Assembly (NCBI GenBank): GCA_965198235.1 | Contig: OZ240248.1 | Span: forward strand, 1,376,001-1,440,000 | Length of the DNA stretch: 64,000 bases | DNA from: Candidatus Poribacteria bacterium | GTDB taxonomy: Bacteria; Poribacteria; WGA-4E; WGA-3G | Direction: 5' to 3' | In this document: positions 1 to 64,000 of the stretch, piece by piece | Layout of the letters: each line of letters opens with the position of its first letter | Numbering within the stretch: position 1 is the stretch's first letter | Position numbers and translations under genes: made by a program | Notes under the pieces: model-generated | Seen by the model: the letters and a program-made list of their open reading frames with translations, nothing else | Told to the model about the DNA's origin: nothing | Databases searched by the model: none

Positions 1-78
1 GGGTTTTTGCTTGGGGTTTTTGCTTGGGGTTTTTGCTTGGGTGTTTCTGTGGATTTCTGCGGATTTCTGTGGATTTCT
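1..78. repeat. Family D repeat: tandem 13-14 nt units (GGGTTTTTGCTTG) followed by tandem 10-nt units (TGYGGATTTC)
   Basis: Visible tandem units; related copies at 4701-4725, 25167-25186 (rev), 29402-29424, 31627-31647, 39071-39133, 40755-40834 (rev). Confidence 0.9.
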
Positions 79-100
79 TCAACTCCGCATCAGATACCGT

Positions 101-145
101 GAAATCCCAAATCCGCGTTGTTTAACCGCAAGGAAAATTAAAAAA
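101..145 (+). repeat. Family A repeat (...ACCGCAAGGAAAATTAAAA) abutting the sulfatase ATG
   Basis: Same 3' motif at 8641-8665, 23885-23963, 25301-25342, 29430-29490, 29516-29576. Confidence 0.85.
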
Positions 146-1513
146 ATGCCACAAAGTGATACAAATCAACCGAATGTCATCGTCTTTTTCACCGACCAGC
201 AACGGTGGGACACCTCCGGCTTGCACGGCAATCCACTCGACTTAATGCCCAACTTCGACCGGATGGCACAGCGTGGAACACATGTCCACCGCTCTTTTAC
301 ATGTCAACCCGTCTGCGGGCCCGCCCGCTCCTGTCTACAAACGGGATTATACGCAACTCGCACTGGATGCTTCCGAAACGGTATCCCACTATCCCCCAAC
401 CTCAAGACCCTCGCGCACCACTTCGGTGAGGCAGGCTACGCCACCGGATACATCGGGAAATGGCACCTCTATAGCGGCGGTACCGGTCCGGGACCTGTGC
501 CAGCTGAGCATCGCGGCGGGTATGACGACTGGTTAGCGTCCAACACCCTTGAATTTACTTCCGATGCGTATCAAACAACACTCTACAATAACGACAATCA
601 ACCCGTTGACCTCCCCGGCTATCGTGTGGATGCGCTCACGGATGCAGTGATACGTTACGTTGATCGGCGTAAGAGCGAACCTTTTTATCTCTTTACGTCT
701 TACATTGAACCGCATCACCAGAATCATCTGGACGATTATCCGCCGCCGGATGGGTATCGCGAACGATACGCTGGGAAATGGATACCCCCGGACCTCGCCG
801 CGCTCGGTGGTTCGACACATCAACACTTGGGGGGTTACTACGGTATGGTGAAAAGGCTGGACGAAGCACTCGGCAGACTGCTGGATGCGCTCAAGAGCCT
901 CCACCTGCTTGATAACACTGTCATCCTCTTCACCTCTGACCACGGGTGTCATTTCAAAACCCGCAACGGTGAATACAAACGCTCATGCCACGAGAGTTCC
1001 ATCCGTGTCCCGACGGCGTTCCACGGACCCGGATTCATCGGGGGTGGACAGATCCAAGAACTTGTGAGCCTTGTGGACCTCCCGCCGACGCTCCTTGATG
1101 CCGCTGGTTTGGAAGTACCGGGTGAGATGCAGGGCAAATCCATTCTGCCACTCCTACGTGGAGAAACGGATGACTGGCAAGAGGAGGTTTTCGTTCAAAT
1201 CAGTGAGGCGCAAGTCGGACGTGCCGTCCGAACCCAACGCTGGAAATACGGCGTGGATGCCCCGCATAAAAATGGGGGTGCAGATGCCGGGTCCGACCGG
1301 TATGTCGAGCAGTATCTTTATGACCTCCAAGCCGATCCCTACGAGTTACGGAACCTTATTGGATTGCAATCCCACGAAGTTGTCACAACGGTGATGCAGG
1401 AGCGACTCATTCGTCGGATGCTTGAGGCAGGTGAAGAGGCACCCACAATCGAACCTGCACCCACACAAAGAAGTGGACAACGCCGTGTCTCCGAAACAGA
1501 AGCAAGAAGTTGA
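146..1513 (+). CDS. Formylglycine-dependent sulfatase
   Basis: PNVIVFFTDQQR, CGPARS (CxPxR), GKWHL, SDHG motifs; start set at ATG 146 because the upstream ORF extension is repeat DNA. Confidence 0.93.
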   Translation: MPQSDTNQPNVIVFFTDQQRWDTSGLHGNPLDLMPNFDRMAQRGTHVHRSFTCQPVCGPARSCLQTGLYATRTGCFRNGIPLSPNLKTLAHHFGEAGYATGYIGKWHLYSGGTGPGPVPAEHRGGYDDWLASNTLEFTSDAYQTTLYNNDNQPVDLPGYRVDALTDAVIRYVDRRKSEPFYLFTSYIEPHHQNHLDDYPPPDGYRERYAGKWIPPDLAALGGSTHQHLGGYYGMVKRLDEALGRLLDALKSLHLLDNTVILFTSDHGCHFKTRNGEYKRSCHESSIRVPTAFHGPGFIGGGQIQELVSLVDLPPTLLDAAGLEVPGEMQGKSILPLLRGETDDWQEEVFVQISEAQVGRAVRTQRWKYGVDAPHKNGGADAGSDRYVEQYLYDLQADPYELRNLIGLQSHEVVTTVMQERLIRRMLEAGEEAPTIEPAPTQRSGQRRVSETEARS

Positions 1514-1518
1514 AGAAA

Positions 1519-1748
1519 GTCTGAACTGTGATTCTTGTGATTTAGTGATTGATATGATTATGGGTTCTTGATTTCGGAGAGTTGGTTCTCGTTTACAAGC
1601 GGGTTTTGTTAAACGAAACCTCGTGTATTGGTTATAAGTTGTAAATGAGGAGATATTCAGTCTACCCAAGAACTCTTAACTTATAACTTCCTTCAAGAGA
1701 AGTTGCCAATCACAGAAATCATATAATCACAGAAATCACAGTTCAGAC
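1519..1748. repeat. About 230 bp foldback element
   Basis: Terminal inverted repeat GTCTGAACTGTGATT / AATCACAGTTCAGAC, plus inner IR GTTATAAGTT / AACTTATAAC. Confidence 0.85.
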
Positions 1749-1769
1749 GGAAGGGTTAACATGGTAGAT

Positions 1770-1908
1770 AAACCCAAGTTACTACTAACAAATTTTGAAC
1801 GTTCCAATAAGGTTCTTCAAGCACTCTTGCCACCCCATAGGGGTGCTATGTCTATAGAAAACGGTGTATGGCAGAAACCGCACCCCATAGGGGTGCTATG
1901 TCTATAGA
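1770..1908. mobile_element. Family E MITE/REP-like element with two CACCCCATAGGGGTGCTATGTCTATAG units
   Basis: Colinear homolog at 27031-27188; single unit near 17241-17265. Confidence 0.8.
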
Positions 1909-1935
1909 ATTTAAGAATCTTGTACAGTGATGATC

Positions 1936-1989
1936 GGAAACCTGCGCGAAACGAAGTGGAGCGCAGCCCAGGAGCCCATAGTTAAAAAA
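1936..1989 (+). repeat. Family B hairpin repeat abutting ATG
   Basis: GAAAC-CTGCGC-GAAACGAAGTGGA-GCGCAG-CCCAGGAGCCCATAGTTAAAAAA; about 10 related copies in the window. Confidence 0.9.
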
Positions 1990-3135
1990 ATGAAAATTAC
2001 AGATGTCAAAACCCTTGTCATGGGGACCAGTTGGCGCAACCTAACGTTCGTGAAAGTTGAAACCGACGAAGGCTTAACCGGTGTCAGTGAAGTGCGGATG
2101 AACAACCGAACTGACGCACTCGTTGCCTATATCGATGGCGCGAAACGACGGCATGTCATCGGAAGCGATCCGTTCAACACCGAGGACCTCTACCAACGTC
2201 TGTTCCGCGACGATTATGGTCGCGCCGGTGAAATCGTTGCAACCGGTATCAGCGTTATTGAAATTGCATGCTGGGATATTGTCGGTAAAGCACTGAACCA
2301 ACCCGTCTACCGCTTACTCGGCGGAGCCTGCCGCGATAAAATCAAAGCGTATGCCAACGGGTGGTATCGTGTTGAACGCGCACCAGAGGAGTTTCATGCC
2401 GCCGCCAAAAGAGTGCTGGCAAAAGGCTACCGAGCCCTCAAGTTCGACCCCTTCGGTGCAGGCTATTATGAACTCTCTTATGAAGAGAAGTTGAAATCCG
2501 TTGAACTCGTCGAAGCCGTACGGGATGCCGTCGGACCTGATGTCGAAATTCTTGTTGAGATGCACGGTCGGTTTAGCCCGTATATGGCAATCGAAATTTC
2601 TGCAGAATTGGAGAAATTCCAACCGAGTTGGGTTGAAGAACCTGTGCCGCCCGACAACATCGCTGCACTCGCAAAAGCCGCTGAGAAGATTAACCTCCCC
2701 GTTGCCACAGGGGAACGGCTCCACAACAAGTATGAATACCGTGAATTGATTAACTTACAAGCCGCAGACATCCTGCAGCCCGACATTACCCAGACAGGCG
2801 GATTCTTAGAAACCAAGAAGATCGCGGCGATGGGCGATATGTGCTATATGACGGTAGCGCCCCACAACGTCGGTGGACCTGTCTCTACAGCGTCGGCTCT
2901 ACACTTTGCCGCAGGTACCACGAATTTCAAGATTCAGGAGCATTTCAACGATTTCTCTGAAGCGTGGGTTAAGGAGGCTGCCACCGGGTGCCCCGAAGTC
3001 ATTGACGGCTATTTTAGTCTGCCCAATGGACCGGGACTCGGTATGGAGTTGAATGAAGATCTCATCGCTGAACATCCTTATCGCGAAGGTTCATTCAACC
3101 TCTGGGAAGACGACTGGCACAAACGCGAATATTAG
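1990..3135 (+). CDS. Mandelate racemase/muconate lactonizing family enzyme (galactonate dehydratase-like)
   Basis: MKITDVK start, WDIVGK, KFDPF, EMHGR, WVEEP, ATGE, QPD motifs. Confidence 0.9.
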   Translation: MKITDVKTLVMGTSWRNLTFVKVETDEGLTGVSEVRMNNRTDALVAYIDGAKRRHVIGSDPFNTEDLYQRLFRDDYGRAGEIVATGISVIEIACWDIVGKALNQPVYRLLGGACRDKIKAYANGWYRVERAPEEFHAAAKRVLAKGYRALKFDPFGAGYYELSYEEKLKSVELVEAVRDAVGPDVEILVEMHGRFSPYMAIEISAELEKFQPSWVEEPVPPDNIAALAKAAEKINLPVATGERLHNKYEYRELINLQAADILQPDITQTGGFLETKKIAAMGDMCYMTVAPHNVGGPVSTASALHFAAGTTNFKIQEHFNDFSEAWVKEAATGCPEVIDGYFSLPNGPGLGMELNEDLIAEHPYREGSFNLWEDDWHKREY

Positions 3136-3137
3136 GT

Positions 3138-4659
<1,522 letters not shown>

Positions 4660-4754
4660 GGCACCCCCGGCCCGGTAGGTGCGGTTTTCTGCTTGTGGGA
4701 GGGGTGTTTTTGCTTGGGTGTTTCTCCCGGCTTACCGAATTATTTATTGAAACG

Positions 4755-5771
4755 CTACAATCGCGCCTCTAAGAACGCAATCCCAGTTTCCAAATCAATC
4801 TCATGTTCACCCTGAAAGTGATCCAGCACTAATGGGTCGCGTTGCCCTGATGCTGTGTAGATATTCTCCAGTTGCCCGAACGCCGCCAAAGCGTCTGATT
4901 CGATAAAACACATATCGTCCGAACCGATCTGCACCATACACGCTCGCGGGGCAATGAGTCCGGCTACGTCAGCGATGTCCCCTGCTTTCCGAAGCCCGAA
5001 CATAAACTGCGAACCGCACGTATTCCCACGTCCCCTATCATTTAACGCATCCGTCAATGTACTGAGATAACAGACAATGACTGCCGCCTTCACCCGCTGG
5101 TCCAGGGCGGAAATATAGGTCGTCATCGTGCCACCGAATGAACATCCCATGCATCCTAAACGACGCGCATCAACTTCGGGGAGCGACTGGAGATAGTCCA
5201 AACACCGTTGTCCGTCCGAGATATTCAGCTGCATCAGTTGATAGCCGAAATACCCGTATGCGAGATAAGCAACATTGCATCCATCGCGACCGGGGCGGCG
5301 CACCCACGCATCTCTATCCTTTCGTTCACCGAAGCACCGCCAGTCGGGTGCTAATGTAACAAAACCACGCCTCGCCAATTCCACGGCGTACTGTTTCTGA
5401 TAGTCCTCCACAATCCCGACTGCCCCGTCTTTACCGACTCCGTGTCCGTGTGCACATAATACTGCAGGGGCTGGATTCTTCGCGCTTGCACTTTCCGGGA
5501 TTAAAACATACGCTGGAATTGAAGAAAATGGATCTGGGTTAAAAATTATCTTTTTCCGTGTATAGCCGTACTTTTTTATCTCCTCCAAGGTTTCAACTTC
5601 CAATGGCAATGCTTCCGGCACAGGGCCCAGGTCCTTGACGAGGTTGCGCCGGAATCTTCTTCGCCATTCTTGCCACTCCGTTTTTGTCGTCCCGTTGAAA
5701 TGGAGGGGTGGGGTTGCGTTCAGAAGTTGTTCAACGCCTTGCTCTGCTGTCAAAAAACGCCGCGCTACCAT
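4755..5771 (-). CDS. Alpha/beta hydrolase (dienelactone hydrolase / acetylxylan esterase-like)
   Basis: HGHG, GCSFGG nucleophile elbow, IAPR, C-terminal His. Confidence 0.85.
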   Translation of the reverse strand: MVARRFLTAEQGVEQLLNATPPLHFNGTTKTEWQEWRRRFRRNLVKDLGPVPEALPLEVETLEEIKKYGYTRKKIIFNPDPFSSIPAYVLIPESASAKNPAPAVLCAHGHGVGKDGAVGIVEDYQKQYAVELARRGFVTLAPDWRCFGERKDRDAWVRRPGRDGCNVAYLAYGYFGYQLMQLNISDGQRCLDYLQSLPEVDARRLGCMGCSFGGTMTTYISALDQRVKAAVIVCYLSTLTDALNDRGRGNTCGSQFMFGLRKAGDIADVAGLIAPRACMVQIGSDDMCFIESDALAAFGQLENIYTASGQRDPLVLDHFQGEHEIDLETGIAFLEARL

Positions 5772-5960
5772 AATCGTGTCTCCTCCTGCTAATGATGTAA
5801 TACCGTTTCTGATTGGAAATTTTTCAAGTAGAATTATTTTTTGCTTTACTATGTATACCGCGAATTCAAGAAAAAATCAACTGTTATTTCTTTCTCAGAA
5901 GTTATCAGTTTTCAGCAGAATAGCCATCAGCTGTCAGCCGTCGGTTCTCCGTCAGAAAGA

Positions 5961-5985
5961 GTCGGGAATCGGAATTCCCTCCTAC
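5961..5985. repeat. REP-like repeat GTCGGGAATCGGAATTCCCTCCTAC preceded by CAGCCRT heptamers
   Basis: Reverse-complement copies near 59007-59031 and 61467-61491. Confidence 0.75.
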
Positions 5986-6058
5986 AGCGAAGGACCTGCC
6001 AGTAGGAAATCGAAATTAAGGGAGAGCTGAATGCCTCTGACTCTTTTCTCAATTTCCC

Positions 6059-6087
6059 TTGACTTCTACAGAATTCCATGCTATAGT
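6059..6087 (+). promoter_or_regulatory. Sigma70 promoter, probably giving a leaderless mRNA
   Basis: TTGACT-17 nt-TATAGT with TGn extension; ATG 6 nt downstream and no SD sequence. Confidence 0.7.
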
Positions 6088-6093
6088 AATTTC

Positions 6094-8295
6094 ATGGACG
6101 ACACATTGCTCAGCGTACAAAACCTCAAAACCTATTTTCGCACCCCGGAAGGACTTGCCCGTGCCGTTGACGGCATCTCTTTTGACATCAAACCGAACGA
6201 AATTTTTGCGCTCGTCGGGGAGTCCGGTTGTGGTAAAAGCGTCACCGCGCTCTCTATAATTCAACTCGTCGCGCAACCCGCCGGGTTCATCGCCGACGGT
6301 GCTATCTATTACAAAGGGCAAGACATCACACGCTTGTCTGAAGTTGAGAAACGGAGAGTCCAAGGCAACGACATTGCCATGATATTCCAAGAACCGATGA
6401 CCAGTCTCAACCCTGTTTTCACCATCGGCAACCAGATCTCAGAGGCAATCCAGGAACATCAAAACCTTCGGGGTACCGCCGCAAGGAATGCAGCAATTGA
6501 GATGCTCGACCGCGTCGGTATTCCGGAACCTGCTGCCCGTTACGACGAATATCCATATCAAATGTCCGGGGGTATGAAACAGCGCGTCATGATTGCTATG
6601 GCACTCTCCTGTCGTCCAGGGCTCCTCATCGCCGATGAACCCACAACCGCGCTTGATGTCACTATACAGGCACAGATCCTCGAACTTATCCAACGCCTCC
6701 AGCAAGAATTGCAGATGGCAGTCCTCCTGATTACGCATGATTTGGGGGTCGTCGCCAACATCGCCGACCAAGTTGCTGTTATGTATGCCGGAAAGATTGC
6801 TGAGATGGGAACATGGAAACAACTCTACGAAACGCCACAGCACCCTTACACGGTAAAACTCCTCGAATCGACACCCGCGCGGGATAAACGCGGAACGGAG
6901 TTGCACACAATTACCGGTAGAGTCCCGAAAGCGACCGAGTATAATGACGGTTGTCGATTCGCCGATCGGTGTCCTAAAGTCATGGACGGATGCGATAACA
7001 TTGTCCCTACGTTACATGCCGTTAACGGTAGCGAACACAAGGTCGCTTGTCATCTCTACAACCCCGAACCGCCATTTTCGGTGCAGCTTGCAAACCGAAA
7101 ACTTGCTATACAAAAGTCGGTGCAGCTTGCAAACCGAAAACTTGCTATACAAAAGTCGGTGCAGCTTGCAAACCGAAAACTTGCTATACAAAAGTCGGTG
7201 CAGCTTGCAAACCGAAAACTTGCTATACAAAAGCGTGCTACAGGAGTTCCGGCTACAAAACTTGAGCTTGAAACAGAGATTAACGAAAAAAATGAAGAAC
7301 CTTCGACACGGTTTCCAACGGCATCGCATCCTCAACTGCAGGTGAAGGACCTGTGTGTTCACTACCCTATTCAGAAGGGTATCTTCAAACGGACGGTCGG
7401 TTATGTTTACGCTGTTGATGATGTTACGCTTGATATCCCACGCGGCAAAACGCTCGCACTCGTCGGAGAATCTGGATCCGGCAAGACCTCCTTTGGCAAA
7501 GCTATTCTCCAATTAAGCGTGCCTGTCGAAGGCGATATTGTTTATGATGGCGTTAACATCGCTACGACCACCCGTCAACGGATGCATCCCTATCGGAAAA
7601 GAATGCAAATTATCTTCCAAGATCCCTACGCCTCCCTTAACCCCCGAATGACTGTGGGAGCTATTATTCAGGAGGGGATGCAGGCACACGGTATGGGTGC
7701 ATCCAATGAGGAACGGCAGGCGCGGGTCGCAGAATTGATGCGTCGTGTCGGTTTATCTCCTGATATGGTAACACGCTATCCACATGAATTTTCCGGTGGT
7801 CAAAGACAGCGCATCGGCATCGCACGGTGCCTCGCCGTCGATCCAGAGTTCATCGTCTGTGACGAGGCTACCAGCGCGTTAGATGTGTCCGTGCAAGCGC
7901 AAATACTCAATCTGTTGAAATCGCTACAGGTTGATTTTAATCTCACCTACCTCTTCATCACACATAACCTTTCCGTTGTCGAGTACTTCGCCGATGAAGT
8001 GGCGGTAATGTACCTCGGTAGAATCGTTGAGCGTGGGACAACAGAGGAGATTTTCGATTCACCCAAGCATCCTTATACCCGGGCACTCCTCTCCGCGGTA
8101 CCGAAGATGGATGAACAGACCGGCGTTGAAAAAATTCGATTGGAGGGCGATGTACCATCCCCTATCAATCGTCCATCCGGATGCCACTTTCATCCACGCT
8201 GTCCGGAAGTAATGCCGGTATGTAAAGACGAATATCCGGGTACAACCAATTTTACACAGACGCATTCATGCCGTTGCTATCTGTATCAGGCATAA
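6094..8295 (+). CDS. Fused OppD/OppF-type dipeptide/oligopeptide ABC ATPase
   Basis: Two NBDs (GESGCGKS, GESGSGKT; MSGGMKQR, FSGGQRQR) each with the Cys-rich oligo_HPY tail. Confidence 0.95.
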   Translation: MDDTLLSVQNLKTYFRTPEGLARAVDGISFDIKPNEIFALVGESGCGKSVTALSIIQLVAQPAGFIADGAIYYKGQDITRLSEVEKRRVQGNDIAMIFQEPMTSLNPVFTIGNQISEAIQEHQNLRGTAARNAAIEMLDRVGIPEPAARYDEYPYQMSGGMKQRVMIAMALSCRPGLLIADEPTTALDVTIQAQILELIQRLQQELQMAVLLITHDLGVVANIADQVAVMYAGKIAEMGTWKQLYETPQHPYTVKLLESTPARDKRGTELHTITGRVPKATEYNDGCRFADRCPKVMDGCDNIVPTLHAVNGSEHKVACHLYNPEPPFSVQLANRKLAIQKSVQLANRKLAIQKSVQLANRKLAIQKSVQLANRKLAIQKRATGVPATKLELETEINEKNEEPSTRFPTASHPQLQVKDLCVHYPIQKGIFKRTVGYVYAVDDVTLDIPRGKTLALVGESGSGKTSFGKAILQLSVPVEGDIVYDGVNIATTTRQRMHPYRKRMQIIFQDPYASLNPRMTVGAIIQEGMQAHGMGASNEERQARVAELMRRVGLSPDMVTRYPHEFSGGQRQRIGIARCLAVDPEFIVCDEATSALDVSVQAQILNLLKSLQVDFNLTYLFITHNLSVVEYFADEVAVMYLGRIVERGTTEEIFDSPKHPYTRALLSAVPKMDEQTGVEKIRLEGDVPSPINRPSGCHFHPRCPEVMPVCKDEYPGTTNFTQTHSCRCYLYQA
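7078..7233 (+). repeat. 4 x 39 bp perfect tandem repeat inside the CDS (SVQLANRKLAIQK x4)
   Basis: Unit TCGGTGCAGCTTGCAAACCGAAAACTTGCTATACAAAAG; single intergenic homolog at about 48520-48551. Confidence 0.97.
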
Positions 8296-8315
8296 TCGTA
8301 AGTATATTAGTTTTC

Positions 8316-8565
8316 CGTAGGTTGGGTTGAACGGAGCGTCTCAAATGTTATCGCCGCAAAGATGACCGGCGTTGTTGCATATACCTTTGATTGCGAAAAT
8401 ACCGAGTGAAACCCAACGCATTCCATGTAAGTGGTTGTGGGGATGTGTGGGTATAAATCGAGTTGGGTTTCACTTCTTTTTTGAGGGGATACGATGGAAT
8501 AGCGCGTTCAAAGACATTTGGACGTTCAAAGTCGTATTTCACAGTTGCGTTCAACCCAACCTACG
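8316..8565. repeat. 250 bp REPIN-like foldback element
   Basis: 18 bp perfect terminal IR CGTAGGTTGGGTTGAACG; inner 13 bp IR AGTGAAACCCAAC. Confidence 0.9.
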
Positions 8566-8666
8566 AGACTGAACTAATAGATTGTGCTACAAAGATGACA
8601 ACTTGCGTTAGATAACCGAACGAAGCACTACCATCGCTTCAACGAACCGCAAGGTAAATCAAAAAT

Positions 8667-10550
8667 ATGCCGAAGATTAAAATACTCTCCGCAGATGTTG
8701 CCAATAAAATCGCCGCGGGCGAAGTTGTCGAACGTCCTGCATCAGTCGTCAAGGAACTCGTTGAAAACGCTATAGATGCAGGAGGCACCTCTATCCGCGT
8801 CGAAATTCGGGCAGGCGGGAAACGCCTCATCCGCGTGTCTGATAACGGTGCCGGTATGGAACGCGAGGACGCACTCCTCGCCTTGGAACGCCACGCGACG
8901 AGCAAAGTGAACGGTATTGAGGACCTTGAGTGTATTCAAACCTTTGGGTTCCGCGGCGAAGCTTTAGCAAGTATCGCCTCCGTTTCACAATGTGAGCTCC
9001 TCACCCGCACCGCTGACGCCCTTGAGGGAACAAAGGTGGACGTTGAGGGCGGCGTTTTCCGTTCTGTGAAAGAAAGCGGATGTTCCCCCGGCACCCACAT
9101 GTCGATTAACAACCTCTTTTACAATGTCCCCGCACGTCTGAAATTCCTCAAAACCGATACGACCGAAATGAACCATATCACGAATCAGGTGACATGGGCT
9201 GCACTCGCGCATCCGAAAATCCATTTTTCGCTGGCGCACAACGGCAGAGCGGTACTTGATGTCCGTTCCTGTGATTCATATCTCGAACGAGCACGCCTCC
9301 TCTACGGCAGAGAGTTCGCCGAAAACCTCATCGAATTTACAGAGGAGCTGCCTGACCTGAAGATGTACGGTTTGCTCGGTAAACCCGAATTTACGAAGCC
9401 GAATCGAGAATATCAACTCTTTTTCCTCAACCAGCGACCCATACGCAGCCGTATCATCGGCGCAGCATTGACAGAAGCACTCGACGCAATGGTTGCCAAA
9501 GACAGGCAACCTGTTGCGCTACTTTTCCTAACACTGGAACCCGAAACGGTCGATGTTAATGTGCATCCCGCCAAATTCGAGGTGCGCTTTCGCAACGAGC
9601 GGACGATTTATAGTGGGGTCGTCCGGATGCTTCGGGACGCTGTCCATAGAGCAAAATATATCCCCAAAATTGAGACCCCCATTGAACCGACGCAATCCAA
9701 GGGAGAGACTGAAGGTTCCCGTGATACCCCGCTATCACAACGGGTTTCCACACCGGGGTCCCCACCCGTTGCTGGGAGGGGGCAACGGACAACGCCTATT
9801 GCACAAGTGCATCGCAGGCAAACGTCTCCTGTCACGCCACAAGAGACAGAGAGCAGCGATCAGGAAACTATCAACACTTCGGAAGCGCAAACGCCGTCTA
9901 TCCCTACTGAAATCGTTGTACAGCCACCACAGCAGCGGATTCCTGATGATGCAAATCTCAGTCTGCTCGACTTTGAGAACGTCCAGCTCAAGACGAACCT
10001 CTTTAAAACCTACATTGTCGTCGAGTCGGGAGATAAAATCTTCTTCATCGACCAGCACGTCGCTGCTGAACGCGTCCTTTATGAACGTTTCGTCAACCAG
10101 GTGGAAACCGATGGAATTCCTGTGCAGGGGTTGCTACTGCCGGTAACTTTAGAAGTTACACCACAGCAGCTTGGAGTCCTCAAAATTCACGGCGATATCT
10201 TCAAGAAACTCGGCTTCGATCTGGACGAATTCGGTGGGAATACCATCCTAATTCGTGCGATTCCGTCGCCTTTACCAACCCGCGTCGCCGCGCAGACCGT
10301 CACCGATCTGCTTGACAAACTTCCCGAAGCACCACATACCGACGTACAAATCCCGGAGGCACTCGACAACGCCCTGATAACGCTCGCCTGCAAATCGGCT
10401 GTCAAAGCGGGGGACACATTGGATACGAAAGAGATGATCAACCTCATTAAGGAACTCTCCGAGGCGAAACTCCCGTTCAATTGTCCACACTCACGTCCTA
10501 TCATCGTCGAGATGGGGCGCGATGAATTGGAACGTCGATTCCACCGGTAA
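8667..10550 (+). CDS. mutL: DNA mismatch repair endonuclease MutL
   Basis: IAAGEVVERPASVVKELVENAIDA, GFRGEAL, DVNVHPAK, DQHVAAER, ACK, CPHSRP. Confidence 0.98.
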   Translation: MPKIKILSADVANKIAAGEVVERPASVVKELVENAIDAGGTSIRVEIRAGGKRLIRVSDNGAGMEREDALLALERHATSKVNGIEDLECIQTFGFRGEALASIASVSQCELLTRTADALEGTKVDVEGGVFRSVKESGCSPGTHMSINNLFYNVPARLKFLKTDTTEMNHITNQVTWAALAHPKIHFSLAHNGRAVLDVRSCDSYLERARLLYGREFAENLIEFTEELPDLKMYGLLGKPEFTKPNREYQLFFLNQRPIRSRIIGAALTEALDAMVAKDRQPVALLFLTLEPETVDVNVHPAKFEVRFRNERTIYSGVVRMLRDAVHRAKYIPKIETPIEPTQSKGETEGSRDTPLSQRVSTPGSPPVAGRGQRTTPIAQVHRRQTSPVTPQETESSDQETINTSEAQTPSIPTEIVVQPPQQRIPDDANLSLLDFENVQLKTNLFKTYIVVESGDKIFFIDQHVAAERVLYERFVNQVETDGIPVQGLLLPVTLEVTPQQLGVLKIHGDIFKKLGFDLDEFGGNTILIRAIPSPLPTRVAAQTVTDLLDKLPEAPHTDVQIPEALDNALITLACKSAVKAGDTLDTKEMINLIKELSEAKLPFNCPHSRPIIVEMGRDELERRFHR

Positions 10551-10639
10551 ATTATGGTAACCCAAGTTACTATGGTGAATCCTAAAAACAAATAGACACT
10601 TTCCCCTCCTGGTAGACAAGGTTTCCTAACCTCGCCAGT

Positions 10640-11255
10640 GGTAGTGCTAAAGCGTTTCCACCCGCTTCACCCGCAGATGGAAACTATTTAGTCCTCGATG
10701 GGGACGACGACCACGCCGTTTTAGATTTTGGAACTTTCGGTAGACCTTTACCCAACGGTACGGAAGAGTTCACCGTCGAAGCATGGATATATCCCACCAC
10801 ACCGCCCGACAACAAGGACACGTTATTAACGATACTCCATCAACAGGTGCGTATAATCATCGTGAACGATGAATTTCAACCGCTACTAAATAATCTGGTT
10901 AATGCGCTAAATATCGAGCACCCGAAGGGGGACCTAATCTTGCTAATGAGTGCCTATCTTGACGGAGAGCCCGGTCGGAGATTACCTTTCCCGATCCCGC
11001 TTGAGCTGAACCAGTGGCACCACATCGCTTATCAGTCAAATGGGCCTCACACAACAATGATCGTCAATGATTTCGTAGCGATATGGCCACACGGCTTTCC
11101 TCTCGGACACAGGGCTTGGCTTCCACTGGACTTCGTGCTTGGAGGGTTTGGAAAAATAATTGAGGTGCCTGTTGGTCCGAAAGAGATATGGTTTTGGGAT
11201 TCCTTTACTGGATATATTGATGAGGTTCGCATCTCAACGGAGGCTCGTTACGATG
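10640..11255 (+). pseudogene. LamG/concanavalin-like domain protein fragment
   Basis: Open frame NYLVLDGDDD...FTVEAWIYP...WHHIAY...FTGYIDEVRIS; in-frame TAG at 10613, no signal peptide or native C-terminus. Confidence 0.7.
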
Positions 11256-11259
11256 TCGA

Positions 11260-11352
11260 CTCTCGAAATCGGAACACGGGCTATCTTGGTGTGAATTGTG
11301 GCAGTCAATGCACGCTTGTGCGACTGCGGTGTCCGCATAGACAGCAGTGAAA
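11260..11352 (-). pseudogene. DUF3365-like haem c domain fragment
   Basis: FTAVYADTAVAQACIDCHNSHQDSP with CxxCH; only about 30 codons. Confidence 0.55.
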
Positions 11353-11400
11353 AAAAATGGGCGGATTTTCACATCCACCCAGTCAAAAAAAAAGAAAAGC

Positions 11401-13290
11401 CTAAAGAACCCACACAACCATCTGTCCCTCGCCGCGATTGCACCATGCGTAATACGGAATTGCCGTAACATCTGTGCGCTTCATAAGTGGTTTTGAATGT
11501 AGATAGAGGTTATTTCCCCAATCGGTGGCATCAAGCACCGTCCCCGCACCGCGGATAAGGGTAACACCCCCCAAGAGTTCACTGTCAAATGCTATTTCTA
11601 AGGGTGCACCATCTACCAGCGACAACGTGTGGAAAACGCCATCGGGATTGTCCACGTCCTCAAAGCAGTAGACCAGAGGACCGCGGCGCAGCGCAAACCG
11701 TCCGAGGTTTTCTTTAACAAGTGGATGTGCGTAAACCCGCTCAATCGGCATAGCGAGTGTCAGGTTAACTGTATCCTTTGCTTGCCACTGTCGCTCAATT
11801 GAGAGGTACCCGTTCGCGTTCGTTTCTGGCGTGTGAACCGATCCATTGACACACACTTCAAACGCGTCACACCAAGCAGGGATTCGTAAGTTCAATCCGA
11901 ATGTTACAGGCGTTTCCGGTTCCACCGTTATCTTGACATCGCCCGACCATGGATAATCCGTTTCCTGAGTTACTTTCACCGAAACGTCTCCGGTAACAGT
12001 CGCGTCGGCGGTGCCACCGATATATAGGTTCACCCATACACCTTCGTCCGATTCGGCATAGGCGTACTGTCCGACGGATGCGAGAAGTCGTGCGATATTC
12101 GGTGGGCAACACGCGCAGCCAAACCACTCATGCCGATGCCGACCGCCGTGGCTTGCCAGTGGATTCTGATAGAAGAAGCCCGTGCCATCAAGTGAGATTC
12201 CTGAGAGCGCACCGTTGTAAAGTGCCGTCTCCAATACATCAACAAAGCGCGACTCACCGCGCAATAGGAACATTCGGTGTGCCCAAAATATCAGTCCGAT
12301 AGACGCACACGTCTCGGCGTAGGCGGAGACGTTCGGTAACTCATAATCGTTTGTGAAACCTTCGTTGTGTCCAGAAGGACCCACACCACCGGTGACATAT
12401 AAACGTTTCTCTGTTACGTTCCGCCAAAGCACTTCCAGGGCATTTATAATTGCGGTATCGCCTGTCTCATAAGCGATGTCGGCAGCGGCACTGTAAAGAT
12501 ACATCGCTCGCACCGCGTGTCCAACGCATTCTCTTTGTGCCTGTATCGGGAGATGCGCTTGTGCGTAATGCCCCTCAAATTTTCCATCACGCGTGAAGTG
12601 ATGTCGATACGCGTCGAGCCCACCGGGAATGTCCGGATTCTCTAATTCCTTCTCAAAGACCGAGGGTGAATGTCCACGTCGGGTGACAAAGTATTCCGCG
12701 AGTGCCGAGTAGCGTGCTTCACCTGTAACGTCCGCCAACTTCACGAGCGCGAGTTCAATGCCTTCATGTCCGGGCAGTCCGTCTTGCTTGCCGGGACCAA
12801 AGATGTTATCGATTAGGTCTGCGAATCGGCATGCAACGTCAAGCAGGGTACCCTTTCCAGTAGCTTGATAATGCGCAACGGCTGCTTCGAACAGGTGTCC
12901 GGCGCAATAGAGTTCGTGCATGATGCCGAGGTTTTGCCACCGCTGCGTTGGCTCGACCAGCGTGAAATAGGAATTCAGGTAACCATCAGGCTGTTGGCTC
13001 GCCGCGATCTTTGCGATGACCTCATCCAACTCCGCTTCCCATTCCGGGTTCGGATGCGTCCGAAGCGTATACGATGCTGCCTCCACCCATTTGTGGACAT
13101 CGGAATCGTTGAAGAAAATACCTTCAAATTCTCCGGACATCAAGCCAGCGGCTTTCGCGAAGTTATCTATTCTACCGGTGGTTCGGCACTGGACCAGTTC
13201 ATGCGGGATCGTTACCTCGGAATTCGTCTGCTGCCGAGGTGCCCAAAACCGATCGCTAATTGTAACAGCCGTAAACGGAAGAGCTCTCAA
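11401..13290 (-). CDS. GH127 beta-L-arabinofuranosidase family protein
   Basis: HELYCAGH, GHAVRAMY, YAETCAS, CACCPPN motifs. Confidence 0.93.
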   Translation of the reverse strand: MRALPFTAVTISDRFWAPRQQTNSEVTIPHELVQCRTTGRIDNFAKAAGLMSGEFEGIFFNDSDVHKWVEAASYTLRTHPNPEWEAELDEVIAKIAASQQPDGYLNSYFTLVEPTQRWQNLGIMHELYCAGHLFEAAVAHYQATGKGTLLDVACRFADLIDNIFGPGKQDGLPGHEGIELALVKLADVTGEARYSALAEYFVTRRGHSPSVFEKELENPDIPGGLDAYRHHFTRDGKFEGHYAQAHLPIQAQRECVGHAVRAMYLYSAAADIAYETGDTAIINALEVLWRNVTEKRLYVTGGVGPSGHNEGFTNDYELPNVSAYAETCASIGLIFWAHRMFLLRGESRFVDVLETALYNGALSGISLDGTGFFYQNPLASHGGRHRHEWFGCACCPPNIARLLASVGQYAYAESDEGVWVNLYIGGTADATVTGDVSVKVTQETDYPWSGDVKITVEPETPVTFGLNLRIPAWCDAFEVCVNGSVHTPETNANGYLSIERQWQAKDTVNLTLAMPIERVYAHPLVKENLGRFALRRGPLVYCFEDVDNPDGVFHTLSLVDGAPLEIAFDSELLGGVTLIRGAGTVLDATDWGNNLYLHSKPLMKRTDVTAIPYYAWCNRGEGQMVVWVL

Positions 13291-13328
13291 AATTTTATCC
13301 TCATTCTATAAATCGGGTGAGTGTAGAA

Positions 13329-14015
13329 CTAACGGCTTCTCACGCTAATCCCTTGGAACGCTTCTGTAGGTAAGTATCTCCCCAACACGTTCTGAACGTC
13401 TATTTCCGAGAGTTGTTGTGGTGTGATTAAAACACATTTGTTCCGCGAACTCCTGCTCCAAGTTGTCTCAAAATCTTCATATTTCAATCGGCGTTTGGTA
13501 AGACTGATCGGATTCTGAAGTGATATTTCGCCTAACTGGTCGTTGTAATCGGACAAGGATAAGATCTCTGGGCTTCGTCCTTGGAATTGGATCATCACGA
13601 TAGGAGGCCACCCTTTCGCAATAAATGCCTTCAGGACATCGAGCGAACCGTTGGAGATAATGGCAACGTGCTGCACTCTACCACGAGTCGTGACATAAAA
13701 ATCGTCGAGGCCACCTCTGCTCCCAACGCGCGGGGGTTTTTTGAAGGCGTTTCTGACGTACGGCAGTTTCTGTAACTGGACGGTAGCACTATCAGGGAGG
13801 CTGGCTTGGCTCTGCCCGGATTGCGGCCTCGTGTTCCTCTCAGCGGCGGCAAGTGCCGTTTCAGGAACATGATATTGTCCTTGCGGAGGGGGACCGCAGT
13901 TTATTGCCAGAAACACGAAAATGAGCGATGCCACACAAGCACCCACCGTTGAATATGACGAACCCGTAAGTAGTGATTGACGAAATTTCCTTAAATAAGA
14001 CAGATGGTGTTTCAC
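13329..14015 (-). CDS. Hypothetical exported protein or lipoprotein, possibly a degenerate C39-like fold
   Basis: Hydrophobic segment ending in Cys; AGGAGG SD; C-terminal KGWPPIV...QNP...FETTW pattern. Confidence 0.65.
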   Translation of the reverse strand: MKHHLSYLRKFRQSLLTGSSYSTVGACVASLIFVFLAINCGPPPQGQYHVPETALAAAERNTRPQSGQSQASLPDSATVQLQKLPYVRNAFKKPPRVGSRGGLDDFYVTTRGRVQHVAIISNGSLDVLKAFIAKGWPPIVMIQFQGRSPEILSLSDYNDQLGEISLQNPISLTKRRLKYEDFETTWSRSSRNKCVLITPQQLSEIDVQNVLGRYLPTEAFQGISVRSR

Positions 14016-14074
14016 GGTTCATTCCTCCTTACATATAGAAACGGTTTGCGTGAGATATGGTTTACGTGTCATTT

Positions 14075-15094
14075 TTAATCGATCTGAACCGCGACTTCCC
14101 GTTTTTCCTTCCACGATTCCACAATAGCTTCAGTAATACGTAACGCTTGCAAACCATCTCTCCCCGTTGGGGCAGGCGACCGATCGGCGAGTAAGTCATC
14201 GACGAGGGCAGCCACCCGTAAGGCGAATGTTCCATCAAACGCAAGTTGTTCGTCTCTAAAAATAGAGGGACGGTATTCTTCGACGACCTGATTGTCCCGT
14301 CTCATCAAGGTTGCACGTGTGAGGACATTATCAACGACGATTTCGCCAGCGGAACCGCAGATTTCAAGTCGCTCGATCGGATGGATGAAATCGCTATCCC
14401 AACTCGCCATCAACGTAGCGACTGCTTCTGTTTCATAACGGAAAGAGATAGCCATGCTGGTATAACAGGCATCTTCGCCCTCACGCGCTTCATGTTGCCG
14501 CGGCTTCGCCATTTGCACACAAACAGCGACAATTTCACCGCCAAACCATCGAAGCAGGTCAATCGCGTGGGTTTCCAGTTCATAGAGCAGGTAATAGTCG
14601 CCTTTCCACGTTGAAGCCGGTCCACCTTGAGATAGTTTCATATCTAAGTAGTAAGTCTGCCCAATAGCACCCGCATCAAACCACTTGCGGGCTTGGACAT
14701 ACCCAGGGGCGAACCGACGATTGTAATCTATAGCAAGGTGGACACCTTTTTCGTCTGCCTTCACAACCATCTGTTCTGCTTCATCAATATAAAGTGACAA
14801 CGGTTTTTCAGAGATAACATGTTTCCCGGCTTCCAGACATTCCATCACGGGTTCAAAGTGCAGGTAATCCGCGGTTACAACGTCTACGAGGTCGCACTCT
14901 TCATTCGCAAGCATCTCTTTGATGGAAGGGTACCACTTCGCGATGCCGAGTTCTTCAGCACGTGTCTTCGCTTTAGCAGTATCTATATCGCATACTGCCA
15001 CCAATTCCGCACCCGGATGCTGAAGATACCCCAGTTGATGACGATGACCGATGCCACCGCACCCAACTGCTGCTACTTTCAGTTTCCCTGCCAT
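14075..15094 (-). CDS. Gfo/Idh/MocA family oxidoreductase
   Basis: VGCGGIG, SEKPL, HAIDL. Confidence 0.92.
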   Translation of the reverse strand: MAGKLKVAAVGCGGIGHRHQLGYLQHPGAELVAVCDIDTAKAKTRAEELGIAKWYPSIKEMLANEECDLVDVVTADYLHFEPVMECLEAGKHVISEKPLSLYIDEAEQMVVKADEKGVHLAIDYNRRFAPGYVQARKWFDAGAIGQTYYLDMKLSQGGPASTWKGDYYLLYELETHAIDLLRWFGGEIVAVCVQMAKPRQHEAREGEDACYTSMAISFRYETEAVATLMASWDSDFIHPIERLEICGSAGEIVVDNVLTRATLMRRDNQVVEEYRPSIFRDEQLAFDGTFALRVAALVDDLLADRSPAPTGRDGLQALRITEAIVESWKEKREVAVQID

Positions 15095-15548
15095 GATTGT
15101 GTTCTCCTTTACGCGCTAGGGCGCGCCGTGAGCACACTGTGCTCCTACCAAAGTTCTGATGAAGACTGACAACCTTCTGCTCAAAATTTTTTCTTCTGTT
15201 TATTATATTGGCTTACAAATTTCGACCTAAACATATAATATACAATGCAAAAAAAAATAACAAGGGAAAATTTTTCAACAGTTCCCTTAGACCAAAACGG
15301 GGACATTTATACGAAGTGGGTGTTCTGCGACAGCAACCACGCTCCATCGCTGTGGGGTTTTAACTCCATCGGTGTATCGTTAATGGTTGGCTCAATATAG
15401 TTTTAGCGTGCGTTCGGCACGGGACCTTGGAATAGAGTATAATTTCTTAAAACTGAATGACCCTGTAGGTGGCAACTTGCGTTATTGCTAAAGTAGTGAT
15501 TTTTATGTTATACTACCTTTTACCATGTTTTCAAGGAGGGGCACCGCG

Positions 15549-15989
15549 ATGAACTGTCCGCGCTGCAAACGGGAAGACGTTGTTAAAAATGGGAAAGCCA
15601 GGGAACGCCAACGCTATAAATGTAAATCTTGTGGATTTCAGTTTACACGACTTACCTCCCGTGGAAGACCGCCATGGCAAAGAGCCTTAGCGGTGTTCCT
15701 ATACTGTCGTGGGATTTCTATAAGCACAATCGCGCGGATGTTTTCAGTATCACCGAGTACCGTCTTCAAATGGATTCGGAAATTTGGCACACCGCTCGGA
15801 CCTACCCCTGAATCTGCTGCAAAGGGTGTGGTTCTTCTTGACGACGCTGAAATATCACAGTATCTGAAAACACAGAGCGAAAGCTGCGAATCTGGAAAAA
15901 TTTTTGTCGTCATACCGGAAGACGTGTCGTCTGAAAATGTAGTCGTCGGAATAAAACGAGATGGACGCAGAGAAAATCGTCGACACTAA
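15549..15989 (+). CDS. IS1-family InsA-like zinc ribbon + HTH protein without InsB
   Basis: CPRC...KNG...QRYKCKSC, HTH SISTIARMFSVSPSTVFKWIR; AGGAGG SD. Confidence 0.85.
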   Translation: MNCPRCKREDVVKNGKARERQRYKCKSCGFQFTRLTSRGRPPWQRALAVFLYCRGISISTIARMFSVSPSTVFKWIRKFGTPLGPTPESAAKGVVLLDDAEISQYLKTQSESCESGKIFVVIPEDVSSENVVVGIKRDGRRENRRH

Positions 15990-16179
15990 CGAGACTCAAA
16001 ACACGGGGACCTGTGAACACGAAGAATTTGCTAATCTCCCTTTCTTAGGAATGTGGGCAGATCCGGCGGATATGCAGGACAGTGTAGCGTGGGTACGGAA
16101 ACAGAGAGAAAAATGGATAGAACGGCTCACGAACAGAATTTGCCTCTCTATACCAAGAAGACGCGCCACTTTCACATGA
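15990..16179 (+). pseudogene. Probable antitoxin C-terminal fragment
   Basis: PFLGMWAD..DMQDSVAWVRKQRE resembles tails of DUF2281-type antitoxins; no partner toxin. Confidence 0.4.
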
Positions 16180-16238
16180 TTCCAGGATTAACAGTTGTTC
16201 GACCATATTAAACCCTCAAGGCAGGAAGACTTTTCGCT

Positions 16239-17129
16239 ATGCAAAACATATATTTAAGATGGTGGGGATGCGGCGCATTTGACGTACGCTTTGGAGACAT
16301 CAATATCGCTTTCGATCCATATCTGTTTGGTCAGAACTTAGCGGATGCCCAACCCATATACGACTATATCTTCATATCCCACGAACACTTCGACCACTGC
16401 CACCCCGTGACCTTGCAAAAATTGTGTTGCGGTGAGCGTTTTAAAAAGTTATTTATCAACGTTGGTTGTATGACCCCCGCACAACCCATCGCCGAGAAAT
16501 ACGGAGATGCCGCCTTTGCGCGCGATCTACCGATTACCAAGCATGTCCCCGCCGATAAGGTCCAGGTTCTCTATCCAAAACATCTCAACGAAAAACAGGG
16601 ATTATCGCGCACCTTTCAAGGTTCAGACACGCTCGATCTTGGCGATATTCATGTCGAGACGATTGAAAGCGGCGAGAACCAAACGCCAAATCTCCCGACA
16701 AACGGTTATCTGATAACACACACGGCAAAAAATGTCTCTGTTCTACACACGGGCGACTTGCACGAACCCTACCCGGCGTTAGCAAACCTCCGCGGGAAGG
16801 TTGATTTCCTGATCCACATGAAACTCGGTCTCGGTGAGGGGCTTGCGTCCCGGCTTATAGAACTTGTAGAATTAATCCAACCGCGCTTCGTGATACCGAC
16901 GCATTACCGAACCGACCGGAAATCCGATCCGATACCAACGGGGCATTGGCCCCCAAATGTCACCGATGAAATGGCGTTTATTGAATCAATCCGTGAAATA
17001 GTAGGTGACAGAACGTCCCTCCTCCCTTTCACCGCAGGCATAGAATATGAGGTAAAAATGCCAGAGAAACGGGTTATCTGGAAATGGGAGTGGTTCAACA
17101 CATGGGACGTTCCACCTTGGAGGGAATAG
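16239..17129 (+). CDS. MBL-fold metallo-hydrolase (UlaG-like)
   Basis: DPY, SHEHFDH, HTGD, IPTHY. Confidence 0.88.
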   Translation: MQNIYLRWWGCGAFDVRFGDINIAFDPYLFGQNLADAQPIYDYIFISHEHFDHCHPVTLQKLCCGERFKKLFINVGCMTPAQPIAEKYGDAAFARDLPITKHVPADKVQVLYPKHLNEKQGLSRTFQGSDTLDLGDIHVETIESGENQTPNLPTNGYLITHTAKNVSVLHTGDLHEPYPALANLRGKVDFLIHMKLGLGEGLASRLIELVELIQPRFVIPTHYRTDRKSDPIPTGHWPPNVTDEMAFIESIREIVGDRTSLLPFTAGIEYEVKMPEKRVIWKWEWFNTWDVPPWRE

Positions 17130-17324
17130 AATTCCCGCAGGTGGTTTTCTGAGAGCAAGGAGCCATTCTGATGAAACCGACCATTTCTCTTACAAATACC
17201 GGGGGATGTCAACAGTGATGGCGTGACTTCCGATCTTCAACCCCAGCGGGGTGATATGTCTATAGGGGAACAATGCCCGGGAGCCCATAGTTAAAAAATC
17301 GCAAAAGTTTGGAGAGTATATATC

Positions 17325-18335
17325 GTGTCAACAACACCGCGCGTCCGTGTCGCTTTCTATGGATGTGGGAACTTCGCGAACCGAACCCGCATCCCGAACC
17401 TATTACAGACAAATTCGGTGGATATTGTCGCTGCGTGCGATAGCAACTTACGGACGGCACAAGAAACAGCCGAACACTTCAAAATTCCGAGCGTCTACCA
17501 AGACGCACACGAAATGCTTGACACCGAAGCGATTGACGTGCTATACTCTATCGTACCGGCGTACGTACGAACCAATGTTGAATCGACTGCTGCAGAAAAG
17601 GGTATCCACATCTTCAGTGAGAAGCCACAGGCACTCACGATGCAGGTTGCCCACCGAATCAATAACGCCATTCAACAAGCAGGGGTTATCAGCACCGTTG
17701 GGTTTCGTGAACGGTATCGTCCGATCTTTCAAAAAGCTCGCCGATATTTGACGGACAAACATATCGTGCATGTCCGGTTTCAGAGTTTCGGGGGCTTACC
17801 GCCCTCAACAGACGGTGGACCCAAAACATGGTGGGAAGAGATGGACAAATCTGGGGGGAGTGCCCTCGATTGGGGGGTTCACGCAACCGATTATACACGA
17901 TTCATGACGGGATTGAACGTTGCCAAATCCCAAGCGTTTTATTGTGAACGCCCAGCTTACGCGAATGCTCTGTCTACCAGTTTCAATTACTGCTTTGAGA
18001 ACGGTGCTACGATGACACTCAACTTTGTCGCAGCCGGTCCGGGTCCGAAAACTGAACCGCGATTTACTATCTTCTATGAAGGCGGATGCCTCGAAATTCA
18101 CGGATACGATAGGATTATAGTGAATGGCGAGGTCCTTTACCAAGCCGACGAATTCGATCCGTGGTTGGAACAGGACAAAACCTTTATCCGCGCCCTTCAA
18201 TCTGGGGATGCAAGTCTTTTGCAAAGTGATTATTACGATGGGCTCTTCTCTTTAGCCCCTATTTTAGCAGGTTGGGAGTCTTCCCGCCGCGGCGGAGAGT
18301 GTATTGATGTCGCGGTGTTCATGGATGATGCATAA
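17325..18335 (+). CDS. Gfo/Idh/MocA family oxidoreductase
   Basis: GCGNFA, SEKP, DWGVHATD. Confidence 0.92.
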   Translation: MSTTPRVRVAFYGCGNFANRTRIPNLLQTNSVDIVAACDSNLRTAQETAEHFKIPSVYQDAHEMLDTEAIDVLYSIVPAYVRTNVESTAAEKGIHIFSEKPQALTMQVAHRINNAIQQAGVISTVGFRERYRPIFQKARRYLTDKHIVHVRFQSFGGLPPSTDGGPKTWWEEMDKSGGSALDWGVHATDYTRFMTGLNVAKSQAFYCERPAYANALSTSFNYCFENGATMTLNFVAAGPGPKTEPRFTIFYEGGCLEIHGYDRIIVNGEVLYQADEFDPWLEQDKTFIRALQSGDASLLQSDYYDGLFSLAPILAGWESSRRGGECIDVAVFMDDA

Positions 18336-18379
18336 TTTAAATGGCTGTCAGCCGAAAACTAATACATAAAGGAAAAAAT

Positions 18380-18595
18380 ATGGATGCAAAATTGAAAAAA
18401 ATTCAGATTACGCCAATGAAATTCGATAAACAGGGCGAAATACAAAAAGAAGAGTTCGCTACGCTCACCATTGAAGTACCGATGGATAGCACAGGACAAC
18501 GTGCCGCAATTATAGAGTTGTGTGAACTCCTCGATCAAGAATGGGTTGTTGTGGAGGTTGAGGGCAAAACGGTCGTGGCTGTCAACACCGCTTAA
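18380..18595 (+). CDS. Small hypothetical protein (71 aa)
   Basis: AAGGA SD before ATG; protein-like composition. Confidence 0.65.
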   Translation: MDAKLKKIQITPMKFDKQGEIQKEEFATLTIEVPMDSTGQRAAIIELCELLDQEWVVVEVEGKTVVAVNTA

Positions 18596-18643
18596 GGTGT
18601 GAGTAAAGGGGATAGAGTCTTCGAGGTACAAATTCCCATTTCC

Positions 18644-18856
18644 GTTGAACTTCACCGAAAACCATCGTGGAGTGTTTTTCTAACTATGGAAATCTGGTCA
18701 CTGCTCCATTATATTCCTTGCCCCTTCCCAGTAACGGGTGGGGACCCCGGTTTTTGGTTAGTGCCAACACATCCCAGGGGTTCAAAGGTTTTTGACTTCA
18801 CCAGAAACCGTTGTGAAACGAAGTGGAACAACGCCCAGGAGCCCATAGTTAAAAAA
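18644..18856. repeat. Composite of family B arms (reverse 18675-18712, forward 18792-18856) around a family F REP (18718-18751)
   Basis: Arms match other B copies; F matches mutL 9752-9785 at 32/34 nt. Confidence 0.85.
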
Positions 18857-19984
18857 ATGATTAAAAAATGGCTTTTTACACCCGGTCCCACGCCGATTCC
18901 GCCTGAAGCGTTGTTGGCGATGGCACAACCGATTGATTACCACCGCAGCGATGCCACTGCAACGCTCATTAAAGACGTTCTTGAAAAACTCAAACACGTT
19001 TTCCAAACCGAGAATGATGTCCTCTTTCTAACATCATCTGGAACCGGTGCTATGGAAGGCGCAGTCGCCAATCTTTTATCTCGTGGCGACAAAGTCATTG
19101 TCATCCGAAGCGGTAAATTCGGGGAGCGGTGGAGCGACATCTGCACCGCTTACAGCATTGAAGTGATCCCGATTGACGTGACATGGGGGGATTCTGTTGA
19201 ACCACAGACAGTTGAGGCACTCTTGACGGAACACCCCGATGTGAAAGCCGTCTTTGCAACGCTCTGTGAGACATCGACGGGGGCTTTGCACGATATTGAG
19301 ACGTTGGCAGGTCTAACGCGAGTTCGTCCGACACTCTTGCTTGTTGATGCTGTCAGCGCGCTCGCTGCCGATGATTTACAGATGGATAATTGGGGGGTGG
19401 ACGTTGTTGTTTCCTGCTCCCAAAAAGGCTTAATGACACCGCCCGGTCTGGCGTTCGCTGCGCTCAATGAACGCGCATGGAACGCTGTTGCGTGTTCTGA
19501 CCTCCCAAAATACTATCTCGACTTCCGAAAAGCACATCAAAGCGGCTTAGAGGGTTCTGTACCCTACACACCGGCGGTAACGCTGCTGACGGCACTTCAA
19601 TGTGCCTTGAATCGCATCTGTACAGAAGGTATCCGCAATACCATCGCCCGTCACAGTCGCTTGGCAGTCGCGACCCGGAGTGCGGTTAAAGCACTGGGTC
19701 TCTCCCTCTTTGCAGCGTCTCCAGCGAATACTTTGACCGCTATCCACCTGCCAGCGGAAATTGATGGACAGGCGTTTATCAGTCTGATGCGCGACACATA
19801 CGGTATCACCTATGCCGGCGGTCAGAGTCAGTTAAGCGGAAAAATCGTCCGGATCGCACATCTCGGCTGGATGAATGAAAACGATGCTATCGTCGCCATT
19901 TCTGCCTTGGAGCGAGGTCTCTGCTCCATCGGATATGACGTTCCACTGGGTGCTGGCGTTACCGCTGCACAGGAAGTTTTTTAG
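18857..19984 (+). CDS. Class V aminotransferase (serine-pyruvate/alanine-glyoxylate family)
   Basis: LFTPGPT, SSGTGAME, ETSTG, VDAVS, SQKGLMTPPG. Confidence 0.93.
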   Translation: MIKKWLFTPGPTPIPPEALLAMAQPIDYHRSDATATLIKDVLEKLKHVFQTENDVLFLTSSGTGAMEGAVANLLSRGDKVIVIRSGKFGERWSDICTAYSIEVIPIDVTWGDSVEPQTVEALLTEHPDVKAVFATLCETSTGALHDIETLAGLTRVRPTLLLVDAVSALAADDLQMDNWGVDVVVSCSQKGLMTPPGLAFAALNERAWNAVACSDLPKYYLDFRKAHQSGLEGSVPYTPAVTLLTALQCALNRICTEGIRNTIARHSRLAVATRSAVKALGLSLFAASPANTLTAIHLPAEIDGQAFISLMRDTYGITYAGGQSQLSGKIVRIAHLGWMNENDAIVAISALERGLCSIGYDVPLGAGVTAAQEVF

Positions 19985-20167
19985 GAGTCGTCAGCGGTCA
20001 GTCGTCGGTTTTAACTATCAACTCGCCTCTGTTATAAATATTAAAGCACGAGTTGATGCTTAAAGAAAAGGAACCTTGTGGCAGGTGAAAGCGATAGCAA
20101 CAGGCACAACGGTCTACCGAAGGTCTCCGATAGCCATTCCTACCGACTGTCATTGACCCAGAGGCAG

Positions 20168-20232
20168 TTGAACTTCACCAAAAACCGCTGCGTAATGGAA
20201 TGGAGCAGCGACCAGATTTAATAGTTTAAAAA
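20168..20232 (+). repeat. Family B repeat abutting ATG
   Basis: CGCTGC-GTAATGGAATGGA-GCAGCG-ACCAGATTTAATAGTTTAAAA. Confidence 0.9.
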
Positions 20233-21507
20233 ATGGCTGAAACCACACTTTTTGACGCTTCTTACGAACACCGAAAAAAGCCGCTATTGACCCTAACACT
20301 GGAACGTTTGCGTCCCATCTATAGCAAGTCCGAATTGAACGCTTTACGTATTGACAGTATGAGTCGGGAGGGGTTAGCACAACGCTCTGGACGCGGATTC
20401 GTCAATCGGGATATTCTTGAAACCGTGCTTGGCAATTTACTGGAATGTGTCGCACCAGGATCCCATAATGCGCCGCAGCTGCATAACCAAAGGCGTGAAC
20501 TCTCGGAAGCGATTGAAGAGGTAGCAGACCAGTTGTATGCGATGGTAGCGCAATCGTTTTTGGCTGTTACAGATGAAACACGTCTCGGTGCTGCGCTTGA
20601 AACCGCTTTTTCGCTCCTCTGGGAACTACCACGGCTCAAAAGTCGAGCCCTCTGGAATCGCTTCGCCTCTCTTAAAGATCCGGCTGTCTGGGATGCCTAC
20701 CTTCTCCACACCGGTATCTCTCGCGAAAAACTCGCCGCGCTTGATTTCCGTTCCCAAATTGACACCGCAATTCAGGAGCGAACCTTTGAACCGTACCAAG
20801 ACTTCCTTGGTAGTTTGAATCTCGCCTCTGTTTTGGATTATCAACTCCAATTGGTAGGGAGTACGTATCCCGGTTGGCGTGTACTCTTTTACCACGATGT
20901 CGCACACGCTTTAACACGAAGCGATGACCTTGAGGAAAGTCCAAACATTCACAGAATCCCAGTTCCATTATTGCCGCGCGCCATCTCGGAACTCGGTGGA
21001 CGCTACTATCAAGCCGATTTACATCCAGAAACGCAGATAGGCGATGCCAATTTCTTGGAACACCCGCATCGCGGTGTAACCACCGGACAGACGGGCATCA
21101 TCGGTTCCGGGTGCGTTATTTATCCAAGCACGCTCGGTGGATTGAGTGTCAAGGTAAAACAACGGCATCCCGTCATCGGCGATTTTGTTGAAATCGGCAC
21201 GGACACCAGCCTGCTCGGACCTGTTCAGGTTTCTGACCATTCTACTGTCGGCACGAACACTGAAATTTATGGATTTGTTGAAATTGAACAACGGTGTCGC
21301 ATCGGTTCGTCAGTCGTCATCGGGACGATCCGCGGCGCGTCAGAGCATCCCGGAAAAATCTATATCGGAGATGAGGTGCGCATCGGAGATGGCACTATCA
21401 TTGAAAATACATCGGAAATGGACCTGATTATACCCAACCGCTCGCAGATCCCGGCGCGAAGCCATATCGCAAATGATGGGTTTGGATTCCCTCGATATGT
21501 TATGTAA
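20233..21507 (+). CDS. Left-handed beta-helix acyltransferase (serine O-acetyltransferase-like) with long N-terminal domain
   Basis: DLHPETQIG...EHPHRGV...TLGG...RHPVIGD and hexapeptide repeats. Confidence 0.75.
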   Translation: MAETTLFDASYEHRKKPLLTLTLERLRPIYSKSELNALRIDSMSREGLAQRSGRGFVNRDILETVLGNLLECVAPGSHNAPQLHNQRRELSEAIEEVADQLYAMVAQSFLAVTDETRLGAALETAFSLLWELPRLKSRALWNRFASLKDPAVWDAYLLHTGISREKLAALDFRSQIDTAIQERTFEPYQDFLGSLNLASVLDYQLQLVGSTYPGWRVLFYHDVAHALTRSDDLEESPNIHRIPVPLLPRAISELGGRYYQADLHPETQIGDANFLEHPHRGVTTGQTGIIGSGCVIYPSTLGGLSVKVKQRHPVIGDFVEIGTDTSLLGPVQVSDHSTVGTNTEIYGFVEIEQRCRIGSSVVIGTIRGASEHPGKIYIGDEVRIGDGTIIENTSEMDLIIPNRSQIPARSHIANDGFGFPRYVM

Positions 21508-21528
21508 GGAGTTAATATTTTACGTATA

Positions 21529-23139
21529 ATGAGAGAGATACAACGTGTGCTCATCAGCGTCTACGACAAAACTAACCTCTTAGAAATAGCCAGTGTCCTC
21601 GCACAACGTGGTGTCGAAATCCTCTCTACCGGTGGCACTGCCCGACACCTTCGAGACGCTGGAATTGACATCCTTGATGTTTCCGACTACACCGGTTTTC
21701 CTGAAATGCTGGAGGGTAGAGTCAAAACGCTACATCCGAAAATTCATGGCGGGCTCCTTGCCGAACGGGATAATCCGGAACACAACGCCCAAGCAGAGGC
21801 ACACGGCATTACCTCTATTGATATGGTGATATGCAATTTGTATCCGTTTGAGGCGACCGTCGCCAAACCCGACGTGACACTCCCCGAAGCAATTGAGAAC
21901 ATTGACATCGGCGGTCCAACGATGATCCGCGCCGGAGCGAAGAATTATCGTCACGTCGCTGTCCTCACGGAGTCAAGCCAATACCCCCAAATTATCGCAG
22001 ATCTGGATGCAAACGACGGCTGCCTTTCGGAAGAGAGGCGGTTTGAACTGGCAAAGGCAGCCTTTGCCCATACCGCGCAATATGACACCGCAATCGCCGC
22101 TTACCTCATCGACGGTAATTCCCCCCTGATAAGGGGGGGTAGGGGGGTTGATAAAGCAGAGGACTCCGAAACAGATGGATTCTCAGATAACCTGACGCTC
22201 CGTTTCAAGAAGGAGCGCACGCTCCGCTATGGCGAAAACCCGCATCAACGCGCCGCTTTCTACAAAACTGAAACCAGCCCAGGCGCATGCGCCGCATGGG
22301 CAAACCAACTCAGTGGACAGCCGCTCTCCTTTAATAACCTCCTCGATTTAGAAGCCGCCTTAGAGATCGTCAAAGACTTCGAGACCCCTGCGTGTGCCAT
22401 CATCAAACACAATAACCCGTGTGGACTGGCGACGGCGGGCAACCTGCAAGATGCCTTCGCGAACGCATTGGAGTGCGATCGGACTTCTGCCTTCGGTTCG
22501 ATTGTCGGGTTAAATCGGAAAGTGACAATCCAAACCGCAAACATCATTCGCGAAGCCGCAAATGCGGGTGTGAAAATTGACGCAATTATCGCACCGAGTT
22601 ATACCGAAAAGGCACTCCGTGCTTTGTCTCGTGTCAAACGCCGACCGATTCTTGAAGCTGGATCGCTCTCGGCAACAGAACCTGTCTTGCAGATTCGCAA
22701 TATTACCGGTGGCGTGCTGGTCCAAGATCCGGATGTCCACGACTTAAATGCGAATGATTTAGAAGTGGCAACCTCCCGCTCACCAACGGAAGCAGAAATA
22801 AAATCCCTCCTTTTCGCGTGGAAAGCATGCAAACATGTCAAATCGAACTGTATCCTGCTTGCCAACGGCACACAAAGCGTTGGTATCGGCGCAGGTCAGA
22901 TGAGCCGAGTGGATGCGGCTATTATCGCTATCCGAAAGGCGGGTGATAAGGCGAAGGGAGCAGTGTTAGCCTCAGATGCCTACTTCCCATTTCCCGACGG
23001 TGTCGAGATTGCTGGTGAGGCGGGCATCAGTGCCATTATTCAACCTGGTGGTTCCGTCAATGATGCCCCTGTGATTGAGACAGCGGACGCTTACGGCATG
23101 GCAATGGTGCTGACGAGTATACGACATTTTCGGCATTAG
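21529..23139 (+). CDS. purH: Bifunctional AICAR transformylase/IMP cyclohydrolase
   Basis: STGGT, GRVKTLHP, IDIGGP, RYGENPHQ, KHNNPCG, VKSN, GQMSRVD, RHFRH. Confidence 0.98.
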   Translation: MREIQRVLISVYDKTNLLEIASVLAQRGVEILSTGGTARHLRDAGIDILDVSDYTGFPEMLEGRVKTLHPKIHGGLLAERDNPEHNAQAEAHGITSIDMVICNLYPFEATVAKPDVTLPEAIENIDIGGPTMIRAGAKNYRHVAVLTESSQYPQIIADLDANDGCLSEERRFELAKAAFAHTAQYDTAIAAYLIDGNSPLIRGGRGVDKAEDSETDGFSDNLTLRFKKERTLRYGENPHQRAAFYKTETSPGACAAWANQLSGQPLSFNNLLDLEAALEIVKDFETPACAIIKHNNPCGLATAGNLQDAFANALECDRTSAFGSIVGLNRKVTIQTANIIREAANAGVKIDAIIAPSYTEKALRALSRVKRRPILEAGSLSATEPVLQIRNITGGVLVQDPDVHDLNANDLEVATSRSPTEAEIKSLLFAWKACKHVKSNCILLANGTQSVGIGAGQMSRVDAAIIAIRKAGDKAKGAVLASDAYFPFPDGVEIAGEAGISAIIQPGGSVNDAPVIETADAYGMAMVLTSIRHFRH

Positions 23140-23305
23140 TAAAACTGAGGCGATTAGAACTAATGCTTATATGCGTGATGGAATGGACATCCGATAGGTT
23201 TTATGGTATTCTATGCTAAGAAAAATACGACAACTCATCACGGACTTAAAAAAAACTGGTTTCATCGACAATACAACTACGAGACTAACCTAATAGGAGG
23301 AACAG

Positions 23306-23611
23306 ATGAAAACGTATGCATTTGAGGTTGTTTTAGAAAAGGACAAGTGGCCCGATGAGCCAGATGAGAAAGCCGTTTGGCGGGCGTACATCCCCACACT
23401 GGAGCATAAAGGTGCAGCAAGTTGGGGGTATACTCAAAAGGAGGCTTTAAAAAATCTGCAAGACGCGGTCGACCTCCTTTTTGAATATCTGTTGGAGCAG
23501 GGAGAAGAAATTAATTTTGAGTCGCTATTGGCAGATCAAGAAAAAAGCCTATCTGAATTCCATCCGCGAATTCAGGTCAGCGATGTACCTTTAGTTACCG
23601 TAACAGTCTAA
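23306..23611 (+). CDS. hicB: HicB family antitoxin
   Basis: AYIPTL...SWGYTQKEALKNLQDAV; AGGAGG SD. Confidence 0.85.
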   Translation: MKTYAFEVVLEKDKWPDEPDEKAVWRAYIPTLEHKGAASWGYTQKEALKNLQDAVDLLFEYLLEQGEEINFESLLADQEKSLSEFHPRIQVSDVPLVTVTV

Positions 23612-23612
23612 T

Positions 23613-23858
23613 ATGGCTATTGATTACAGTCGGTTGCGCTCGCTCACAGCGCGAAGGTTAATACGCGCTTTGAAACAGGACGGTTTTCATGAACTGAAAA
23701 AAAGAGCAAATCGCTTTTTTGTGCACCCAGATGGGCGGACAACAACCCTTCATCTTCACAAAACGGGGCAAACCTTTGCTCCTGGCACGCTCAAAGCTAT
23801 CATTGAACGGCAGGTAAGGTGGACCGAGGCGGACCTTAAACGCCTTGGACTGCTTTAA
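23613..23858 (+). CDS. hicA: HicA family toxin
   Basis: LIRALKQDGF...HPDGR...H...GTLKAII. Confidence 0.85.
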   Translation: MAIDYSRLRSLTARRLIRALKQDGFHELKKRANRFFVHPDGRTTTLHLHKTGQTFAPGTLKAIIERQVRWTEADLKRLGLL

Positions 23859-23963
23859 CCCATGAAAACCAAACTGTTCAGCACGCAACAACGGCGCATG
23901 CGGAACTGATAGAAAACCTTTTTGGTAGAACGTTTTTATCGCGCGCAAGCAAAATTAAAAAAA

Positions 23964-25121
23964 ATGGCTACGACATTAACACTCCCACACACAATAATTA
24001 CAGGTGCAGGCGCATCCGAGAACGTCGGTGAACAGGCGAAACGACTCGGCGCAACGACCGCACTCATCGTGACCGATCCGGGTATCGCTGAAATCGGATA
24101 CGCCGACAAGATCGCCAAAAATTTGAATGATGCCGGGATAGCGTCCTCATGCTTCTCTGATGTCACACCCGACCCAACTCTACAGAACGTGCGAGACGGC
24201 TTAAAACAGCATGCTGACGAAGCCTGCGATGTAATCGTGAGCATCGGCGGCGGAAGTGCCATCGACTGCGGAAAAGGCATCGCCATGAAACTGACGAACG
24301 ACAGTGAATTCGCCGATTACATGGGTGTGGACAAGATCCCGAATCCGGGTGCACCCTTGATCGCGATACCAACGACAGGTGGGACAGGCAGTGAAGTCTC
24401 CAAAGTTACTGTCATCACCGACGATCTTCGATCTGTGAAGATGATGCTCAGTAGCCCATGCCTGTTGGCACACGTTGCACTGGTGGATCCGCTGCTATCC
24501 CTGACAACCCCACCCCACCTGACTGCAGCAGTCGGTGTTGATGCGTTGACGCACGCAATAGAGGCATATATCTCCAAACGCGCCCAACCGATAACCGATG
24601 CCCTCGCCTTGAAAGCCATCGAGATGATTTCCGGTTCGCTTCGGCAGGCGTGGGCAGACGGTGAAAACATCCCTGCCCGTACAGATATGATGATCGGTGC
24701 GTCTATCGCAGGCATGGCGTTCAGCAATTCATCTGTGGCTTTAGTTCACGGGATGTCTCGTCCAATCGGTGCGTTTTTCCACATCCATCATGGGCTATCG
24801 AATTCGGTGTTGTTGCGTGATGTGATGGAATTTAGCGTCGTCGGTGCACCTGCTCGTTTTGCCGATATTGCGTCCGCTATGGGCGAACCGATCGACGGGT
24901 TGTCCCCGATGGAGCAAGCGGACGCAGCGATTGATGCCGTGGAACGCCTTGTCACCGATATTCAGATGCCACGACTCGGTGAAATCGGTATTGACAGAGA
25001 GAAATTCGAGGATGTTATTGAACAGATGGCGAGGGACGCGATTGCGAGTGGAAGTCCTGCTAACAATCCGCGGCAAGCGACAGTTGAAGAGATTGTTGCA
25101 CTGTACCGTCAGTGTTTTTAG
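23964..25121 (+). CDS. Iron-containing alcohol dehydrogenase
   Basis: GGGSAID, PTTGGTGSE, DALTHAIEAY, HGMS, HG. Confidence 0.95.
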   Translation: MATTLTLPHTIITGAGASENVGEQAKRLGATTALIVTDPGIAEIGYADKIAKNLNDAGIASSCFSDVTPDPTLQNVRDGLKQHADEACDVIVSIGGGSAIDCGKGIAMKLTNDSEFADYMGVDKIPNPGAPLIAIPTTGGTGSEVSKVTVITDDLRSVKMMLSSPCLLAHVALVDPLLSLTTPPHLTAAVGVDALTHAIEAYISKRAQPITDALALKAIEMISGSLRQAWADGENIPARTDMMIGASIAGMAFSNSSVALVHGMSRPIGAFFHIHHGLSNSVLLRDVMEFSVVGAPARFADIASAMGEPIDGLSPMEQADAAIDAVERLVTDIQMPRLGEIGIDREKFEDVIEQMARDAIASGSPANNPRQATVEEIVALYRQCF

Positions 25122-25302
25122 AGAGTATTTTGTGGAAGGGGTTGTAACCTCGAGTTTGTGGAAGGGGAAACACCCAAGCAAAAAAACGGATTCCTTTATC
25201 CTGTAAATCCTGATTCAGGCAATTGACAGCTTGCTTCGCAGTGAGAACCAAAGCGCGCAGCTTGGAACAGAGTGGAAAGCGAATTTAAGAAAGAGACGTT
25301 AA

Positions 25303-25914
25303 ATGCCAAACCCATGTGCTTTAACCGCAAGGAAAATTAAAAGAACGTTTCTGTTGTGCCTATTGCTTGTGGGATGTGACACATCTATTGTGTCGATCCC
25401 CGATAGCAGGACGCCAATCTATTACGGCACAATTGATAACGTTGACAGTGTTTACGATGGCGACACGATTCGGGATGTATCTATCCAGATATATCCATTT
25501 CGTTCTCGGCTATCTAATATGGGTAAGGAACGATTGACACTATGGCCCGGCATTGAACGTCGTGTCGACGGGATTTATAGCATCACGGACATCAGGATCG
25601 CCGGAATAGACACACCTGAAAGACACCCGACACGCGCCGGACGCACCGAAGCCTCACTTCAACGGGAAAAAGAGCGTGCTGCAGCCGCAACGGACTTTCT
25701 CAAACAACTTCTACTTGAAAATAGTGAAGATGATGGTACCCTCGGATTTGTAATTCAGAATCCGCAGCCCGATAAATATGCAGGTCGCATCGTCGCCGAT
25801 GTCATTTGTGTCAAAGAGGACGTGTCTATTAATGCGGCTGAGGCGTTACTGAAAGCCGGACACGCTGTCGTCTATACCGGTGGCACGAAAACGCACGATT
25901 GGGGTGCCGAATAG
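25303..25914 (+). CDS. Thermonuclease (SNase-like) lipoprotein
   Basis: Lipobox LVGC; VYDGDT, IRIAGIDTPE, DKYAGRIVAD. Confidence 0.85.
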   Translation: MPNPCALTARKIKRTFLLCLLLVGCDTSIVSIPDSRTPIYYGTIDNVDSVYDGDTIRDVSIQIYPFRSRLSNMGKERLTLWPGIERRVDGIYSITDIRIAGIDTPERHPTRAGRTEASLQREKERAAAATDFLKQLLLENSEDDGTLGFVIQNPQPDKYAGRIVADVICVKEDVSINAAEALLKAGHAVVYTGGTKTHDWGAE

Positions 25915-25923
25915 GTAAAGTAT

Positions 25924-26976
25924 ATGAAAAAGAAAAACTTAATCAACCCCAAACCCAGTCACGATTTAACTGAGAACCCGATTTTGACAGCGGAAAAATC
26001 GGCGCGAAAACTTAATAGTTTAAAATACAAAATTGTTGTCCCCGGTGATTCACCACCGCAAATCCAAGGCTCGCCGCATCTGGAACGTCTGAAACCCTAT
26101 GGCGATGTCGTTCTTTATACTGACCGACCCGAAACTGACGCAGAGAAAATCCGCCGTGCTGAAGATGCAGATATCCTCATCAATTCACGCGGAATCGTCA
26201 AATGGCCCGCGGAAATCCTACACCAGCTCCCCGAGCTCAAGTTGATTTCGCTCTGCTCCATCGGCACCGATATGATTGGACTTGAGGAAGCGAAAAAGCG
26301 CGGAATTACCGTTTGCAATCAACCCGGACGTACCGCTCCAGTTGTAGCGGAACACGGGTTTGGACTGATGTTCGCGCTCGCTAAACGGGCGGCATTCCTG
26401 ACAACGTCTATGAAGGCGGGTGGATGGCCCCGTATGGACAATATTTACCTTCAAGGAAAAACTTTGGGAATTATAGGCACTGGGCATATCGGGGCAGAGA
26501 TGGCACGCCTTGGACGAGCCATCGGGATGAATGTTATCGCGTGGACGTATCACCCTTCAGCAGCGCGCGCAGCGGAATTGGGGGTTCAGTTTGTTTCTCT
26601 GGATGAACTGCTCCGAACTGCTGATGTTGTAAGTCTGCACGTCAGGCTGACAGAGGAGAGTCACCATCTCATTGGGGAACGTGAACTCGGTTTAATGAAG
26701 CAGGACGCGCTCCTAATCAATGTCGCACGTGGTGGGATGATTGATACAGATGCGTTGGTTGCTGCTTTGAACGGCGGACACCTCGGTGGTGCTGCTATTG
26801 ATGTCTATGATCAGGAACCGCCCCCGGCGAACCACCCTCTTTTGGAATGCGAGCAGGTAATTTTGACCCCACATTGTGCGGATATGACACCTGAAGGCGT
26901 TGAGCTTCTTAATGAGGGCGCCGTGGACAATATCATCGCTTTTTTGGAAGGCACACCACAGAACGTAGTTGTTTGA
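25924..26976 (+). CDS. D-2-hydroxyacid dehydrogenase family protein
   Basis: VAEH, GIIGTGHIG, INVARG, DVYDQEP, TPH. Confidence 0.93.
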   Translation: MKKKNLINPKPSHDLTENPILTAEKSARKLNSLKYKIVVPGDSPPQIQGSPHLERLKPYGDVVLYTDRPETDAEKIRRAEDADILINSRGIVKWPAEILHQLPELKLISLCSIGTDMIGLEEAKKRGITVCNQPGRTAPVVAEHGFGLMFALAKRAAFLTTSMKAGGWPRMDNIYLQGKTLGIIGTGHIGAEMARLGRAIGMNVIAWTYHPSAARAAELGVQFVSLDELLRTADVVSLHVRLTEESHHLIGERELGLMKQDALLINVARGGMIDTDALVAALNGGHLGGAAIDVYDQEPPPANHPLLECEQVILTPHCADMTPEGVELLNEGAVDNIIAFLEGTPQNVVV

Positions 26977-27030
26977 TTTTTTTTAACGGTTAGGGCTGGA
27001 CAGGGTGTCCTGCTCCACCTCGATCTAAAA

Positions 27031-27188
27031 TTACCCAAGTTGCTACTAACAAATCTTGGACGTTTCAACAAGGTTTTTCATGCACTTTCCCACCCCATAG
27101 GGGTGATATGTCTATAGAAAACGGTGTATTAAAGCGACTGCACCCCGTAGGGGTGCTATGTCTATAAATAGGTGGCAACTTGCGTTAA
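27031..27188. mobile_element. Family E MITE-like element
   Basis: Imperfect TIR TTACCCAAGTTGCTACTA / TAGGTGGCAACTTGCGTTAA; homologous to 1770-1908; solo ends near 8596, 10558, 15468. Confidence 0.8.
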
Positions 27189-27267
27189 AATTGGTAAAAA
27201 ACCGACTTTAAGGTATTAAGGGCTTTTTGACGAATGCCCAGAAAGAATCAGAACTCACCGGAAACCG

Positions 27268-29340
27268 ATGCGTAATGAAATGGAGCATCGACCAGATTTA
27301 ATAATTAAAAATATTGGGGTTGATACGGGTGGCACCTTCACCGACATTGTGATGCGTATTGATGGCGACCTGTTCACACACAAAGTCCTGTCTACGCCGC
27401 AGAATCCTGCCCTCGCTGTCCTACAAGGTGTGAGTGAAATCTTGCGTATGCACGACACCGATACCGAACGCTTGGACATTGTCCACGGATCGACGGTAGC
27501 AACGAACGCACTTCTTGAGCGTAGAGGTGCCCGTATCGCCCTCGTCACCACGAAAGATTTTGAGGACATTTTAGAGATAGGCAGACAGGCACGTCCGAAC
27601 CTCTATGATTTCTTCGTAGAGCGTCCCGCTCCGCTTGTCCCTGCGGATAGACGCTTCGGTATATCAGAACGGACACTGCACACAGGTGAAATCCAAACTG
27701 AGATTGAACCAAGCGATTTAGAGGCACTCGCGTCCGAACTCGCTACATTGGAACTTGATGCCATCGCGGTCTGTTTCCTCTTCGCCTACGTCAACCCACA
27801 GAACGAACAGATTGTTGCCGAGCACCTCGCCCGGCTTGATATACCCATCTCATGTTCACACGAAGTCTTACCGGAATATCGAGAGTATGCGCGTTTCAGC
27901 ACTACTGTCGCAAACGCGTATATCCGCCCTACTTTGGAACGGCATCTCTCTACGCTGACCGATTCTGAGCAGTTTCCAGCGTCTTTCCGTTTGATGCTCT
28001 CCAACGGAGGTTGTATCTCTGCAAGGAACTTTGAGTCTGCGGGTATCCGCACTGTCCTTTCCGGTCCTGCTGGTGGTGTTATGGGTGCGTATCAAGTCGC
28101 CAAGACCGCTGGCTACGACCAAATCATCACATTTGATATGGGTGGCACTTCAACGGATGTGAGCCTCTGCAATAGTGGTATCTCCCTCACGACCGAGAGC
28201 ACAATTAGTGGACTCCCGATCAAAGTTCCGTTGATTGATATTCATACCGTCGGTGCCGGGGGTGGTTCTATTGCGACTGTGGATGCAGGTGGCGCACTCC
28301 GCGTCGGACCCGAAAGTGCAGGGGCAGATCCAGGTCCCATCTGCTACGGAAACAATGGAGAAGATGTCACGGTAACCGACGCGAACCTTTACTTGGGACG
28401 TATCGCAGCGACCCAGTTTTTAGGGGGGGCGATGTCCCTTGACGCCGATAAGACCCGCACACACATTGAAGAATTTGCGAAGCGTCTTGGCGTTCCACCG
28501 TTGCAAGCAGCAGATGGCATTCTTAAGGTTGCCAACGCGGCGATGGAACGCGCCATCAAGGTCATCTCTGTGGAGCGCGGATTTGATACACGCGATTTCA
28601 CGCTCGTCTCCTTCGGTGGGGCTGGCGGTTTGCATGCCGCATTTATGGCAGAGAATCTCGGCATCAAAACAGTGCTGATCCCACCAAACGGCGGTTTGCT
28701 CTCTGCTTACGGGATGCTCTTCGCAGATGTCGTTAAAGATTATTCGCAGACCGTCTTGTGGCAATTTGAAAAGAGCAATGAAGATAACGCAAGTCTTGTT
28801 GAAGCGTTGAACGCCGGTTTTGACACACTCTTGACCCGTGCGGAGAATGAGATGAAAAGTGAGGGGTTCGTCCCGCATCAGCTTAAAATTGACCGTTCGC
28901 TTGATATGCGGTATGAGGGACAGTCTTATGAGTTGAATATTCCGTGTTTTACCGAGGAACATGCTCCTTCAACCGAGATAAAGGCTCTTGCTGAAAGATT
29001 TCACGCTGCGCATGGACTGCGGTTTGGTTATGCCCGGACCGATGCCCCAGTGGAGGTGGTGAACCTTCGACTTACAGCCACTGGAAAGACCGACAAACCT
29101 CCCATCCAATCAGTCCCATACACCGATACTGATGCCTCTGAAGCGTTTACTGTCCAAAACCGTGTTATCTTTGAAGGTGAAGCACACCCAACCGATTTCT
29201 ACCGCCGTGAGGCGTTGCGTCCCGGCAATCGAATCGCAGGTCCCGCGATTGTGACAGAATTTAGCGCGACGGCTGTAATACCCCCAAATTTCTCCGCCGT
29301 TGTTGATGCCTACCAGAATCTTATTTTGAAAAAAAAATAG
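27268..29340 (+). CDS. Hydantoinase A / 5-oxoprolinase subunit
   Basis: IGVDTGGTFTD, HGSTVATNALLE, SGPAGG, DMGGTSTD, GAGGGS. Confidence 0.95.
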   Translation: MRNEMEHRPDLIIKNIGVDTGGTFTDIVMRIDGDLFTHKVLSTPQNPALAVLQGVSEILRMHDTDTERLDIVHGSTVATNALLERRGARIALVTTKDFEDILEIGRQARPNLYDFFVERPAPLVPADRRFGISERTLHTGEIQTEIEPSDLEALASELATLELDAIAVCFLFAYVNPQNEQIVAEHLARLDIPISCSHEVLPEYREYARFSTTVANAYIRPTLERHLSTLTDSEQFPASFRLMLSNGGCISARNFESAGIRTVLSGPAGGVMGAYQVAKTAGYDQIITFDMGGTSTDVSLCNSGISLTTESTISGLPIKVPLIDIHTVGAGGGSIATVDAGGALRVGPESAGADPGPICYGNNGEDVTVTDANLYLGRIAATQFLGGAMSLDADKTRTHIEEFAKRLGVPPLQAADGILKVANAAMERAIKVISVERGFDTRDFTLVSFGGAGGLHAAFMAENLGIKTVLIPPNGGLLSAYGMLFADVVKDYSQTVLWQFEKSNEDNASLVEALNAGFDTLLTRAENEMKSEGFVPHQLKIDRSLDMRYEGQSYELNIPCFTEEHAPSTEIKALAERFHAAHGLRFGYARTDAPVEVVNLRLTATGKTDKPPIQSVPYTDTDASEAFTVQNRVIFEGEAHPTDFYRREALRPGNRIAGPAIVTEFSATAVIPPNFSAVVDAYQNLILKKK

Positions 29341-29356
29341 GGATGGGCAAATTCCT

Positions 29357-29385
29357 TTGACACGGCGCATTCCGTTTGATATACT
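29357..29385 (+). promoter_or_regulatory. Near-consensus sigma70 promoter
   Basis: TTGACA-17 nt-TATACT with TGn extension. Confidence 0.8.
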
Positions 29386-29429
29386 TTCAACACGAAATGG
29401 AGGGGTTTTTGCTTGGGCGTTTCTTTGAC

Positions 29430-29576
29430 TCTACGGGAAGGCACTCTATCTATCAAACCGCCCTAACCGAACCGCAAGGGAAAATTAAAAAGCCTGCAAC
29501 AACGGCGCAGGTGGGTCTACGGGAAGGCACTTTATCTATCAAACCGCCCTAACCGAACCGCAAGGAAAAATTAAAA
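29430..29576 (+). repeat. Two direct copies (61 bp, 2 mismatches) of family A
   Basis: 29430-29490 versus 29516-29576. Confidence 0.92.
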
Positions 29577-29577
29577 T

Positions 29578-30771
29578 ATGAAAATTACGGATGTAAAAAC
29601 AATTCTGACGGCACCCAACGGGACTCGGCTTGTTGTTGTTAAAATTGAAACGAGTGAACCCGGCTTATACGGAATCGGTTGTGCCACATTTACACAGCGT
29701 CCACTCGCTGTAGCAACCGCAGTCGATGAATATCTCAAGCCCTTTCTCATTGGGAAAGATCCGACGAACATAGAGGACATTTTCCAGACCAGTTTCGTCA
29801 GTTCCTATTGGCGGAATGGACCGGTCCTAAACAATGCCCTCAGCGGTGTAGACATCGCCTTGTGGGACATCATGGGCAAGCGTGCCAACATGCCTGTCTA
29901 CCAACTGCTCGGCGGTAAATGCCGAGACGCTGCGACGCTTTATGCGCACGCAGGCGGTGGCACTTTCGAGGAGGTAGAGGAGAGTATCCGCCGTTATATG
30001 GAGCAAGGCTATCGCTATGTCCGCGCACAGGTAGCAATACCGGGGTATTCGACTTACGGTGCAGGCGGTGGAAAGCGGAGTTCGCCTGCTTTTGAACCCA
30101 CTCCTTATGTCAATACCATCATCAAACTCTTCGATCATTTGCGGACGCATCTCGGCGACGAGGTGGAACTTCTCCACGACGTGCATGAGCGCATTCCGCC
30201 CATCCAAGCGATTAATCTCGCGAAAGGACTGGAACCGTATAACCTCTTCTTCCTTGAAGACCCGTTTGCACCCGAAGATGTCGACTATTTCCAACGAATG
30301 CGTCAACAGACGAGTATCCCGATTGCGATGGGTGAATTGTTCAACAACCCGAATGAGTACGTCCACCTTATCAAGGATCGGCTTATCGACTTTATCCGAG
30401 TGCATATCTCGCAAATCGGTGGTATCAGTCCTGCGCGTAAACTCGCCGCGTTCTGTGAATTCTTCGGTGTACGCACTGCATGGCACGGTCCTGGCGATGT
30501 TTCTCCAGTTGGGCATGCCGCCAATGTGGCACTGGATCTCGCGTGCTATAACTTCGGTATTCAGGAGCAGCATGTCTTCGGTGAAAATACCAAAGAGGTC
30601 TTCCCCGGTTGTCCCGAAATTCGAGATGGCTGTTTTTGGGTAAATGAGGCACCGGGACTCGGTATTGATTTAGATGAGGAACTCGCGGCACGATTCCCAT
30701 TTCCGGAGGATCCACTCAACGGCAGCTGGGCACCAGTGCGGCGAATGGACGGCACGGTTATCCGACCTTAG
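29578..30771 (+). CDS. RspA/mannonate dehydratase-like enolase superfamily enzyme
   Basis: SSYWRNGPV, LHDVHER, FLEDP, AMGE, AWHGPGD. Confidence 0.92.
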   Translation: MKITDVKTILTAPNGTRLVVVKIETSEPGLYGIGCATFTQRPLAVATAVDEYLKPFLIGKDPTNIEDIFQTSFVSSYWRNGPVLNNALSGVDIALWDIMGKRANMPVYQLLGGKCRDAATLYAHAGGGTFEEVEESIRRYMEQGYRYVRAQVAIPGYSTYGAGGGKRSSPAFEPTPYVNTIIKLFDHLRTHLGDEVELLHDVHERIPPIQAINLAKGLEPYNLFFLEDPFAPEDVDYFQRMRQQTSIPIAMGELFNNPNEYVHLIKDRLIDFIRVHISQIGGISPARKLAAFCEFFGVRTAWHGPGDVSPVGHAANVALDLACYNFGIQEQHVFGENTKEVFPGCPEIRDGCFWVNEAPGLGIDLDEELAARFPFPEDPLNGSWAPVRRMDGTVIRP

Positions 30772-31690
30772 TGTCGAACCCCAGCCGTTTTACTTCTGTC
30801 TGTAGGGAGATCCCTGTCTTTTCACGCACCTGTTCTTGGATGTAAGCGATCAAATCCAATACATCAGCCGCTGTTGCGTTGTCGATATTGAGGATAAAAT
30901 TCCCGTGTACTGTGGATACCTCTGCGCCACCGATACGATGACCTTTCAAACCGCTGATGTCGATCAGTCGTCCCGCGGAATCACCGGGTGGATTTTTGAA
31001 CATACATCCCGCATTCTCTTCAGCGAAGGGTTGCGTTTCAACTTTCTGTTTGTAGAATGCTTGCATCTGTGCCGTGATTGTGTCAGCGTTCCCGGGTTCG
31101 AGTCTCAGCGTCGCGCCTGTAACACAGAAATAGGCATCCAAACCGCTGTGTCGGTATTCAAAGTCTGCCTCGGCGTGGGTTAAGTTGACGAGTTCACCGG
31201 TGTCGTTCATGACCGTGACATCTGTGACGACATCTCCGAAACTACTCCCCCATGCGCCAGCGTTCATAATCAGTGCCCCGCCGACGGAACCGGGGATGCC
31301 GAGCGCAAATTCCACACCACTCAGACCGCGTCGCGACATCGTTTTTGAGAGTCGCGGCAGTGAGAGACCTGCGCCGACCGAAACGACGTTCCCATCAACC
31401 TCCAGTTTTGCTAACTCCCCGACTAATCTGATGCCGATGCCGTTGAAGCCGGTATCGCTCACCAACAGATTTGAGCCACGACCAATAATTGCGACCGGAA
31501 CATTCCACTCCCGATGAAAACGTGCCACTGCTGCCAATTCGGTTGTCGTGCTGACTTCAATGTAAGCAGTGGCTTCACCACCGATGCCGAAGTAGGTATG
31601 CTTTGCGAGAGGTTCCGCAAACCGGAGTGTTTTTGCTTGGGCGTTTCCCGAATCCTTTACGATGCCCAGTAGCGCATCTTTCCAATCCAT
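30758..31690 (-). CDS. murB: UDP-N-acetylmuramate dehydrogenase
   Basis: IGGEA, GRGSNLLV, GIPGSVGGALIMNAGA, YRHS, FKNP, HGNF. Confidence 0.96.
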   Translation of the reverse strand: MDWKDALLGIVKDSGNAQAKTLRFAEPLAKHTYFGIGGEATAYIEVSTTTELAAVARFHREWNVPVAIIGRGSNLLVSDTGFNGIGIRLVGELAKLEVDGNVVSVGAGLSLPRLSKTMSRRGLSGVEFALGIPGSVGGALIMNAGAWGSSFGDVVTDVTVMNDTGELVNLTHAEADFEYRHSGLDAYFCVTGATLRLEPGNADTITAQMQAFYKQKVETQPFAEENAGCMFKNPPGDSAGRLIDISGLKGHRIGGAEVSTVHGNFILNIDNATAADVLDLIAYIQEQVREKTGISLQTEVKRLGFDTKVG

Positions 31691-31740
31691 TCTGCCCTCC
31701 CTTTTTCTCTATTATTGAGGTATTCAGTTAGCGGTGTTGT

Positions 31741-32295
31741 TCACCTGCATTTCAACATTAAATTCCTTTTTCCGTATCCGTAGGTCAAAGTATAGAAGCG
31801 TAATGCCGATGATCCAAATTGGAAAAGCGAGCGTTGCAACGACTGAAGCTGTCCATCGGTAACAGACGAACCCGGAGTCCACACAGGTATAGGGTCTATC
31901 ACAGAAAATATAGTAAAACTGATCCTGATCCTTGATATATCAAAGGCCAAGCTCCATGCAAGAAAAGCCGCTAACACGTGCCAAAACCGATGTAAGGTTT
32001 GCTTCAATGCGTCGCGGCTTGTAATATGCCCAGATAAATAAATTGTAGCTGTCGCGATGATTATTCCACCCATGCTTACAAGTGCAAAAGGCATACCAAC
32101 AAAGTCTGTTAGGATGTCTTTTAGACGAAAATCAGGAAGAAAACGCGTTAACAAATATTCCACTAAGCTTCCGCAAAAATTCAGGGAAATAATGCCAAGG
32201 AATAGCAAAAAATGTTTCCGATAGAGATTGAACGTTATACCCAGAATACCACCAAACCCCATCAGTTGGCGGGCGGACGTATCGCTGTTGTGCAT
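31741..32295 (-). pseudogene. Membrane protein, probably 3'-truncated
   Basis: Three to four hydrophobic segments followed by a degenerate tail; lower GC. Confidence 0.45.
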
Positions 32296-32363
32296 CTATA
32301 TATCCCCTCATTGGGCGGGCAGTGTCTAATGGACGCTGGGTTACGGCACGCGGAGCGTGCCTA

Positions 32364-32869
32364 CTACTTTAATGAAGGTAATCCGTTAACAATATCCACC
32401 GTTTCTAAACTCACCGTAGTAACCTGTCCAATCAAAGGGAGGATATATTCTGGATCTTTCTCACGATTCGGGTTGTTGACGATGCCGCTCCGTTTGTCTA
32501 TCTTCACGCGATACTGATCCACTACCCACTCCAACTCAGAACGATTGCCTAACCGATACTCAAACACCCTCGCCGGGATCCTCTCTAACGTGAGGAAGTC
32601 GTTGTATTTCAAACGCGTTTTATCTTTGGAGGATTTCATCCGCTCCACAGACAAATCCACTTGCATCCCCGGGGTCTCATCTGTGGAGTGTAGCGTGTCT
32701 TTTCACAGACGAGGATGAGGTCTATTTGTCGACAGTAGTGTTGGAGTAAATTTTGGAAGGCAATTCGGACTGCGCCTTCATGTTCTGCGCCGACCTTCGC
32801 GTATTCCTCAAGTTCGATGTAGTAGTTTTTGATGGGTTTATGTGTCGGTTTGATGCTGCGTGTTGGCAC
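32364..32869 (-). pseudogene. Internally deleted Type ISP/IIG-like restriction-modification gene
   Basis: N-terminal HEGAVRIAFQNLL joined out of frame near 32680 to C-terminal YNDFLTL...EYRLGNRS.LEWVVDQY. Confidence 0.75.
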
Positions 32870-33299
32870 GACATTTTCTCCGTGTATTTTTGTCAATTGA
32901 ATTTGGAACAATGCCAATTATACATGGATGTGAAGGGCAATTGCAAGAGAAATTGTAGAGGCTATAAACATGCCACCCCGCTCGGGAAAACCGGCGGGGT
33001 TAGATGAAGTTTTAAAAAATATTGGAGAATAATTCTCAACCGGGAAGTATCTGTGATCCTGAAAATCCCGGTTCAGACAATTACCATCCCACATTACCGA
33101 ATTAAATTCTGAATCTTCATGAAACCTCGCCTACCAATATTAAGTTGCTATAAACATGTCCTCTCATTGGCAGGAAAAATTAAAAAAAACGAACTTTTTC
33201 TCAACGGGTCTGACTAAAGATGCAAAACTAAATTGTGGACACCTTTGAAAAAAGATTGGAGGTATTCACACAATCAAAATTCCAATAGGAGAAAAGAAA

Positions 33300-33812
33300 A
33301 TGAAGCAGAAATTTTTTGCAGTTGGTGCAATCGCAGTTATCGCAATCGTGGGTTTGTTTGTTTTTGAACATGCAACGTCGGCGCAACGACCGGATCGGAA
33401 CGCACAAGGTCAACGTGGAAACCGTCAGGGCGGTCAACGAGGCGGCGGTGGAATGGCGGGAATGATGAACTATGTGTCTCTTGTTGATAACTCTTGGATT
33501 GATTTGTCGTTTGGTGTGAAAGTGGACGATGAAACGCTTGTAAAGGCGCGCCCCATCTATCAGGCGAGTCGGGACGAAGTCACGATGAAAATGGAAGAGT
33601 TACGTCAACCCGGTATGCGTGAAACTGCAACAAAGGAGATCCAGGCAATTCTCCAGAAGGTCAACACGAGTCTCAAAGAGATTTTGACTGAAGAGGAGAT
33701 GGCAAAGTTATCAGAACTAACGAAGAAGCGGATTACAGAAATGCAGCAACGTATGAACCGTTGGCGTGGCGGCGGGGATCGTCGCGGTGGTGGTGGTGGC
33801 GGTAGTCAGTAG
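33300..33812 (+). CDS. Secreted helical hypothetical protein with Gly/Arg-rich ends
   Basis: Signal peptide, AGGAG SD, EILTEEE motif reminiscent of Spy/LTXXQ proteins. Confidence 0.8.
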   Translation: MKQKFFAVGAIAVIAIVGLFVFEHATSAQRPDRNAQGQRGNRQGGQRGGGGMAGMMNYVSLVDNSWIDLSFGVKVDDETLVKARPIYQASRDEVTMKMEELRQPGMRETATKEIQAILQKVNTSLKEILTEEEMAKLSELTKKRITEMQQRMNRWRGGGDRRGGGGGGSQ

Positions 33813-33858
33813 TCGTCGCACAGCAGCAAATGCAAGTCTCATTCGTTATTACCACTCC

Positions 33859-33890
33859 AGGTCGGGCTTTTTGCCCGACCTTTCCTTTTT
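33859..33890 (+). terminator. Intrinsic terminator
   Basis: AGGTCGGGC-TTTTT-GCCCGACCT stem followed by TTCCTTTTT. Confidence 0.8.
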
Positions 33891-34004
33891 ATAGTAAAGC
33901 CCGAAAATATGTAGACAGTTGTTCAGCGAATCACCCCCACCGCCGCTGGCGAGGTTTTTAACGATCTTCCGTCAAATCCCTATGCCTTGTATCGCTACCA
34001 CCTT

Positions 34005-34169
34005 ATTATTTTGCAGGCTGGGGTACCCAGGACAAGAATGCCTGATAAAACCGATCTGATTCGGAATAATAGCCTGCGGGTGGAGCGATAATAAGACGTT
34101 CAAACCTCTGGTGAGAACGCAGTCGCTATGAAACCGAAGCCCCACGCTTTAGCGTGTGGGTGGTATCAC
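34005..34169 (+). mobile_element. IS200/IS605-type right end with TnpB omegaRNA scaffold, tnpB absent
   Basis: GGTGGAGCGA..TAAGAC-hairpin-CAGTCGCTATGAAACC, subterminal hairpin CCCACGCTTTAGCGTGTGGG, ends in TCAC. Confidence 0.75.
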
Positions 34170-36668
34170 TAGTTAGAAACGCGTTCTTCAACCCAATCGA
34201 GTATCATCTCACGGTTTTCGGTATCGCCGTGTTGCTGGAACCAATTAGCGAGTTGTCTACCTGTTTCAATAAGGAGCGAATCCATCTCTTCAGATTTGCC
34301 AGGTTTTTTGACAGAAGTCAGCGCAAGTTGATATTTTTCGACCGCCACAGTCGGCTGTTTTCGATACATTAGAGAAATAGCAAGGAGGCATCGGACCTTG
34401 ACGAGGGTATCCTCTCTCATTTTATTGCCACGTCTGCGGATCAACTGAGATTCTAACGACAGTAGATTCCTAAAAGCGGGCATGTTAATCGGATCTTTCC
34501 GCAGGACGGTTTCAAAACCAGCGAACGCTTTCGCATGTTCACCTTTCACAAGATGGAGGTAACCGATAGTGTTGTAAATCTCAATGTCGCGCTCAGATTC
34601 GGGAATCGCCTCAAATTCAGCGAGCGCGGCGGTGTGCTGCCGTTGCCGCATGAGAGCGTTACCACGTCGGATTTTCAGGTTAATCTGCTCCTCCTTTGCC
34701 TGTAGATTTTCTGGTGCTTGTGCCAAAACACGCGATATTTCCAGAGCGGCACGCTCATAGTCTTCAGCACCTTGGTAGGCGTTCGCCAGACTCAACCGTA
34801 AATTCAGATCGGTAGGCACGAGCCGAAGTGCCTCTTCAAGCAGTTGGATCGCAGTCGCGTAATCTCCTGCATCGCTGAGGCTCTCGCGCATAATGATGAT
34901 AGGCCGCGATGAGGTTGTGTGAGGCATGTTCGGCGTTAGGGGTGGCGTTGTAGACGTGCTGAAATACCGACAATGCATCGGCATAATCGCCTTTTTTCAG
35001 ATATAATTCCCCAAGTAAATTACGAATATGCATTTCGTGCGGATGGAGTTTCTGCAATTCGAGATACGCCTCCACAGCTTCGTCTAATTCACCTGCTTCA
35101 CTATGTGCATTCGCCTTTCGAGTAAATGCATCGCTCAGGTTAGTTCGGGCAATTTGGAGCGTTGGCATCAACCGTAAAGCGTTGCGATACGCATCAATCG
35201 CCTCGTCCCATTTCTCACGGTTTCGTAGCGATACACCGTAATTGTTATAGCATTGTGCGAAGTTTTGCTGTGTCAGTGCGTCAACGGGATTAAGGTCGAT
35301 CGCTTTCTGATAATAGCTGATCGCCTTTTCAAATTGTCCGGCTTGGGCGTATCCGTTGCCCATGAGTTGAAAGGTAGGCGCGTCGAGAGGCACCATCTGC
35401 AGTACCTTTTCAAAAGTGGTAGTGGCGGTCTCGAAGTCTTTTGATGCCAGTGCTTTGAATCCTTTGGCTCGGAGGAGTTGATGTAGGTTTCGCCGTGCGG
35501 CTTTGTGATACGGTGCAATGTGAAGTGCCTTTTCAAACGCCTGTATCGCTTTCTCAGCATCTTTTTTCTCATAATAGAAGATGCCGAGCGTGTTGTAATC
35601 CGCTGGCGACGGTTTCTGGGTGATCCGTTTCTCAAGAAGAGCGATCGCCTCATGCGTTTCGTCTGTTTCATGGTAGGCTTGGATCAGTTTCTCTATTGCG
35701 GGTTGAAAATTGGCATCTAACTGTCTGCAGGTTTGAAAACTGTCGATTGCGGATGCTGTATCGCCTTTGTCAAAGTAGACGGTTCCGAGCAGGTAATGTG
35801 AACGGAGATGTTTTTTAATGTCTGCATAGGGTTTCTGTTCAATCTCCGCTTTCAGCATATCTATAGCGATGTCGTGTTGCGGCGTATCGAGAGGTGTCCT
35901 ATAAAGTCTCCGCAACGTGGTTATATCGCGAGCGGTCGGCTGTTGTGCTATTGCTGTCGGGTAGCTGATGTCGCCTGGGTGTGGACTGTGTCCCCATAAC
36001 CCGATTGCGTGTCCGAACTCATGAAGACACACCGTACGCATCTCTTCCTGCGAGAGTTCCCCGATAGTCGCATCCCCTTCTAACATGAGGATCACCTCGA
36101 CTGTAAATTGGCTCTTGGCTCTCGGCTGTCCACTGTCGGCGTTTGGTTGGAAGGTTGCCAGATTGGAAGATTCGGGGGCACCCAACCTTCCATTCTTCCT
36201 TTCTTCCATCCGAGAGTCTTCCACTCTCTGCTGATGGCTGACGGCTGACGGCTGATCGCTATTCTGCTGATCGCTATTCTGGAGGCGCGTGAGTTCCGCG
36301 CTGCCGAGTCTGGTGTCCTGAAAGTCAGTGAGGAGACCGGTGTAGCCCCAACTGACGCGAATGTCTGCGTTCTGAGGTATCTCTGTTTCTTCAAAACGGA
36401 TGTTGCCGTCACTGGCAGTGTGCCATGTTTGCAGAGCATATCGAATTTCAGGTAAGTACGGACTCTCTCTTAGGACAGGGGAGATGTACACCCGAATCGG
36501 CATTTCTGTAAAACGGGTGATCCTTCCCTGAGAGAAGAGTGTGATGTAGTCAAAATAGTCCGTATTCGCCGATGAGGAAGCTTCCTGCGCTGTTGCATTA
36601 TTGAGAAGGATAAAGGCAAATACTATGAAGGTAACAACGAAAAATGTCTGTAAAACTCTGGTTTGCAT
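34169..36668 (-). pseudogene. Secreted matrixin (M10-like) metalloprotease + TPR protein with one frameshift near 34885
   Basis: Signal peptide, HEFGHAIGLWGHS, many TPRs; two overlapping ORFs join if one base is removed. Confidence 0.8.
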
Positions 36669-36695
36669 AAAAAACTTTTCCTTTTCCGCGATGAA

Positions 36696-37853
36696 TTAAC
36701 TCCGACTTGCCAGTTTATTTGAGAAGATGCTGATTAATCCGCCTAACATCAAATATCCGAAAATGACTTCCAGTGTAACAAGAAAGCGCGCAGCGGCGTT
36801 GTCCGCGACGACATCACCGAAACCGAGCGTCGTGAAAGTAACAATGCTGAAATAGAAGCAGTTCCAGAAAGTTAACGGCTCGCCGCTATAGGCACCCGTC
36901 GATTGATGAAAGCGGGGAGTCCAATTTTGCACCCAGGTTGGCATCCACGTCGGGAGCGGCATGTACGCAAGTGCGAACAGAAACGCAAAGAAAAGAGACC
37001 AGAACGCCCAGAGTGCCAGACTCCGACCGTAGTCGGAGCTCCATCGCCATAACTTTGCCAATATGGGGTTTGCCTGGTTGAACGCACGTATGAACTGCTG
37101 ATCACCGACATATCGTTTGAAGAAAGGGTTCGCGACCTCGTCTATATGTCGGCTATCTAAATAGAATTCGGTGGGACGATGCTGTTTTCTGCCAAGCTTG
37201 GCTTTCACTGCGTGAAAGAGTGTGTCAGGGATATAGTGAACGTCGCGAAAGGCAGCGACAGAGATGAACTGCGCGGCGGTAAAATTGGCGGTGCCGAGAA
37301 AAGTGGCGTTATTGAACGCTGTCGTTTCAGGAAACCATGCCCCTGTGCAGTCAAGGACGCCTTGGAACAGCACACGACGAAAATTGACTTCATTTAGGAA
37401 GGTAACCTCATGAAAGACGGCGTTTTCACTGAATTGAACCCTATGGAAATCGGCGACGTTGTTAAATCTCGCCCGCCAGAAACTCGTACTCTTGTGGAAA
37501 ATTGCGCTGTGAAAATCGGCACGCCTTTGGAAGATGGCTTCACGGAACGCGCAGGGACCGTGTAAAATGGCTTCATCGAAATCGAGGTCTCCCTCAAAGA
37601 GGGTACGCCGAAAGTCCACCTCTTCTTGGAAGACGACCGTCCGAAAGTTGACGATGTTTTTAAACGTACATCCAATGCAAGAGAGTTTCTTATTAAGGAG
37701 TATCCGGTCATTTTCGTCCCGTTCCAATTCAATAAAAAAGAGGTCAACGATGCCTTCAATCGTGCAATTCGTGAAGGTAACGGATACGGCATCGCTTTGT
37801 AATGCCTCAAGAAAGGTTTGTGCTTTGATTGTTTCTCCGTGCTTCTCGTACAT
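36696..37853 (-). CDS. Pentapeptide-repeat protein with C-terminal 2-TM potassium-channel domain
   Basis: AxFxxAxF repeats; YFSIVTFTTLGFGD filter flanked by TM helices. Confidence 0.9.
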   Translation of the reverse strand: MYEKHGETIKAQTFLEALQSDAVSVTFTNCTIEGIVDLFFIELERDENDRILLNKKLSCIGCTFKNIVNFRTVVFQEEVDFRRTLFEGDLDFDEAILHGPCAFREAIFQRRADFHSAIFHKSTSFWRARFNNVADFHRVQFSENAVFHEVTFLNEVNFRRVLFQGVLDCTGAWFPETTAFNNATFLGTANFTAAQFISVAAFRDVHYIPDTLFHAVKAKLGRKQHRPTEFYLDSRHIDEVANPFFKRYVGDQQFIRAFNQANPILAKLWRWSSDYGRSLALWAFWSLFFAFLFALAYMPLPTWMPTWVQNWTPRFHQSTGAYSGEPLTFWNCFYFSIVTFTTLGFGDVVADNAAARFLVTLEVIFGYLMLGGLISIFSNKLASRS

Positions 37854-37911
37854 CTGTTTCTTTAACCTTGATTTTGTGTTTTATATAATCGAACGGAAGG
37901 TTTGTGCTGTG

Positions 37912-39426
37912 TTAAAAACCTGTCAGAAGGTCGGCGAGCGGATTCTGGAGAATCGATTTCATTTTCGGTTGGACAATAGCACGGCTTATCCCGTCTTTGA
38001 GATGATAAACTTCCACATCTTCAGGCATTAACCAACATAACTTTGGGACACGCGCCTCCATTTTAGCAGCAGCTTCTGGATTCTTCTTTGACCGTCGTCC
38101 GGCGGTTAGGAGGTTTTTAAGAACCGCCAAAAGATACGGACTATGGGTCGTCATAACGATCTGGCTATCAATGTGATTTCGCATCAAGGCGATGATGTGC
38201 ATGAGGTGTTTCTGGGTTGTTGGATGGAGGTGTGCTTCGGGTTCTTCGATCACACGAAAAATCATTTCGTTGTAAAGCATACTCATGAAGACATCTTGTA
38301 GGATTCGAATGAGATTTTGCTGCCCTGTCGATGCGTTTTCTAAAAAAGTTGTGTTCTCACCGGTTGGGTGCGAAAAAAGTCGGGATTGAGAAATTTTGTC
38401 TATTGTTTCATATTCACCGTTTAAGATGAGGGAAATCTTCTTAAGCAAGAATTCCATTATCCGTTTATCGACTTCTCCTGATTCTTCCTCAATTCTTTCG
38501 TCAAAGAGGCTCCGAAAGTTCTGTGTGCTAAAAGTATCGAGGAATTCTTCATTTTTTTCCAAAAAGCGTGCGATGAGATGAAGATTGGCACGTGAACGGG
38601 TTGCAGTGCGCGTATGAAGATCGCTTTTTATGCCACCATAGAAGATTCTTTTAAGGGCATCTGGGTAGTTAGCAGCGATATTCCTATCTGCAGGAATAAA
38701 GAGACTGTCGCGATGTTTACCGGCTAATTTCTCGGTGATGTCACTCATTCCGATCGCCATATTCAAAATGTAATGGAACTGATCGGTGTTTTTATTTTTC
38801 TGAGACTCATCCTCTGAAGCCACATCTGTTTCTTCACGTGAGTCGGATTCCGTCGTAACGCTGTGAGACTGTTTTATGTCAACACTTTTCAGTTTCTCCA
38901 GTAAGTTGTAACAGAGGTCTTCAACTTCGTCCATAACAGCGGGTAATTCGATATGGAGCGTTTCCTCATCAGTTAACGTCAGCCTGATGGCACTTTCTGC
39001 TGTATAGTGGTAAGTGATTTCAAACGGTTTTGTAGTTTCCACCTCTTCCACGGTTGATTTTTGTTCGTTAGTGTTTTTGCTTGGGGTTTTTGCTTGGGGT
39101 TTTTGATTGGGTGTTTCCTCTGCGGATTTCCCCAGTTTTGGAAATCCTGTGGCATCACCAAAAAACTCACGGAATTTACGAGCAATTTGTGTCCGAAACA
39201 CTATTGGCAGTTCTTGTCCGGGTGTTTTCAGGTGTTCTGGTGGGTAGGAATTAATTTGTCTGATGTATTGCCGAAAGTCGCGGATTAACTCTTGAAAAAG
39301 GTAGAGCAACTTCGCGAGAACACTTTTCCCGCTGGCGGTTTCACCGATGAAAATCACCAAGGTTTTATCCATATCGATTTCTGCTTCGCGGATATTTATA
39401 AAATTTTTGACAACCAGTTTAGGCAT
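37912..39426 (-). CDS. AAA_15/AAA_21-type ABC-like ATPase
   Basis: GETASGKS, FIPADR, ASTGQQ, IEEPEAHLHP, TTHSPY; GGAGG SD. Confidence 0.88.
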   Translation of the reverse strand: MPKLVVKNFINIREAEIDMDKTLVIFIGETASGKSVLAKLLYLFQELIRDFRQYIRQINSYPPEHLKTPGQELPIVFRTQIARKFREFFGDATGFPKLGKSAEETPNQKPQAKTPSKNTNEQKSTVEEVETTKPFEITYHYTAESAIRLTLTDEETLHIELPAVMDEVEDLCYNLLEKLKSVDIKQSHSVTTESDSREETDVASEDESQKNKNTDQFHYILNMAIGMSDITEKLAGKHRDSLFIPADRNIAANYPDALKRIFYGGIKSDLHTRTATRSRANLHLIARFLEKNEEFLDTFSTQNFRSLFDERIEEESGEVDKRIMEFLLKKISLILNGEYETIDKISQSRLFSHPTGENTTFLENASTGQQNLIRILQDVFMSMLYNEMIFRVIEEPEAHLHPTTQKHLMHIIALMRNHIDSQIVMTTHSPYLLAVLKNLLTAGRRSKKNPEAAAKMEARVPKLCWLMPEDVEVYHLKDGISRAIVQPKMKSILQNPLADLLTGF

Positions 39427-39509
39427 GGAGCCTCCAGGAAGGGGTAGAGTGTCGCTTGCAAACCGATTGCATCGTCGGTTTCCAAGCGGAATAACAGGCA
39501 ATCTTGTGG

Positions 39510-40706
39510 TTAGCCAGGGATCTGTGTCCATCCCTTGCTTGTCCGGATTGCATCAATGGCGATTTGATAACGCCAACCATCTTGAAAGGTTAGATAGGGT
39601 TCGTGTGGACGGTTCTCAATATCCGCGAGAAACTCTCGAACAAGCGCGACCCATTTATTTTGGATATCGTCACCGATCCGTGGTAGCGCATCGGTGAGTC
39701 GTTTCGGCACGGGCAATTCTTCAGCCGTGTCGTCAATATTTTTAGGCGTTGTTTGCGAGTCCATATTGTACAGCATAATCGGAGATAAAATATGTCTGCC
39801 TTGTCCGACAAGCGTCCCGTTACTGCCGTAGAAATACCAACCACCGATACGCATATGCGTTGGCACACCCGGATGCGTCCGCATGGTCACCAAGATTTTT
39901 CGTGAAGATTTCGTCTGCTTGATAGGATCCGTCTCCATCCAAAAAAGTGCCGAGAAATCGTTCTCTGCATCGCATACCTGCCACTCAAATTGAGATGCCT
40001 CTTCGACCGTAAGTTCTTTACGAACCCACACTCGAAAGTCACGAATTTCCGGCACAACCGGGGCTTCTCTGATAACTGCCCTCGCTTCACCTATAGCGGA
40101 GACAACTTTCATGCCTGTCATCCGTTCCAGCATACCGAGTCGGTGCGTGAGACTGTTGTTCAGGACACCGCCACCGTGCGCTAATGAATTCATCCAATTC
40201 CACGGTTTTATCATCTCGGAGGAGGTCCCGTTTGTAATCCGACGGTTATATCCGATGTCAACTTCTTTTAACTCACCAATGACTTTTTGCTGCGTCAGCA
40301 GTTGACGCATGTAAGCAACACTCGGATCATATAGATGTGTCGCAGCGAAGCCGTGCTTCAGTCCTGTGTCTTTGATGAGGTTGTAGATGTGTCCTGCTTC
40401 TTCCGAGGTGAGTGCTAACGGTTTTTCGCTAATGATATGGCACCCGAGGTCCACTGCCAATTCAATAACCTCGGTTCGTAAAATAGCGGGAGTTGTGAGC
40501 GCGACGATATCTGGTTTGTGTTTCAACAGACTTTTGCGCCAATCGGTTGAAGCCTCAGCTACGCCTAATCGAGAGGCGACCTTTTGCACGACCTCTGGTT
40601 TGCGACCACAGATAGCCACGACTTCAACACCGTAGTGTTGAAATGCTTTTGTGTGTCCTTCAGCTGACCAGCCGGCACCAACAACAACTGCTTTTAATTT
40701 TTTCAT
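39510..40706 (-). CDS. Gfo/Idh/MocA family oxidoreductase
   Basis: VVVGAG, SEKPLA, GGGVL. Confidence 0.9.
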   Translation of the reverse strand: MKKLKAVVVGAGWSAEGHTKAFQHYGVEVVAICGRKPEVVQKVASRLGVAEASTDWRKSLLKHKPDIVALTTPAILRTEVIELAVDLGCHIISEKPLALTSEEAGHIYNLIKDTGLKHGFAATHLYDPSVAYMRQLLTQQKVIGELKEVDIGYNRRITNGTSSEMIKPWNWMNSLAHGGGVLNNSLTHRLGMLERMTGMKVVSAIGEARAVIREAPVVPEIRDFRVWVRKELTVEEASQFEWQVCDAENDFSALFWMETDPIKQTKSSRKILVTMRTHPGVPTHMRIGGWYFYGSNGTLVGQGRHILSPIMLYNMDSQTTPKNIDDTAEELPVPKRLTDALPRIGDDIQNKWVALVREFLADIENRPHEPYLTFQDGWRYQIAIDAIRTSKGWTQIPG

Positions 40707-40909
40707 CAATCCCCAGGTCTCAATCGACGCGCTGCTTAAAAAGCGATGTCTCTTGGGGAAATCCGCAGAAATCCGCAGAAACACCCTATCAATACGCAGA
40801 AATACCCAAGCAAAAACACCCCAAGCAAAACACATCACCAGCAGGGCACCTACCATTCCTCAACGAATAGGCGCGCTTGGAAAGCGCGCCTAACGATAAA
40901 TGTTTCAGG

Positions 40910-42388
40910 TTATGCCAAAATCTCGCTGACAATGCGCGCTTTTTCCTCAACGCCTGTTAATCGATGATCAAGCCCTTGGAACTTAAAGGTTAACCGCTCG
41001 TGGTCAATGCCGAGTAGGTGGAGAATCGTAGCATTTATGTCCCGAGCAGAGACAGGGTCTTTAACGATATTGTAGCTAAAGTCATCGGTTTCGCCATGAA
41101 CGACACCACCTTTTATGCCACCCCCAGCCAGCCAACGTGTAAAGCATTTCGGATGATGGTCACGCCCATAGTTATCCGGACTGAGTTTGCCTTGGCAATA
41201 AACGGTTCGTCCGAATTCACCGCCCCAAGCGACTAAGGTTTCGTCCAGCATACCGCGTTGTTTCAAATCTTTGACAAGTCCAGCCGAGGGCTGATCGATA
41301 TCGCGAGCCTGATTGCGGATGTTCTTGGGCAGTTCCCCGTGTTGATCCCAACCACGATGGAAAACTTGAACGAGACGGACATCGCGCTCCATCATCCGAC
41401 GTGCGAGAATACAGCAATTGGCGAATGTGCCAGGGGTTTTGACCTCGGGGCCATACATTTCTAAAACATGTTCAGGTTCCTGAGACAAATCCGTCAGTTC
41501 AGGGACACTCGTCTGCATACGGAATGCCATTTCGTATTGTGATATACGGGCATGCGTTTCGGGATCGCCTACTTCCTCGTAGAGTTCCTTGTTAAGTTCA
41601 ACGAGGGTATCTAACATCTGTTTCCTTGTCTTTTCATTCATACCTTGTGGGTTTGAAAGGAATAACACCGGATCGCCTTGGCTCCGAAGTAGCACGCCTT
41701 GATGTTCCGATGGGAGGAAACCGGAGCCCCAGAGTCGATTATAGAGTGCCTGCGCGCCCTTCGGACCGCTCCATGTGGCGTTCATCACAATGAAAGCAGG
41801 TAGGTTTCTGTTTTCACTACCGAGTCCGTAACTCAACCATGCACCAAGACTCGGTTTGCCGGGGCTTTCATCACCAGTACAGAAGAAGGTGATAGCAGGG
41901 TCGTGGTTAATCGCCTCAGTGTGTACCGTCTTAATAATCGCAAGGTCTTTCGCCATCGATCCAGTGTGCGGTAGCAGCTCGCTAATCCATGCACCGTCAC
42001 CACCGTTATCGTGCTTCTTGAATTCGAATATGGAGGGTGCAATCGGGAACTTATCCTGTCCTGATGTCATTGTTGTGAGGCGTTGACCCATCCGGACGGA
42101 TTCTGGGAGATCCGTATCGAACCATTTCCCCATATTCGGTTTGTGGTCGTAGAGATCCAGTTGGGACGGTGCGCCGGACATGAATAGATAAATGGCACGT
42201 TTTGCTTTCGGGGCAAAGTGCGGTAGTTCTGGTAGACCACCAAATCTCGGTTTCGCTTGACTTTCGAGCGCGTTGACAACAGCATTCGGCAGTAGTGAGG
42301 CGAGTGCCGCACCGCCAAGACCTGATGCGCATTTACCAAAGAATTGACGGCGTGTCTCAAGTTTCAGATATTCTTTAACCGGGTCCAT
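40910..42388 (-). CDS. DUF1501 family protein (Tat-exported, sulfatase-like)
   Basis: [36 protein letters not shown]. Confidence 0.92.
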
Positions 42389-42441
42389 TGTGTAACTAAC
42401 TCCTTGCGCGGCTATAAACCGCACTTCTGAGTGTAGCAAGG

Positions 42442-42585
42442 TTTTTAATTATTAGAACCTGGGCATCGCTCCATTCCATTACGCCGTGGTTTCTGGCTAA
42501 GTCAACCACCACGCGGGTATGAAAGGGGATTGGAATTCACCAAGAACCCTCGTGAAACGAAGCCCAGAGGCCAATAAATTAAAAA
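42442..42585. repeat. Back-to-back pair of family B arms (144 bp foldback)
   Basis: TTTTTAATTATT..CTGGGC ... GCCCAG..AATAAATTAAAAA. Confidence 0.85.
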
Positions 42586-42590
42586 CCCTA

Positions 42591-45500
42591 CTACCCTTTG
42601 TTCAGGACTTCGTCCAGATTGAGAATCAGGTTTGCAATCATCGTCCATGCAGCGACTTCGACTGCATCTAAAGTCTCATCAGGTGTCGATTCACCGACAG
42701 CGATTAACGCTTTGGCTGCTTCCGGGTCCGCCTCTAACTCCTGATAGTGGGCTTGGAACGTCTTCAACAACAGTGCTTCCTCCTTCGGCTTTGGAAGGCG
42801 AGCGGTTGCCATCTCAAAAATATAGGCGATACGTGCTTCCGGTGTTTCGCCTCCGTCCTTAATGGTGTGCTCCGCTAAAGCACGAGCCGCTTCAAAGAAC
42901 TGTGGATCGTTCATCAGCATTAATGCCTGCATCGGTGTGTTGGTACGTTCACGGCGGATTGTGCAAGCTTCACGTGATGGAGCGTCCAAAATGTTCATCT
43001 GCGGCGGGGGTGCGGTGCGCTTCCAGAATGTATAGAGACTCCGGCGGTATATCTTATCAGCACCGGTATCTTTAACGAACGTGTCGGTATTAGAGCCGGT
43101 AAACCCGACGGCTTTCCAGAGTCCATCCGGTTGCGGTGGTTTGACACTTGGACCGCCAATTTTAGTATGCAGCAAGCCGCTGAGGGCGAGCGCGTTATCT
43201 CGCACGATTTCGGCATCAAGTCGATACCTGGGACCGCGGGAGAGAAGTGCGTTATCTGCATCGCGTTCCAATTTTTTAAGAGTGACCTGTGCGCTCTGAC
43301 GATATGTTGCTGAGGTAAGCATCAATTTGAGCACGGCTTGAACATCCCATCCCGATGCAACAAATTCGGTCGCAAGCCAATCAAGAAGTTCTGGATGCAC
43401 CGGTGGGGTGCCTTGTGTCCCGAAATCTTCTGACGTTTTCACAATCCCCGTCCCGAAGACGTTTTGCCAGAATCGATTAATCGTGACACGGGCAGTAAGT
43501 GGATGTTCCGGTAAAAGCAGCCACTTCGCAAAGCCGAGGCGATTCGATGCTGCCTCTTCTGGTATGGGAGGTAGCACTGCCGGAGTTTGAGGATAAACCT
43601 GTTCCTCGCGATGTTCGTATTCACCGCGTGCTAAGACGTAGGCACCTCTTGGTTCCTCTCGCTCTTGCATGACAAGTGTAGTCGTGAGTGATGCGTCCAG
43701 TGTGTTCCACTTTCCTTGGACCTCCGATAAGTCTGCAAAAAGCGTTCGCAAATCCGCGAAGGCGCGCTTGGTATTTTCATTGACTGTCTTATCTAACGTG
43801 ATGTTCTTCCGATAGTAATCTCGAATCTGTGCCGTCTGTGCGGTTTCGCGTTCACCACGAGGCATCCCCGCGATATCAACAATATTTGCTGGCACCATCG
43901 GTGGTGCACTTTCGATATGGAAGTAGAAACCAGAGGGACCCGAGTAATTGACGACTTTCAGGAGCAGCGTATTGTTACCGGGCTTGAGATCGACCTGCAT
44001 CTGCTCTTGGTCGACAGCGGCATCTCGCTGAACGTTTTTGGCGAGGAGTTCCGTGCCATTCATCCAAACCTTCAGCGCATCGTTGCTTCCGATGTACAGG
44101 AAGGCTTTCTGTTGGGTAACAGAGGCGATGTTTCGGAAAAGATAAGTGGCACTGTTTTCGCCAACGATGTCGTTATGCACCTGTTCGTCAACCCAATGTG
44201 TCTGCTTCTCCCATTTAATGGTTTTACCGTTCACCTCAAATGTATCGCCTATGTTAACATCTTTCGTTTCAGGTTCGTAGACCTTGTAGAAAGCGAGGTT
44301 ACCGTGCGCAGCAGTGAAGGGACCGGCGGCGTGCCAGTCGCCTGAAGTGATTTTGGAACCGATGGGATAAATCGTTGTGACATCTGTAAGGGCGAGTCGG
44401 AATCGTCCAAGCTGCTTCTGTCGCAGGTCATATTCGTGCTTGAGGCGAATTTTCAATCTGCCGCCTTCCATCCCAAACGGGGCGGCGACAAGAAAGATGG
44501 CTTGCCGGTTTTCGCCCCTTCTGTCGAGTGCCCATCCGGTTTCCGGCTTGGCGTCAATCGCATTTGCAACGACACCGTCGAGATTGTTTTCCCCAAGTGC
44601 TTGCTCGTGGTCTGCCCATGCATGCACGACTTGAATACGTGTCCATGGATCGTCGGTATCGGTGCTTTCGGTCTCATTTGCTGCACTCTCTTCGCTCGTT
44701 GATGCACTGTCGCTGTCGGTTTGCGTTTCAGCGTCAGCCTCAGCGACAGGTGTATTTTCCGCCTGTGCTTCAGGGTCAGCATCAACGGTGCTTCCGGTCT
44801 CCGCTTGCGTTTCAGCATTAGCCTCGGTATCGGTGCTTTCCGTTTCAGATGGTGCCTCACTATTTTCTGCGGGTGGAGCCATGAAGAGCGCAAAATCGGT
44901 CAAGACGACATTGCTGTTATCACTTCTGCCGACTCCTCCTTTTGGTAACGATTCGTGTGTGAGACCTTCTAAACGGACGGCACTCCATTTGCCGGGTGGC
45001 ACTTCCGCGATGACCTCGTAGATTTCCTGCTCAGGGTTGGTGCCGCTGGCTAAGATAGAGTTGTCCTCTAAGACTTCAAGTGTCGCACTGCCTTTTGAAT
45101 AGAGCGAGGTCGGTTTAAGCGTCGTCCAGTGCGGTATCCTATTTTCCCAAGCGACTTGCGTCGCATCTATTTCGGGGATAGGAGATTTCGTCTGAGCGTC
45201 CAGTTCGGCAATCTGTTCATCAAACGCGGCGAGTTCAGCTTCCTGCTCCGGGGTCGGCAACTTTACAACAGGGGGAGAATCCTTGCGATTGCCGTCCATA
45301 GCTTTTTCAGTGATATTGTTGAAATAGGCGTAGAGTTGATAGAATTCCTTCTGCGTGATCGGATCGTATTTATGATCGTGGCACTGCGCGCATCCGACAG
45401 TTAATCCCATCCAGACAGTAGAGGTCGTGTCGGCTCTGTCGATCGCATACTGGACGTAGTATTCCTCATCGATTGAACCGCCTTCACTTGTTGTGACATG

Positions 45501-46412
45501 GCATCGGTTAAAACCTGTGGCGATCTTTTGTTCAACGGTCGGTTCCGGCAAGAGATCCCCCGCTAACTGCTCAGTCGTGAACTGGTCAAACGGCATATTT
45601 TTATTGAATGCCTTGATAACCCAGTCGCGATAGGGCCACATTTCACGGTAGTTATCTAAGTGAAGCCCGTGGGTGTCGCCGTACCGTGCGACATCTAACC
45701 AGAAGCGTGCGAGATGTTCGCCGTATTCCGGCTTTGCCATGAAGGCATCAATAACTTTCTCGTAAGCGTCGGGTGAATCGTCTGTAAGGAATTGGTGAAT
45801 TTCTTCACGCGTCGGTGGTAAACCAGTGAGGTCAAAACTTAAACGTCGGATGAGAGTCCGCTTATCCGCTTCGCTTGCGGGTTGTAAGTCTTCTTTCTCA
45901 AGGCGTGAAAGTATGAACGTATCAATGGGGTTTCGTACCCAATCTCCGTTCTTGATATCTGGTGGCGTTGGACGGACTGGTGTGGTGAACGCCCAGTGCT
46001 CTTCCCATTTCGCGCCTTCGCGGATCCACTGCGTAATCGCTTCAATTTCTTCCGGTGTCAGCGTCTTGTTGAAATCCGCTGGCGGCATGCGATAATTGTC
46101 ATCGTTGGAGATAACGCGAAGATGGAGCTCGCTCTCTTCCGGTTTACCGGGAACGATTACCGGGTATCCGCTCGGTTCAGAGAACGCTCCTGCTTTCGTA
46201 TCAATCCGTAGGTTCGCTTGCCGACTCTTCGCATCTGGTCCGTGGCAAGCATAGCAGTTATTTGAAAGAATCGGGCGGATGTCAAGGTTGTAATTTATGT
46301 TGACTTGTGCCGTTTCGTGATGTTCTGCGGATGCCGAGGGTGGTACTAACATGGCGAGGCAGAAACACACTAACATAGCCATTAGTGGAATCGTAGTGTT
46401 AGCGATCTTCAC
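42591..46412 (-). CDS. Planctomycete cytochrome c / DUF1549 / DUF1553 (PSD1) protein
   Basis: CYACHGPD, HWAF, CAQCHDHKYDP, HPELLDWLA, RRSLY, NLDE. Confidence 0.95.
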   Translation of the reverse strand: MKIANTTIPLMAMLVCFCLAMLVPPSASAEHHETAQVNINYNLDIRPILSNNCYACHGPDAKSRQANLRIDTKAGAFSEPSGYPVIVPGKPEESELHLRVISNDDNYRMPPADFNKTLTPEEIEAITQWIREGAKWEEHWAFTTPVRPTPPDIKNGDWVRNPIDTFILSRLEKEDLQPASEADKRTLIRRLSFDLTGLPPTREEIHQFLTDDSPDAYEKVIDAFMAKPEYGEHLARFWLDVARYGDTHGLHLDNYREMWPYRDWVIKAFNKNMPFDQFTTEQLAGDLLPEPTVEQKIATGFNRCHVTTSEGGSIDEEYYVQYAIDRADTTSTVWMGLTVGCAQCHDHKYDPITQKEFYQLYAYFNNITEKAMDGNRKDSPPVVKLPTPEQEAELAAFDEQIAELDAQTKSPIPEIDATQVAWENRIPHWTTLKPTSLYSKGSATLEVLEDNSILASGTNPEQEIYEVIAEVPPGKWSAVRLEGLTHESLPKGGVGRSDNSNVVLTDFALFMAPPAENSEAPSETESTDTEANAETQAETGSTVDADPEAQAENTPVAEADAETQTDSDSASTSEESAANETESTDTDDPWTRIQVVHAWADHEQALGENNLDGVVANAIDAKPETGWALDRRGENRQAIFLVAAPFGMEGGRLKIRLKHEYDLRQKQLGRFRLALTDVTTIYPIGSKITSGDWHAAGPFTAAHGNLAFYKVYEPETKDVNIGDTFEVNGKTIKWEKQTHWVDEQVHNDIVGENSATYLFRNIASVTQQKAFLYIGSNDALKVWMNGTELLAKNVQRDAAVDQEQMQVDLKPGNNTLLLKVVNYSGPSGFYFHIESAPPMVPANIVDIAGMPRGERETAQTAQIRDYYRKNITLDKTVNENTKRAFADLRTLFADLSEVQGKWNTLDASLTTTLVMQEREEPRGAYVLARGEYEHREEQVYPQTPAVLPPIPEEAASNRLGFAKWLLLPEHPLTARVTINRFWQNVFGTGIVKTSEDFGTQGTPPVHPELLDWLATEFVASGWDVQAVLKLMLTSATYRQSAQVTLKKLERDADNALLSRGPRYRLDAEIVRDNALALSGLLHTKIGGPSVKPPQPDGLWKAVGFTGSNTDTFVKDTGADKIYRRSLYTFWKRTAPPPQMNILDAPSREACTIRRERTNTPMQALMLMNDPQFFEAARALAEHTIKDGGETPEARIAYIFEMATARLPKPKEEALLLKTFQAHYQELEADPEAAKALIAVGESTPDETLDAVEVAAWTMIANLILNLDEVLNKG

Positions 46413-46633
46413 AGGAATTCTCTCCCTTTTCAGCGTTGTAGGCGGCAGCGTGCCGATTTTCTATATTAAAAAACGCAAGCTGCAACTTGCTATAGTAAAA
46501 TTAGCAATTGTGACGCTTAGTTAACCAAAAGGTTTAGCAATATTGCTATATTTTACGATAGGGTTGCGTTTTTGTCAAATATTTCCCGCTTGATTGTCAG
46601 AATTTTGCTTATACTGGATCATACAGGGAAGGC

Positions 46634-47443
46634 CTACTGTGTCGCAACCTTCTCAAAGATAATAACATGCTGCCACGGTAGATCCTCAAGTGTCTCTACC
46701 CAAGAAAGCGGGTGTGGTGTCGCTTCCTTAATCACCTGCAATTCACTCATCTTGTGCAGACGTTTGATTGGAACATGTGGGTCTTCGGCGCGGTATTCGA
46801 CAACAGCAACCCTGCCGTCTGTTTTGAGCGCACGACAGATATTCTGCATCATCTCATACGGATGTGAAAACTCGTGATAAACATCCACCATAATCGCTAA
46901 GTCTACGGATTCCGGCGGCAATTTCGGGTCACTGATTGTGCCCAACACTCCTTTGACATTCGTGATACCTGCCTCCGCCATCTTTTCATCAAGTAGGTCA
47001 AGCATCTCCTGCTGAATGTCAACACCGTAGATGGTTCCTGTTTCACCGATTTTCGGAGAGATGCGCCGAGCAATATAACCCGTGCCGACACCGATATCCG
47101 CTACGACATCTCCCTCTTTGAGTTTCAGTAACTCAACAAGGAGATTCGGCATCTCTTCGTGATCACGTTCCGAACGTTCCAACCATTCTGCCCCTTGATG
47201 CCCCATCACATGAGAGATTTCGCGTCCCATGTAGAATTTGCCGATACCGTCTCGGCTTCGGGTACCCCGTTTGTAGATGGTACTCGCTGGTCGCGTAGGT
47301 GCGGTTTCTGGTTGCGATTCACCACTTGGCATTGTCGCTGTGTGGTGCAGCAGGAACAATGCCCCTATAACGCTTAGGAGGGGTTTAGGGGTTTTCGGAA
47401 ACCTACCGCGTGCTGCTATGACTTTCCAACAATTTTCGAGCAT
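46634..47443 (-). CDS. Class I SAM-dependent methyltransferase
   Basis: YMGREI, VADIGVGTGY, VDVYHE. Confidence 0.9.
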   Translation of the reverse strand: MLENCWKVIAARGRFPKTPKPLLSVIGALFLLHHTATMPSGESQPETAPTRPASTIYKRGTRSRDGIGKFYMGREISHVMGHQGAEWLERSERDHEEMPNLLVELLKLKEGDVVADIGVGTGYIARRISPKIGETGTIYGVDIQQEMLDLLDEKMAEAGITNVKGVLGTISDPKLPPESVDLAIMVDVYHEFSHPYEMMQNICRALKTDGRVAVVEYRAEDPHVPIKRLHKMSELQVIKEATPHPLSWVETLEDLPWQHVIIFEKVATQ

Positions 47444-47447
47444 CGAG

Positions 47448-48491
47448 TTACCACCTTCCGAGGTAAAGTGCCCGATTTTCCATCGGCATCGGCACTCGGA
47501 CACCCTGCTGCCGTTGTGAGTCAACGATTGCGAAAACCATCTCGGTGCTTCGGTGTGCGAGGTGAATGTTGCCTTGCGTCTCGGTATCGGTCTCAATCGC
47601 ATCAACGATGTCCTCAATGCAGCCAACGGTGCCACTCTTCCGTTCATAGGGTGGGAATTGCGCTTCTAAAATCTCGTTAAACTGTCCTTGCCGTTTGCGG
47701 AGGTGAAAACCGAGTCCATTATTGAGGGCACGAACCGTGCCGTCGCTACAATTCACCTCAAATTCATAAGCCGTGCCGGGAATACTGATGCCATTAATAC
47801 CGTTCTGAAAACGGATGAATCCCATTACGATACCGGGATCAGTTTCGGTGCGATTGTCTTCAAAATCGGCATCCTCAACAGCGACGTTACCTTGGACGTA
47901 TTCTATTGGAGAATCACTTGCTAAAAAAAGAAGCATATCCGCTGCGTGTGTATATCCCCAGAGGGCAGAACCCCCGCTATAAGCGATGATAGAACGTCTT
48001 TCGCCAAGCTCACCACTTTCGAGAATCTCGCGCATCTTGATATATCCCGGCGTGAAACGACGCTGCGTGCCGAGGTTGAACTTGACGTTGTATTTTTCGC
48101 ACACCTCTACCATAGCATCTGCCTCTTCCATAGAAGCACAAAGCGGTTTATCGCAATAGATGCCCTTCACACCGTTTTCCGCGGCGAATTGCGTGATGTC
48201 GGCATGATTACCAGGACGTGTAGCGATGCTGACAATATCCGGTTTCTCCTCAGCAATCATCTCTTGATAGTCTAAGGAGTACTTCGGGATATTCCATTTA
48301 TTGCAGACGTATTGTGCCTTCTCTTCCACGACATCTGCAGCGGCGACAATGTCTGTCCGCTCGAAAGCAGTATACCCCGCGGCGTGTGAATAGGGTAACG
48401 CGCCGTGTGGTGTCGCACGGACCTCTTCATCAATTGTGCCACCCATTCTACCACAACCAACAATGCAAACACGGTATTGATTCGCTCCCAT
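47448..48491 (-). CDS. Gfo/Idh/MocA family oxidoreductase
   Basis: VGCGRMG, CDKPL. Confidence 0.9.
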   Translation of the reverse strand: MGANQYRVCIVGCGRMGGTIDEEVRATPHGALPYSHAAGYTAFERTDIVAAADVVEEKAQYVCNKWNIPKYSLDYQEMIAEEKPDIVSIATRPGNHADITQFAAENGVKGIYCDKPLCASMEEADAMVEVCEKYNVKFNLGTQRRFTPGYIKMREILESGELGERRSIIAYSGGSALWGYTHAADMLLFLASDSPIEYVQGNVAVEDADFEDNRTETDPGIVMGFIRFQNGINGISIPGTAYEFEVNCSDGTVRALNNGLGFHLRKRQGQFNEILEAQFPPYERKSGTVGCIEDIVDAIETDTETQGNIHLAHRSTEMVFAIVDSQRQQGVRVPMPMENRALYLGRW

Positions 48492-48563
48492 TGGATTTCC
48501 CTCCCTTTTCGAGGTTTCCGCTCGCAAACCGAAAGCTTGCTATACAGAAAGTCTTATACCACG

Positions 48564-49403
48564 TTAAACGGTTAACTCTACAACATCTTGTTTGATTATT
48601 TCTTTCGTATGTCCATAAGACGCGGCTTGCACCAGTTCCTGAACTTCGGGTGTTAGCCGATTGATGATTGTCTCTGGCAGACTCGGTCTACCCTCGTATT
48701 GCGGACGATAGCGGAGAATCAGGAAGCGCCTGTCGCGATCCTTCGGTTTCCACCGCAAAATGCCGTGTGTCAACAGTTCAGAGATGACGACAAAATCGCC
48801 TGCCTTGGGGGTAATATTCGTAAAAACGTCATCTGGTTCGGGGTCAATACCGTCGGGCCCTGCGGTAAGAAGATCTTCAGGTCTCTCGAATTTGCTCTTA
48901 TGCGAACCGGGGATGACAATAAGCCCGCCGTCGCCGGGCTGCACATCTGTCAAATAGAAGAACGCCACGAAATCGTTGCAGTAGATTTGGCTATTCTGAA
49001 CCTCGTAGCGGGTGAGCCAGTGCCGTCCCTCACGTGCGCAGTGCAAACCTGATGGATTTGTCCCCATCGGTTGCCTGTCCGGGTTGTGCTGTTCGAGTGT
49101 GAGCGTCCCTGTGACAAATCTCGGTTGGTCGAAGGTGAACTCCTTGATAAGGGGCCAGATATCGGGGTGCACTGTCATTGATTCAAGACACCGGTCGAAA
49201 GCGAATCCGTGTTCATATCTGCCGCCTTTGCCGGGTTCTAATTCACGAGGGCGCGTTGTAAATCCTTCCGGACGCTCGTCAAGAGGCGTATGAATATATC
49301 GATCCACAGCCTCTTGTGCTTCCTTCAGGGCATCTCCTTTAACGGCACTCTTGATGTGTAAATAGCCTGTAACGTCAAACAGATAACGTTGTTCTGGTGT
49401 CAT
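48564..49403 (-). CDS. Phytanoyl-CoA dioxygenase (PhyH) family protein
   Basis: YLFDVTGY, LTDV..GDGG..VIPGSHKS, AGD...LTHG...R. Confidence 0.88.
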   Translation of the reverse strand: MTPEQRYLFDVTGYLHIKSAVKGDALKEAQEAVDRYIHTPLDERPEGFTTRPRELEPGKGGRYEHGFAFDRCLESMTVHPDIWPLIKEFTFDQPRFVTGTLTLEQHNPDRQPMGTNPSGLHCAREGRHWLTRYEVQNSQIYCNDFVAFFYLTDVQPGDGGLIVIPGSHKSKFERPEDLLTAGPDGIDPEPDDVFTNITPKAGDFVVISELLTHGILRWKPKDRDRRFLILRYRPQYEGRPSLPETIINRLTPEVQELVQAASYGHTKEIIKQDVVELTV

Positions 49404-49415
49404 TTTTCGCTCCTT

Positions 49416-49750
49416 TTAGGTTATCTGGACATGTTCACTTTTGACAATATCCTTGATGTGCGTGTAAGATGCAGGTTGCGCAAGTTCAAGGGTTTCAGGG
49501 GAGAGTCGCTCCATCACTTCAGGTAAAAACGGATCCCTGGGTCCCCTGTCGTCTTGGAAAAACTGTGTAACGAAAAGCCATTGGAGTAGCCGCCACCACC
49601 ATAACTGATACCGGGCGGGAGTTCATCCTGCGGTGTTTGAACGCATCGCTCGACCGCATCTTGAGCGTTTTGCAACTCTTTATCGCTAAGGACGTTTTTG
49701 AGGTGGATATACCCCGTTAAATCAAAAAGGTATCGCTGTTTGGGTGTCAT
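49416..49750 (-). pseudogene. Internally deleted PhyH paralog
   Basis: First ~60 and last ~50 codons align with the neighbouring PhyH, joined out of frame near 49570. Confidence 0.88.
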
Positions 49751-50008
49751 ATGCCCCTCTCCATCTGTAATTGACATATATTAATAAAGTCCACCGATCG
49801 TTCGTACGTGAATTATACACACAATTCCAGTTTTCGTCAAAGGTCTTTTTATGAGAGGGTGTATAAAGTTTTTGACATTCAGCATCTCCTTTCCGTTGTG
49901 GGATGTTGTGGAAGGGTTTCTAACCCCGAATCTTCCATAGTCTCAATATACACTTGCAAGTTGTCCCTTTCTATAGTAAAATGTCTGAAAACGAAACAGG
50001 GGTTGCGT

Positions 50009-50923
50009 ATGAAACTCGGATTTGTGAGTGCAATTTTGCCGGAGCAGACGTTGACACAGGTCGTCCAATTCGCTGCTGACACCGGCTACGATTGCGTTGA
50101 ATTGATGTGCTGGCCCAAAGGAAAAGCGGAACGCCGTTATGCTGGTGTTACGCACGTTGATGTAGCGGAACTTTCCGAAACGGAGGCGGATGGAATCCTA
50201 CAATGCGTCTCGGATGCAGGGATAACGATCAGCGGGTTAGGCTACTATCCCAACCCACTGACATCTGACGAGGCAGAAGCGGCTATCTATAGCGAACACC
50301 TCAAAAAACTGGTTCTGGCAGCGGAACGTCTGTCGGTGGACATCGTGAATACATTTATCGGTAGAGATCAAACGCGCACGATAGATGAGAATTGGCACCG
50401 ATTTAAACAGGTATGGGAACCTTTAATCCAATTCGCTGCCGACCACGGTATCCGCATCGGGATTGAGAATTGCCCGATGTTTTTCACCGAAGACGAATGG
50501 CCCGCCGGACAAAACCTCGCCTATTGTCCCGCGGTTTGGGAACGGATGTTTGAGGAGATTCCTTCCCCGAATTTCGGACTCAACTTCGATCCCTCCCATT
50601 TTATATGGCTCCAGATGGACTACCTGAAACCGCTCGTGACCTTTGCTGATCGAATCTTCCACGTGCATGCAAAGGATGCTCGGTTGGACAGAGCAAAGCT
50701 TGACGAGGTGGGTATCCTCGCGACACCTTTGTCGTATCATACGCCGAAACTGCCAGGGTTAGGTGATGTCGATTGGGGCAACTTCTTCTCCGTCTTGAGC
50801 GATACCGGCTACGAAGGTGCAGTCTGCGTGGAGGTAGAGGATCGGGCTTATGAGGAAACGTTGGAGACGCGGCAACGTGCTTTGAACCAAAGCCATATCT
50901 TCCTGAGACAGTTCATGGGGTAA
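50009..50923 (+). CDS. Sugar phosphate isomerase/epimerase (AP endonuclease 2 TIM barrel)
   Basis: GIENCPM, NFDPSH, HVHAKD, EVED. Confidence 0.92.
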
Positions 50924-50992
50924 GGGTGTCGCTACCGAGGTTTCCAATCTCATCCACTTTTGTGAGAACGCATTTTTGGATTTTCTATTTTG

Positions 50993-52165
50993 ATGATGCA
51001 CAATTACGATTGGTTGGACACAGAATGTGCAACACTGGAGCAAGCTGGCTTACGACGCCACCTTCGTACCGTCATGGGTGCCCCAACAGGGACAATTAAT
51101 CTTGATGGGCGAGATGTTGTGTTGCTCGGTTCAAACAACTATTTGGGGTTAAGCACGCATCCGAAGGTTATCGCTGCCGCTGTTGAGGCGACGCGAACTT
51201 TCGGCACAGGGGCAAGTGGTTCACGCCTCATTTCAGGGAATAGCGAACTCTACACGACTTTGGAAACCAATCTTGCGAAGTTAAAAGGGACTGAGGCCGT
51301 GCTCGTCTTCAGTTCCGGCTATGCTGCCAATACAAGTATTATCCCTATCCTTGCAGATGAAGGCGATCTTGTCTTGAGCGATGCGCTTAACCACGCCAGC
51401 ATCATAGACGGATGCCGTCTCAGTCGTGCCACCAAGAAAGTCTATCGGCACTGCGATATGGAACACCTCAGACTTTTGTTATCGGAGTCTACTGCGTTTC
51501 GGCGACGACTCATCGTGACAGATGGCGTTTTCAGCATGGATGGCGATATTGCTCCCTTACCCGATATTTGCAACCTCGCTGCAGAACACGATGTAATGGT
51601 GCTGGTAGATGATGCACACGGGTTTGGCGTGTTAGGGAAGGACGGGAACGGCACCGTTGCGCATTTCGGATTGCAAGGAAAAGGCATTATCCAGATGGGT
51701 ACGCTCAGCAAGGCGGTTGGGGCACTCGGGGGGTATATCGCGGGGAGTCATGCCTTAATTGAGTTGCTCGTCAACCGTGCGCGCAGCTTCATCTTCACGA
51801 CAGGACTTCCACCAGCGACGTTGGCTGCTGCAAACGCGGCACTTAATGTCATGCGATCTGCTCCCGAATTACGGCAACGTCTGTTCTCCCATGCAAAACG
51901 CCTCAAAACAGCGTTGATTGATTTGGGGTATGTCCTGTTACCGAGTGAAACACAAATCCTACCAGTTGTATTACGGAGTCCACAACGGGCGACAAGCGTA
52001 GCAGAAGCACTGCTTGCTGAGGGGGTATTCGCACCAGCGATCCGTCCTCCGGCTGTGCCGCCGGAAACGAGCCGTCTAAGACTTACCGTCATGGCAACGC
52101 ACACGGAAGCAGAGATCCAGCAGGCAATTGCTGGATTTACATCGGTTTTCCCCAAATTTCATTAA
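50993..52165 (+). CDS. bioF: 8-amino-7-oxononanoate synthase
   Basis: [39 protein letters not shown]. Confidence 0.92.
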
Positions 52166-52438
52166 AACAACAGTTTCAAGTCGTGCCGAGCAATCTCAAA
52201 ATCTCTTCTAATCCGCGTCCTCCGTGATAATCCACGATTCAGACAATTGACACTCTACACACCCACTTATAGTAAAATCCAAAAATATCTCTCACTGCGA
52301 GGCAACTTTACGAAACAACATCCTCTCCCATCGCTGGCGAGGTTTTCTAACCTCGCCTACCTATTGACTTTACCCCTTGAAATTTTTGTCCCATCATGCT
52401 AAACTGTGGCAAATCTTAAGAAAAACGGTGGATCACAA

Positions 52439-52852
52439 ATGAGCACAAAAGCACATATCATCGACTTTGAGAAGCAAAATCCTATTGACCGGGGAACCGG
52501 TGTGAAAACCGTTCCGTTAGCCGGTAAATGGATTGATTCCACGTCACTCACCAACGGCGTGACAATGTTTGACCCCGGCGCAGCAATCGCACGCCACTAC
52601 CACAACTGCGATGAATCCGTTACAATTCTCGAAGGCGAAGCCTCCTGTGAGGTTGATGGTGAAGTCTTCGCCATGAAAGCTTTTGACACGACATTCGTTC
52701 CGGCGGGCATCCCACATCGGTTTTGGAATGAAAGCGATGCACCCATGAAAATCCTATGGACCTACGCTTCTGTCAGCGTGACCCGCACCTTTACAGAGAC
52801 AGGCGAAACCGTGGAACACTTGTCACCGGGCGATCAGGCGGTTGTCAAATAA
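52439..52852 (+). CDS. Cupin domain protein
   Basis: HYHNCDE...GIPHRF. Confidence 0.9.
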
Positions 52853-52873
52853 CAACGACTGAGGAGACCTAAA

Positions 52874-54112
52874 ATGTCCGTTCAAACCTATATTAAGGAC
52901 AATCAAGCCGCGCTTTGTGCGTTGCTTCAGGAACTCGTCAGGATTCCTACTGTCAACCCACCCGGCGAAAATTATGCCGAAATTGTTGGGCTACTGGACG
53001 CGAAGTGTCAGGCACTGGGAATGCGGACACAGATTGCCGAGGTCCCTACAGAGCGTGCTGAACGGGTTATCCCGAATGCCGAAAGCCATCCGCGGTTGAA
53101 CCTCATCGCCCGTTGGGATGTCGGGGCAGAGAAGACGGTACACTTCAACGCACACTACGATGTCGTCCCCGTTGCAGGGGACTGGCGTTTCGATGATCCA
53201 TTCAGTGGCGAGATTGATGGCGAGTCGCTCTACGGACGTGGGTCCGACGATATGAAGGATGCCATCGCCGCACTCCTATTTGCAATTCAGGCTGTCCAGG
53301 AGACCGGGGCCAAACCGCAGTTCAACATCGAATGTTCTTTCACCTGTGATGAAGAGACCGGCGGAGAGTTAGGCGCAGGGTATATTGTCGAGGAAGGGTT
53401 GGTTCATGCGGATTACGTCGTCAATTGCGAAGGCGGTTCGGAGATGAATATCGGCAACGGGCATAACGGTGTACTCTGGTTAGAAATTGAGGTCCACGGC
53501 AAAGCAGCACACGGGGCACAGCCAGATAAAGGGATAAATGCCTTTGAGAAAGCGGCTGAACTCGTAACAGCACTCCAACGCATTAAACGGAATTTGAAAT
53601 CACCGGAGCGCGCATTTAAACTCAACGATGGCAGCGACCGTTATCCAACGTTAAATATCGGTGGAACATTTCGTGGAACCGATGGCGACAAAGTTAACAC
53701 CGTTCCAGCACGTGTCACGTTCTCGGTTGATCGGCGGATTACGCCAAACGAGGAACTCGAATTTGCCGAACTCGAATTGCGGGAAGCGATTTCCGGAGCC
53801 TGCCAATACTATCCCGATTTGAATGCAGAAGCGCGAGCCATCTTGCGAATCGAACCCTGTTTGACGGATACCGCATCGCCAATAGCACAAGCGTTCGCTG
53901 ACGCAGTGCGCATTGTCCGTTTCAATCAGCCGAGATTTAAAGGCACTACGGGATTTACAGACTTGCACTATTTCGTCAATACAGGCTTGCCGGGAATTGG
54001 CTACGGACCGCGAGGCGAAGGTGGGCACGCCATCAATGAGCGCGTGCATATTCCCGATCTGGTTAGAACCTCCGCTATCTATGCAACCTTCATGACACGC
54101 GCGGAACTATAA
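52874..54112 (+). CDS. M20 family ArgE/DapE-like deacylase
   Basis: HYDVVP, GRGSDDMK, DEETGG, HAINE. Confidence 0.92.
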   Translation: MSVQTYIKDNQAALCALLQELVRIPTVNPPGENYAEIVGLLDAKCQALGMRTQIAEVPTERAERVIPNAESHPRLNLIARWDVGAEKTVHFNAHYDVVPVAGDWRFDDPFSGEIDGESLYGRGSDDMKDAIAALLFAIQAVQETGAKPQFNIECSFTCDEETGGELGAGYIVEEGLVHADYVVNCEGGSEMNIGNGHNGVLWLEIEVHGKAAHGAQPDKGINAFEKAAELVTALQRIKRNLKSPERAFKLNDGSDRYPTLNIGGTFRGTDGDKVNTVPARVTFSVDRRITPNEELEFAELELREAISGACQYYPDLNAEARAILRIEPCLTDTASPIAQAFADAVRIVRFNQPRFKGTTGFTDLHYFVNTGLPGIGYGPRGEGGHAINERVHIPDLVRTSAIYATFMTRAEL

Positions 54113-54249
54113 CCTCGGAGTGAATACAATGCAAAACCAAAACCGGCATCTCCTGGGTTAGTATCTTAGAATGGTATTCGCGTCTTGGATATGTTATTAT
54201 TTTTGTATCGGTTTCATGGATATATCTATTTTGGAGGGAGCTGCTCGTT

Positions 54250-55401
54250 ATGATTGTCAATCGACTTATTGCAAAGAACTGGCGGAATTTTCAAGAGATT
54301 AATGTTCCGCTTAGGGAACGGCAGTTTATCGTTGGCCCAAATGCATCAGGTAAATCCAATCTGCTGGACATCTTTCGCTTTCTCCGCGATATCGCCAAAG
54401 CCGAAGGTGGCGGACTTCAAAAAGCGATCAATGACCGAGGCGGTGTTTCCAAAATCCGGTGCCTGTCCGCGAGGCAAGACCCAGAGGTTGCCATCGAAAT
54501 TCACATCGCGGACACGCCAGATGCACCTGCCACGTGGCGATATAGCGTAGGGTTTCGTCAAGCAGATCATGGGCATTGCCAAACTCATCTCACACATGAA
54601 CGCGTCTGGAGAGAGGGTGAACTCCTTCTTGATAGACCCGATGAAGTCGACAACGAAGATCCAGATCGCCTTACCCAGACCGCACTTGAACAGAATGCTG
54701 CCAACGCGAAGTTTCGAGAGATTGGACGATTTCTTCGTAATGTTACCTACCTCCATCTGGTCCCGCAACTCATCCGTTTTAGGGATGCAATTCAGGGAAG
54801 GATTATTGAAAATGATCCGTTTGGTCAGGGATTTCTTGAAAGAATTGCGAATGTGCACCCAAGCACCCGTCGTTCCCGCCTCAAGAAAATTGAACATACC
54901 CTCAAAATGGCAGTTCCACAGTTTGAAAAATTAGAATTTATTCGTGACAACAGAGGTCGACCCCATTTACAGGCACATTATTCCCACTGGTGTTCAAATG
55001 AAGAAGGGCAGCGCGAAGACCAATTTTCGGATGGAGTGCTTCGACTTATTGGACTCCTATGGTCTCTTCTTGAAAGCGACTCAATAGTATTATTAGAAGA
55101 ACCAGAACTCTCTTTAAACATAGGCATTGTTTCTCAACTTGCGCCTTCTATTTCTCGCCTGCGAAAAAGTCGAGGATCTCAGGTGTTAGTTAGCACGCAC
55201 AGTGATGCACTTCTTAAGGAACCGGGCATTGATAGTAGGGAAGTTCTATTACTCATGCCTGCCAAAGAAGGAACAGCAGTTATGCCTTCCTCTGATTTTC
55301 ATGAAGTTGCTACACTTCTTGAGAATGGATTTACAATCGGTGAAGTTGTGATTCCACGAACTCGACCAGAAAATGCTGAACAGTTGAGCTTATTAGAATG
55401 A
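54250..55401 (+). CDS. AAA_21-type ABC-like ATPase
   Basis: GPNASGKSN, FSDG, LLEEPE, STHS. Confidence 0.9.
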   Translation: MIVNRLIAKNWRNFQEINVPLRERQFIVGPNASGKSNLLDIFRFLRDIAKAEGGGLQKAINDRGGVSKIRCLSARQDPEVAIEIHIADTPDAPATWRYSVGFRQADHGHCQTHLTHERVWREGELLLDRPDEVDNEDPDRLTQTALEQNAANAKFREIGRFLRNVTYLHLVPQLIRFRDAIQGRIIENDPFGQGFLERIANVHPSTRRSRLKKIEHTLKMAVPQFEKLEFIRDNRGRPHLQAHYSHWCSNEEGQREDQFSDGVLRLIGLLWSLLESDSIVLLEEPELSLNIGIVSQLAPSISRLRKSRGSQVLVSTHSDALLKEPGIDSREVLLLMPAKEGTAVMPSSDFHEVATLLENGFTIGEVVIPRTRPENAEQLSLLE

Positions 55402-56009
55402 TATTAAACAGTGTAATCCTTGCAGTTGAGGATGAACTCGGCGAGGCAATTTCGACTAAAATTCTAAATAGTTTTGGTATTGAAATCAGAATCGTACTCA
55501 GAGAAGGTGGAAATGCTTACCTTCGACAAAAAGCACCCGAACTCAACATATCTGCCAGCGGGATGGATATTTTTCTGTTGACCGATTTAGATTCGCCCGA
55601 AGATTGTCCTCCGGGGCTTATTCGCTCATGGATTAAAGGCACTCTCAATCCAAAGTTTTTCTTTCGAGTGGCAGTTATGGAGGTTGAATCATGGCTTATG
55701 GCAGATCGGGCGGGATTCGCAAACTTTTTATCAATACCCATCCATCGTATTCCGTCTCCTACAGACGATATCCTTAAGCCTAAAGAATACCTTGTTTCGC
55801 TGGCACGGAGAAGTAAAAAAAGAAGATTACGGGACGAACTGGTTCCCGAACCCGGAGCAAAAATCCCAGTAGGTTATGGATATAACACCCGTTTGATGGA
55901 ATTTGTCCGAGACTACTGGGACTTGGAACGCGCTGCAGTTACCTCTCCAAGTCTAAAACGAACATTGGACCGACTTGATCAGGAAAAGAATTCGGGTGCT
56001 AAGCAGTGA
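55398..56009 (+). CDS. DUF4276-like TOPRIM-fold protein
   Basis: AVED, LTDLD, EVESWLMAD, SPSL; ATGA overlap with the ATPase. Confidence 0.8.
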   Translation: MILNSVILAVEDELGEAISTKILNSFGIEIRIVLREGGNAYLRQKAPELNISASGMDIFLLTDLDSPEDCPPGLIRSWIKGTLNPKFFFRVAVMEVESWLMADRAGFANFLSIPIHRIPSPTDDILKPKEYLVSLARRSKKRRLRDELVPEPGAKIPVGYGYNTRLMEFVRDYWDLERAAVTSPSLKRTLDRLDQEKNSGAKQ

Positions 56010-56311
56010 ACAAAAAATTCCAACGTCACATTGAAAACTTTACCTGTGTACATTGTGGTGCCTCCGTCAAGGGGAACGGCTACACCAATCACTGTCCAGA
56101 GTGCCTCTGGAGCCGGCATGTTGACGTGAATCCTGGCGACCGCTCCGCATCCTGTCGCAGTTTGATGGAACCGATAGGCTTTACTATAAAACACGGCGAT
56201 TATATCCTTACCCATCGCTGCACGACGTGTGGTGTAGAAAAAAAGAATAAAACATCAAGAAATGACAACTTTGAGGCGATCCTTAGCCTACAGGGAGAGT
56301 TAAATGTCTAA
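56006..56311 (+). CDS. RNHCP domain zinc-binding protein
   Basis: FTCVHCG...NHCPECLWSRHVD..PGDR...C...HRCTTCG. Confidence 0.9.
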   Translation: MNKKFQRHIENFTCVHCGASVKGNGYTNHCPECLWSRHVDVNPGDRSASCRSLMEPIGFTIKHGDYILTHRCTTCGVEKKNKTSRNDNFEAILSLQGELNV

Positions 56312-57206
56312 ACAAAGAATCCTTGCAATCGCGTCTATCTGTATTGCTGCTATCGCTGCTATCGTTCTGGCAATAATACTCTATTCAACCTCAGGCAAAC
56401 TCAAGCAGACGCAAGCGGAACTGGCTGCCACCAATGTCACCTTGCAGAGAACTGAGACCGCCAAAACCGATTTAGAAAAGAAGTTAACTGAAACCCAGAC
56501 CACGCTGGAGGAAACGCTTTCAGAACTCAGCCAAACGCAGGAGATATTGCAGGATGCCAGCGAAGCCGCTCGAAAAATTGCTGCCGAACGGAACGCGCTT
56601 CAACAGGACAAAGATGCACTTGAACGCGAAAAAGAGAATCTCCGCGCAAAACTGACCGAGATTGAATCGGAGTTACAACGGATTCGGGTACAATCACAGC
56701 GTTCAATTGCTGCTATCCAAGACAAATTTAAGGATACAGTCGGTGCGGTGTTAGATGACGCAGGACGGTTAAAACTTGATGTCAAAGGGAAAATTCTGTT
56801 TGAAACAGGCAGTGCGATCCTGAGTACAGAGGGGAAGGCACTTCTTGATGCGATTGCTAAGGAAGTCCTACTAAATACGAATTATGCAGATTATGCAGTG
56901 CGGGTTGAGGGACATACTGACAACGCACCTATTGGCGGTTCCCAACTCCGAAACTGGAACCTCTCAACCGAACGTGCAATCGCTGCCGTGAAATACCTGC
57001 AGACGCATGCTAAAGTCGATGCCCAACGTTTGGCGGCGACAGGATACGCTTTCTACCAACCGATAGATACTGCCGACACACCTGAAGCGAAAGCCAAAAA
57101 TCGGAGAATCGAAATTATACTCGTGCCACCTCAAGATTTCTTATCCGAATTGATGACATCTCTCCAAAAAGTGATGGAATCTATTGAGACGAAGGAGTCT
57201 GAGTAG
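56304..57206 (+). CDS. OmpA/MotB-like peptidoglycan-binding protein with TM anchor and coiled coil
   Basis: VEGHTDN, NWNLSTERA, NRRIEI. Confidence 0.92.
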   Translation: MSKQRILAIASICIAAIAAIVLAIILYSTSGKLKQTQAELAATNVTLQRTETAKTDLEKKLTETQTTLEETLSELSQTQEILQDASEAARKIAAERNALQQDKDALEREKENLRAKLTEIESELQRIRVQSQRSIAAIQDKFKDTVGAVLDDAGRLKLDVKGKILFETGSAILSTEGKALLDAIAKEVLLNTNYADYAVRVEGHTDNAPIGGSQLRNWNLSTERAIAAVKYLQTHAKVDAQRLAATGYAFYQPIDTADTPEAKAKNRRIEIILVPPQDFLSELMTSLQKVMESIETKESE

Positions 57207-57387
57207 TGCTTTGTCAAGTTTCACCTTATAGTGATCCTGTTTGTAGGGGCAATTCATTGCCCGTTTCTCTCACTGCGAGGCGGTGCGATAAATCGCACTA
57301 CTACGAACCTACCCTAAAATTCAAGTTGGATAGAGCAGTAGTTTCGACATCCTCTTTTGAGTGGGACTTACCGGTTTCCAAAACTTA

Positions 57388-58254
57388 CTATTTAGAACCC
57401 CCTGAAACCGCGCGCTTTGCTTCAATAGCAAGTTCTGTCGCACGTTTAACCAACCGTCTGGTCTCATCAATCTGTTCCAGCAGTTGCGCATTCGTCCACG
57501 AGACTGCAGCAAGATACCGTAGTTCGTCGGGATTGTTTAGAGTCTCAGCCCCCAGTGCAATCTGCAGTCCGCTTGAGGTGGTATAGCGCATGCCGGCGTT
57601 TACATCGGCTCCATCAAATTCCAAACTCATTGTGATGTCGCCTCGTGCAAAAGCGGGTTGGAATTCCTTGCTCAAACCCATGAAGAAACCTAATGGGTGT
57701 TCTTCAAACGCAAACCGTTGTGCACCAACACCGATATGACCGGAGAATTGGTGGATCCGCGGCAGATTGAACGTTTTACTGGCTGCCAGAAACGGCGACG
57801 GACTCTGGCTGTCTACTGAGTCTGTGGTGAGAATCCCATCACCGAGATATTCAACACCAATTGCGATACTTGGAATTGCACTAACTTCTTGCTCTTTTAA
57901 GAGTTGCACCTTCAAACCCACAGCCTGCTCAGTGGAAAGTTCACCCCCATACTTGTTCCACCCATACTCGTTCCACACATGCCCCAACCCTACTTCAACC
58001 CTATCGAATAATCCGAAGTTAAGGTAGAAACAGCTTGTAGCCGCGAGATGGCCTACGATGACATCATACGAGATTTGTGTCTCATCTATTCGGGCAGCAA
58101 CATAGGTACCTACCGCGAATACGCCGTGTTCCAGCACGGCACCGGTTGGAATATTCACCAATCCACTCCCTGTAAATATTTGACCTTTAGCGGAGCCCGA
58201 TGCCGTTGGGGATGCAAAAACGAGCAGAAAAAATAAAAACAGGTGTTTTCCCAT
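57388..58254 (-). CDS. YjbH-like exported beta-barrel protein
   Basis: Signal peptide, GSGLVNIPT, amphipathic strands. Confidence 0.65.
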   Translation of the reverse strand: MGKHLFLFFLLVFASPTASGSAKGQIFTGSGLVNIPTGAVLEHGVFAVGTYVAARIDETQISYDVIVGHLAATSCFYLNFGLFDRVEVGLGHVWNEYGWNKYGGELSTEQAVGLKVQLLKEQEVSAIPSIAIGVEYLGDGILTTDSVDSQSPSPFLAASKTFNLPRIHQFSGHIGVGAQRFAFEEHPLGFFMGLSKEFQPAFARGDITMSLEFDGADVNAGMRYTTSSGLQIALGAETLNNPDELRYLAAVSWTNAQLLEQIDETRRLVKRATELAIEAKRAVSGGSK

Positions 58255-58259
58255 AGATG

Positions 58260-58949
58260 TCACCCCATGTACCGAATACCGGAAGGCGTACCGATGATGA
58301 TTTTGTCGGCGCGATTGACAAAGATCCCATTCTCCACGACACCAGGAATATTGTTCAGTTGCAACTCAGTCTCTTTCGGGGCGGGAATCCCATCAAAGCG
58401 GCAATCAAGGATATAATTGCCGTTGTCAGTAATCAGCGGGTGTTGATTCCCGTCCTGAGCAGGTGCAAGGCGCAATGTTGATTTTCCACAAATCCGATCG
58501 ACCTCTGTTTGTGTTGCCTCCCATCCGAACCGAACAATTTCCACAGGAAGCGGAAAGATCGTGCCGAGGATGCGTGATACCTTGCTTTCATCGACAATAA
58601 TCAATATCTCTTTGGATGCATTGGCGATGATTTTTTCTCTAACAAGTGCTGCACCGCCACCTTTGATCAGGTTGAGGTGTGCGTCAACTTCGTCGGCACC
58701 GTCGATCGTCAGATCGATACTCGGATGCGTCGCGAGCGTCGCGAGGGGTATCTGTTGTGCTGTCGCAATTTTTTCGGTGCCGGCAGAGGTGGGGATGCCG
58801 ACGATGTCAAGTCCTTCCTGCACCATCGCACCAAATTTCAAGAGCGCATAGTAAACTGTAGAACCTGTCCCTAATCCGATAACCATACCCGACCGGACGC
58901 TCTCTGTCGCTTTTTCCGCGGCAATTTTTTTCTGATTTTCTGTGTTCAT
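58260..58949 (-). CDS. rpiA: Ribose-5-phosphate isomerase A
   Basis: GLGTGST, DGADEVD, KGGGAAL.REK, TDNGN, PGVVENG. Confidence 0.97.
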   Translation of the reverse strand: MNTENQKKIAAEKATESVRSGMVIGLGTGSTVYYALLKFGAMVQEGLDIVGIPTSAGTEKIATAQQIPLATLATHPSIDLTIDGADEVDAHLNLIKGGGAALVREKIIANASKEILIIVDESKVSRILGTIFPLPVEIVRFGWEATQTEVDRICGKSTLRLAPAQDGNQHPLITDNGNYILDCRFDGIPAPKETELQLNNIPGVVENGIFVNRADKIIIGTPSGIRYMG

Positions 58950-59075
58950 GATGCATATAAGTTTACCAGAAAATCCTCTTGAAATCAAGCGGTAATCCAG
59001 TCTTCGGTAGGAGGGATCTCCGAATCCCGACTCTTACTGACGGCTGACAGCCGATTGCTGATGGCTGACTCCGAT

Positions 59076-59104
59076 TTGACTTATTTCGCGGATTCTGGTA
59101 AAAT
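59076..59104 (+). promoter_or_regulatory. Sigma70 promoter, probably leaderless
   Basis: TTGACT-17 nt-TAAAAT with TGn extension; ATG 7 nt downstream. Confidence 0.7.
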
Positions 59105-59111
59105 AACCGTT

Positions 59112-60098
59112 ATGAGGAATAAGATTCGCCATGGTCAACTGGTAGTTGGGCAATTAGTCGCCGAACCCGGAACCCGAATAGAAGGACATATCAAGGTCGG
59201 CAGTATGCCCGACGGAACGGCTGTCCGACTGCCTGTTGTGCTAATCAATGGGAGGTACCCCGGCAAAACACTCTACATCCAAGCGATTAGCGACGGAGAT
59301 GAACTCAACGGAATCGCCGTTATTCACAAAGTACTCTGCACGATCGCACCAGAGCAATTGTATGGGAAGATTATTGCTGTACCGCTCGTCAACTTCCACG
59401 CGTTTCACACGAAACAGGCACTGAACCCCGTAGACAACCGCAAAATGAACCGCTGTTTTCCGGGTAGGCGCGACGGTACGTCAAGCGAACGGATCGCCTA
59501 TCATCTTTTTCGGCGCGCTATCCAGCAAGCCGATTACTGTCTCGACCTGCACCAAGGTGGCGTACATCCGATGATCGACGAGGTCCGCGTACGCGTTGAC
59601 GAAAAACACGCACTTCATGGGGCATGCCTTGAACTCGCACGCGTCTTCGGCATAGGACATATTCTCAATCAGAAGGGACCGGAAGGACAACTTGCTCAAG
59701 CAGCACCAGAGGTCGGCATTCCAACGATTGACCCTGAATTAGGTGGCACCCACGGATGGGATGCAGAGAGCATCGAAAAGGGTCTGCGCGGCGTGCTCAA
59801 TGTACTACAATATTATAAATTCATTGCCGGAACACCCCAAATTCCTGACCGCCAGATCGTTGTCAAACAATTTGTACCCGTCCTCAGCAATGAAGGCGGA
59901 TTCGTCTATTACAAAGCGGAATTGTATGAACAACTTGCGATGTATCAACCTGTAGCAGACATCTGCGATGTGTTTGGCAATGTGCGGGAGTCCATCCGTG
60001 CGCCAGTCGATGGTGTTTTCTGGGCAAAACCCATCTATCCAATGGTCGCGAGCGGTGGTATCGTCGGCAAAATCGGCACACCGATCGAATATCTCTAA
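59112..60098 (+). CDS. Succinylglutamate desuccinylase/aspartoacylase (M14-like) family protein
   Basis: DGDELNG, MNRCFPG, LDLHQG, ELGG. Confidence 0.88.
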   Translation: MRNKIRHGQLVVGQLVAEPGTRIEGHIKVGSMPDGTAVRLPVVLINGRYPGKTLYIQAISDGDELNGIAVIHKVLCTIAPEQLYGKIIAVPLVNFHAFHTKQALNPVDNRKMNRCFPGRRDGTSSERIAYHLFRRAIQQADYCLDLHQGGVHPMIDEVRVRVDEKHALHGACLELARVFGIGHILNQKGPEGQLAQAAPEVGIPTIDPELGGTHGWDAESIEKGLRGVLNVLQYYKFIAGTPQIPDRQIVVKQFVPVLSNEGGFVYYKAELYEQLAMYQPVADICDVFGNVRESIRAPVDGVFWAKPIYPMVASGGIVGKIGTPIEYL

Positions 60099-60130
60099 AG
60101 ATTACTGCATCTTTATGAGGAGGGAATGGC

Positions 60131-61438
60131 TTGCATAAGCAGAATCGCGAAGCTTTTATCGAAAAAATGGGACGTGGAGGGGTCGCTATCTTCGCCAGTA
60201 CACCCCCCGCAATATGGAACCACGACACCGAGTATAATTATCGTCCGGATCCGAATTTTTATTACCTTACGGGGTTTGAAGAACCGGAGTCGATCTGCGT
60301 CATCGCGCCCGATCATCCGAAACATCAGTATATTCTGTTCGTTCGTCCGAAAGATAAACAGGCGGAAATCTGGAACGGTAAGCGCGTCGGCGTTAAGGAC
60401 GCTCGTAAACGCTACGGTGCGGATAAAGCCTATCCGATAGAGAAATTTAGTGAGAAAATCGGGAGATACCTACAGGGTGCTGAGCGGCTTTATTATACCC
60501 TCGGTTCCAATCAGGATGTTGACAGCGAAATTCTCGCGCGCTTCACGCGGTCCGTCAGATCACGAATCCGATCCGGGAAGGGGTTTGATACGCTTGTCGA
60601 TCCGAGCCCTATTCTCAGTGAATTGCGGTTAATCAAAAATGAGACCGAACTGCAGCGCACCCGACTGGCGACGGAGATTACCGTAGCCGGTCACGTCGCC
60701 GCGATGAAGGCGGTTCGCCCAGGGCTATATGAATACGAACTGGAGGCTCTTGTTGAATCCACGTTCCGTATGAATGGTGCGAATGATATAGCCTTTCCCA
60801 CTATCGTTGCGAGTGGTGGAAACGCGACCACGCTCCACTACACAACAAATGACTGCCGGATTGAAGACGAAACGCTCGTGCTCATTGACGCAGGCGCGGA
60901 ATACGGTCGGTACTCTGGTGATGTGACCCGTACTTTCCCCGCAAACGGCACCTTCACCGAAGCGCAAAGAGAAATTTATCAGATTGTTCTTGCAGCGCAC
61001 TATGCCATTATTGATTCTATCCGTCCAGGGGTTTCTATTGACGAACCGCACCAAAAATCGATTGAGTTGTTGACGGAAGGGATGCTCAGTCTTGGTCTTC
61101 TCAAGGGGAAAGCACGGAAATTAATAAAGAAAGAGGCATACCGGCAGTTTTACATGTACCGAATCGGACACATGCTCGGATTAGATGTCCACGATGTCAA
61201 TTGTGTCCACGAACCCAGCGGTGATTTCAAAACCTTCCAACCCGGAATGGTGATGACAATTGAACCCGGACTCTACGTCGCTGCGGATACAAAAGATGTC
61301 CCACCGGCGTATCTCGGCATCGGTGTCCGCATAGAGGACGATATCCTCGTCACTGAGACCGGTTGTGAAGTCCTGACAGACGATGTCCCGAAAGAGATTG
61401 ATGAAGTCGAAGCACTTGTACAAAAAACAAAGTGGTAG
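60131..61438 (+). CDS. pepP: Aminopeptidase P
   Basis: YYLTGFEEPE, LHY, DAGAE..YSGDVTRT, GHMLGLDVHD, EPGLY, RIEDD. Confidence 0.93.
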   Translation: MHKQNREAFIEKMGRGGVAIFASTPPAIWNHDTEYNYRPDPNFYYLTGFEEPESICVIAPDHPKHQYILFVRPKDKQAEIWNGKRVGVKDARKRYGADKAYPIEKFSEKIGRYLQGAERLYYTLGSNQDVDSEILARFTRSVRSRIRSGKGFDTLVDPSPILSELRLIKNETELQRTRLATEITVAGHVAAMKAVRPGLYEYELEALVESTFRMNGANDIAFPTIVASGGNATTLHYTTNDCRIEDETLVLIDAGAEYGRYSGDVTRTFPANGTFTEAQREIYQIVLAAHYAIIDSIRPGVSIDEPHQKSIELLTEGMLSLGLLKGKARKLIKKEAYRQFYMYRIGHMLGLDVHDVNCVHEPSGDFKTFQPGMVMTIEPGLYVAADTKDVPPAYLGIGVRIEDDILVTETGCEVLTDDVPKEIDEVEALVQKTKW

Positions 61439-61678
61439 ACACACTCCAGAGGCATTCAGTTCTCCTGTAGGAGGGAACTCCGATTCCCGACATATCCCAG
61501 TAGGAGCGATTTGCAACCGCTCCGGGCATTGAAAAGGGGTATTCAAACGCCAGACAATCCAATAAATTTTTTTAAACTGAATGGCTCTGGGCACGCTCCG
61601 TATAGCCTTTCATATCTAAGACCTTTATAGTAAAATCTGAATTCTTAGTTAAAACACAAGGCTTTTCAAACGACAAAA

Positions 61679-64000
61679 ATGAACTCTGTAGCACAGCAGA
61701 CAGATACAATTCATATTAGTGACCTTCAACCCGGGGCATTGTTGATTGACACACATCAAGAAACAGAACGGGTAATCCATAAGGTTGAGTCACACGATAC
61801 GTTTGTCCAACTCTTTTTTGAGAATGACGATGCACCGTTTACCTATTCTATTCAAGAACTGCAGTCCCGTTTTGAACTTGGGTCCAATACTTTTCGAGCC
61901 GATGCCAATCTGGTAAGACTTGTTGCTGAGGCACATAGACTTCAACACGCCTATCTGTTTAACCCGATCTTTGCCACAGAAACATCACTGATCGATCCGC
62001 TGCCACATCAATTCATCGCGGTCTATGAACATCTATTGAAACATTTTCCTTTACGGTTTCTATTAGCTGACGATGCCGGTGCCGGAAAAACAATTATGAC
62101 AGGGCTCTATATCCAAGAATCGTTACTCCGTCGGCAAGTGGAACGAGTCCTGATCGTGCCACCAGCCGGGCTTATTGGCAACTGGGAACGCGAATTACGC
62201 GTCTGTTTTCGACTCCAATTCCGCATTTTGTCGAGTGCTGATGCAGCAGATACCAATCCCTTTGCTGATCCAGAAAATCGCTTGGCTATTATCAGCCTTG
62301 ATACGTTACGGCAAGAGCGGATGCAGAACTATCTCTTTGAAGCGCAACCCTATGATCTGATCGTTTTTGACGAGGCACATAAACTCTCCGCACGATACGA
62401 GTCCGATGGAACAGTAGACAAATCGAAACGGTACGAGCTTGCCGAGCAGATCGCCGCGCAACAAAAGAATCTGTTACTACTCACGGCAACGCCGCACATG
62501 GGGAAAGATGATGCCTACTATTTTCTGTGGCGACTGCTTCTGCCGGAGCACCTCGCTGCGCAAAAGGCGTTTGAACGGTTGGCTGACGAGGAAAAATCAA
62601 AACACCTGCTCCGACGTATGAAGGAGGAGATGGTCACCTTTGATGAGAAACCTATCTACCCGCCGCGGCGGAGCCAGACCATTGCCTATCCACTCAAACA
62701 AGGAGAGGTGAGCGAACAATCACTATACGACGCTGTCACGGCATATTGTGAGAAATATTTTGATTTGGCTGGTCAATACAATCGGAGCGCGGCAAAAATG
62801 GCGATGATGGTATTACAAAGAAGACTTGCCAGTTCAACGTTCGCACTGCTGCAGAGTCTCATCAGACGTGCAGAAAAACTCCAAACGACCTTTCAGAACC
62901 TCCAAAGCGGAAGCTTGTCAACGGCGCAGCTTGAAAAGGCGCAGCAGAAACTTTCGGACATTGACATCAGAGACGAAAAAACAGGGGATGAGGAAGAAAT
63001 TATTGATGGAAAAGAAGAGGCAGAACAAATTGATGAAGAGCTGGAGCGTGCAACCGCCGCCCGTTCAATCACTGAACTTGAAACTGAAATTTCCCACGTT
63101 CAAAGCCTTGCAGAACTTGCAAGCAAGGTTTATAACCTGAAAGCCGAAAGCAAGTTTGAGAATCTATGGGAAGCATTAACGGAGTATCCAGACACAAAAG
63201 TACTGATTTTCACCGAGCATCGCGACACGATGTTTTTTATCATTGAACGTTTAGAGGCGTTGGGTTTTACTGGAAAAATTGCCCAGATCCACGGCGGTAT
63301 GAGATATGGTGCACGCGAAGAACAGGTCGAATTCTTTCGCGACCCGAACGGGGCGCAATACCTTGTTGCAACCGATGCAGCCGGGGAAGGTATCAATCTC
63401 CAATTCTGTTGGCTTATGGTCAACTACGACATTCCGTGGAATCCTGCTCGGCTTGAACAACGGATGGGACGAATTCACCGATACAAACAAACACGCACAG
63501 TAGTTATGCTAAATCTCGTTGCCGAAGACACGCGTGAAGGACGTGTGTTGAAAGTGCTGCTGGAGAAAATGCAAAGGATGCGTGATGAATTGAATGACGA
63601 TAAGGTGTTTGATGTTATCGGACAACAGTTCAGTCAAATCTCTTTGAAGGAACTTATCACGAAAGCCATCACGGAGAATCAAATTGATGCTTCAATTCAG
63701 ACCATCAATACACAATTCACGCTCGAAAATATACAAAAGCAGCTTGAGGGGCAGCAGAAATCGGTCGTCAGTAGCGAGGTCAAACGATTACTCGGCAACG
63801 TTCAGGAGCAGAGAGAATCCGCTGAAACGCTTCGCATGCTACCCGCTTATGTCCGAAGTTTCTTTGAAGATGCAGCACCACTGCTCGGCTATCGGATTAA
63901 CGGTGATATTGAGGCAATTTTTAAGTTATCCCGTTGTCCTGCCTCTGTGCAAAATTCAATTGATGGGTATCCACCACGTCTCCGAGATCAGTTAACGTTC
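61679..64000 (+). CDS. SNF2-family helicase, partial (runs off the window; absent from the ORF track)
   Basis: Manual translation from ATG 61679: DPLPHQ, LLADDAGAGKT, DEAH, TATP, EGINLQ, PWNPARLEQRMGRIHR. Confidence 0.9.
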   Translation, partial: MNSVAQQTDTIHISDLQPGALLIDTHQETERVIHKVESHDTFVQLFFENDDAPFTYSIQELQSRFELGSNTFRADANLVRLVAEAHRLQHAYLFNPIFATETSLIDPLPHQFIAVYEHLLKHFPLRFLLADDAGAGKTIMTGLYIQESLLRRQVERVLIVPPAGLIGNWERELRVCFRLQFRILSSADAADTNPFADPENRLAIISLDTLRQERMQNYLFEAQPYDLIVFDEAHKLSARYESDGTVDKSKRYELAEQIAAQQKNLLLLTATPHMGKDDAYYFLWRLLLPEHLAAQKAFERLADEEKSKHLLRRMKEEMVTFDEKPIYPPRRSQTIAYPLKQGEVSEQSLYDAVTAYCEKYFDLAGQYNRSAAKMAMMVLQRRLASSTFALLQSLIRRAEKLQTTFQNLQSGSLSTAQLEKAQQKLSDIDIRDEKTGDEEEIIDGKEEAEQIDEELERATAARSITELETEISHVQSLAELASKVYNLKAESKFENLWEALTEYPDTKVLIFTEHRDTMFFIIERLEALGFTGKIAQIHGGMRYGAREEQVEFFRDPNGAQYLVATDAAGEGINLQFCWLMVNYDIPWNPARLEQRMGRIHRYKQTRTVVMLNLVAEDTREGRVLKVLLEKMQRMRDELNDDKVFDVIGQQFSQISLKELITKAITENQIDASIQTINTQFTLENIQKQLEGQQKSVVSSEVKRLLGNVQEQRESAETLRMLPAYVRSFFEDAAPLLGYRINGDIEAIFKLSRCPASVQNSIDGYPPRLRDQLTF

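Follow-up and report, generated by a model that had tools for sequence, protein, structure and literature searches.

The REP2 (CREN) repeat of Neisseria is 120-150 bp long, is present in 23-26 copies and includes a promoter, an RBS and an ATG (Delihas 2011, PMC3184786). Similar IR sequences are found on Borrelia plasmids, and the mode of spread and the origin of these sequences are treated as unresolved in that review. The same source describes MITEs (CREE, ERIC, RUP) as non-autonomous, intergenic and co-transcribed elements, frequently located 5' of genes, that form long hairpins and may contain promoters or terminators (PMC3184786).

Here we report that a Candidatus Poribacteria sponge symbiont contains hundreds of modular repeats with an A-rich tail against the start codons of unrelated genes. 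They belong to two families, A and B, and were analyzed in a 64-kb stretch of DNA (the window), in the whole genome and in related genomes. Judging by its published description, Neisseria REP2 is the nearest class, A/B being about ten times more abundant. As described in the review (PMC3184786), the REP2 and Borrelia plasmid IR sequences are like A/B in that they are intergenic, are without TIRs and lie in the sense orientation immediately 5' of unrelated ORFs; they furthermore share with A/B the stem-loops near the 5' end and the presence of the 5' UTR and translation-start region in the repeat. However, A/B differ from REP2 in comprising several families with only the tail in common, in leaving the ATG outside the unit, in having no SD at normal spacing, in docking antisense on stop codons and in forming doublets. 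With respect to the promoter that is part of REP2, A has a -10-like hexamer at -12..-7 and no shared -35.

A/B also resemble the REP/REPIN-RAYT systems, for which GTAG and RAYT rules are established. The likeness consists of short GC-rich hairpins, the GTAG 5' in most A copies but not in B, inverted doublets (34), the intergenic position and the hundreds of copies. However, the RAYT-like genes encoded in this genome are flanked by another repeat (..GGGGTGCTATGTCTATAG) and A/B have a long non-palindromic body and a polar tail on coding boundaries; we know of no REP with a polar tail docked in this way. MITEs such as the Neisseria Correia element (CREE), ERIC and RUP are, as far as they are described in the review, likewise non-autonomous intergenic repeats, whereas solo A/B units have no TIR, and neither a target duplication nor a parent IS was found for them. 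Flush docking on start and stop codons is, to our knowledge, not a described property of MITEs. MIRUs are units of 40-100 bp between operon genes, in the same orientation and often in tandem, with small ORFs that extend over the neighbouring stop and start codons and so give translational coupling. A/B are like MIRUs in being intercistronic and in following the orientation of the operon genes (164/181 co-directional; empty sites often 0-20 nt), but differ in the stop codons in their tails and in their hairpin.

Architecture of the units and their position at coding boundaries

Families A and B are modular repeats of 60-100 nt with one layout: from 5' to 3', a hairpin, a family-specific body and a tail common to both. 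The hairpin stem has 5-6 bp and covaries between subfamilies. Its first five pairs are 82% Watson-Crick vs 23-27% with a slid partner, several pair types occur per position, and CG<->UA covariation is seen at two stem pairs in 33 copies from many species. The 13-nt loop is conserved as G(A/T)AA(C/T)GNA(A/G)TGGA or as AACAACGGC. GTAG stands 5' of the hairpin in most A copies; B has GAAACC there instead. The body reads CGGATATACGG...CTGACCGAACCGCAAGG in A and CCCAGGAGCCCATAG or variants in B, and the tail, which carries stop codons in both families, reads (T/A)A(T/A)A(A/G)TTAAAA(A)n. The ATG lies outside the repeat unit: of the 133 copies docked neither on a start nor on a stop, only 17 have TG after the A-run. 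Solo units of A and of B are without terminal inverted repeats. The variable 5' end claimed in the initial annotation holds in part: among the 227 A matches extending to the 3' end, 202 have the 5' hairpin as well, and the variation is mainly in filler and in other upstream modules.

The copies in the window are the following.

81..145, plus strand: A variant with ...GTTGTTTAACCGCAAGG; tail flush with the sulfatase ATG at 146.
1935..1989, plus strand: B (CGGAAACC, 6-bp hairpin with loop GAAACGAAGTGGA, CCCAGGAGCCCATAG, tail); flush with the ATG at 1990 of an enolase-superfamily dehydratase.
8610..8666, plus strand: A, 5'-degenerate and clear from 8637 (CTTCAACGAACCGCAAGGTAAATCAAAAAT); its tail, of the variant ...AAATCAAAAAT, ends flush with the mutL ATG at 8667.
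17267..17298, plus strand: B 3' remnant (GGAACAATGCCCGGGAGCCCATAG and tail) beside a REP-type hairpin; not flush, 26 nt 5' of a GTG at 17325 with GGAG in between.
18675..18856, unstranded: tails-out doublet, with reverse-complement B on the left (T-run, CTATGG..., loop TCCATTAT..., nested insertion) and sense B on the right (18792-18856), the latter flush with the ATG at 18857 of a class-V aminotransferase.
20168..20232, plus strand: B (loop GTAATGGAATGGA); flush with the ATG at 20233 of a hexapeptide-repeat protein.
23881..23963, plus strand: degenerate A-like copy (hairpin with loop AACAACGGC, diverged body, CGCGCAAGCAAAATTAAAAAAA); flush with the Fe-ADH ATG at 23964.
25253..25342, plus strand: A, in frame within the longest ORF from 25303 (SNase-like protein) by ORF and Pfam; the codon past the tail region is ACG, not a start codon.
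25962..26025, plus strand: B variant (loop TTGACAGCGGAAAAA; tail CTTAATAGTTTAAAA) within the N-terminal extension of the ORF from 25924, whose Pfam domain begins only at residue 53.
27251..27311, plus strand: B, in frame within the ORF from 27268 (hydantoinase A) by ORF and Pfam; the hairpin stem contains the ATG of this ORF, whose Pfam N-terminal domain begins at residue 16, directly past the tail.
29394..29491, plus strand: first of two tandem A copies (loop remnant, GGGTTTTTGCTTGGG module, body, tail), 3' of a sigma-70-like promoter at 29357-29385.
29492..29577, plus strand: second A copy of the tandem, with a hairpin (loop AACAACGGC), body and tail and no gap to the ATG at 29578 of the second enolase-superfamily gene of the window.
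42442..42585, unstranded: tails-out doublet between two minus-strand genes; 2 nt separate the left tail from the TTG start of ORF 40910-42439, and 5 nt separate the right tail from the stop of ORF 42591-46412.

The ten A/B sites that had been described with tails at or within genes are all present as described, seven of them flush and three in frame, and Pfam agrees with the gene identities at the docked sites. The accompanying statement that all copies are in the sense orientation is correct for the copies listed then; it fails genome-wide and at 42442-42585, where tails face opposite-strand stop codons. As the ORFs from 25303, 25924 and 27268 illustrate, gene callers will over-extend ORFs into the elements and misplace start codons.

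The same arrangement is seen throughout the genome: the units sit in gaps between coding regions with the tail flush at a coding boundary. The string ACCGCAAGG occurs at 249 sites on contig 1, compared with about 39 expected by chance (our own arithmetic); nhmmer detected 242 A copies in the genome, and the 13-nt hairpin loop occurs 352 times. Genes were called with a crude in-house ORF caller, so that the docking counts carry some error: flush docking, defined as a gap of -1..2 nt between the tail and the in-frame start of a called gene, is seen for 104/234 A and 49/178 B tails, and 121/234 and 60/178, respectively, lie -1..12 nt from such a start. All A-runs of at least 4 served as the null for flush docking, a deliberately generous and hence inflated one that gives 14.6%; binomial tests against it give p = 6e-28 (A) and p = 6e-6 (B). 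The enrichment at starts thus goes beyond the A-tract frequency. The 181 docked genes (-1..12 nt) start with ATG (151), TTG (17) or GTG (13), and 164 of them (91%) have a co-directional upstream neighbour, compared with 78% genome-wide.

Further tails (A 36/234, B 62/178) abut the stop codons of opposite-strand genes, and this antisense docking is left unexplained by any mechanism specific for start codons. Neither docked nor in arrays are 53/234 A and 51/178 B tails. Whole intergenic gaps are often filled by back-to-back tails-out doublets, of which there are 34 (<150 nt) among the 352 hairpins, typically with 83-87 nt from loop to loop; the doublet at 42442-42585 is one of them. When the doublet at 18675..18856 is folded, its left tail pairs with its right tail (z -2.2).

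Units are gained, lost or exchanged between sister species

The A tail is present in all 24 other genomes of the genus, in 3-353 copies, and in 1 of 16 genomes from three other families; a reversed control pattern gave 0 matches in the same survey. The hairpin loop is also enriched in this genus only, with background levels in G052 and G016 vs 290 occurrences in G000. The proposal that these are non-autonomous elements is supported; their distribution is genus-specific, their copy number is highly variable (3 to 353 A tails per genome), and they have multiplied to hundreds of copies.

Comparison of orthologous loci in the relatives revealed that they are polymorphic. In another species 58 genes have a docked A, and 42 of the 58 are without A in G000. 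A given start codon is preceded by A in one species and by B, a B variant or a plain SD leader in others; orthologous genes either have an upstream module, which may belong to another family, or have none, and homology breaks at the ATG. In seven clean cases, elements of 104-452 nt occupy precisely the space from the upstream stop to the downstream ATG. The junction between the aminotransferase and hexapeptide genes measures 4 nt in G004 vs 16, 54, 171, 248 and 277 nt in five other genomes. Upstream of mutL, depending on the species, there is A, the tail alone or B variants; the sulfatase site has an orthologous A copy in G018 and G056 and an SD-type leader in G006 and G014. The empty sites are mostly operon junctions of 0-20 nt, and a search for a motif common to them found none; the idea that A-rich start regions are targeted is not supported.

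Clearly orthologous copies are about as conserved as the adjacent coding DNA (96.9% over 96 nt vs 92.3%; 88.4% over 292 nt vs 88.5%). When dispersed copies in G000 are compared without gaps with distant copies, their best identities have a median of 0.79-0.82 and do not exceed 0.90-0.95; these copies are diverged, with no sign of a recent burst.

On balance we favour the view that A and B are a single genus-specific superfamily of short, modular, non-autonomous interspersed repeats, which proliferates and supplies A-rich, SD-poor leaders. The species comparison provides a natural experiment in which one start codon is combined with A, B, the tail alone or a native SD, so that the weight of the leader sequence and SD-independent initiation are open to study. 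If the view is correct, the repeats also extend the small Neisseria REP2 class to a system that is much larger and easier to analyse, about 40 related genomes being at hand.

Proposed supply of leaders by the repeats and rival explanations

The 3' end of the 16S rRNA has a canonical anti-SD, and the enrichment of G upstream of starts peaks at -10/-9 genome-wide. A core SD within -14..-5 was found in 6/104 flush A and 0/49 flush B copies vs 1372/3708 other called genes; this agrees with the replacement leader postulated in the initial annotation. AGGA occurs in A only at -15..-12. The tail and the start codon were unpaired in 6/6 folded copies. The sigma-70-like promoter at 29357-29385 is conserved in G056 and lies upstream of the tandem A copies, which places A within the 5' UTR of the gene at 29578. 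A scan for consensus promoters flagged none inside the copies of the window and one upstream of the A tandem. Assembled RNA contigs bridge the elements, although contigs cannot show where transcripts start and DNA carry-over is possible.

These data suggest that a sense unit would become the leader of its gene, the native SD spacer giving way to an unpaired A-rich stretch. For at least 150-220 genes, translation would then begin in a repeat-borne, SD-poor region, mostly at co-directional gene junctions. The tail of an antisense unit would abut, or even supply, the stop codon of the neighbouring gene, and the antisense hairpin followed by GGTTTTCGGTT may serve as a 3' stem-loop or weak terminator. 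Tails-out doublets would punctuate gene pairs in the order stop, 3' hairpin, leader and start. Should this reading be correct, translation of at least 4-5% of the genes of this widespread, uncultured sponge symbiont starts from a repeat-borne, SD-poor leader that is exchangeable between genes and sister species.

The units could be a regulon signal rather than a selfish element, i.e. cis-regulatory leaders as in Neisseria REP2/CREN with a loop or an A body that binds one regulator (protein or RNA); the copies would then be kept by the coordinated control of hundreds of genes, and a mobile origin would be compatible with this. We consider it unlikely. Diverged copies do alternate invariant blocks (loop, CGAACCGCAAGG, tail) with highly variable stretches, orthologous copies are conserved to the extent given above, and the review reports 14 co-regulated genes for REP2 (PMC3184786). 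However, the conservation of the motifs is partly ascertainment, because the copies were found by those same motifs. Furthermore, the docked genes have no common pathway, sister species carry different families or none at the same gene, and a leader signal would have no function at the many copies that face stop codons. The gene for CsrA is absent and no candidate binder was identified.

In another explanation the tail is a -10 box and transcription begins at the start codon, so that the elements would be portable promoters of leaderless mRNAs. The spacing between the -10 box and the start is a textbook rule for such promoters. The dominant register of A, with GG at -14 in 77/104 flush copies, puts the hexamer (T/A)A(T/A)AAT at -12..-7, and the tails of B have CATAGT or AATAGT at a comparable position. 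The predominance of ATG (151/181) and the lack of an SD at normal spacing are also consistent with it; the genome has canonical TTGACA/TATAAT-type promoters, and one non-repeat gene has TATAAT-N6-ATG. Nevertheless, we judge this explanation to be quite improbable. A common -35-like hexamer is absent at 16-18 nt, where by eye A has CCCACC and B has GTGGAG. TTG (17) and GTG (13) are among the 181 docked starts, 91% of the docked genes follow a co-directional gene, often at former operon junctions of 0-20 nt, and the A tandem has a real promoter upstream of it (29357-29385). The RNA contigs cross the elements, with the reservation about DNA carry-over made above.

A structured cis-regulatory RNA, either a riboswitch or another leader of a known or new class, that is kept by descent and not by mobility would be in line with the covarying hairpin, the sense orientation and the 5' leader position. 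Yet G:T (43) and A:C (48) mismatches are equally common in the stems, i.e. there is no G.U asymmetry, and single modules fold no better than shuffles; hence RNA-level selection on the hairpin is not demonstrated. The RNAalifold consensus in A is a trivial 2-bp element only, and the proposed long-range helices never vary. Rfam gave 0 matches at the gathering score over the 64 kb and, at E up to 10 over positions 1-30000, only three unrelated weak matches; the metabolite riboswitch, which had been argued against from the start, is rejected. Since the genes are unrelated, orthologous positions show presence/absence and family swaps and many copies are antisense to the neighbouring gene, this explanation is largely refuted and we regard it as highly improbable. 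That A-rich start contexts are merely alike in composition, TTAAAAAA being the commonest 8-mer before first ATGs, is ruled out for practical purposes by a likeness that reaches 60-100 nt upstream and includes the hairpins, by the 0 matches of the reversed control and by docking in excess of the inflated A-run null (p = 6e-28).

Mobility and the origin of docking

For the interspersed repeats favoured here, docking may be the result of selection within tiny spacers: units would insert or recombine into very short intercistronic spacers, and selection would then keep the orientation that leaves the downstream gene translatable. Alternatively or in addition, the tail end may itself have a mechanistic preference for coding boundaries. 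With little confidence we extend this to a boundary-seeking integration or recombination that would set a portable module at the first or last codon of an ORF. The units would be interchangeable 'punctuation cassettes' (3' hairpin and SD-independent leader), swapped between genes and species, possibly with one factor reading the 13-nt loop. Boundary-seeking placement would amount to a mobile system for rewriting translation-initiation regions across the genome, as opposed to passive junk that selection has filtered. Flush docking at both start and stop codons poses a clear mechanistic question, which population metagenomes could answer.

The initial annotation had suggested looking for a transposase, HUH nuclease or reverse transcriptase gene flanked by the same ends. 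A search for such a gene found none: A/B flank 0 of 24 Y1_Tnp (HUH transposase) loci in six genomes of the genus, the reverse transcriptase and Y2 transposase profiles gave no RVT_1 and no Y2 match, and no parent IS element for A/B was found. Thirteen filled/empty pairs contained no target-site duplication, in a comparison of short spacers that a coding divergence of 8-25% makes unreliable. A TTAA duplication fits two junctions (L096, aminotransferase-hexapeptide), not L050 or L098. Five of the 24 Y1_Tnp loci are flanked by a TATGTCTATAG-type REP.

Anatomy, structure and distribution of families A and B

Families A and B are a real, genome-wide and genus-specific repeat system. The genome (two contigs, 5.17 Mb, 48% G+C) contains the window at 1,376,001-1,440,000, and every one of the sites named in the initial annotation is present there. 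Pfam confirmed the genes at these sites as a sulfatase, two enolase-superfamily dehydratases, MutL, a class-V aminotransferase, a hexapeptide protein, an Fe-ADH, an SNase-like protein, a 2-hydroxyacid dehydrogenase and a hydantoinase. Among the matches listed for loci with the same repeats, 78 of 80 belonged to Poribacteria MAGs (sponge symbionts) and two to 'uncultured bacterium'.

The family A unit (~95 nt) consists of GTAG with a short hairpin, a body and a tail. The hairpin loop is AACAACGGC or the 13-mer G(A/T)AA(C/T)GNA(A/G)TGGA, the body is CGGATATACGG...CCAAACCCACCTGACCGAACCGCAAGG, and the tail reads (T/A)A(T/A)AATTAAAA(A)n. Family B is ordered as GGAATTAACCGAAAACC, a hairpin of the A kind, CCCAGGAGCCCATAG or variants, and the tail that A also has. 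A search with nhmmer found 242 A copies in the genome; the 3' end is reached by 227, and the 5' hairpin is also included in 202 of these 227. The 13-nt loop occurs 352 times, and ACCGCAAGG has 249 sites on contig 1 (C1) versus ~39 expected by our own arithmetic. Tandem arrays of 2-4 A units, with periods of 85-122 nt, lie at C1 1204242-1204480, 1487516-1487720, 3359727-3360110 and 1455224-1455500; in some of them the repeated unit takes in the first codons of the downstream gene, which points to local duplication in addition to insertion. The 13-nt loop is itself an insertion site of other short repeats, e.g. ATGCCTTAAATGGCATAATTTGTCTTTGCTTTACATT and TTGTCCCG..AAGCC.. units, which split it into GTAATGAAAT and TGGAG halves (locus L098, locus L143 of the relative G006, and window 18720-18750).

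The hairpin stem is supported by its pairing: Watson-Crick pairs make up 82% of the first five flanking pairs, and the share drops to 23-27% once the 3' partner is shifted one or two positions along. Each position has several pair types, and two pairs alternate between C-G and U-A (33 A copies, many species). No supported structure was found in A beyond the hairpin; long-range helices in the body were ruled out, since their pairs are invariant and RNAalifold gave -1.1 kcal/mol. A G.U asymmetry as a mark of RNA-level selection was also ruled out. Stem mismatches of the G:T and A:C types are about equal (43 vs 48) and thus do not demonstrate such selection on the hairpin. No Rfam family matches A or B, even at E up to 10.

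The distribution of the A tail was scanned with up to one mismatch, using the reversed pattern as a control. The tail is present in 24 of 24 other sampled species of the genus (3 to 353 copies; 117 in the window's own genome, G000), and 1 of 16 genomes from three further families in the order had a single match. The reversed control scored 0 in every genome. Of 20 other genus members, 18 have 18-217 copies of the hairpin loop, G052 has 3 and G016 has 5. Other genera have a control-like 0-12 copies, so that enrichment of the loop is found in this genus only.

Docking at gene boundaries

Docking was scored against 4008 genes from a simple codon-bias ORF caller (86% coding). Members of the A tail set (n=234) have an A core followed by a tail-like run; members of the B tail set (n=178) have the 13-nt loop, no A core after it, and a tail at most 50 nt away.

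Position of A and B tails relative to called genes
Tail -1..12 nt from an in-frame start: A 121/234, B 60/178
Tail -1..2 nt from an in-frame start (flush; subset of the preceding line): A 104/234, B 49/178
Tail facing the stop codon of an opposite-strand gene: A 36/234, B 62/178
Tail followed by another module (array): A 24/234, B 5/178
Other: A 53/234, B 51/178

Start codons of the docked genes are ATG (151), TTG (17) and GTG (13). Compared with a null of 14.6%, flush docking has binomial p values of 6e-28 (A) and 6e-6 (B); this null took every A-run of at least 4 that was non-coding or flush, and it is generous, being inflated by internal in-frame ATGs.

The initial annotation proposed that the elements target, or are selectively kept at, translation start regions, and it described all of them as lying in the sense orientation. 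Targeting of starts is unsupported, as the tails dock on stop codons too. The orientation rule holds for the copies listed there and fails genome-wide, since 36 of the 234 A tails and 62 of the 178 B tails face opposite-strand stops and doublets are formed. In about half of the stop-facing tails the stop is a TAA supplied by the reverse complement of the tail's TTA (offsets -8..-6). Hairpins also pair back to back with their tails outward (n=34; loop to loop typically 83-87 nt), and such a pair often occupies the whole gap, running from the stop codon through the reverse-complement module and the sense module to the start codon. There are furthermore 28 inward-facing hairpin pairs, which enclose one to three genes. 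Tails-out doublets in the window are:

42442-42585, between two minus-strand genes
18675-18856

Flush docking may arise because very short intercistronic spacers would be the sole tolerated targets, and selection would favor insertions oriented so that the downstream gene can still be translated. That the tail end truly prefers coding boundaries seems to us improbable; we keep this as an option because the units are polar (flush at the tail, variable on the 5' side), because tails dock on stop codons as well, and because different families recur at one start codon.

Beyond the A and B sets, TTAAAA-type runs are docked at 473 starts and 250 stops, of 3649, and thus further families exist. By a conservative count, 220 of the 4008 genes combine a flush TTAAAA-like tail with a repeat-covered upstream region. 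Of all intergenic bases, about 37% have a match in one or more other intergenic segments, and ~23% in at least five. The additional families include GGGTTTTTGCTTGGG(T)GTTTC tandem units, CTGATAACTGATAAC-type units with AAGAGGTTTTCGTTAAAC, CCGGTAGGTGCGGTTTCCTAACCGCACC hairpins, a TTAACCATCAACTCG...CGAGTTGATGGTTAAC hairpin, and a ...TTTAACGCCTTGCGAATAATTAAAAAA family with a tail similar to that of A and B. These families were seen at window 1-45 and 29404-29425 and at many further loci.

Turnover at orthologous junctions and mode of spread

We compared 60 genes that have a docked A in other species with their G000 orthologues, which are 75-94% identical in nucleotide sequence; for 58 of them the alignment extends to the start codon. 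Under a loose motif criterion A is present in G000 at 16 of the 58, at least one of which (L032) is a chance match. The initial annotation had suggested looking for empty sites at orthologous loci; A is absent from the remaining 42, of which several have B and many an ordinary SD leader. Homology between orthologues ends at the ATG; the ATG itself was rejected as part of the element. At seven clean insertions, upstream homology resumes at -1..-10 in G000 and at -105..-455 in the relative, which puts 104-452 nt of elements precisely in the interval from the upstream stop codon to the ATG. A junction scan that counted all repeat families found 47 junctions that are filled in a relative and at most 20 nt in G000, and 63 of the reverse kind. 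Across ten syntenic relatives, the same start codon carries differing cassettes:

Aminotransferase start: B in G000; A variant in G024; B variant in G006 and G007; nothing in G004, G046 and G056
mutL start: A in six genomes (G000, G004, G014, G018, G046, G051); tail only in G006, G024 and G056; B variants in G007 and G008
Aminotransferase-hexapeptide junction: TAA-AAAA-ATG in G004; 16 nt in G056, 54 in G046, 171 in G007, 248 in G000, 277 in G006

No target-site duplication was seen at the compared junctions, where divergence is too high for a safe comparison of short spacers. A TTAA target duplication fits two junctions and fails at others. At the sulfatase-dehydratase junction of G004 (L147), the leader and approximately the first 47 nt of the dehydratase gene occur twice, and the ~0.8 kb between the two copies encodes a repetitive (KTEIATVKQEL)n-like ORF. 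Here a gene was inserted along with a copy of the start region. At locus L064 a relative has a 2.46 kb insertion, absent from G000 at C1 4748512 and located within an A-run, with a transposase-like ORF and, joined to it or beside it, a DNA methyltransferase-like ORF.

The initial annotation also proposed a search for an HUH or reverse transcriptase gene with the same ends. G000 has six Y1 (HUH) transposase genes, three IS200/IS605-like and three RAYT-like. A or B flanked 0 of 24 Y1 loci in six genomes, and Y1/RAYT was rejected as the cognate enzyme; across the six genomes, the number of Y1 genes (2-6 per genome) shows no relation to that of A copies (117-353). Retro-copying, suggested by the fixed 3' end, was ruled out as well, since RVT_1 was not found in the genome and most A copies are full length. 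A search for Y2 rolling-circle transposases gave 0 matches, and control genomes were likewise silent.

The RAYT-like genes (near C1 606918, 1898775 and 3853757) have inverted flanks of a separate, non-A/B REP (..GGGGTGCTATGTCTATAG), in which TATGTCTATAG comes after the hairpin GCACCCC-ATAG/GTAG-GGGGTGC. The genes and their flanks form a classical REP/RAYT system that coexists with A and B, and its REP occurs in the window at:

1830-1857
1880-1907
~17241-17266
~27120-27175

The IS200/IS605-like elements (Y1 tnpA, then a second ORF) lie at C1 119838, 4381488 and 4792784, and two of them are near-identical.

Dispersed G000 copies are diverged: in ungapped comparison, identity to the best-matching distant copy has a median of 0.79-0.82 and peaks at 0.90-0.95. 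There is no sign of a recent burst in this genome. Species with >300 copies may be more informative on spread.

Probable leader role and comparison with known systems

The organism uses Shine-Dalgarno pairing: its 16S 3' end is canonical (anti-SD), and G enrichment before first ATGs is highest at -10/-9. A core SD in -14..-5 is present in 1372 of 3708 other called genes, versus 6 of 104 genes with a flush A and 0 of 49 with a flush B. A carries AGGA at -15..-12, and many B variants are without any GGA near the start. The upstream gene is co-directional for 164 of 181 start-docked genes, versus 78% of all genes, with a median gap of ~200 nt. The tail and start codon were unpaired in six folded copies; in a folded doublet the left and right tails pair with each other and UAAAAAAAUG stays open. 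One promoter was located in this context:

29357-29385, strong sigma-70-like promoter (TTGACA, 17 nt, TATACT with TG), upstream of the two A copies before the 29578 gene; conserved in G056

Because this promoter precedes both copies, A belongs to the 5' UTR at the 29578 gene. A repeat-borne promoter at this position was ruled out, since the sequence is single copy.

The loss of SD, the unpaired tail and start, the co-directional context and the 5'-UTR position suggest that the sense module would act as a portable, A-rich, SD-poor translation-initiation leader. Such a replacement leader would be needed wherever an insertion splits a tight operon junction. The antisense module (hairpin, then GGTTTTCGGTT) may serve as a 3' stem-loop or weak terminator. 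Alternatively, the A tail could be a -10 box from which transcription begins at the docked ATG, giving leaderless mRNA. The dominant register, found in 77 of 104 flush A copies, has GG at -14 and (T/A)A(T/A)AAT at -12..-7, counted from the A of the ATG, and a -10 box for leaderless mRNA has this geometry. Several observations speak against it as a general rule: no -35 is shared, some docked genes start with TTG or GTG, the docked genes lie in an operon context, and a promoter is found upstream at 29357. CsrA-type control via GGA loops was ruled out, as the 96%-complete genome has no CsrA gene (PF02599).

The initial annotation's proposal of a non-autonomous element that installs a replacement leader is borne out in part, by presence and absence at orthologous loci and by the loss of SD. 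Assembled contigs of the metatranscriptome runs X1-X4 cover the region and cross the elements; they carry no information on start, strand or level and are dominated by repeat-induced chimeric joints. At two ORFs a near-cognate codon lies in frame beside the tail, and the ORF extends to an ATG within the element:

25343-25348, ACG (25303 ORF)
27312-27317, ATT (27268 ORF)

Two readings fit these cases: loss of the start codon, with an ATG from the element taking its place, or use of a non-canonical start.

In the literature searched, no published description of these Poribacteria elements was found. The closest described class is Neisseria REP2. According to Delihas (2011; PMC3184786), REP2 is 120-150 bp long, has 23-26 copies and no TIRs, and resembles Borrelia IR sequences; it has two stem-loops near its 5' end, lies directly upstream of unrelated ORFs, and carries a promoter, RBS and ATG. 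Fourteen of its genes are co-regulated, and its origin and spread are given there as unknown. A and B resemble REP2 in working but differ in two defining features, as their ATG lies outside the unit and they have no RBS at normal spacing. They are also about ten times more abundant, comprise several families with a common tail, dock on stop codons too and form doublets. Unlike MITEs, solo A and B units are without TIR, and neither a TSD nor a parent IS was found for them. Most A copies have GTAG before the hairpin, B has GAAACC there, and doublets occur; GTAG-hairpins and doublets are traits of REP/REPIN, but no cognate RAYT was found for A or B. MIRUs are intercistronic and sense-oriented, a habit that A and B share.

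Follow-up and report, generated by a model that had tools for sequence, protein, structure and literature searches.

A non-coding repeat family appears to have colonised the gene spacers of one genus of Candidatus Poribacteria, with a small hairpin as the structured core of each arm, and we hold this view with moderate confidence. The hairpin forms one arm of a small element repeated several hundred times in the spacers of this sponge-symbiont genome, most likely a mobile DNA repeat rather than a dedicated RNA switch. Whether these elements constitute a new family of REP/MITE-like mobile intergenic repeats, with the hairpin read as single-stranded DNA by a putative enzyme, we judge to be an even call. 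Throughout, the window is the whole stretch of DNA that was analysed, 64,000 nucleotides in length.

A covarying hairpin around a purine-rich loop

The first-pass annotation named four perfectly paired stems of differing sequence in the window, and all four were recovered when the sequence was checked: CTGCGC/GCGCAG at 1942-1966, CGTTGT/ACAACG at 18809-18833, CGCTGC/GCAGCG at 20186-20210 and CGATGC/GCATCG at 27266-27290. Each encloses GWAAYGRARTGGA and is flanked, as had been described, by AAAC on the 5' side and CCAG-like letters on the 3' side. A fifth copy lies on the minus strand (42460-42484) with a broken stem, while a sixth loop match, at 23175, is probably due to chance, as it has one mismatch and no stem. 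Within the window taken alone the loop pattern is weakly above chance, with 6 matches against 1.58 expected and 6 reached in 1 of 100 shuffles.

The whole genome holds 415 loop matches, 301 in the AAAC context and 114 inside a second element class; the four letters 5' of the stem are most often AAAC (193 of all 415), with ACAC at 23 and GAAC at 21. All six pairs are Watson-Crick in 213 of the 301 AAAC-context hairpins, compared to a mean of 22.6 and a maximum of 35 after shuffling of the 3' arm, and 27 distinct perfect stems occur among them. A strict form of the pattern matched 164 times in the genome and its backwards-read form 0 times. The earlier claim of compensatory covariation was borne out by an Infernal model, which aligned 129 copies in 484 kb with 96.8% of cells paired and changes on both sides in seven of eight pairs; the covariation score of 0.72, against 0.23, was reached by 0 of 500 shuffles. 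Together with the 213 perfect stems, this gives good support to the proposal that the structure is maintained. Wobble pairs were not in excess (19 G.T pairs versus 22 A.C mismatches). Outside the Poribacteria, 41 of 43 genome matches to the same pattern had three pairs or fewer, and none of 41 matches in viral contigs had five or more. Single-sequence folding energies were modest (-4 to -10 kcal/mol, z -0.6 to -2.5), so that support for the fold is comparative rather than thermodynamic. On these comparative grounds the hairpin is confirmed as real, with its pairing kept by compensating changes.

The loop had been described as a 13-nt purine-rich loop. Its conservation stands, but it is not unstructured, as the loop itself holds pairs. 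After the stem come a 3x3 purine internal loop with mismatches in the order G.A, N.G and A.G, then two further pairs and a GNA triloop. Positions 4 and 10 pair as A-T, and positions 5 and 9 form a covarying Y-R pair (C-G in 169 copies, T-A in 94, other in 2). In single-stranded DNA, great stability is characteristic both of sheared G.A pairs and of C-GNA-G mini-hairpins.

Arms, composites and their place among genes

The hairpin (25 nt, with a 6-bp stem of free sequence) sits within a 63-nt arm consisting of ACCRRAAAC, the hairpin and a 23-nt tail with the conserved end TTAAAAA, past which conservation falls off sharply. The arms and fragments in the window are as follows.

1927..1989, plus strand: intact arm, ATCGGAAAC; hairpin 1942-1966, CTGCGC / GAAACGAAGTGGA / GCGCAG; 76.7 bits
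1967-1989, plus strand: tail of this arm, ending TTAAAAAA; ATG of an enolase-superfamily gene at 1990
17267..17298, plus strand: fragment consisting of a tail alone, ACAATG CCCGGGAGCCCATAGTTAAAAAA; immediately 5' of it, a palindrome of a different type, CCCCAGCGGGG..TATGTCTATAG
18644..18675, plus strand: truncated older arm, ACTTCACCGAAAAC CATCGT GGAGTG; loop interrupted by the material 3' of it
18676..18719, minus strand: partial reverse-oriented arm with tail TTTTTCTAACTATGGAAATCTGGT, 3' stem and degenerate loop; nhmmer E 4e-4
18720..18752, no strand assigned: small inserted repeat (mini-insert), cccttcccagtaacgggtggggacc...
18794..18856, plus strand: intact arm, ACTTCACCAGAAAC; hairpin 18809-18833, CGTTGT / GAAACGAAGTGGA / ACAACG; 83.2 bits
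18834-18856, plus strand: tail of this arm, CCCAGGAGCCCATAGTTAAAAAA; ATG of a class-V aminotransferase gene at 18857
20171..20232, plus strand: intact arm; hairpin 20186-20210, CGCTGC / GTAATGGAATGGA / GCAGCG; tail ends TTTAAAAA; ATG of a hexapeptide-transferase gene directly 3', at 20233
27251..27312, plus strand: intact arm; hairpin 27266-27290, CGATGC / GTAATGAAATGGA / GCATCG; tail ends TTAAAAATA; TTG start of a hydantoinase A gene at 27313, with the Pfam profile aligned from residue 1
42441..42503, minus strand: left member of a tail-outward pair that lies between two genes of the minus strand; loop intact, stem broken (CACGGC/GCGATG)
42533..42585, plus strand: right arm of this pair; hairpin truncated, CCTCGT GAAACGAAG, then the tail, which stops 5 nt short of the stop codon of an ORF on the minus strand, 42591-46412

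The palindrome beside the tail-only fragment resembles those flanking RAYT-like genes. The interval 18644-18859, originally presented as one element, is instead a nested mosaic of a truncated older arm, a partial reverse arm, a mini-insert and an intact arm. In the orthologous spacer of one relative (L016), an ACGATG arm and a tail matching the truncated 18644..18675 arm are retained. The mini-insert replaces the other stem half of the partial arm at 18676..18719; the same unit interrupts the hairpin stem in an orthologous arm of a relative, and RNA-library contigs from other loci join at it (loose ends at 18719-18752). As a nested insertion into an older hairpin, the interval was counted as DNA-level activity.

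Across the genome, arms occur singly or as tail-outward pairs about 60 nt apart, giving composites of about 160 bp that read TTTTTAA...TTAAAAA. Arm pairs within 300 nt were divergent in 67 cases and convergent in none, and at 300-6000 nt tails pointed inward around genes 41 times, with 12 cases of the reverse order. Arms of one pair resemble each other no more than random arms do: their tails share 58% identity versus 55% for random arms, and a common stem was seen in 0 of 34 pairs with 3.1 expected. The family contains no near-identical twins, the median nearest-neighbour identity over 108 nt being 69% with none reaching 95%, and thus no recent burst is shown. That most hairpins are nevertheless intact could reflect constraint acting in place.

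The second class is an element of about 100 nt that carries the same loop, in 114 copies, on a shorter 4-bp stem. Its consensus fold (RNAalifold) comprises the hairpin and a CC-GCAA-GG mini-hairpin and nothing more. At least 83 hairpins are interrupted by a mini-insert. A strain-level insertion difference was also observed: C1 has a 41-nt mini-insert inside a hairpin loop that is absent from contig C2, whose sequence is a variant of C1:775767-815774 with 99.3-100% identity. This insert recurs at one loop position in 83 hairpins; their stems are of at least 20 kinds, and five or more pairs are retained in 71 of the 83. Other mini-inserts break into stems. A separate 230-nt difference between these contigs, at C1:792054, was rejected as a clean transposition, as it spans the ends of two genes and a second-class element.

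Few arms lie inside gene cores (9 of 253 of the type under study, 2 of 112 of the second class). The 299 full-length arms outside gene cores divide into 164 that face gene starts and 135 that face the 3' end of a neighbouring gene, and single arms face 132 starts and 91 ends. The loop is intact in 134 of the 164 start-facing and 113 of the 135 end-facing arms, and all six stem pairs are formed in 104 and 96, respectively. Tails always point to a gene boundary, the tail-outward arrangement bringing a tail against a start codon on one side or a stop codon on the other. In 63 of 253 arms the hairpin is followed, at a distance of 21-24 nt, by the beginning of a long ATG-initiated ORF, and the TAA of an opposing long ORF falls inside the tail, 15-16 nt from the hairpin, in 45 of 249. 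Four of the five arms in the window abut start codons backed by Pfam alignments, and the genes downstream are unrelated to one another. Of 390 clear starts, 59% have a Shine-Dalgarno-like word at -18 to -5; none stands at the usual -12 to -8 in front of tail-type starts. These placements partly show that the arms supply an A-rich upstream region without a Shine-Dalgarno sequence at the usual distance to many genes and a stop codon to others, both of which follow from arms filling whole spacers. Replichores could not be delimited, the assembly showing too weak a GC skew.

Distribution, turnover and competing readings

Among the genomes sampled, the element is present in 55 of 56 congeneric relatives, in 2 of 38 from the sister genus and in 0 of 56 from elsewhere in the phylum, and the genome-collection matches fall in Candidatus Poribacteria. 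Strict matches number 164 in this genome versus 0 to 55 in relatives, several of which are single-contig assemblies, and copy numbers differ 30-fold. At eight spacers of a syntenic 20-kb region, five relatives whose genes there are 88-93% identical mostly have other repeat families or short spacers where arms stand here. Across 30 relatives, the spacer upstream of the aminotransferase gene either is empty or contains this arm, an element of the second class or hairpins of other families, and TTAAAAA-ATG is kept at orthologous starts beneath different upstream repeats. Arms are dispersed chromosome-wide among housekeeping genes in conserved order. The orthologous spacers and the range of 0-164 copies within the genus amount to presence/absence differences of the kind looked for in MITEs.

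Two functions had been offered for the hairpin, a single-stranded DNA structure for a mobilising enzyme and a 5'-UTR RNA motif. The former fits better, being consistent with turnover and nesting, and the latter accounts for part of the data only. The mobile-DNA reading is favoured by the restriction to one genus, the 30-fold copy differences, turnover at orthologous sites, nesting and the strain-level loop insertion difference, while the equal integrity of end-facing arms speaks against a pure 5'-UTR motif. Under the favoured reading, the arm would multiply and turn over as DNA, and the hairpin would extrude in single-stranded DNA, where a putative enzyme may recognise the invariant purine loop and require of the stem its pairing alone. 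Drift of the stem through compensating changes around a fixed loop would follow from a loop-reading enzyme indifferent to stem sequence.

No target-site duplication was seen at 16 arm pairs read by eye, no clean empty site was present among the relatives compared, and a search of Y1 genes and arm-bounded elements found no mobilising enzyme for the arms. None of the six Y1 genes is adjoined by the hairpin; the nearest copies are 1.4 to 2.7 kb from two of them, and the other four have none within 3 kb. Three stand-alone, RAYT-like Y1 genes are flanked by palindromes of other types, and Y1 gene counts do not track arm counts across 31 genomes. A RAYT as the mobiliser is accordingly not supported. 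Nor was an autonomous parent element seen, as no repeated inner gene stood out among 12 tail-outward pairs 300-6000 nt apart, judged by the number and length of inner ORFs, both of which vary from pair to pair.

An RNA leader module is a rather unlikely explanation, although it draws on several of the same observations. It holds that the arm is transcribed with the downstream gene and that mobility merely distributes it; the hairpin, 22-23 nt 5' of the start, would be a protein-binding or stabilising structure and the A-rich tail a Shine-Dalgarno-independent ribosome landing site. The spacing of hairpin and ATG fits an RNA or promoter role, as do the Pfam-supported starts abutted in the window an RNA role, and of the 110 second-class copies that lie outside gene cores (112 copies examined) 83 run in the direction of the next gene. 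At tail-type starts the tail would have to do the job of the missing Shine-Dalgarno word, and TTAAAAA-ATG persists at orthologous starts under different repeats. RNA-library contigs also span the arm at 20171-20232 and continue into its gene, but this support is weak because DNA carry-over and read-through are possible, the four metatranscriptome runs being available as contigs only, with repeat depth that sums many loci and no transcript ends. Against a leader, mRNA at the 135 equally conserved end-facing arms would hold the pyrimidine complement of the loop, wobble pairs are not in excess, the downstream genes are unrelated, orthologous genes in other species do not keep their arms, and copies range from 0 to 164 within one genus. 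CsrA is the obvious binder of GGA loops; a CsrA/Rsm operator was considered as the loop contains GGA, yet none of 25 candidates in this 96.3% complete genome is CsrA. The fixed distance to the ATG would also suit an outward promoter for leaderless or near-leaderless mRNAs, a highly improbable reading in which a -10-like hexamer of the tail consensus (CATAGT, CATAAT, TAAATT) lies 5-7 nt before the ATG. Transcription would then start at or near the start codon and leave the hairpin as upstream DNA. Correia elements of Neisseria carry outward promoters (PMC10969869). When the arms at 18794-18856 and 20171-20232 were put through a simple sigma-70 scan, neither gave a promoter, and by eye no -35 match stands at the proper distance. 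A double-stranded promoter leaves the stem covariation unexplained, RNA-library contigs continue upstream through the arm, and end-facing arms would yield antisense RNA.

The end-facing arms could instead be exit terminators, with the order stop codon, hairpin and GTTTYYGGT when read from the gene side and pairs insulating neighbouring genes. RAAAC 5' of the hairpin is a T-rich run 3' of it on the other strand, and the opposing TAA inside the tail and the 41 versus 12 tails-inward arrangements agree with such a role. Its prospects are slimmer still than those of the promoter: a terminator scan of 18550-20300 found 0 terminator-like sites, by which an intrinsic terminator was rejected at the arms tested, the T run is short and interrupted, and the loop on that strand is pyrimidine-rich with a weak fold (-4.8 kcal/mol, z 0.09). 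Termination would also leave the invariant purine loop and the start-facing arms unexplained. Quasi-palindrome correction is a DNA repair process templated within the palindrome, and it or gene conversion between copies could generate covariation as a by-product of an unselected fold. Stems differ under the same neighbouring centre sequence or mini-insert, as shuffling between copies would produce, and G.T and A.C intermediates are equally rare. We regard this as very doubtful, as it does not explain an invariant 13-nt loop with a covarying inner pair, nor the same loop on the 4-bp stem of the second class. An extension of the mobile-repeat reading, which we offer tentatively and think unlikely, is that the loop, with its three stacked G.A-type mismatches, two pairs and GNA triloop, docks an undescribed single-strand-specific DNA enzyme of this genus that spreads the arms and steers the 41-nt mini-elements to one exact loop position. 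If so, a new system of transposition or recombination, guided by hairpins and with no recognisable transposase gene adjoining its substrates, would use these hairpins as landing pads, and the enzyme would incidentally alter the surroundings of start and stop codons in hundreds of genes.

Relation to known repeats and significance

Rfam 15 gave no match at the gathering score in the window. The Rfam comparison proposed with the hairpin thus identified no family, and at E<=10 the interval 18600-18900 returned one 10.9-bit chance match elsewhere; four second-class loci had no match at E<=1. A literature search found no paper on Poribacteria intergenic repeats. A motif named "Poribacteria-1" was reportedly described by Weinberg and colleagues in 2017, and the name was not found in the main text of that paper, to which the search was confined. 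Either element class might equal that motif, although Rfam 15 gave no hit.

REP elements are short extragenic hairpins with a GTAG or CGTC tag, as described by Di Nocera et al. 2013 (PMC3733652). The family resembles REPs and REPINs in its hundreds of short extragenic hairpins, its frequent inverted doublets, whose members stand some tens of bases apart, its restriction to a lineage and its role as a hot spot for other insertions. Like a REP, which measures 20-40 bp, it is a short, high-copy extragenic palindrome, here of 25 nt in 301 + 114 copies. Arms of the type under study lack the GTAG or CGTC tag, and only the second class starts with (C)GTAG. REP families have a common stem sequence, whereas here conservation lies in the loop and the stem may vary freely; arms also stand at gene starts as often as after genes, and the RAYT-like genes are flanked by other palindromes, unlike in REP-RAYT systems. 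The REPIN concept is said to originate with Bertels and Rainey in 2011; unlike in a REPIN, the two members of a doublet are dissimilar here.

Bacterial MITEs include Correia/NEMIS of Neisseria, ERIC, RUP, BOX and SPRITE (PMC10969869). The composites resemble Correia elements and other MITEs as non-coding intergenic sequences of about 100-200 bp with inverted ends, located directly upstream of genes with a possible effect on expression, and inserting into one another. In contrast to these, no target duplication or parent insertion sequence was found, and each end has a small hairpin with a conserved structured loop. The arms of a composite follow one consensus and are not copies of each other, unlike ordinary terminal inverted repeats, and no sigma-70-like promoter was detected in the two arms scanned.

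Neisseria REP2 repeats end directly before start codons and form the upstream region of many unrelated genes. The arms do likewise, but they have a covarying hairpin, form tail-outward pairs and also cap gene ends. Integron attC sites probably act in a folded, single-stranded form, and the arms share with them a structure kept more than its sequence, a position between a stop codon and the next start, and end words that by eye resemble RYYYAAC / GTTRRRY. Unlike attC sites, arms are scattered chromosome-wide with no cassette array. An attC identity was rejected, as the genome contains no integron integrase (best match 46.9 bits versus a cut-off of 265).

Longest-ORF gene calls run into the arms, beginning for example at 18599 instead of 18857 or at 27268 instead of 27313, and the annotated start codons beside arms should therefore be corrected. 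If our reading holds, the conserved unit in one uncultured genus of sponge symbionts would be a small, precisely structured hairpin and not a common sequence, and a repeat system would have replaced most of the spacer sequence before and behind hundreds of genes. This would bear on how transcripts end in these bacteria, and on how translation starts where no Shine-Dalgarno sequence stands at the usual distance. With several hundred compensated stem variants around one loop, the family would be an unusually clean starting point in a search for the protein that recognises the loop.

Arms of the repeat in the window

The spacer at 18644-18859 follows a small ORF (end 18595) and precedes a gene for a class-V aminotransferase (Pfam PF00266; ATG 18857). 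The first-pass annotation had assigned its hairpin to this whole interval; an intact hairpin is present, but by sequence reading the interval is a mosaic of four repeat pieces, among them a single intact arm. In aligned copies, the arm is a 63-nt repeat made up of GAMTTMACCRRAAAC, a hairpin with a 6-bp stem around a 13-nt loop, and a 23-nt tail, with conservation ending abruptly right after TTAAAAA. The four hairpins named previously, at 1942, 18809, 20186 and 27266, were all found in the sequence, each perfectly paired and each with a different stem.

Repeat pieces and arms in the window
18649-18675: truncated arm, ACTTCACCGAAAAC CATCGT GGAGTG
18676-18719: partial arm, reverse orientation
about 18720-18752: small inserted repeat
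18794-18856: intact arm; hairpin CGTTGT / GAAACGAAGTGGA / ACAACG at 18809-18833
hairpin at 1942: intact arm, ends directly before the start of an enolase-superfamily gene (1990)
hairpin at 20186: intact arm, ends directly before the start of a hexapeptide transferase gene (20233)
hairpin at 27266: intact arm, ends directly before a hydantoinase A gene (TTG 27313)
42441-42585: pair; fifth arm with a broken stem, plus truncated partner

The tail CCCAGGAGCCCATAGTTAAAAAA of the arm at 18794-18856 directly adjoins the aminotransferase ATG. The orthologous spacer of one relative (L016) still has the older hairpin, CATCGT...ACGATG, whose loop bears a different insert; the window copy therefore inserted later, into the loop of a pre-existing hairpin. 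The genes following the arms at 1942, 20186 and 27266 are mutually unrelated. Longest-ORF calls run upstream through two of the arms (GTG 18599, covering 18599-18856, and ATG 27268, covering 27268-27312); the true starts are likely ATG 18857 and TTG 27313, immediately 3' of the tails, and the alignment of hydantoinase A from TTG 27313 to its Pfam N-terminal profile begins at residue 1.

Maintenance and extent of the fold

The window alone shows only mild enrichment of the loop pattern, with 6 matches against 1.58 expected; the genome-wide case that the hairpin exceeds chance is overwhelming. Across the 5.17 Mb of the genome (2 contigs), GNAAYGNARTGGA has 415 matches, of which 301 lie in the context of the original finding. 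Six Watson-Crick pairs form in 213 of these 301, compared with a mean of 22.6 and a maximum of 35 when the 3' arms were shuffled 1000 times, and the perfect stems comprise 27 different sequences. The reversed pattern has no match in this genome. A covariance model built from 14 copies and run on 484 kb of this genome matched 129 copies; in that alignment 96.8% of cells are paired, both sides have changed in 7 of 8 pairs, and shifting the partner by one column reduces pairing to 15-23%. The covariation score is 0.72 compared with 0.23 in shuffles, none of 500 reaching the observed value. As this alignment was fitted to the structure of the model it is biased in favor of pairing, a bias from which the pattern counts (415, 301 and 213) are free. 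The compensatory covariation claimed in the first-pass annotation is thus stronger than stated.

In genomes not labelled Poribacteria, 41 of 43 pattern matches have at most 3 pairs, and the remaining two, both from one MAG, carry the same tail; none of 41 matches in viral contigs has 5 or more pairs. In Collinsella and Coriobacteriaceae (L070-L149), each Collinsella genome has a single conserved locus that matches the pattern, GGTCCG GAAATGCAATGGA GCGGAC, with tRNA-like letters after it; because its stem is unpaired, this locus is unrelated to the Poribacteria element.

The 13-nt loop is conserved as described, but it is not a plain loop. Its positions 5 and 9 covary (C-G in 169, T-A in 94 and other in 2 of 265 copies) and an A-T pair joins positions 4 and 10 (A-U in 119/123 cells of the model alignment), so that the fold consists of the 6-bp stem, a symmetric 3x3 internal loop (G.A / N.G / A.G), two further pairs and a GNA triloop. 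Both sheared G.A pairs and C-GNA-G mini-hairpins are known for their stability, in DNA as well as in RNA. The first stem position is C-G in 249/265 copies, while the other five each use 2-4 pair types; wobble pairs show no preference (G.T 19, A.C 22), and nearest-neighbour energies of the hairpin are modest.

A profile search found 364 arms on contig C1, the main contig, including 67 divergent pairs with tails outward and no convergent pairs within 300 nt. Hairpins of a pair are most commonly spaced ~60 nt apart, giving composites of ~160 bp. Over 300-6000 nt the reverse, tails-inward order prevails (41 vs 12), and genes are thus bracketed by arms with tails toward them. The two arms of one pair are not copies of each other: none of 34 strict pairs shares a stem (3.1 expected; zero sharing arises in 3.1% of 2000 random pairings), and tail identity is 58% inside pairs vs 55% between random arms. 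The pair centres (~60 nt) fall into several families, and a given centre can go with different stems.

Gene boundaries and DNA-level events

The tail adjoins a gene boundary irrespective of gene direction. A long ATG-initiated ORF begins 21-24 nt past the hairpin, just after the A run, in 63/253 arms. On mechanical ORFs, the tail's TTA complements the TAA stop codon of an opposite-strand long ORF, 15-16 nt from the hairpin, in 45/249 arms, and a complement stop (TTA, CTA or TCA) lies at 7-8 nt in 12 more. On a crude gene map, single arms point toward the start side of the next gene in 132 cases and toward a gene end in 91, and paired arms by their arrangement face both. End-facing arms are as intact as start-facing ones, both in the loop (113/135 vs 134/164) and in 6/6 stems (96/135 vs 104/164). 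Among 390 unambiguous starts genome-wide, a Shine-Dalgarno-like word is found between -18 and -5 in 230, with G enriched at -12 to -9, and 63 carry a TTAAA-type run instead. The GGAG-like word of the tail lies about 15 nt upstream of the ATG, beyond the G-enriched positions, so genes preceded by an arm seem to lack a canonical Shine-Dalgarno sequence at their starts.

Contig C2 (43.9 kb) is a variant of C1:775767-815774, 99.3-100% identical. Two large differences separate it from C1, one being a 41-nt insert (TAGGTTTCCTTAAATGGCATAATTT...; C1:789087-789127) within the loop of a CTGCTC hairpin, between GTAATGAAAT and TGGA, which is replaced by 2 letters in C2 (C2:13490-13491). Of the 17 copies of at least 80 letters among the 129 model matches, 15 carry the same insert at this loop position, as do at least 83 hairpins genome-wide with at least 20 different stems (6/6 pairs in 47, 5/6 in 24). 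Only these 83, with half-loops on both flanks, were counted, since about 110 chance matches to the 13-mer core with 2 mismatches would be expected by our estimate. Stems are also interrupted, by other small units. The pattern reflects either repeated targeting of the loop by mini-elements or stem exchange among copies, and both are processes at the level of DNA, centred on the hairpin. C2 also has a 230-nt stretch (C2:16419-16648) that is missing from C1 (C1:792054). One ORF ends and the following one begins within it, and it includes a second-class element carrying two nested mini-inserts; a deletion that fused two genes, or a difference in assembly, may account for it.

This second class is a ~100-nt element that has the arm's loop on a 4-bp stem and accounts for 114 loop matches (...GCG TAGCYY loop RRGCGG RTCTACGGAAAGG...ACCGAACCGCAAGGAAAATTAAAAA), beginning (C)GTAG and ending ...ACCGAACCGCAAGGAAAATTAAAAA, often right before an ATG. 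Only the inner four stem pairs form, and the sole further support from RNAalifold is a CC-GCAA-GG mini-hairpin past the hairpin. Two of 112 copies examined lie inside gene cores, of the remaining 110, 83 run in the direction of the next gene, and an ATG follows at 60-64 nt in 29/112. Three tandem copies at 109-nt spacing lie at C1:1204177-1204500.

Distribution, candidate enzymes and interpretation

Of 56 relatives sampled from the same genus, 55 have the strict pattern; it also occurs in 2 of 38 sister-genus genomes (one true pair and one unpaired chance match) and in none of 56 genomes from the rest of the phylum. Among the matches listed from the genome collection, the records are titled Candidatus Poribacteria. 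The genuine tail-outward pair (G067, C1:2873771-2873888), in a genome where the element is otherwise absent, may be a transfer or a relic. Strict-pattern copies number 164 here compared with 0 to 55 elsewhere (5 to 49 in single-contig assemblies). Copies within this genome are not recent twins: median nearest-neighbour identity is 69% over 108 nt, much of it unrelated flank, and 90% over hairpin and tail, and only 4/249 are identical over these 48 nt.

Gene order is conserved among relatives and spacers are not. In 30 relatives, the spacer upstream of the aminotransferase contains this arm, a second-class element, some other repeat or nothing, types that are named here without counts as anchor projection placed about half of the loci. 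Five relatives, 88-93% identical in their genes, mostly have other repeats in the 8 spacers examined in a 20-kb region of synteny. At orthologous genes the arm is replaced by a further hairpin family, whose variable stems enclose a GACAACGG-type loop and whose tail is of the same type, ending TTAAAAA-ATG (e.g. L006, L020, L021; G006/G024). Other Poribacteria genomes contain the second class, a AACAACGG-loop family and nested mini-elements. Additional families begin with TTTAATAGTTA... and finish in ...ATAACTRTTAAAAA or ...CCATAAAT, and some of them contain short units in tandem (e.g. L019, L025, L031, L033; G004, G014, G018), and spacers between conserved genes in relatives are nearly all made up of such repeats.

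Comparison with Rfam returned no matching family, and searches of the genome found neither CsrA, as a CsrA operator would require, nor the integron integrase expected for attC sites. Six Y1 transposase genes are present. Three form IS200/IS605-type pairs with a long ORF that is TnpB-like by size, and three are stand-alone, RAYT-like genes (L038:1280-2028, L039:1244-2400 and L040:1354-2080; C1 near 3853757, 606918 and 1898775). Each of the latter has distinct palindromes of its own on its flanks, CACCCCGTAGGGGTG..TATGTCTATAG in form, as inverted copies and then TATGTCTATAG, with four tandem copies at 121-nt spacing in L039; a similar palindrome lies in the window at 17236-17266, just before a tail fragment. 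Y1 gene numbers across 31 genomes do not track arm counts (for example, 12 and 15 Y1 genes alongside 5 and 6 arms), and a role of Y1 as the mobiliser is not supported. Promoter and terminator scans found none, and RNA-library contigs running through an arm into a gene (20085-20608) and over two genes (19542-20623) show only that the arm can occur in such libraries. The first-pass annotation had offered either a single-stranded DNA recognition hairpin or a 5'-UTR motif; the DNA reading is the better supported, and a pure 5'-UTR motif is disfavored given the equal integrity of arms facing gene ends.

No published description of the element was found in the literature searched, which included the main text of Weinberg et al. 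2017. New here are the extended fold, the rule that tails meet boundaries at either end of a gene, the dissimilarity of paired arms, the equal conservation of arms in both gene contexts, the genus-level distribution and the strain-level loop insertion. The best-supported interpretation is that the arms are a lineage-restricted, high-turnover, REP/MITE-like repeat whose hairpin is kept so that a putative enzyme can recognise it when folded in single-stranded form, most likely as DNA. An RNA-level role of arms in front of genes may coexist with this DNA role, and the altered start and stop contexts of genes would be consequences of the repeat.
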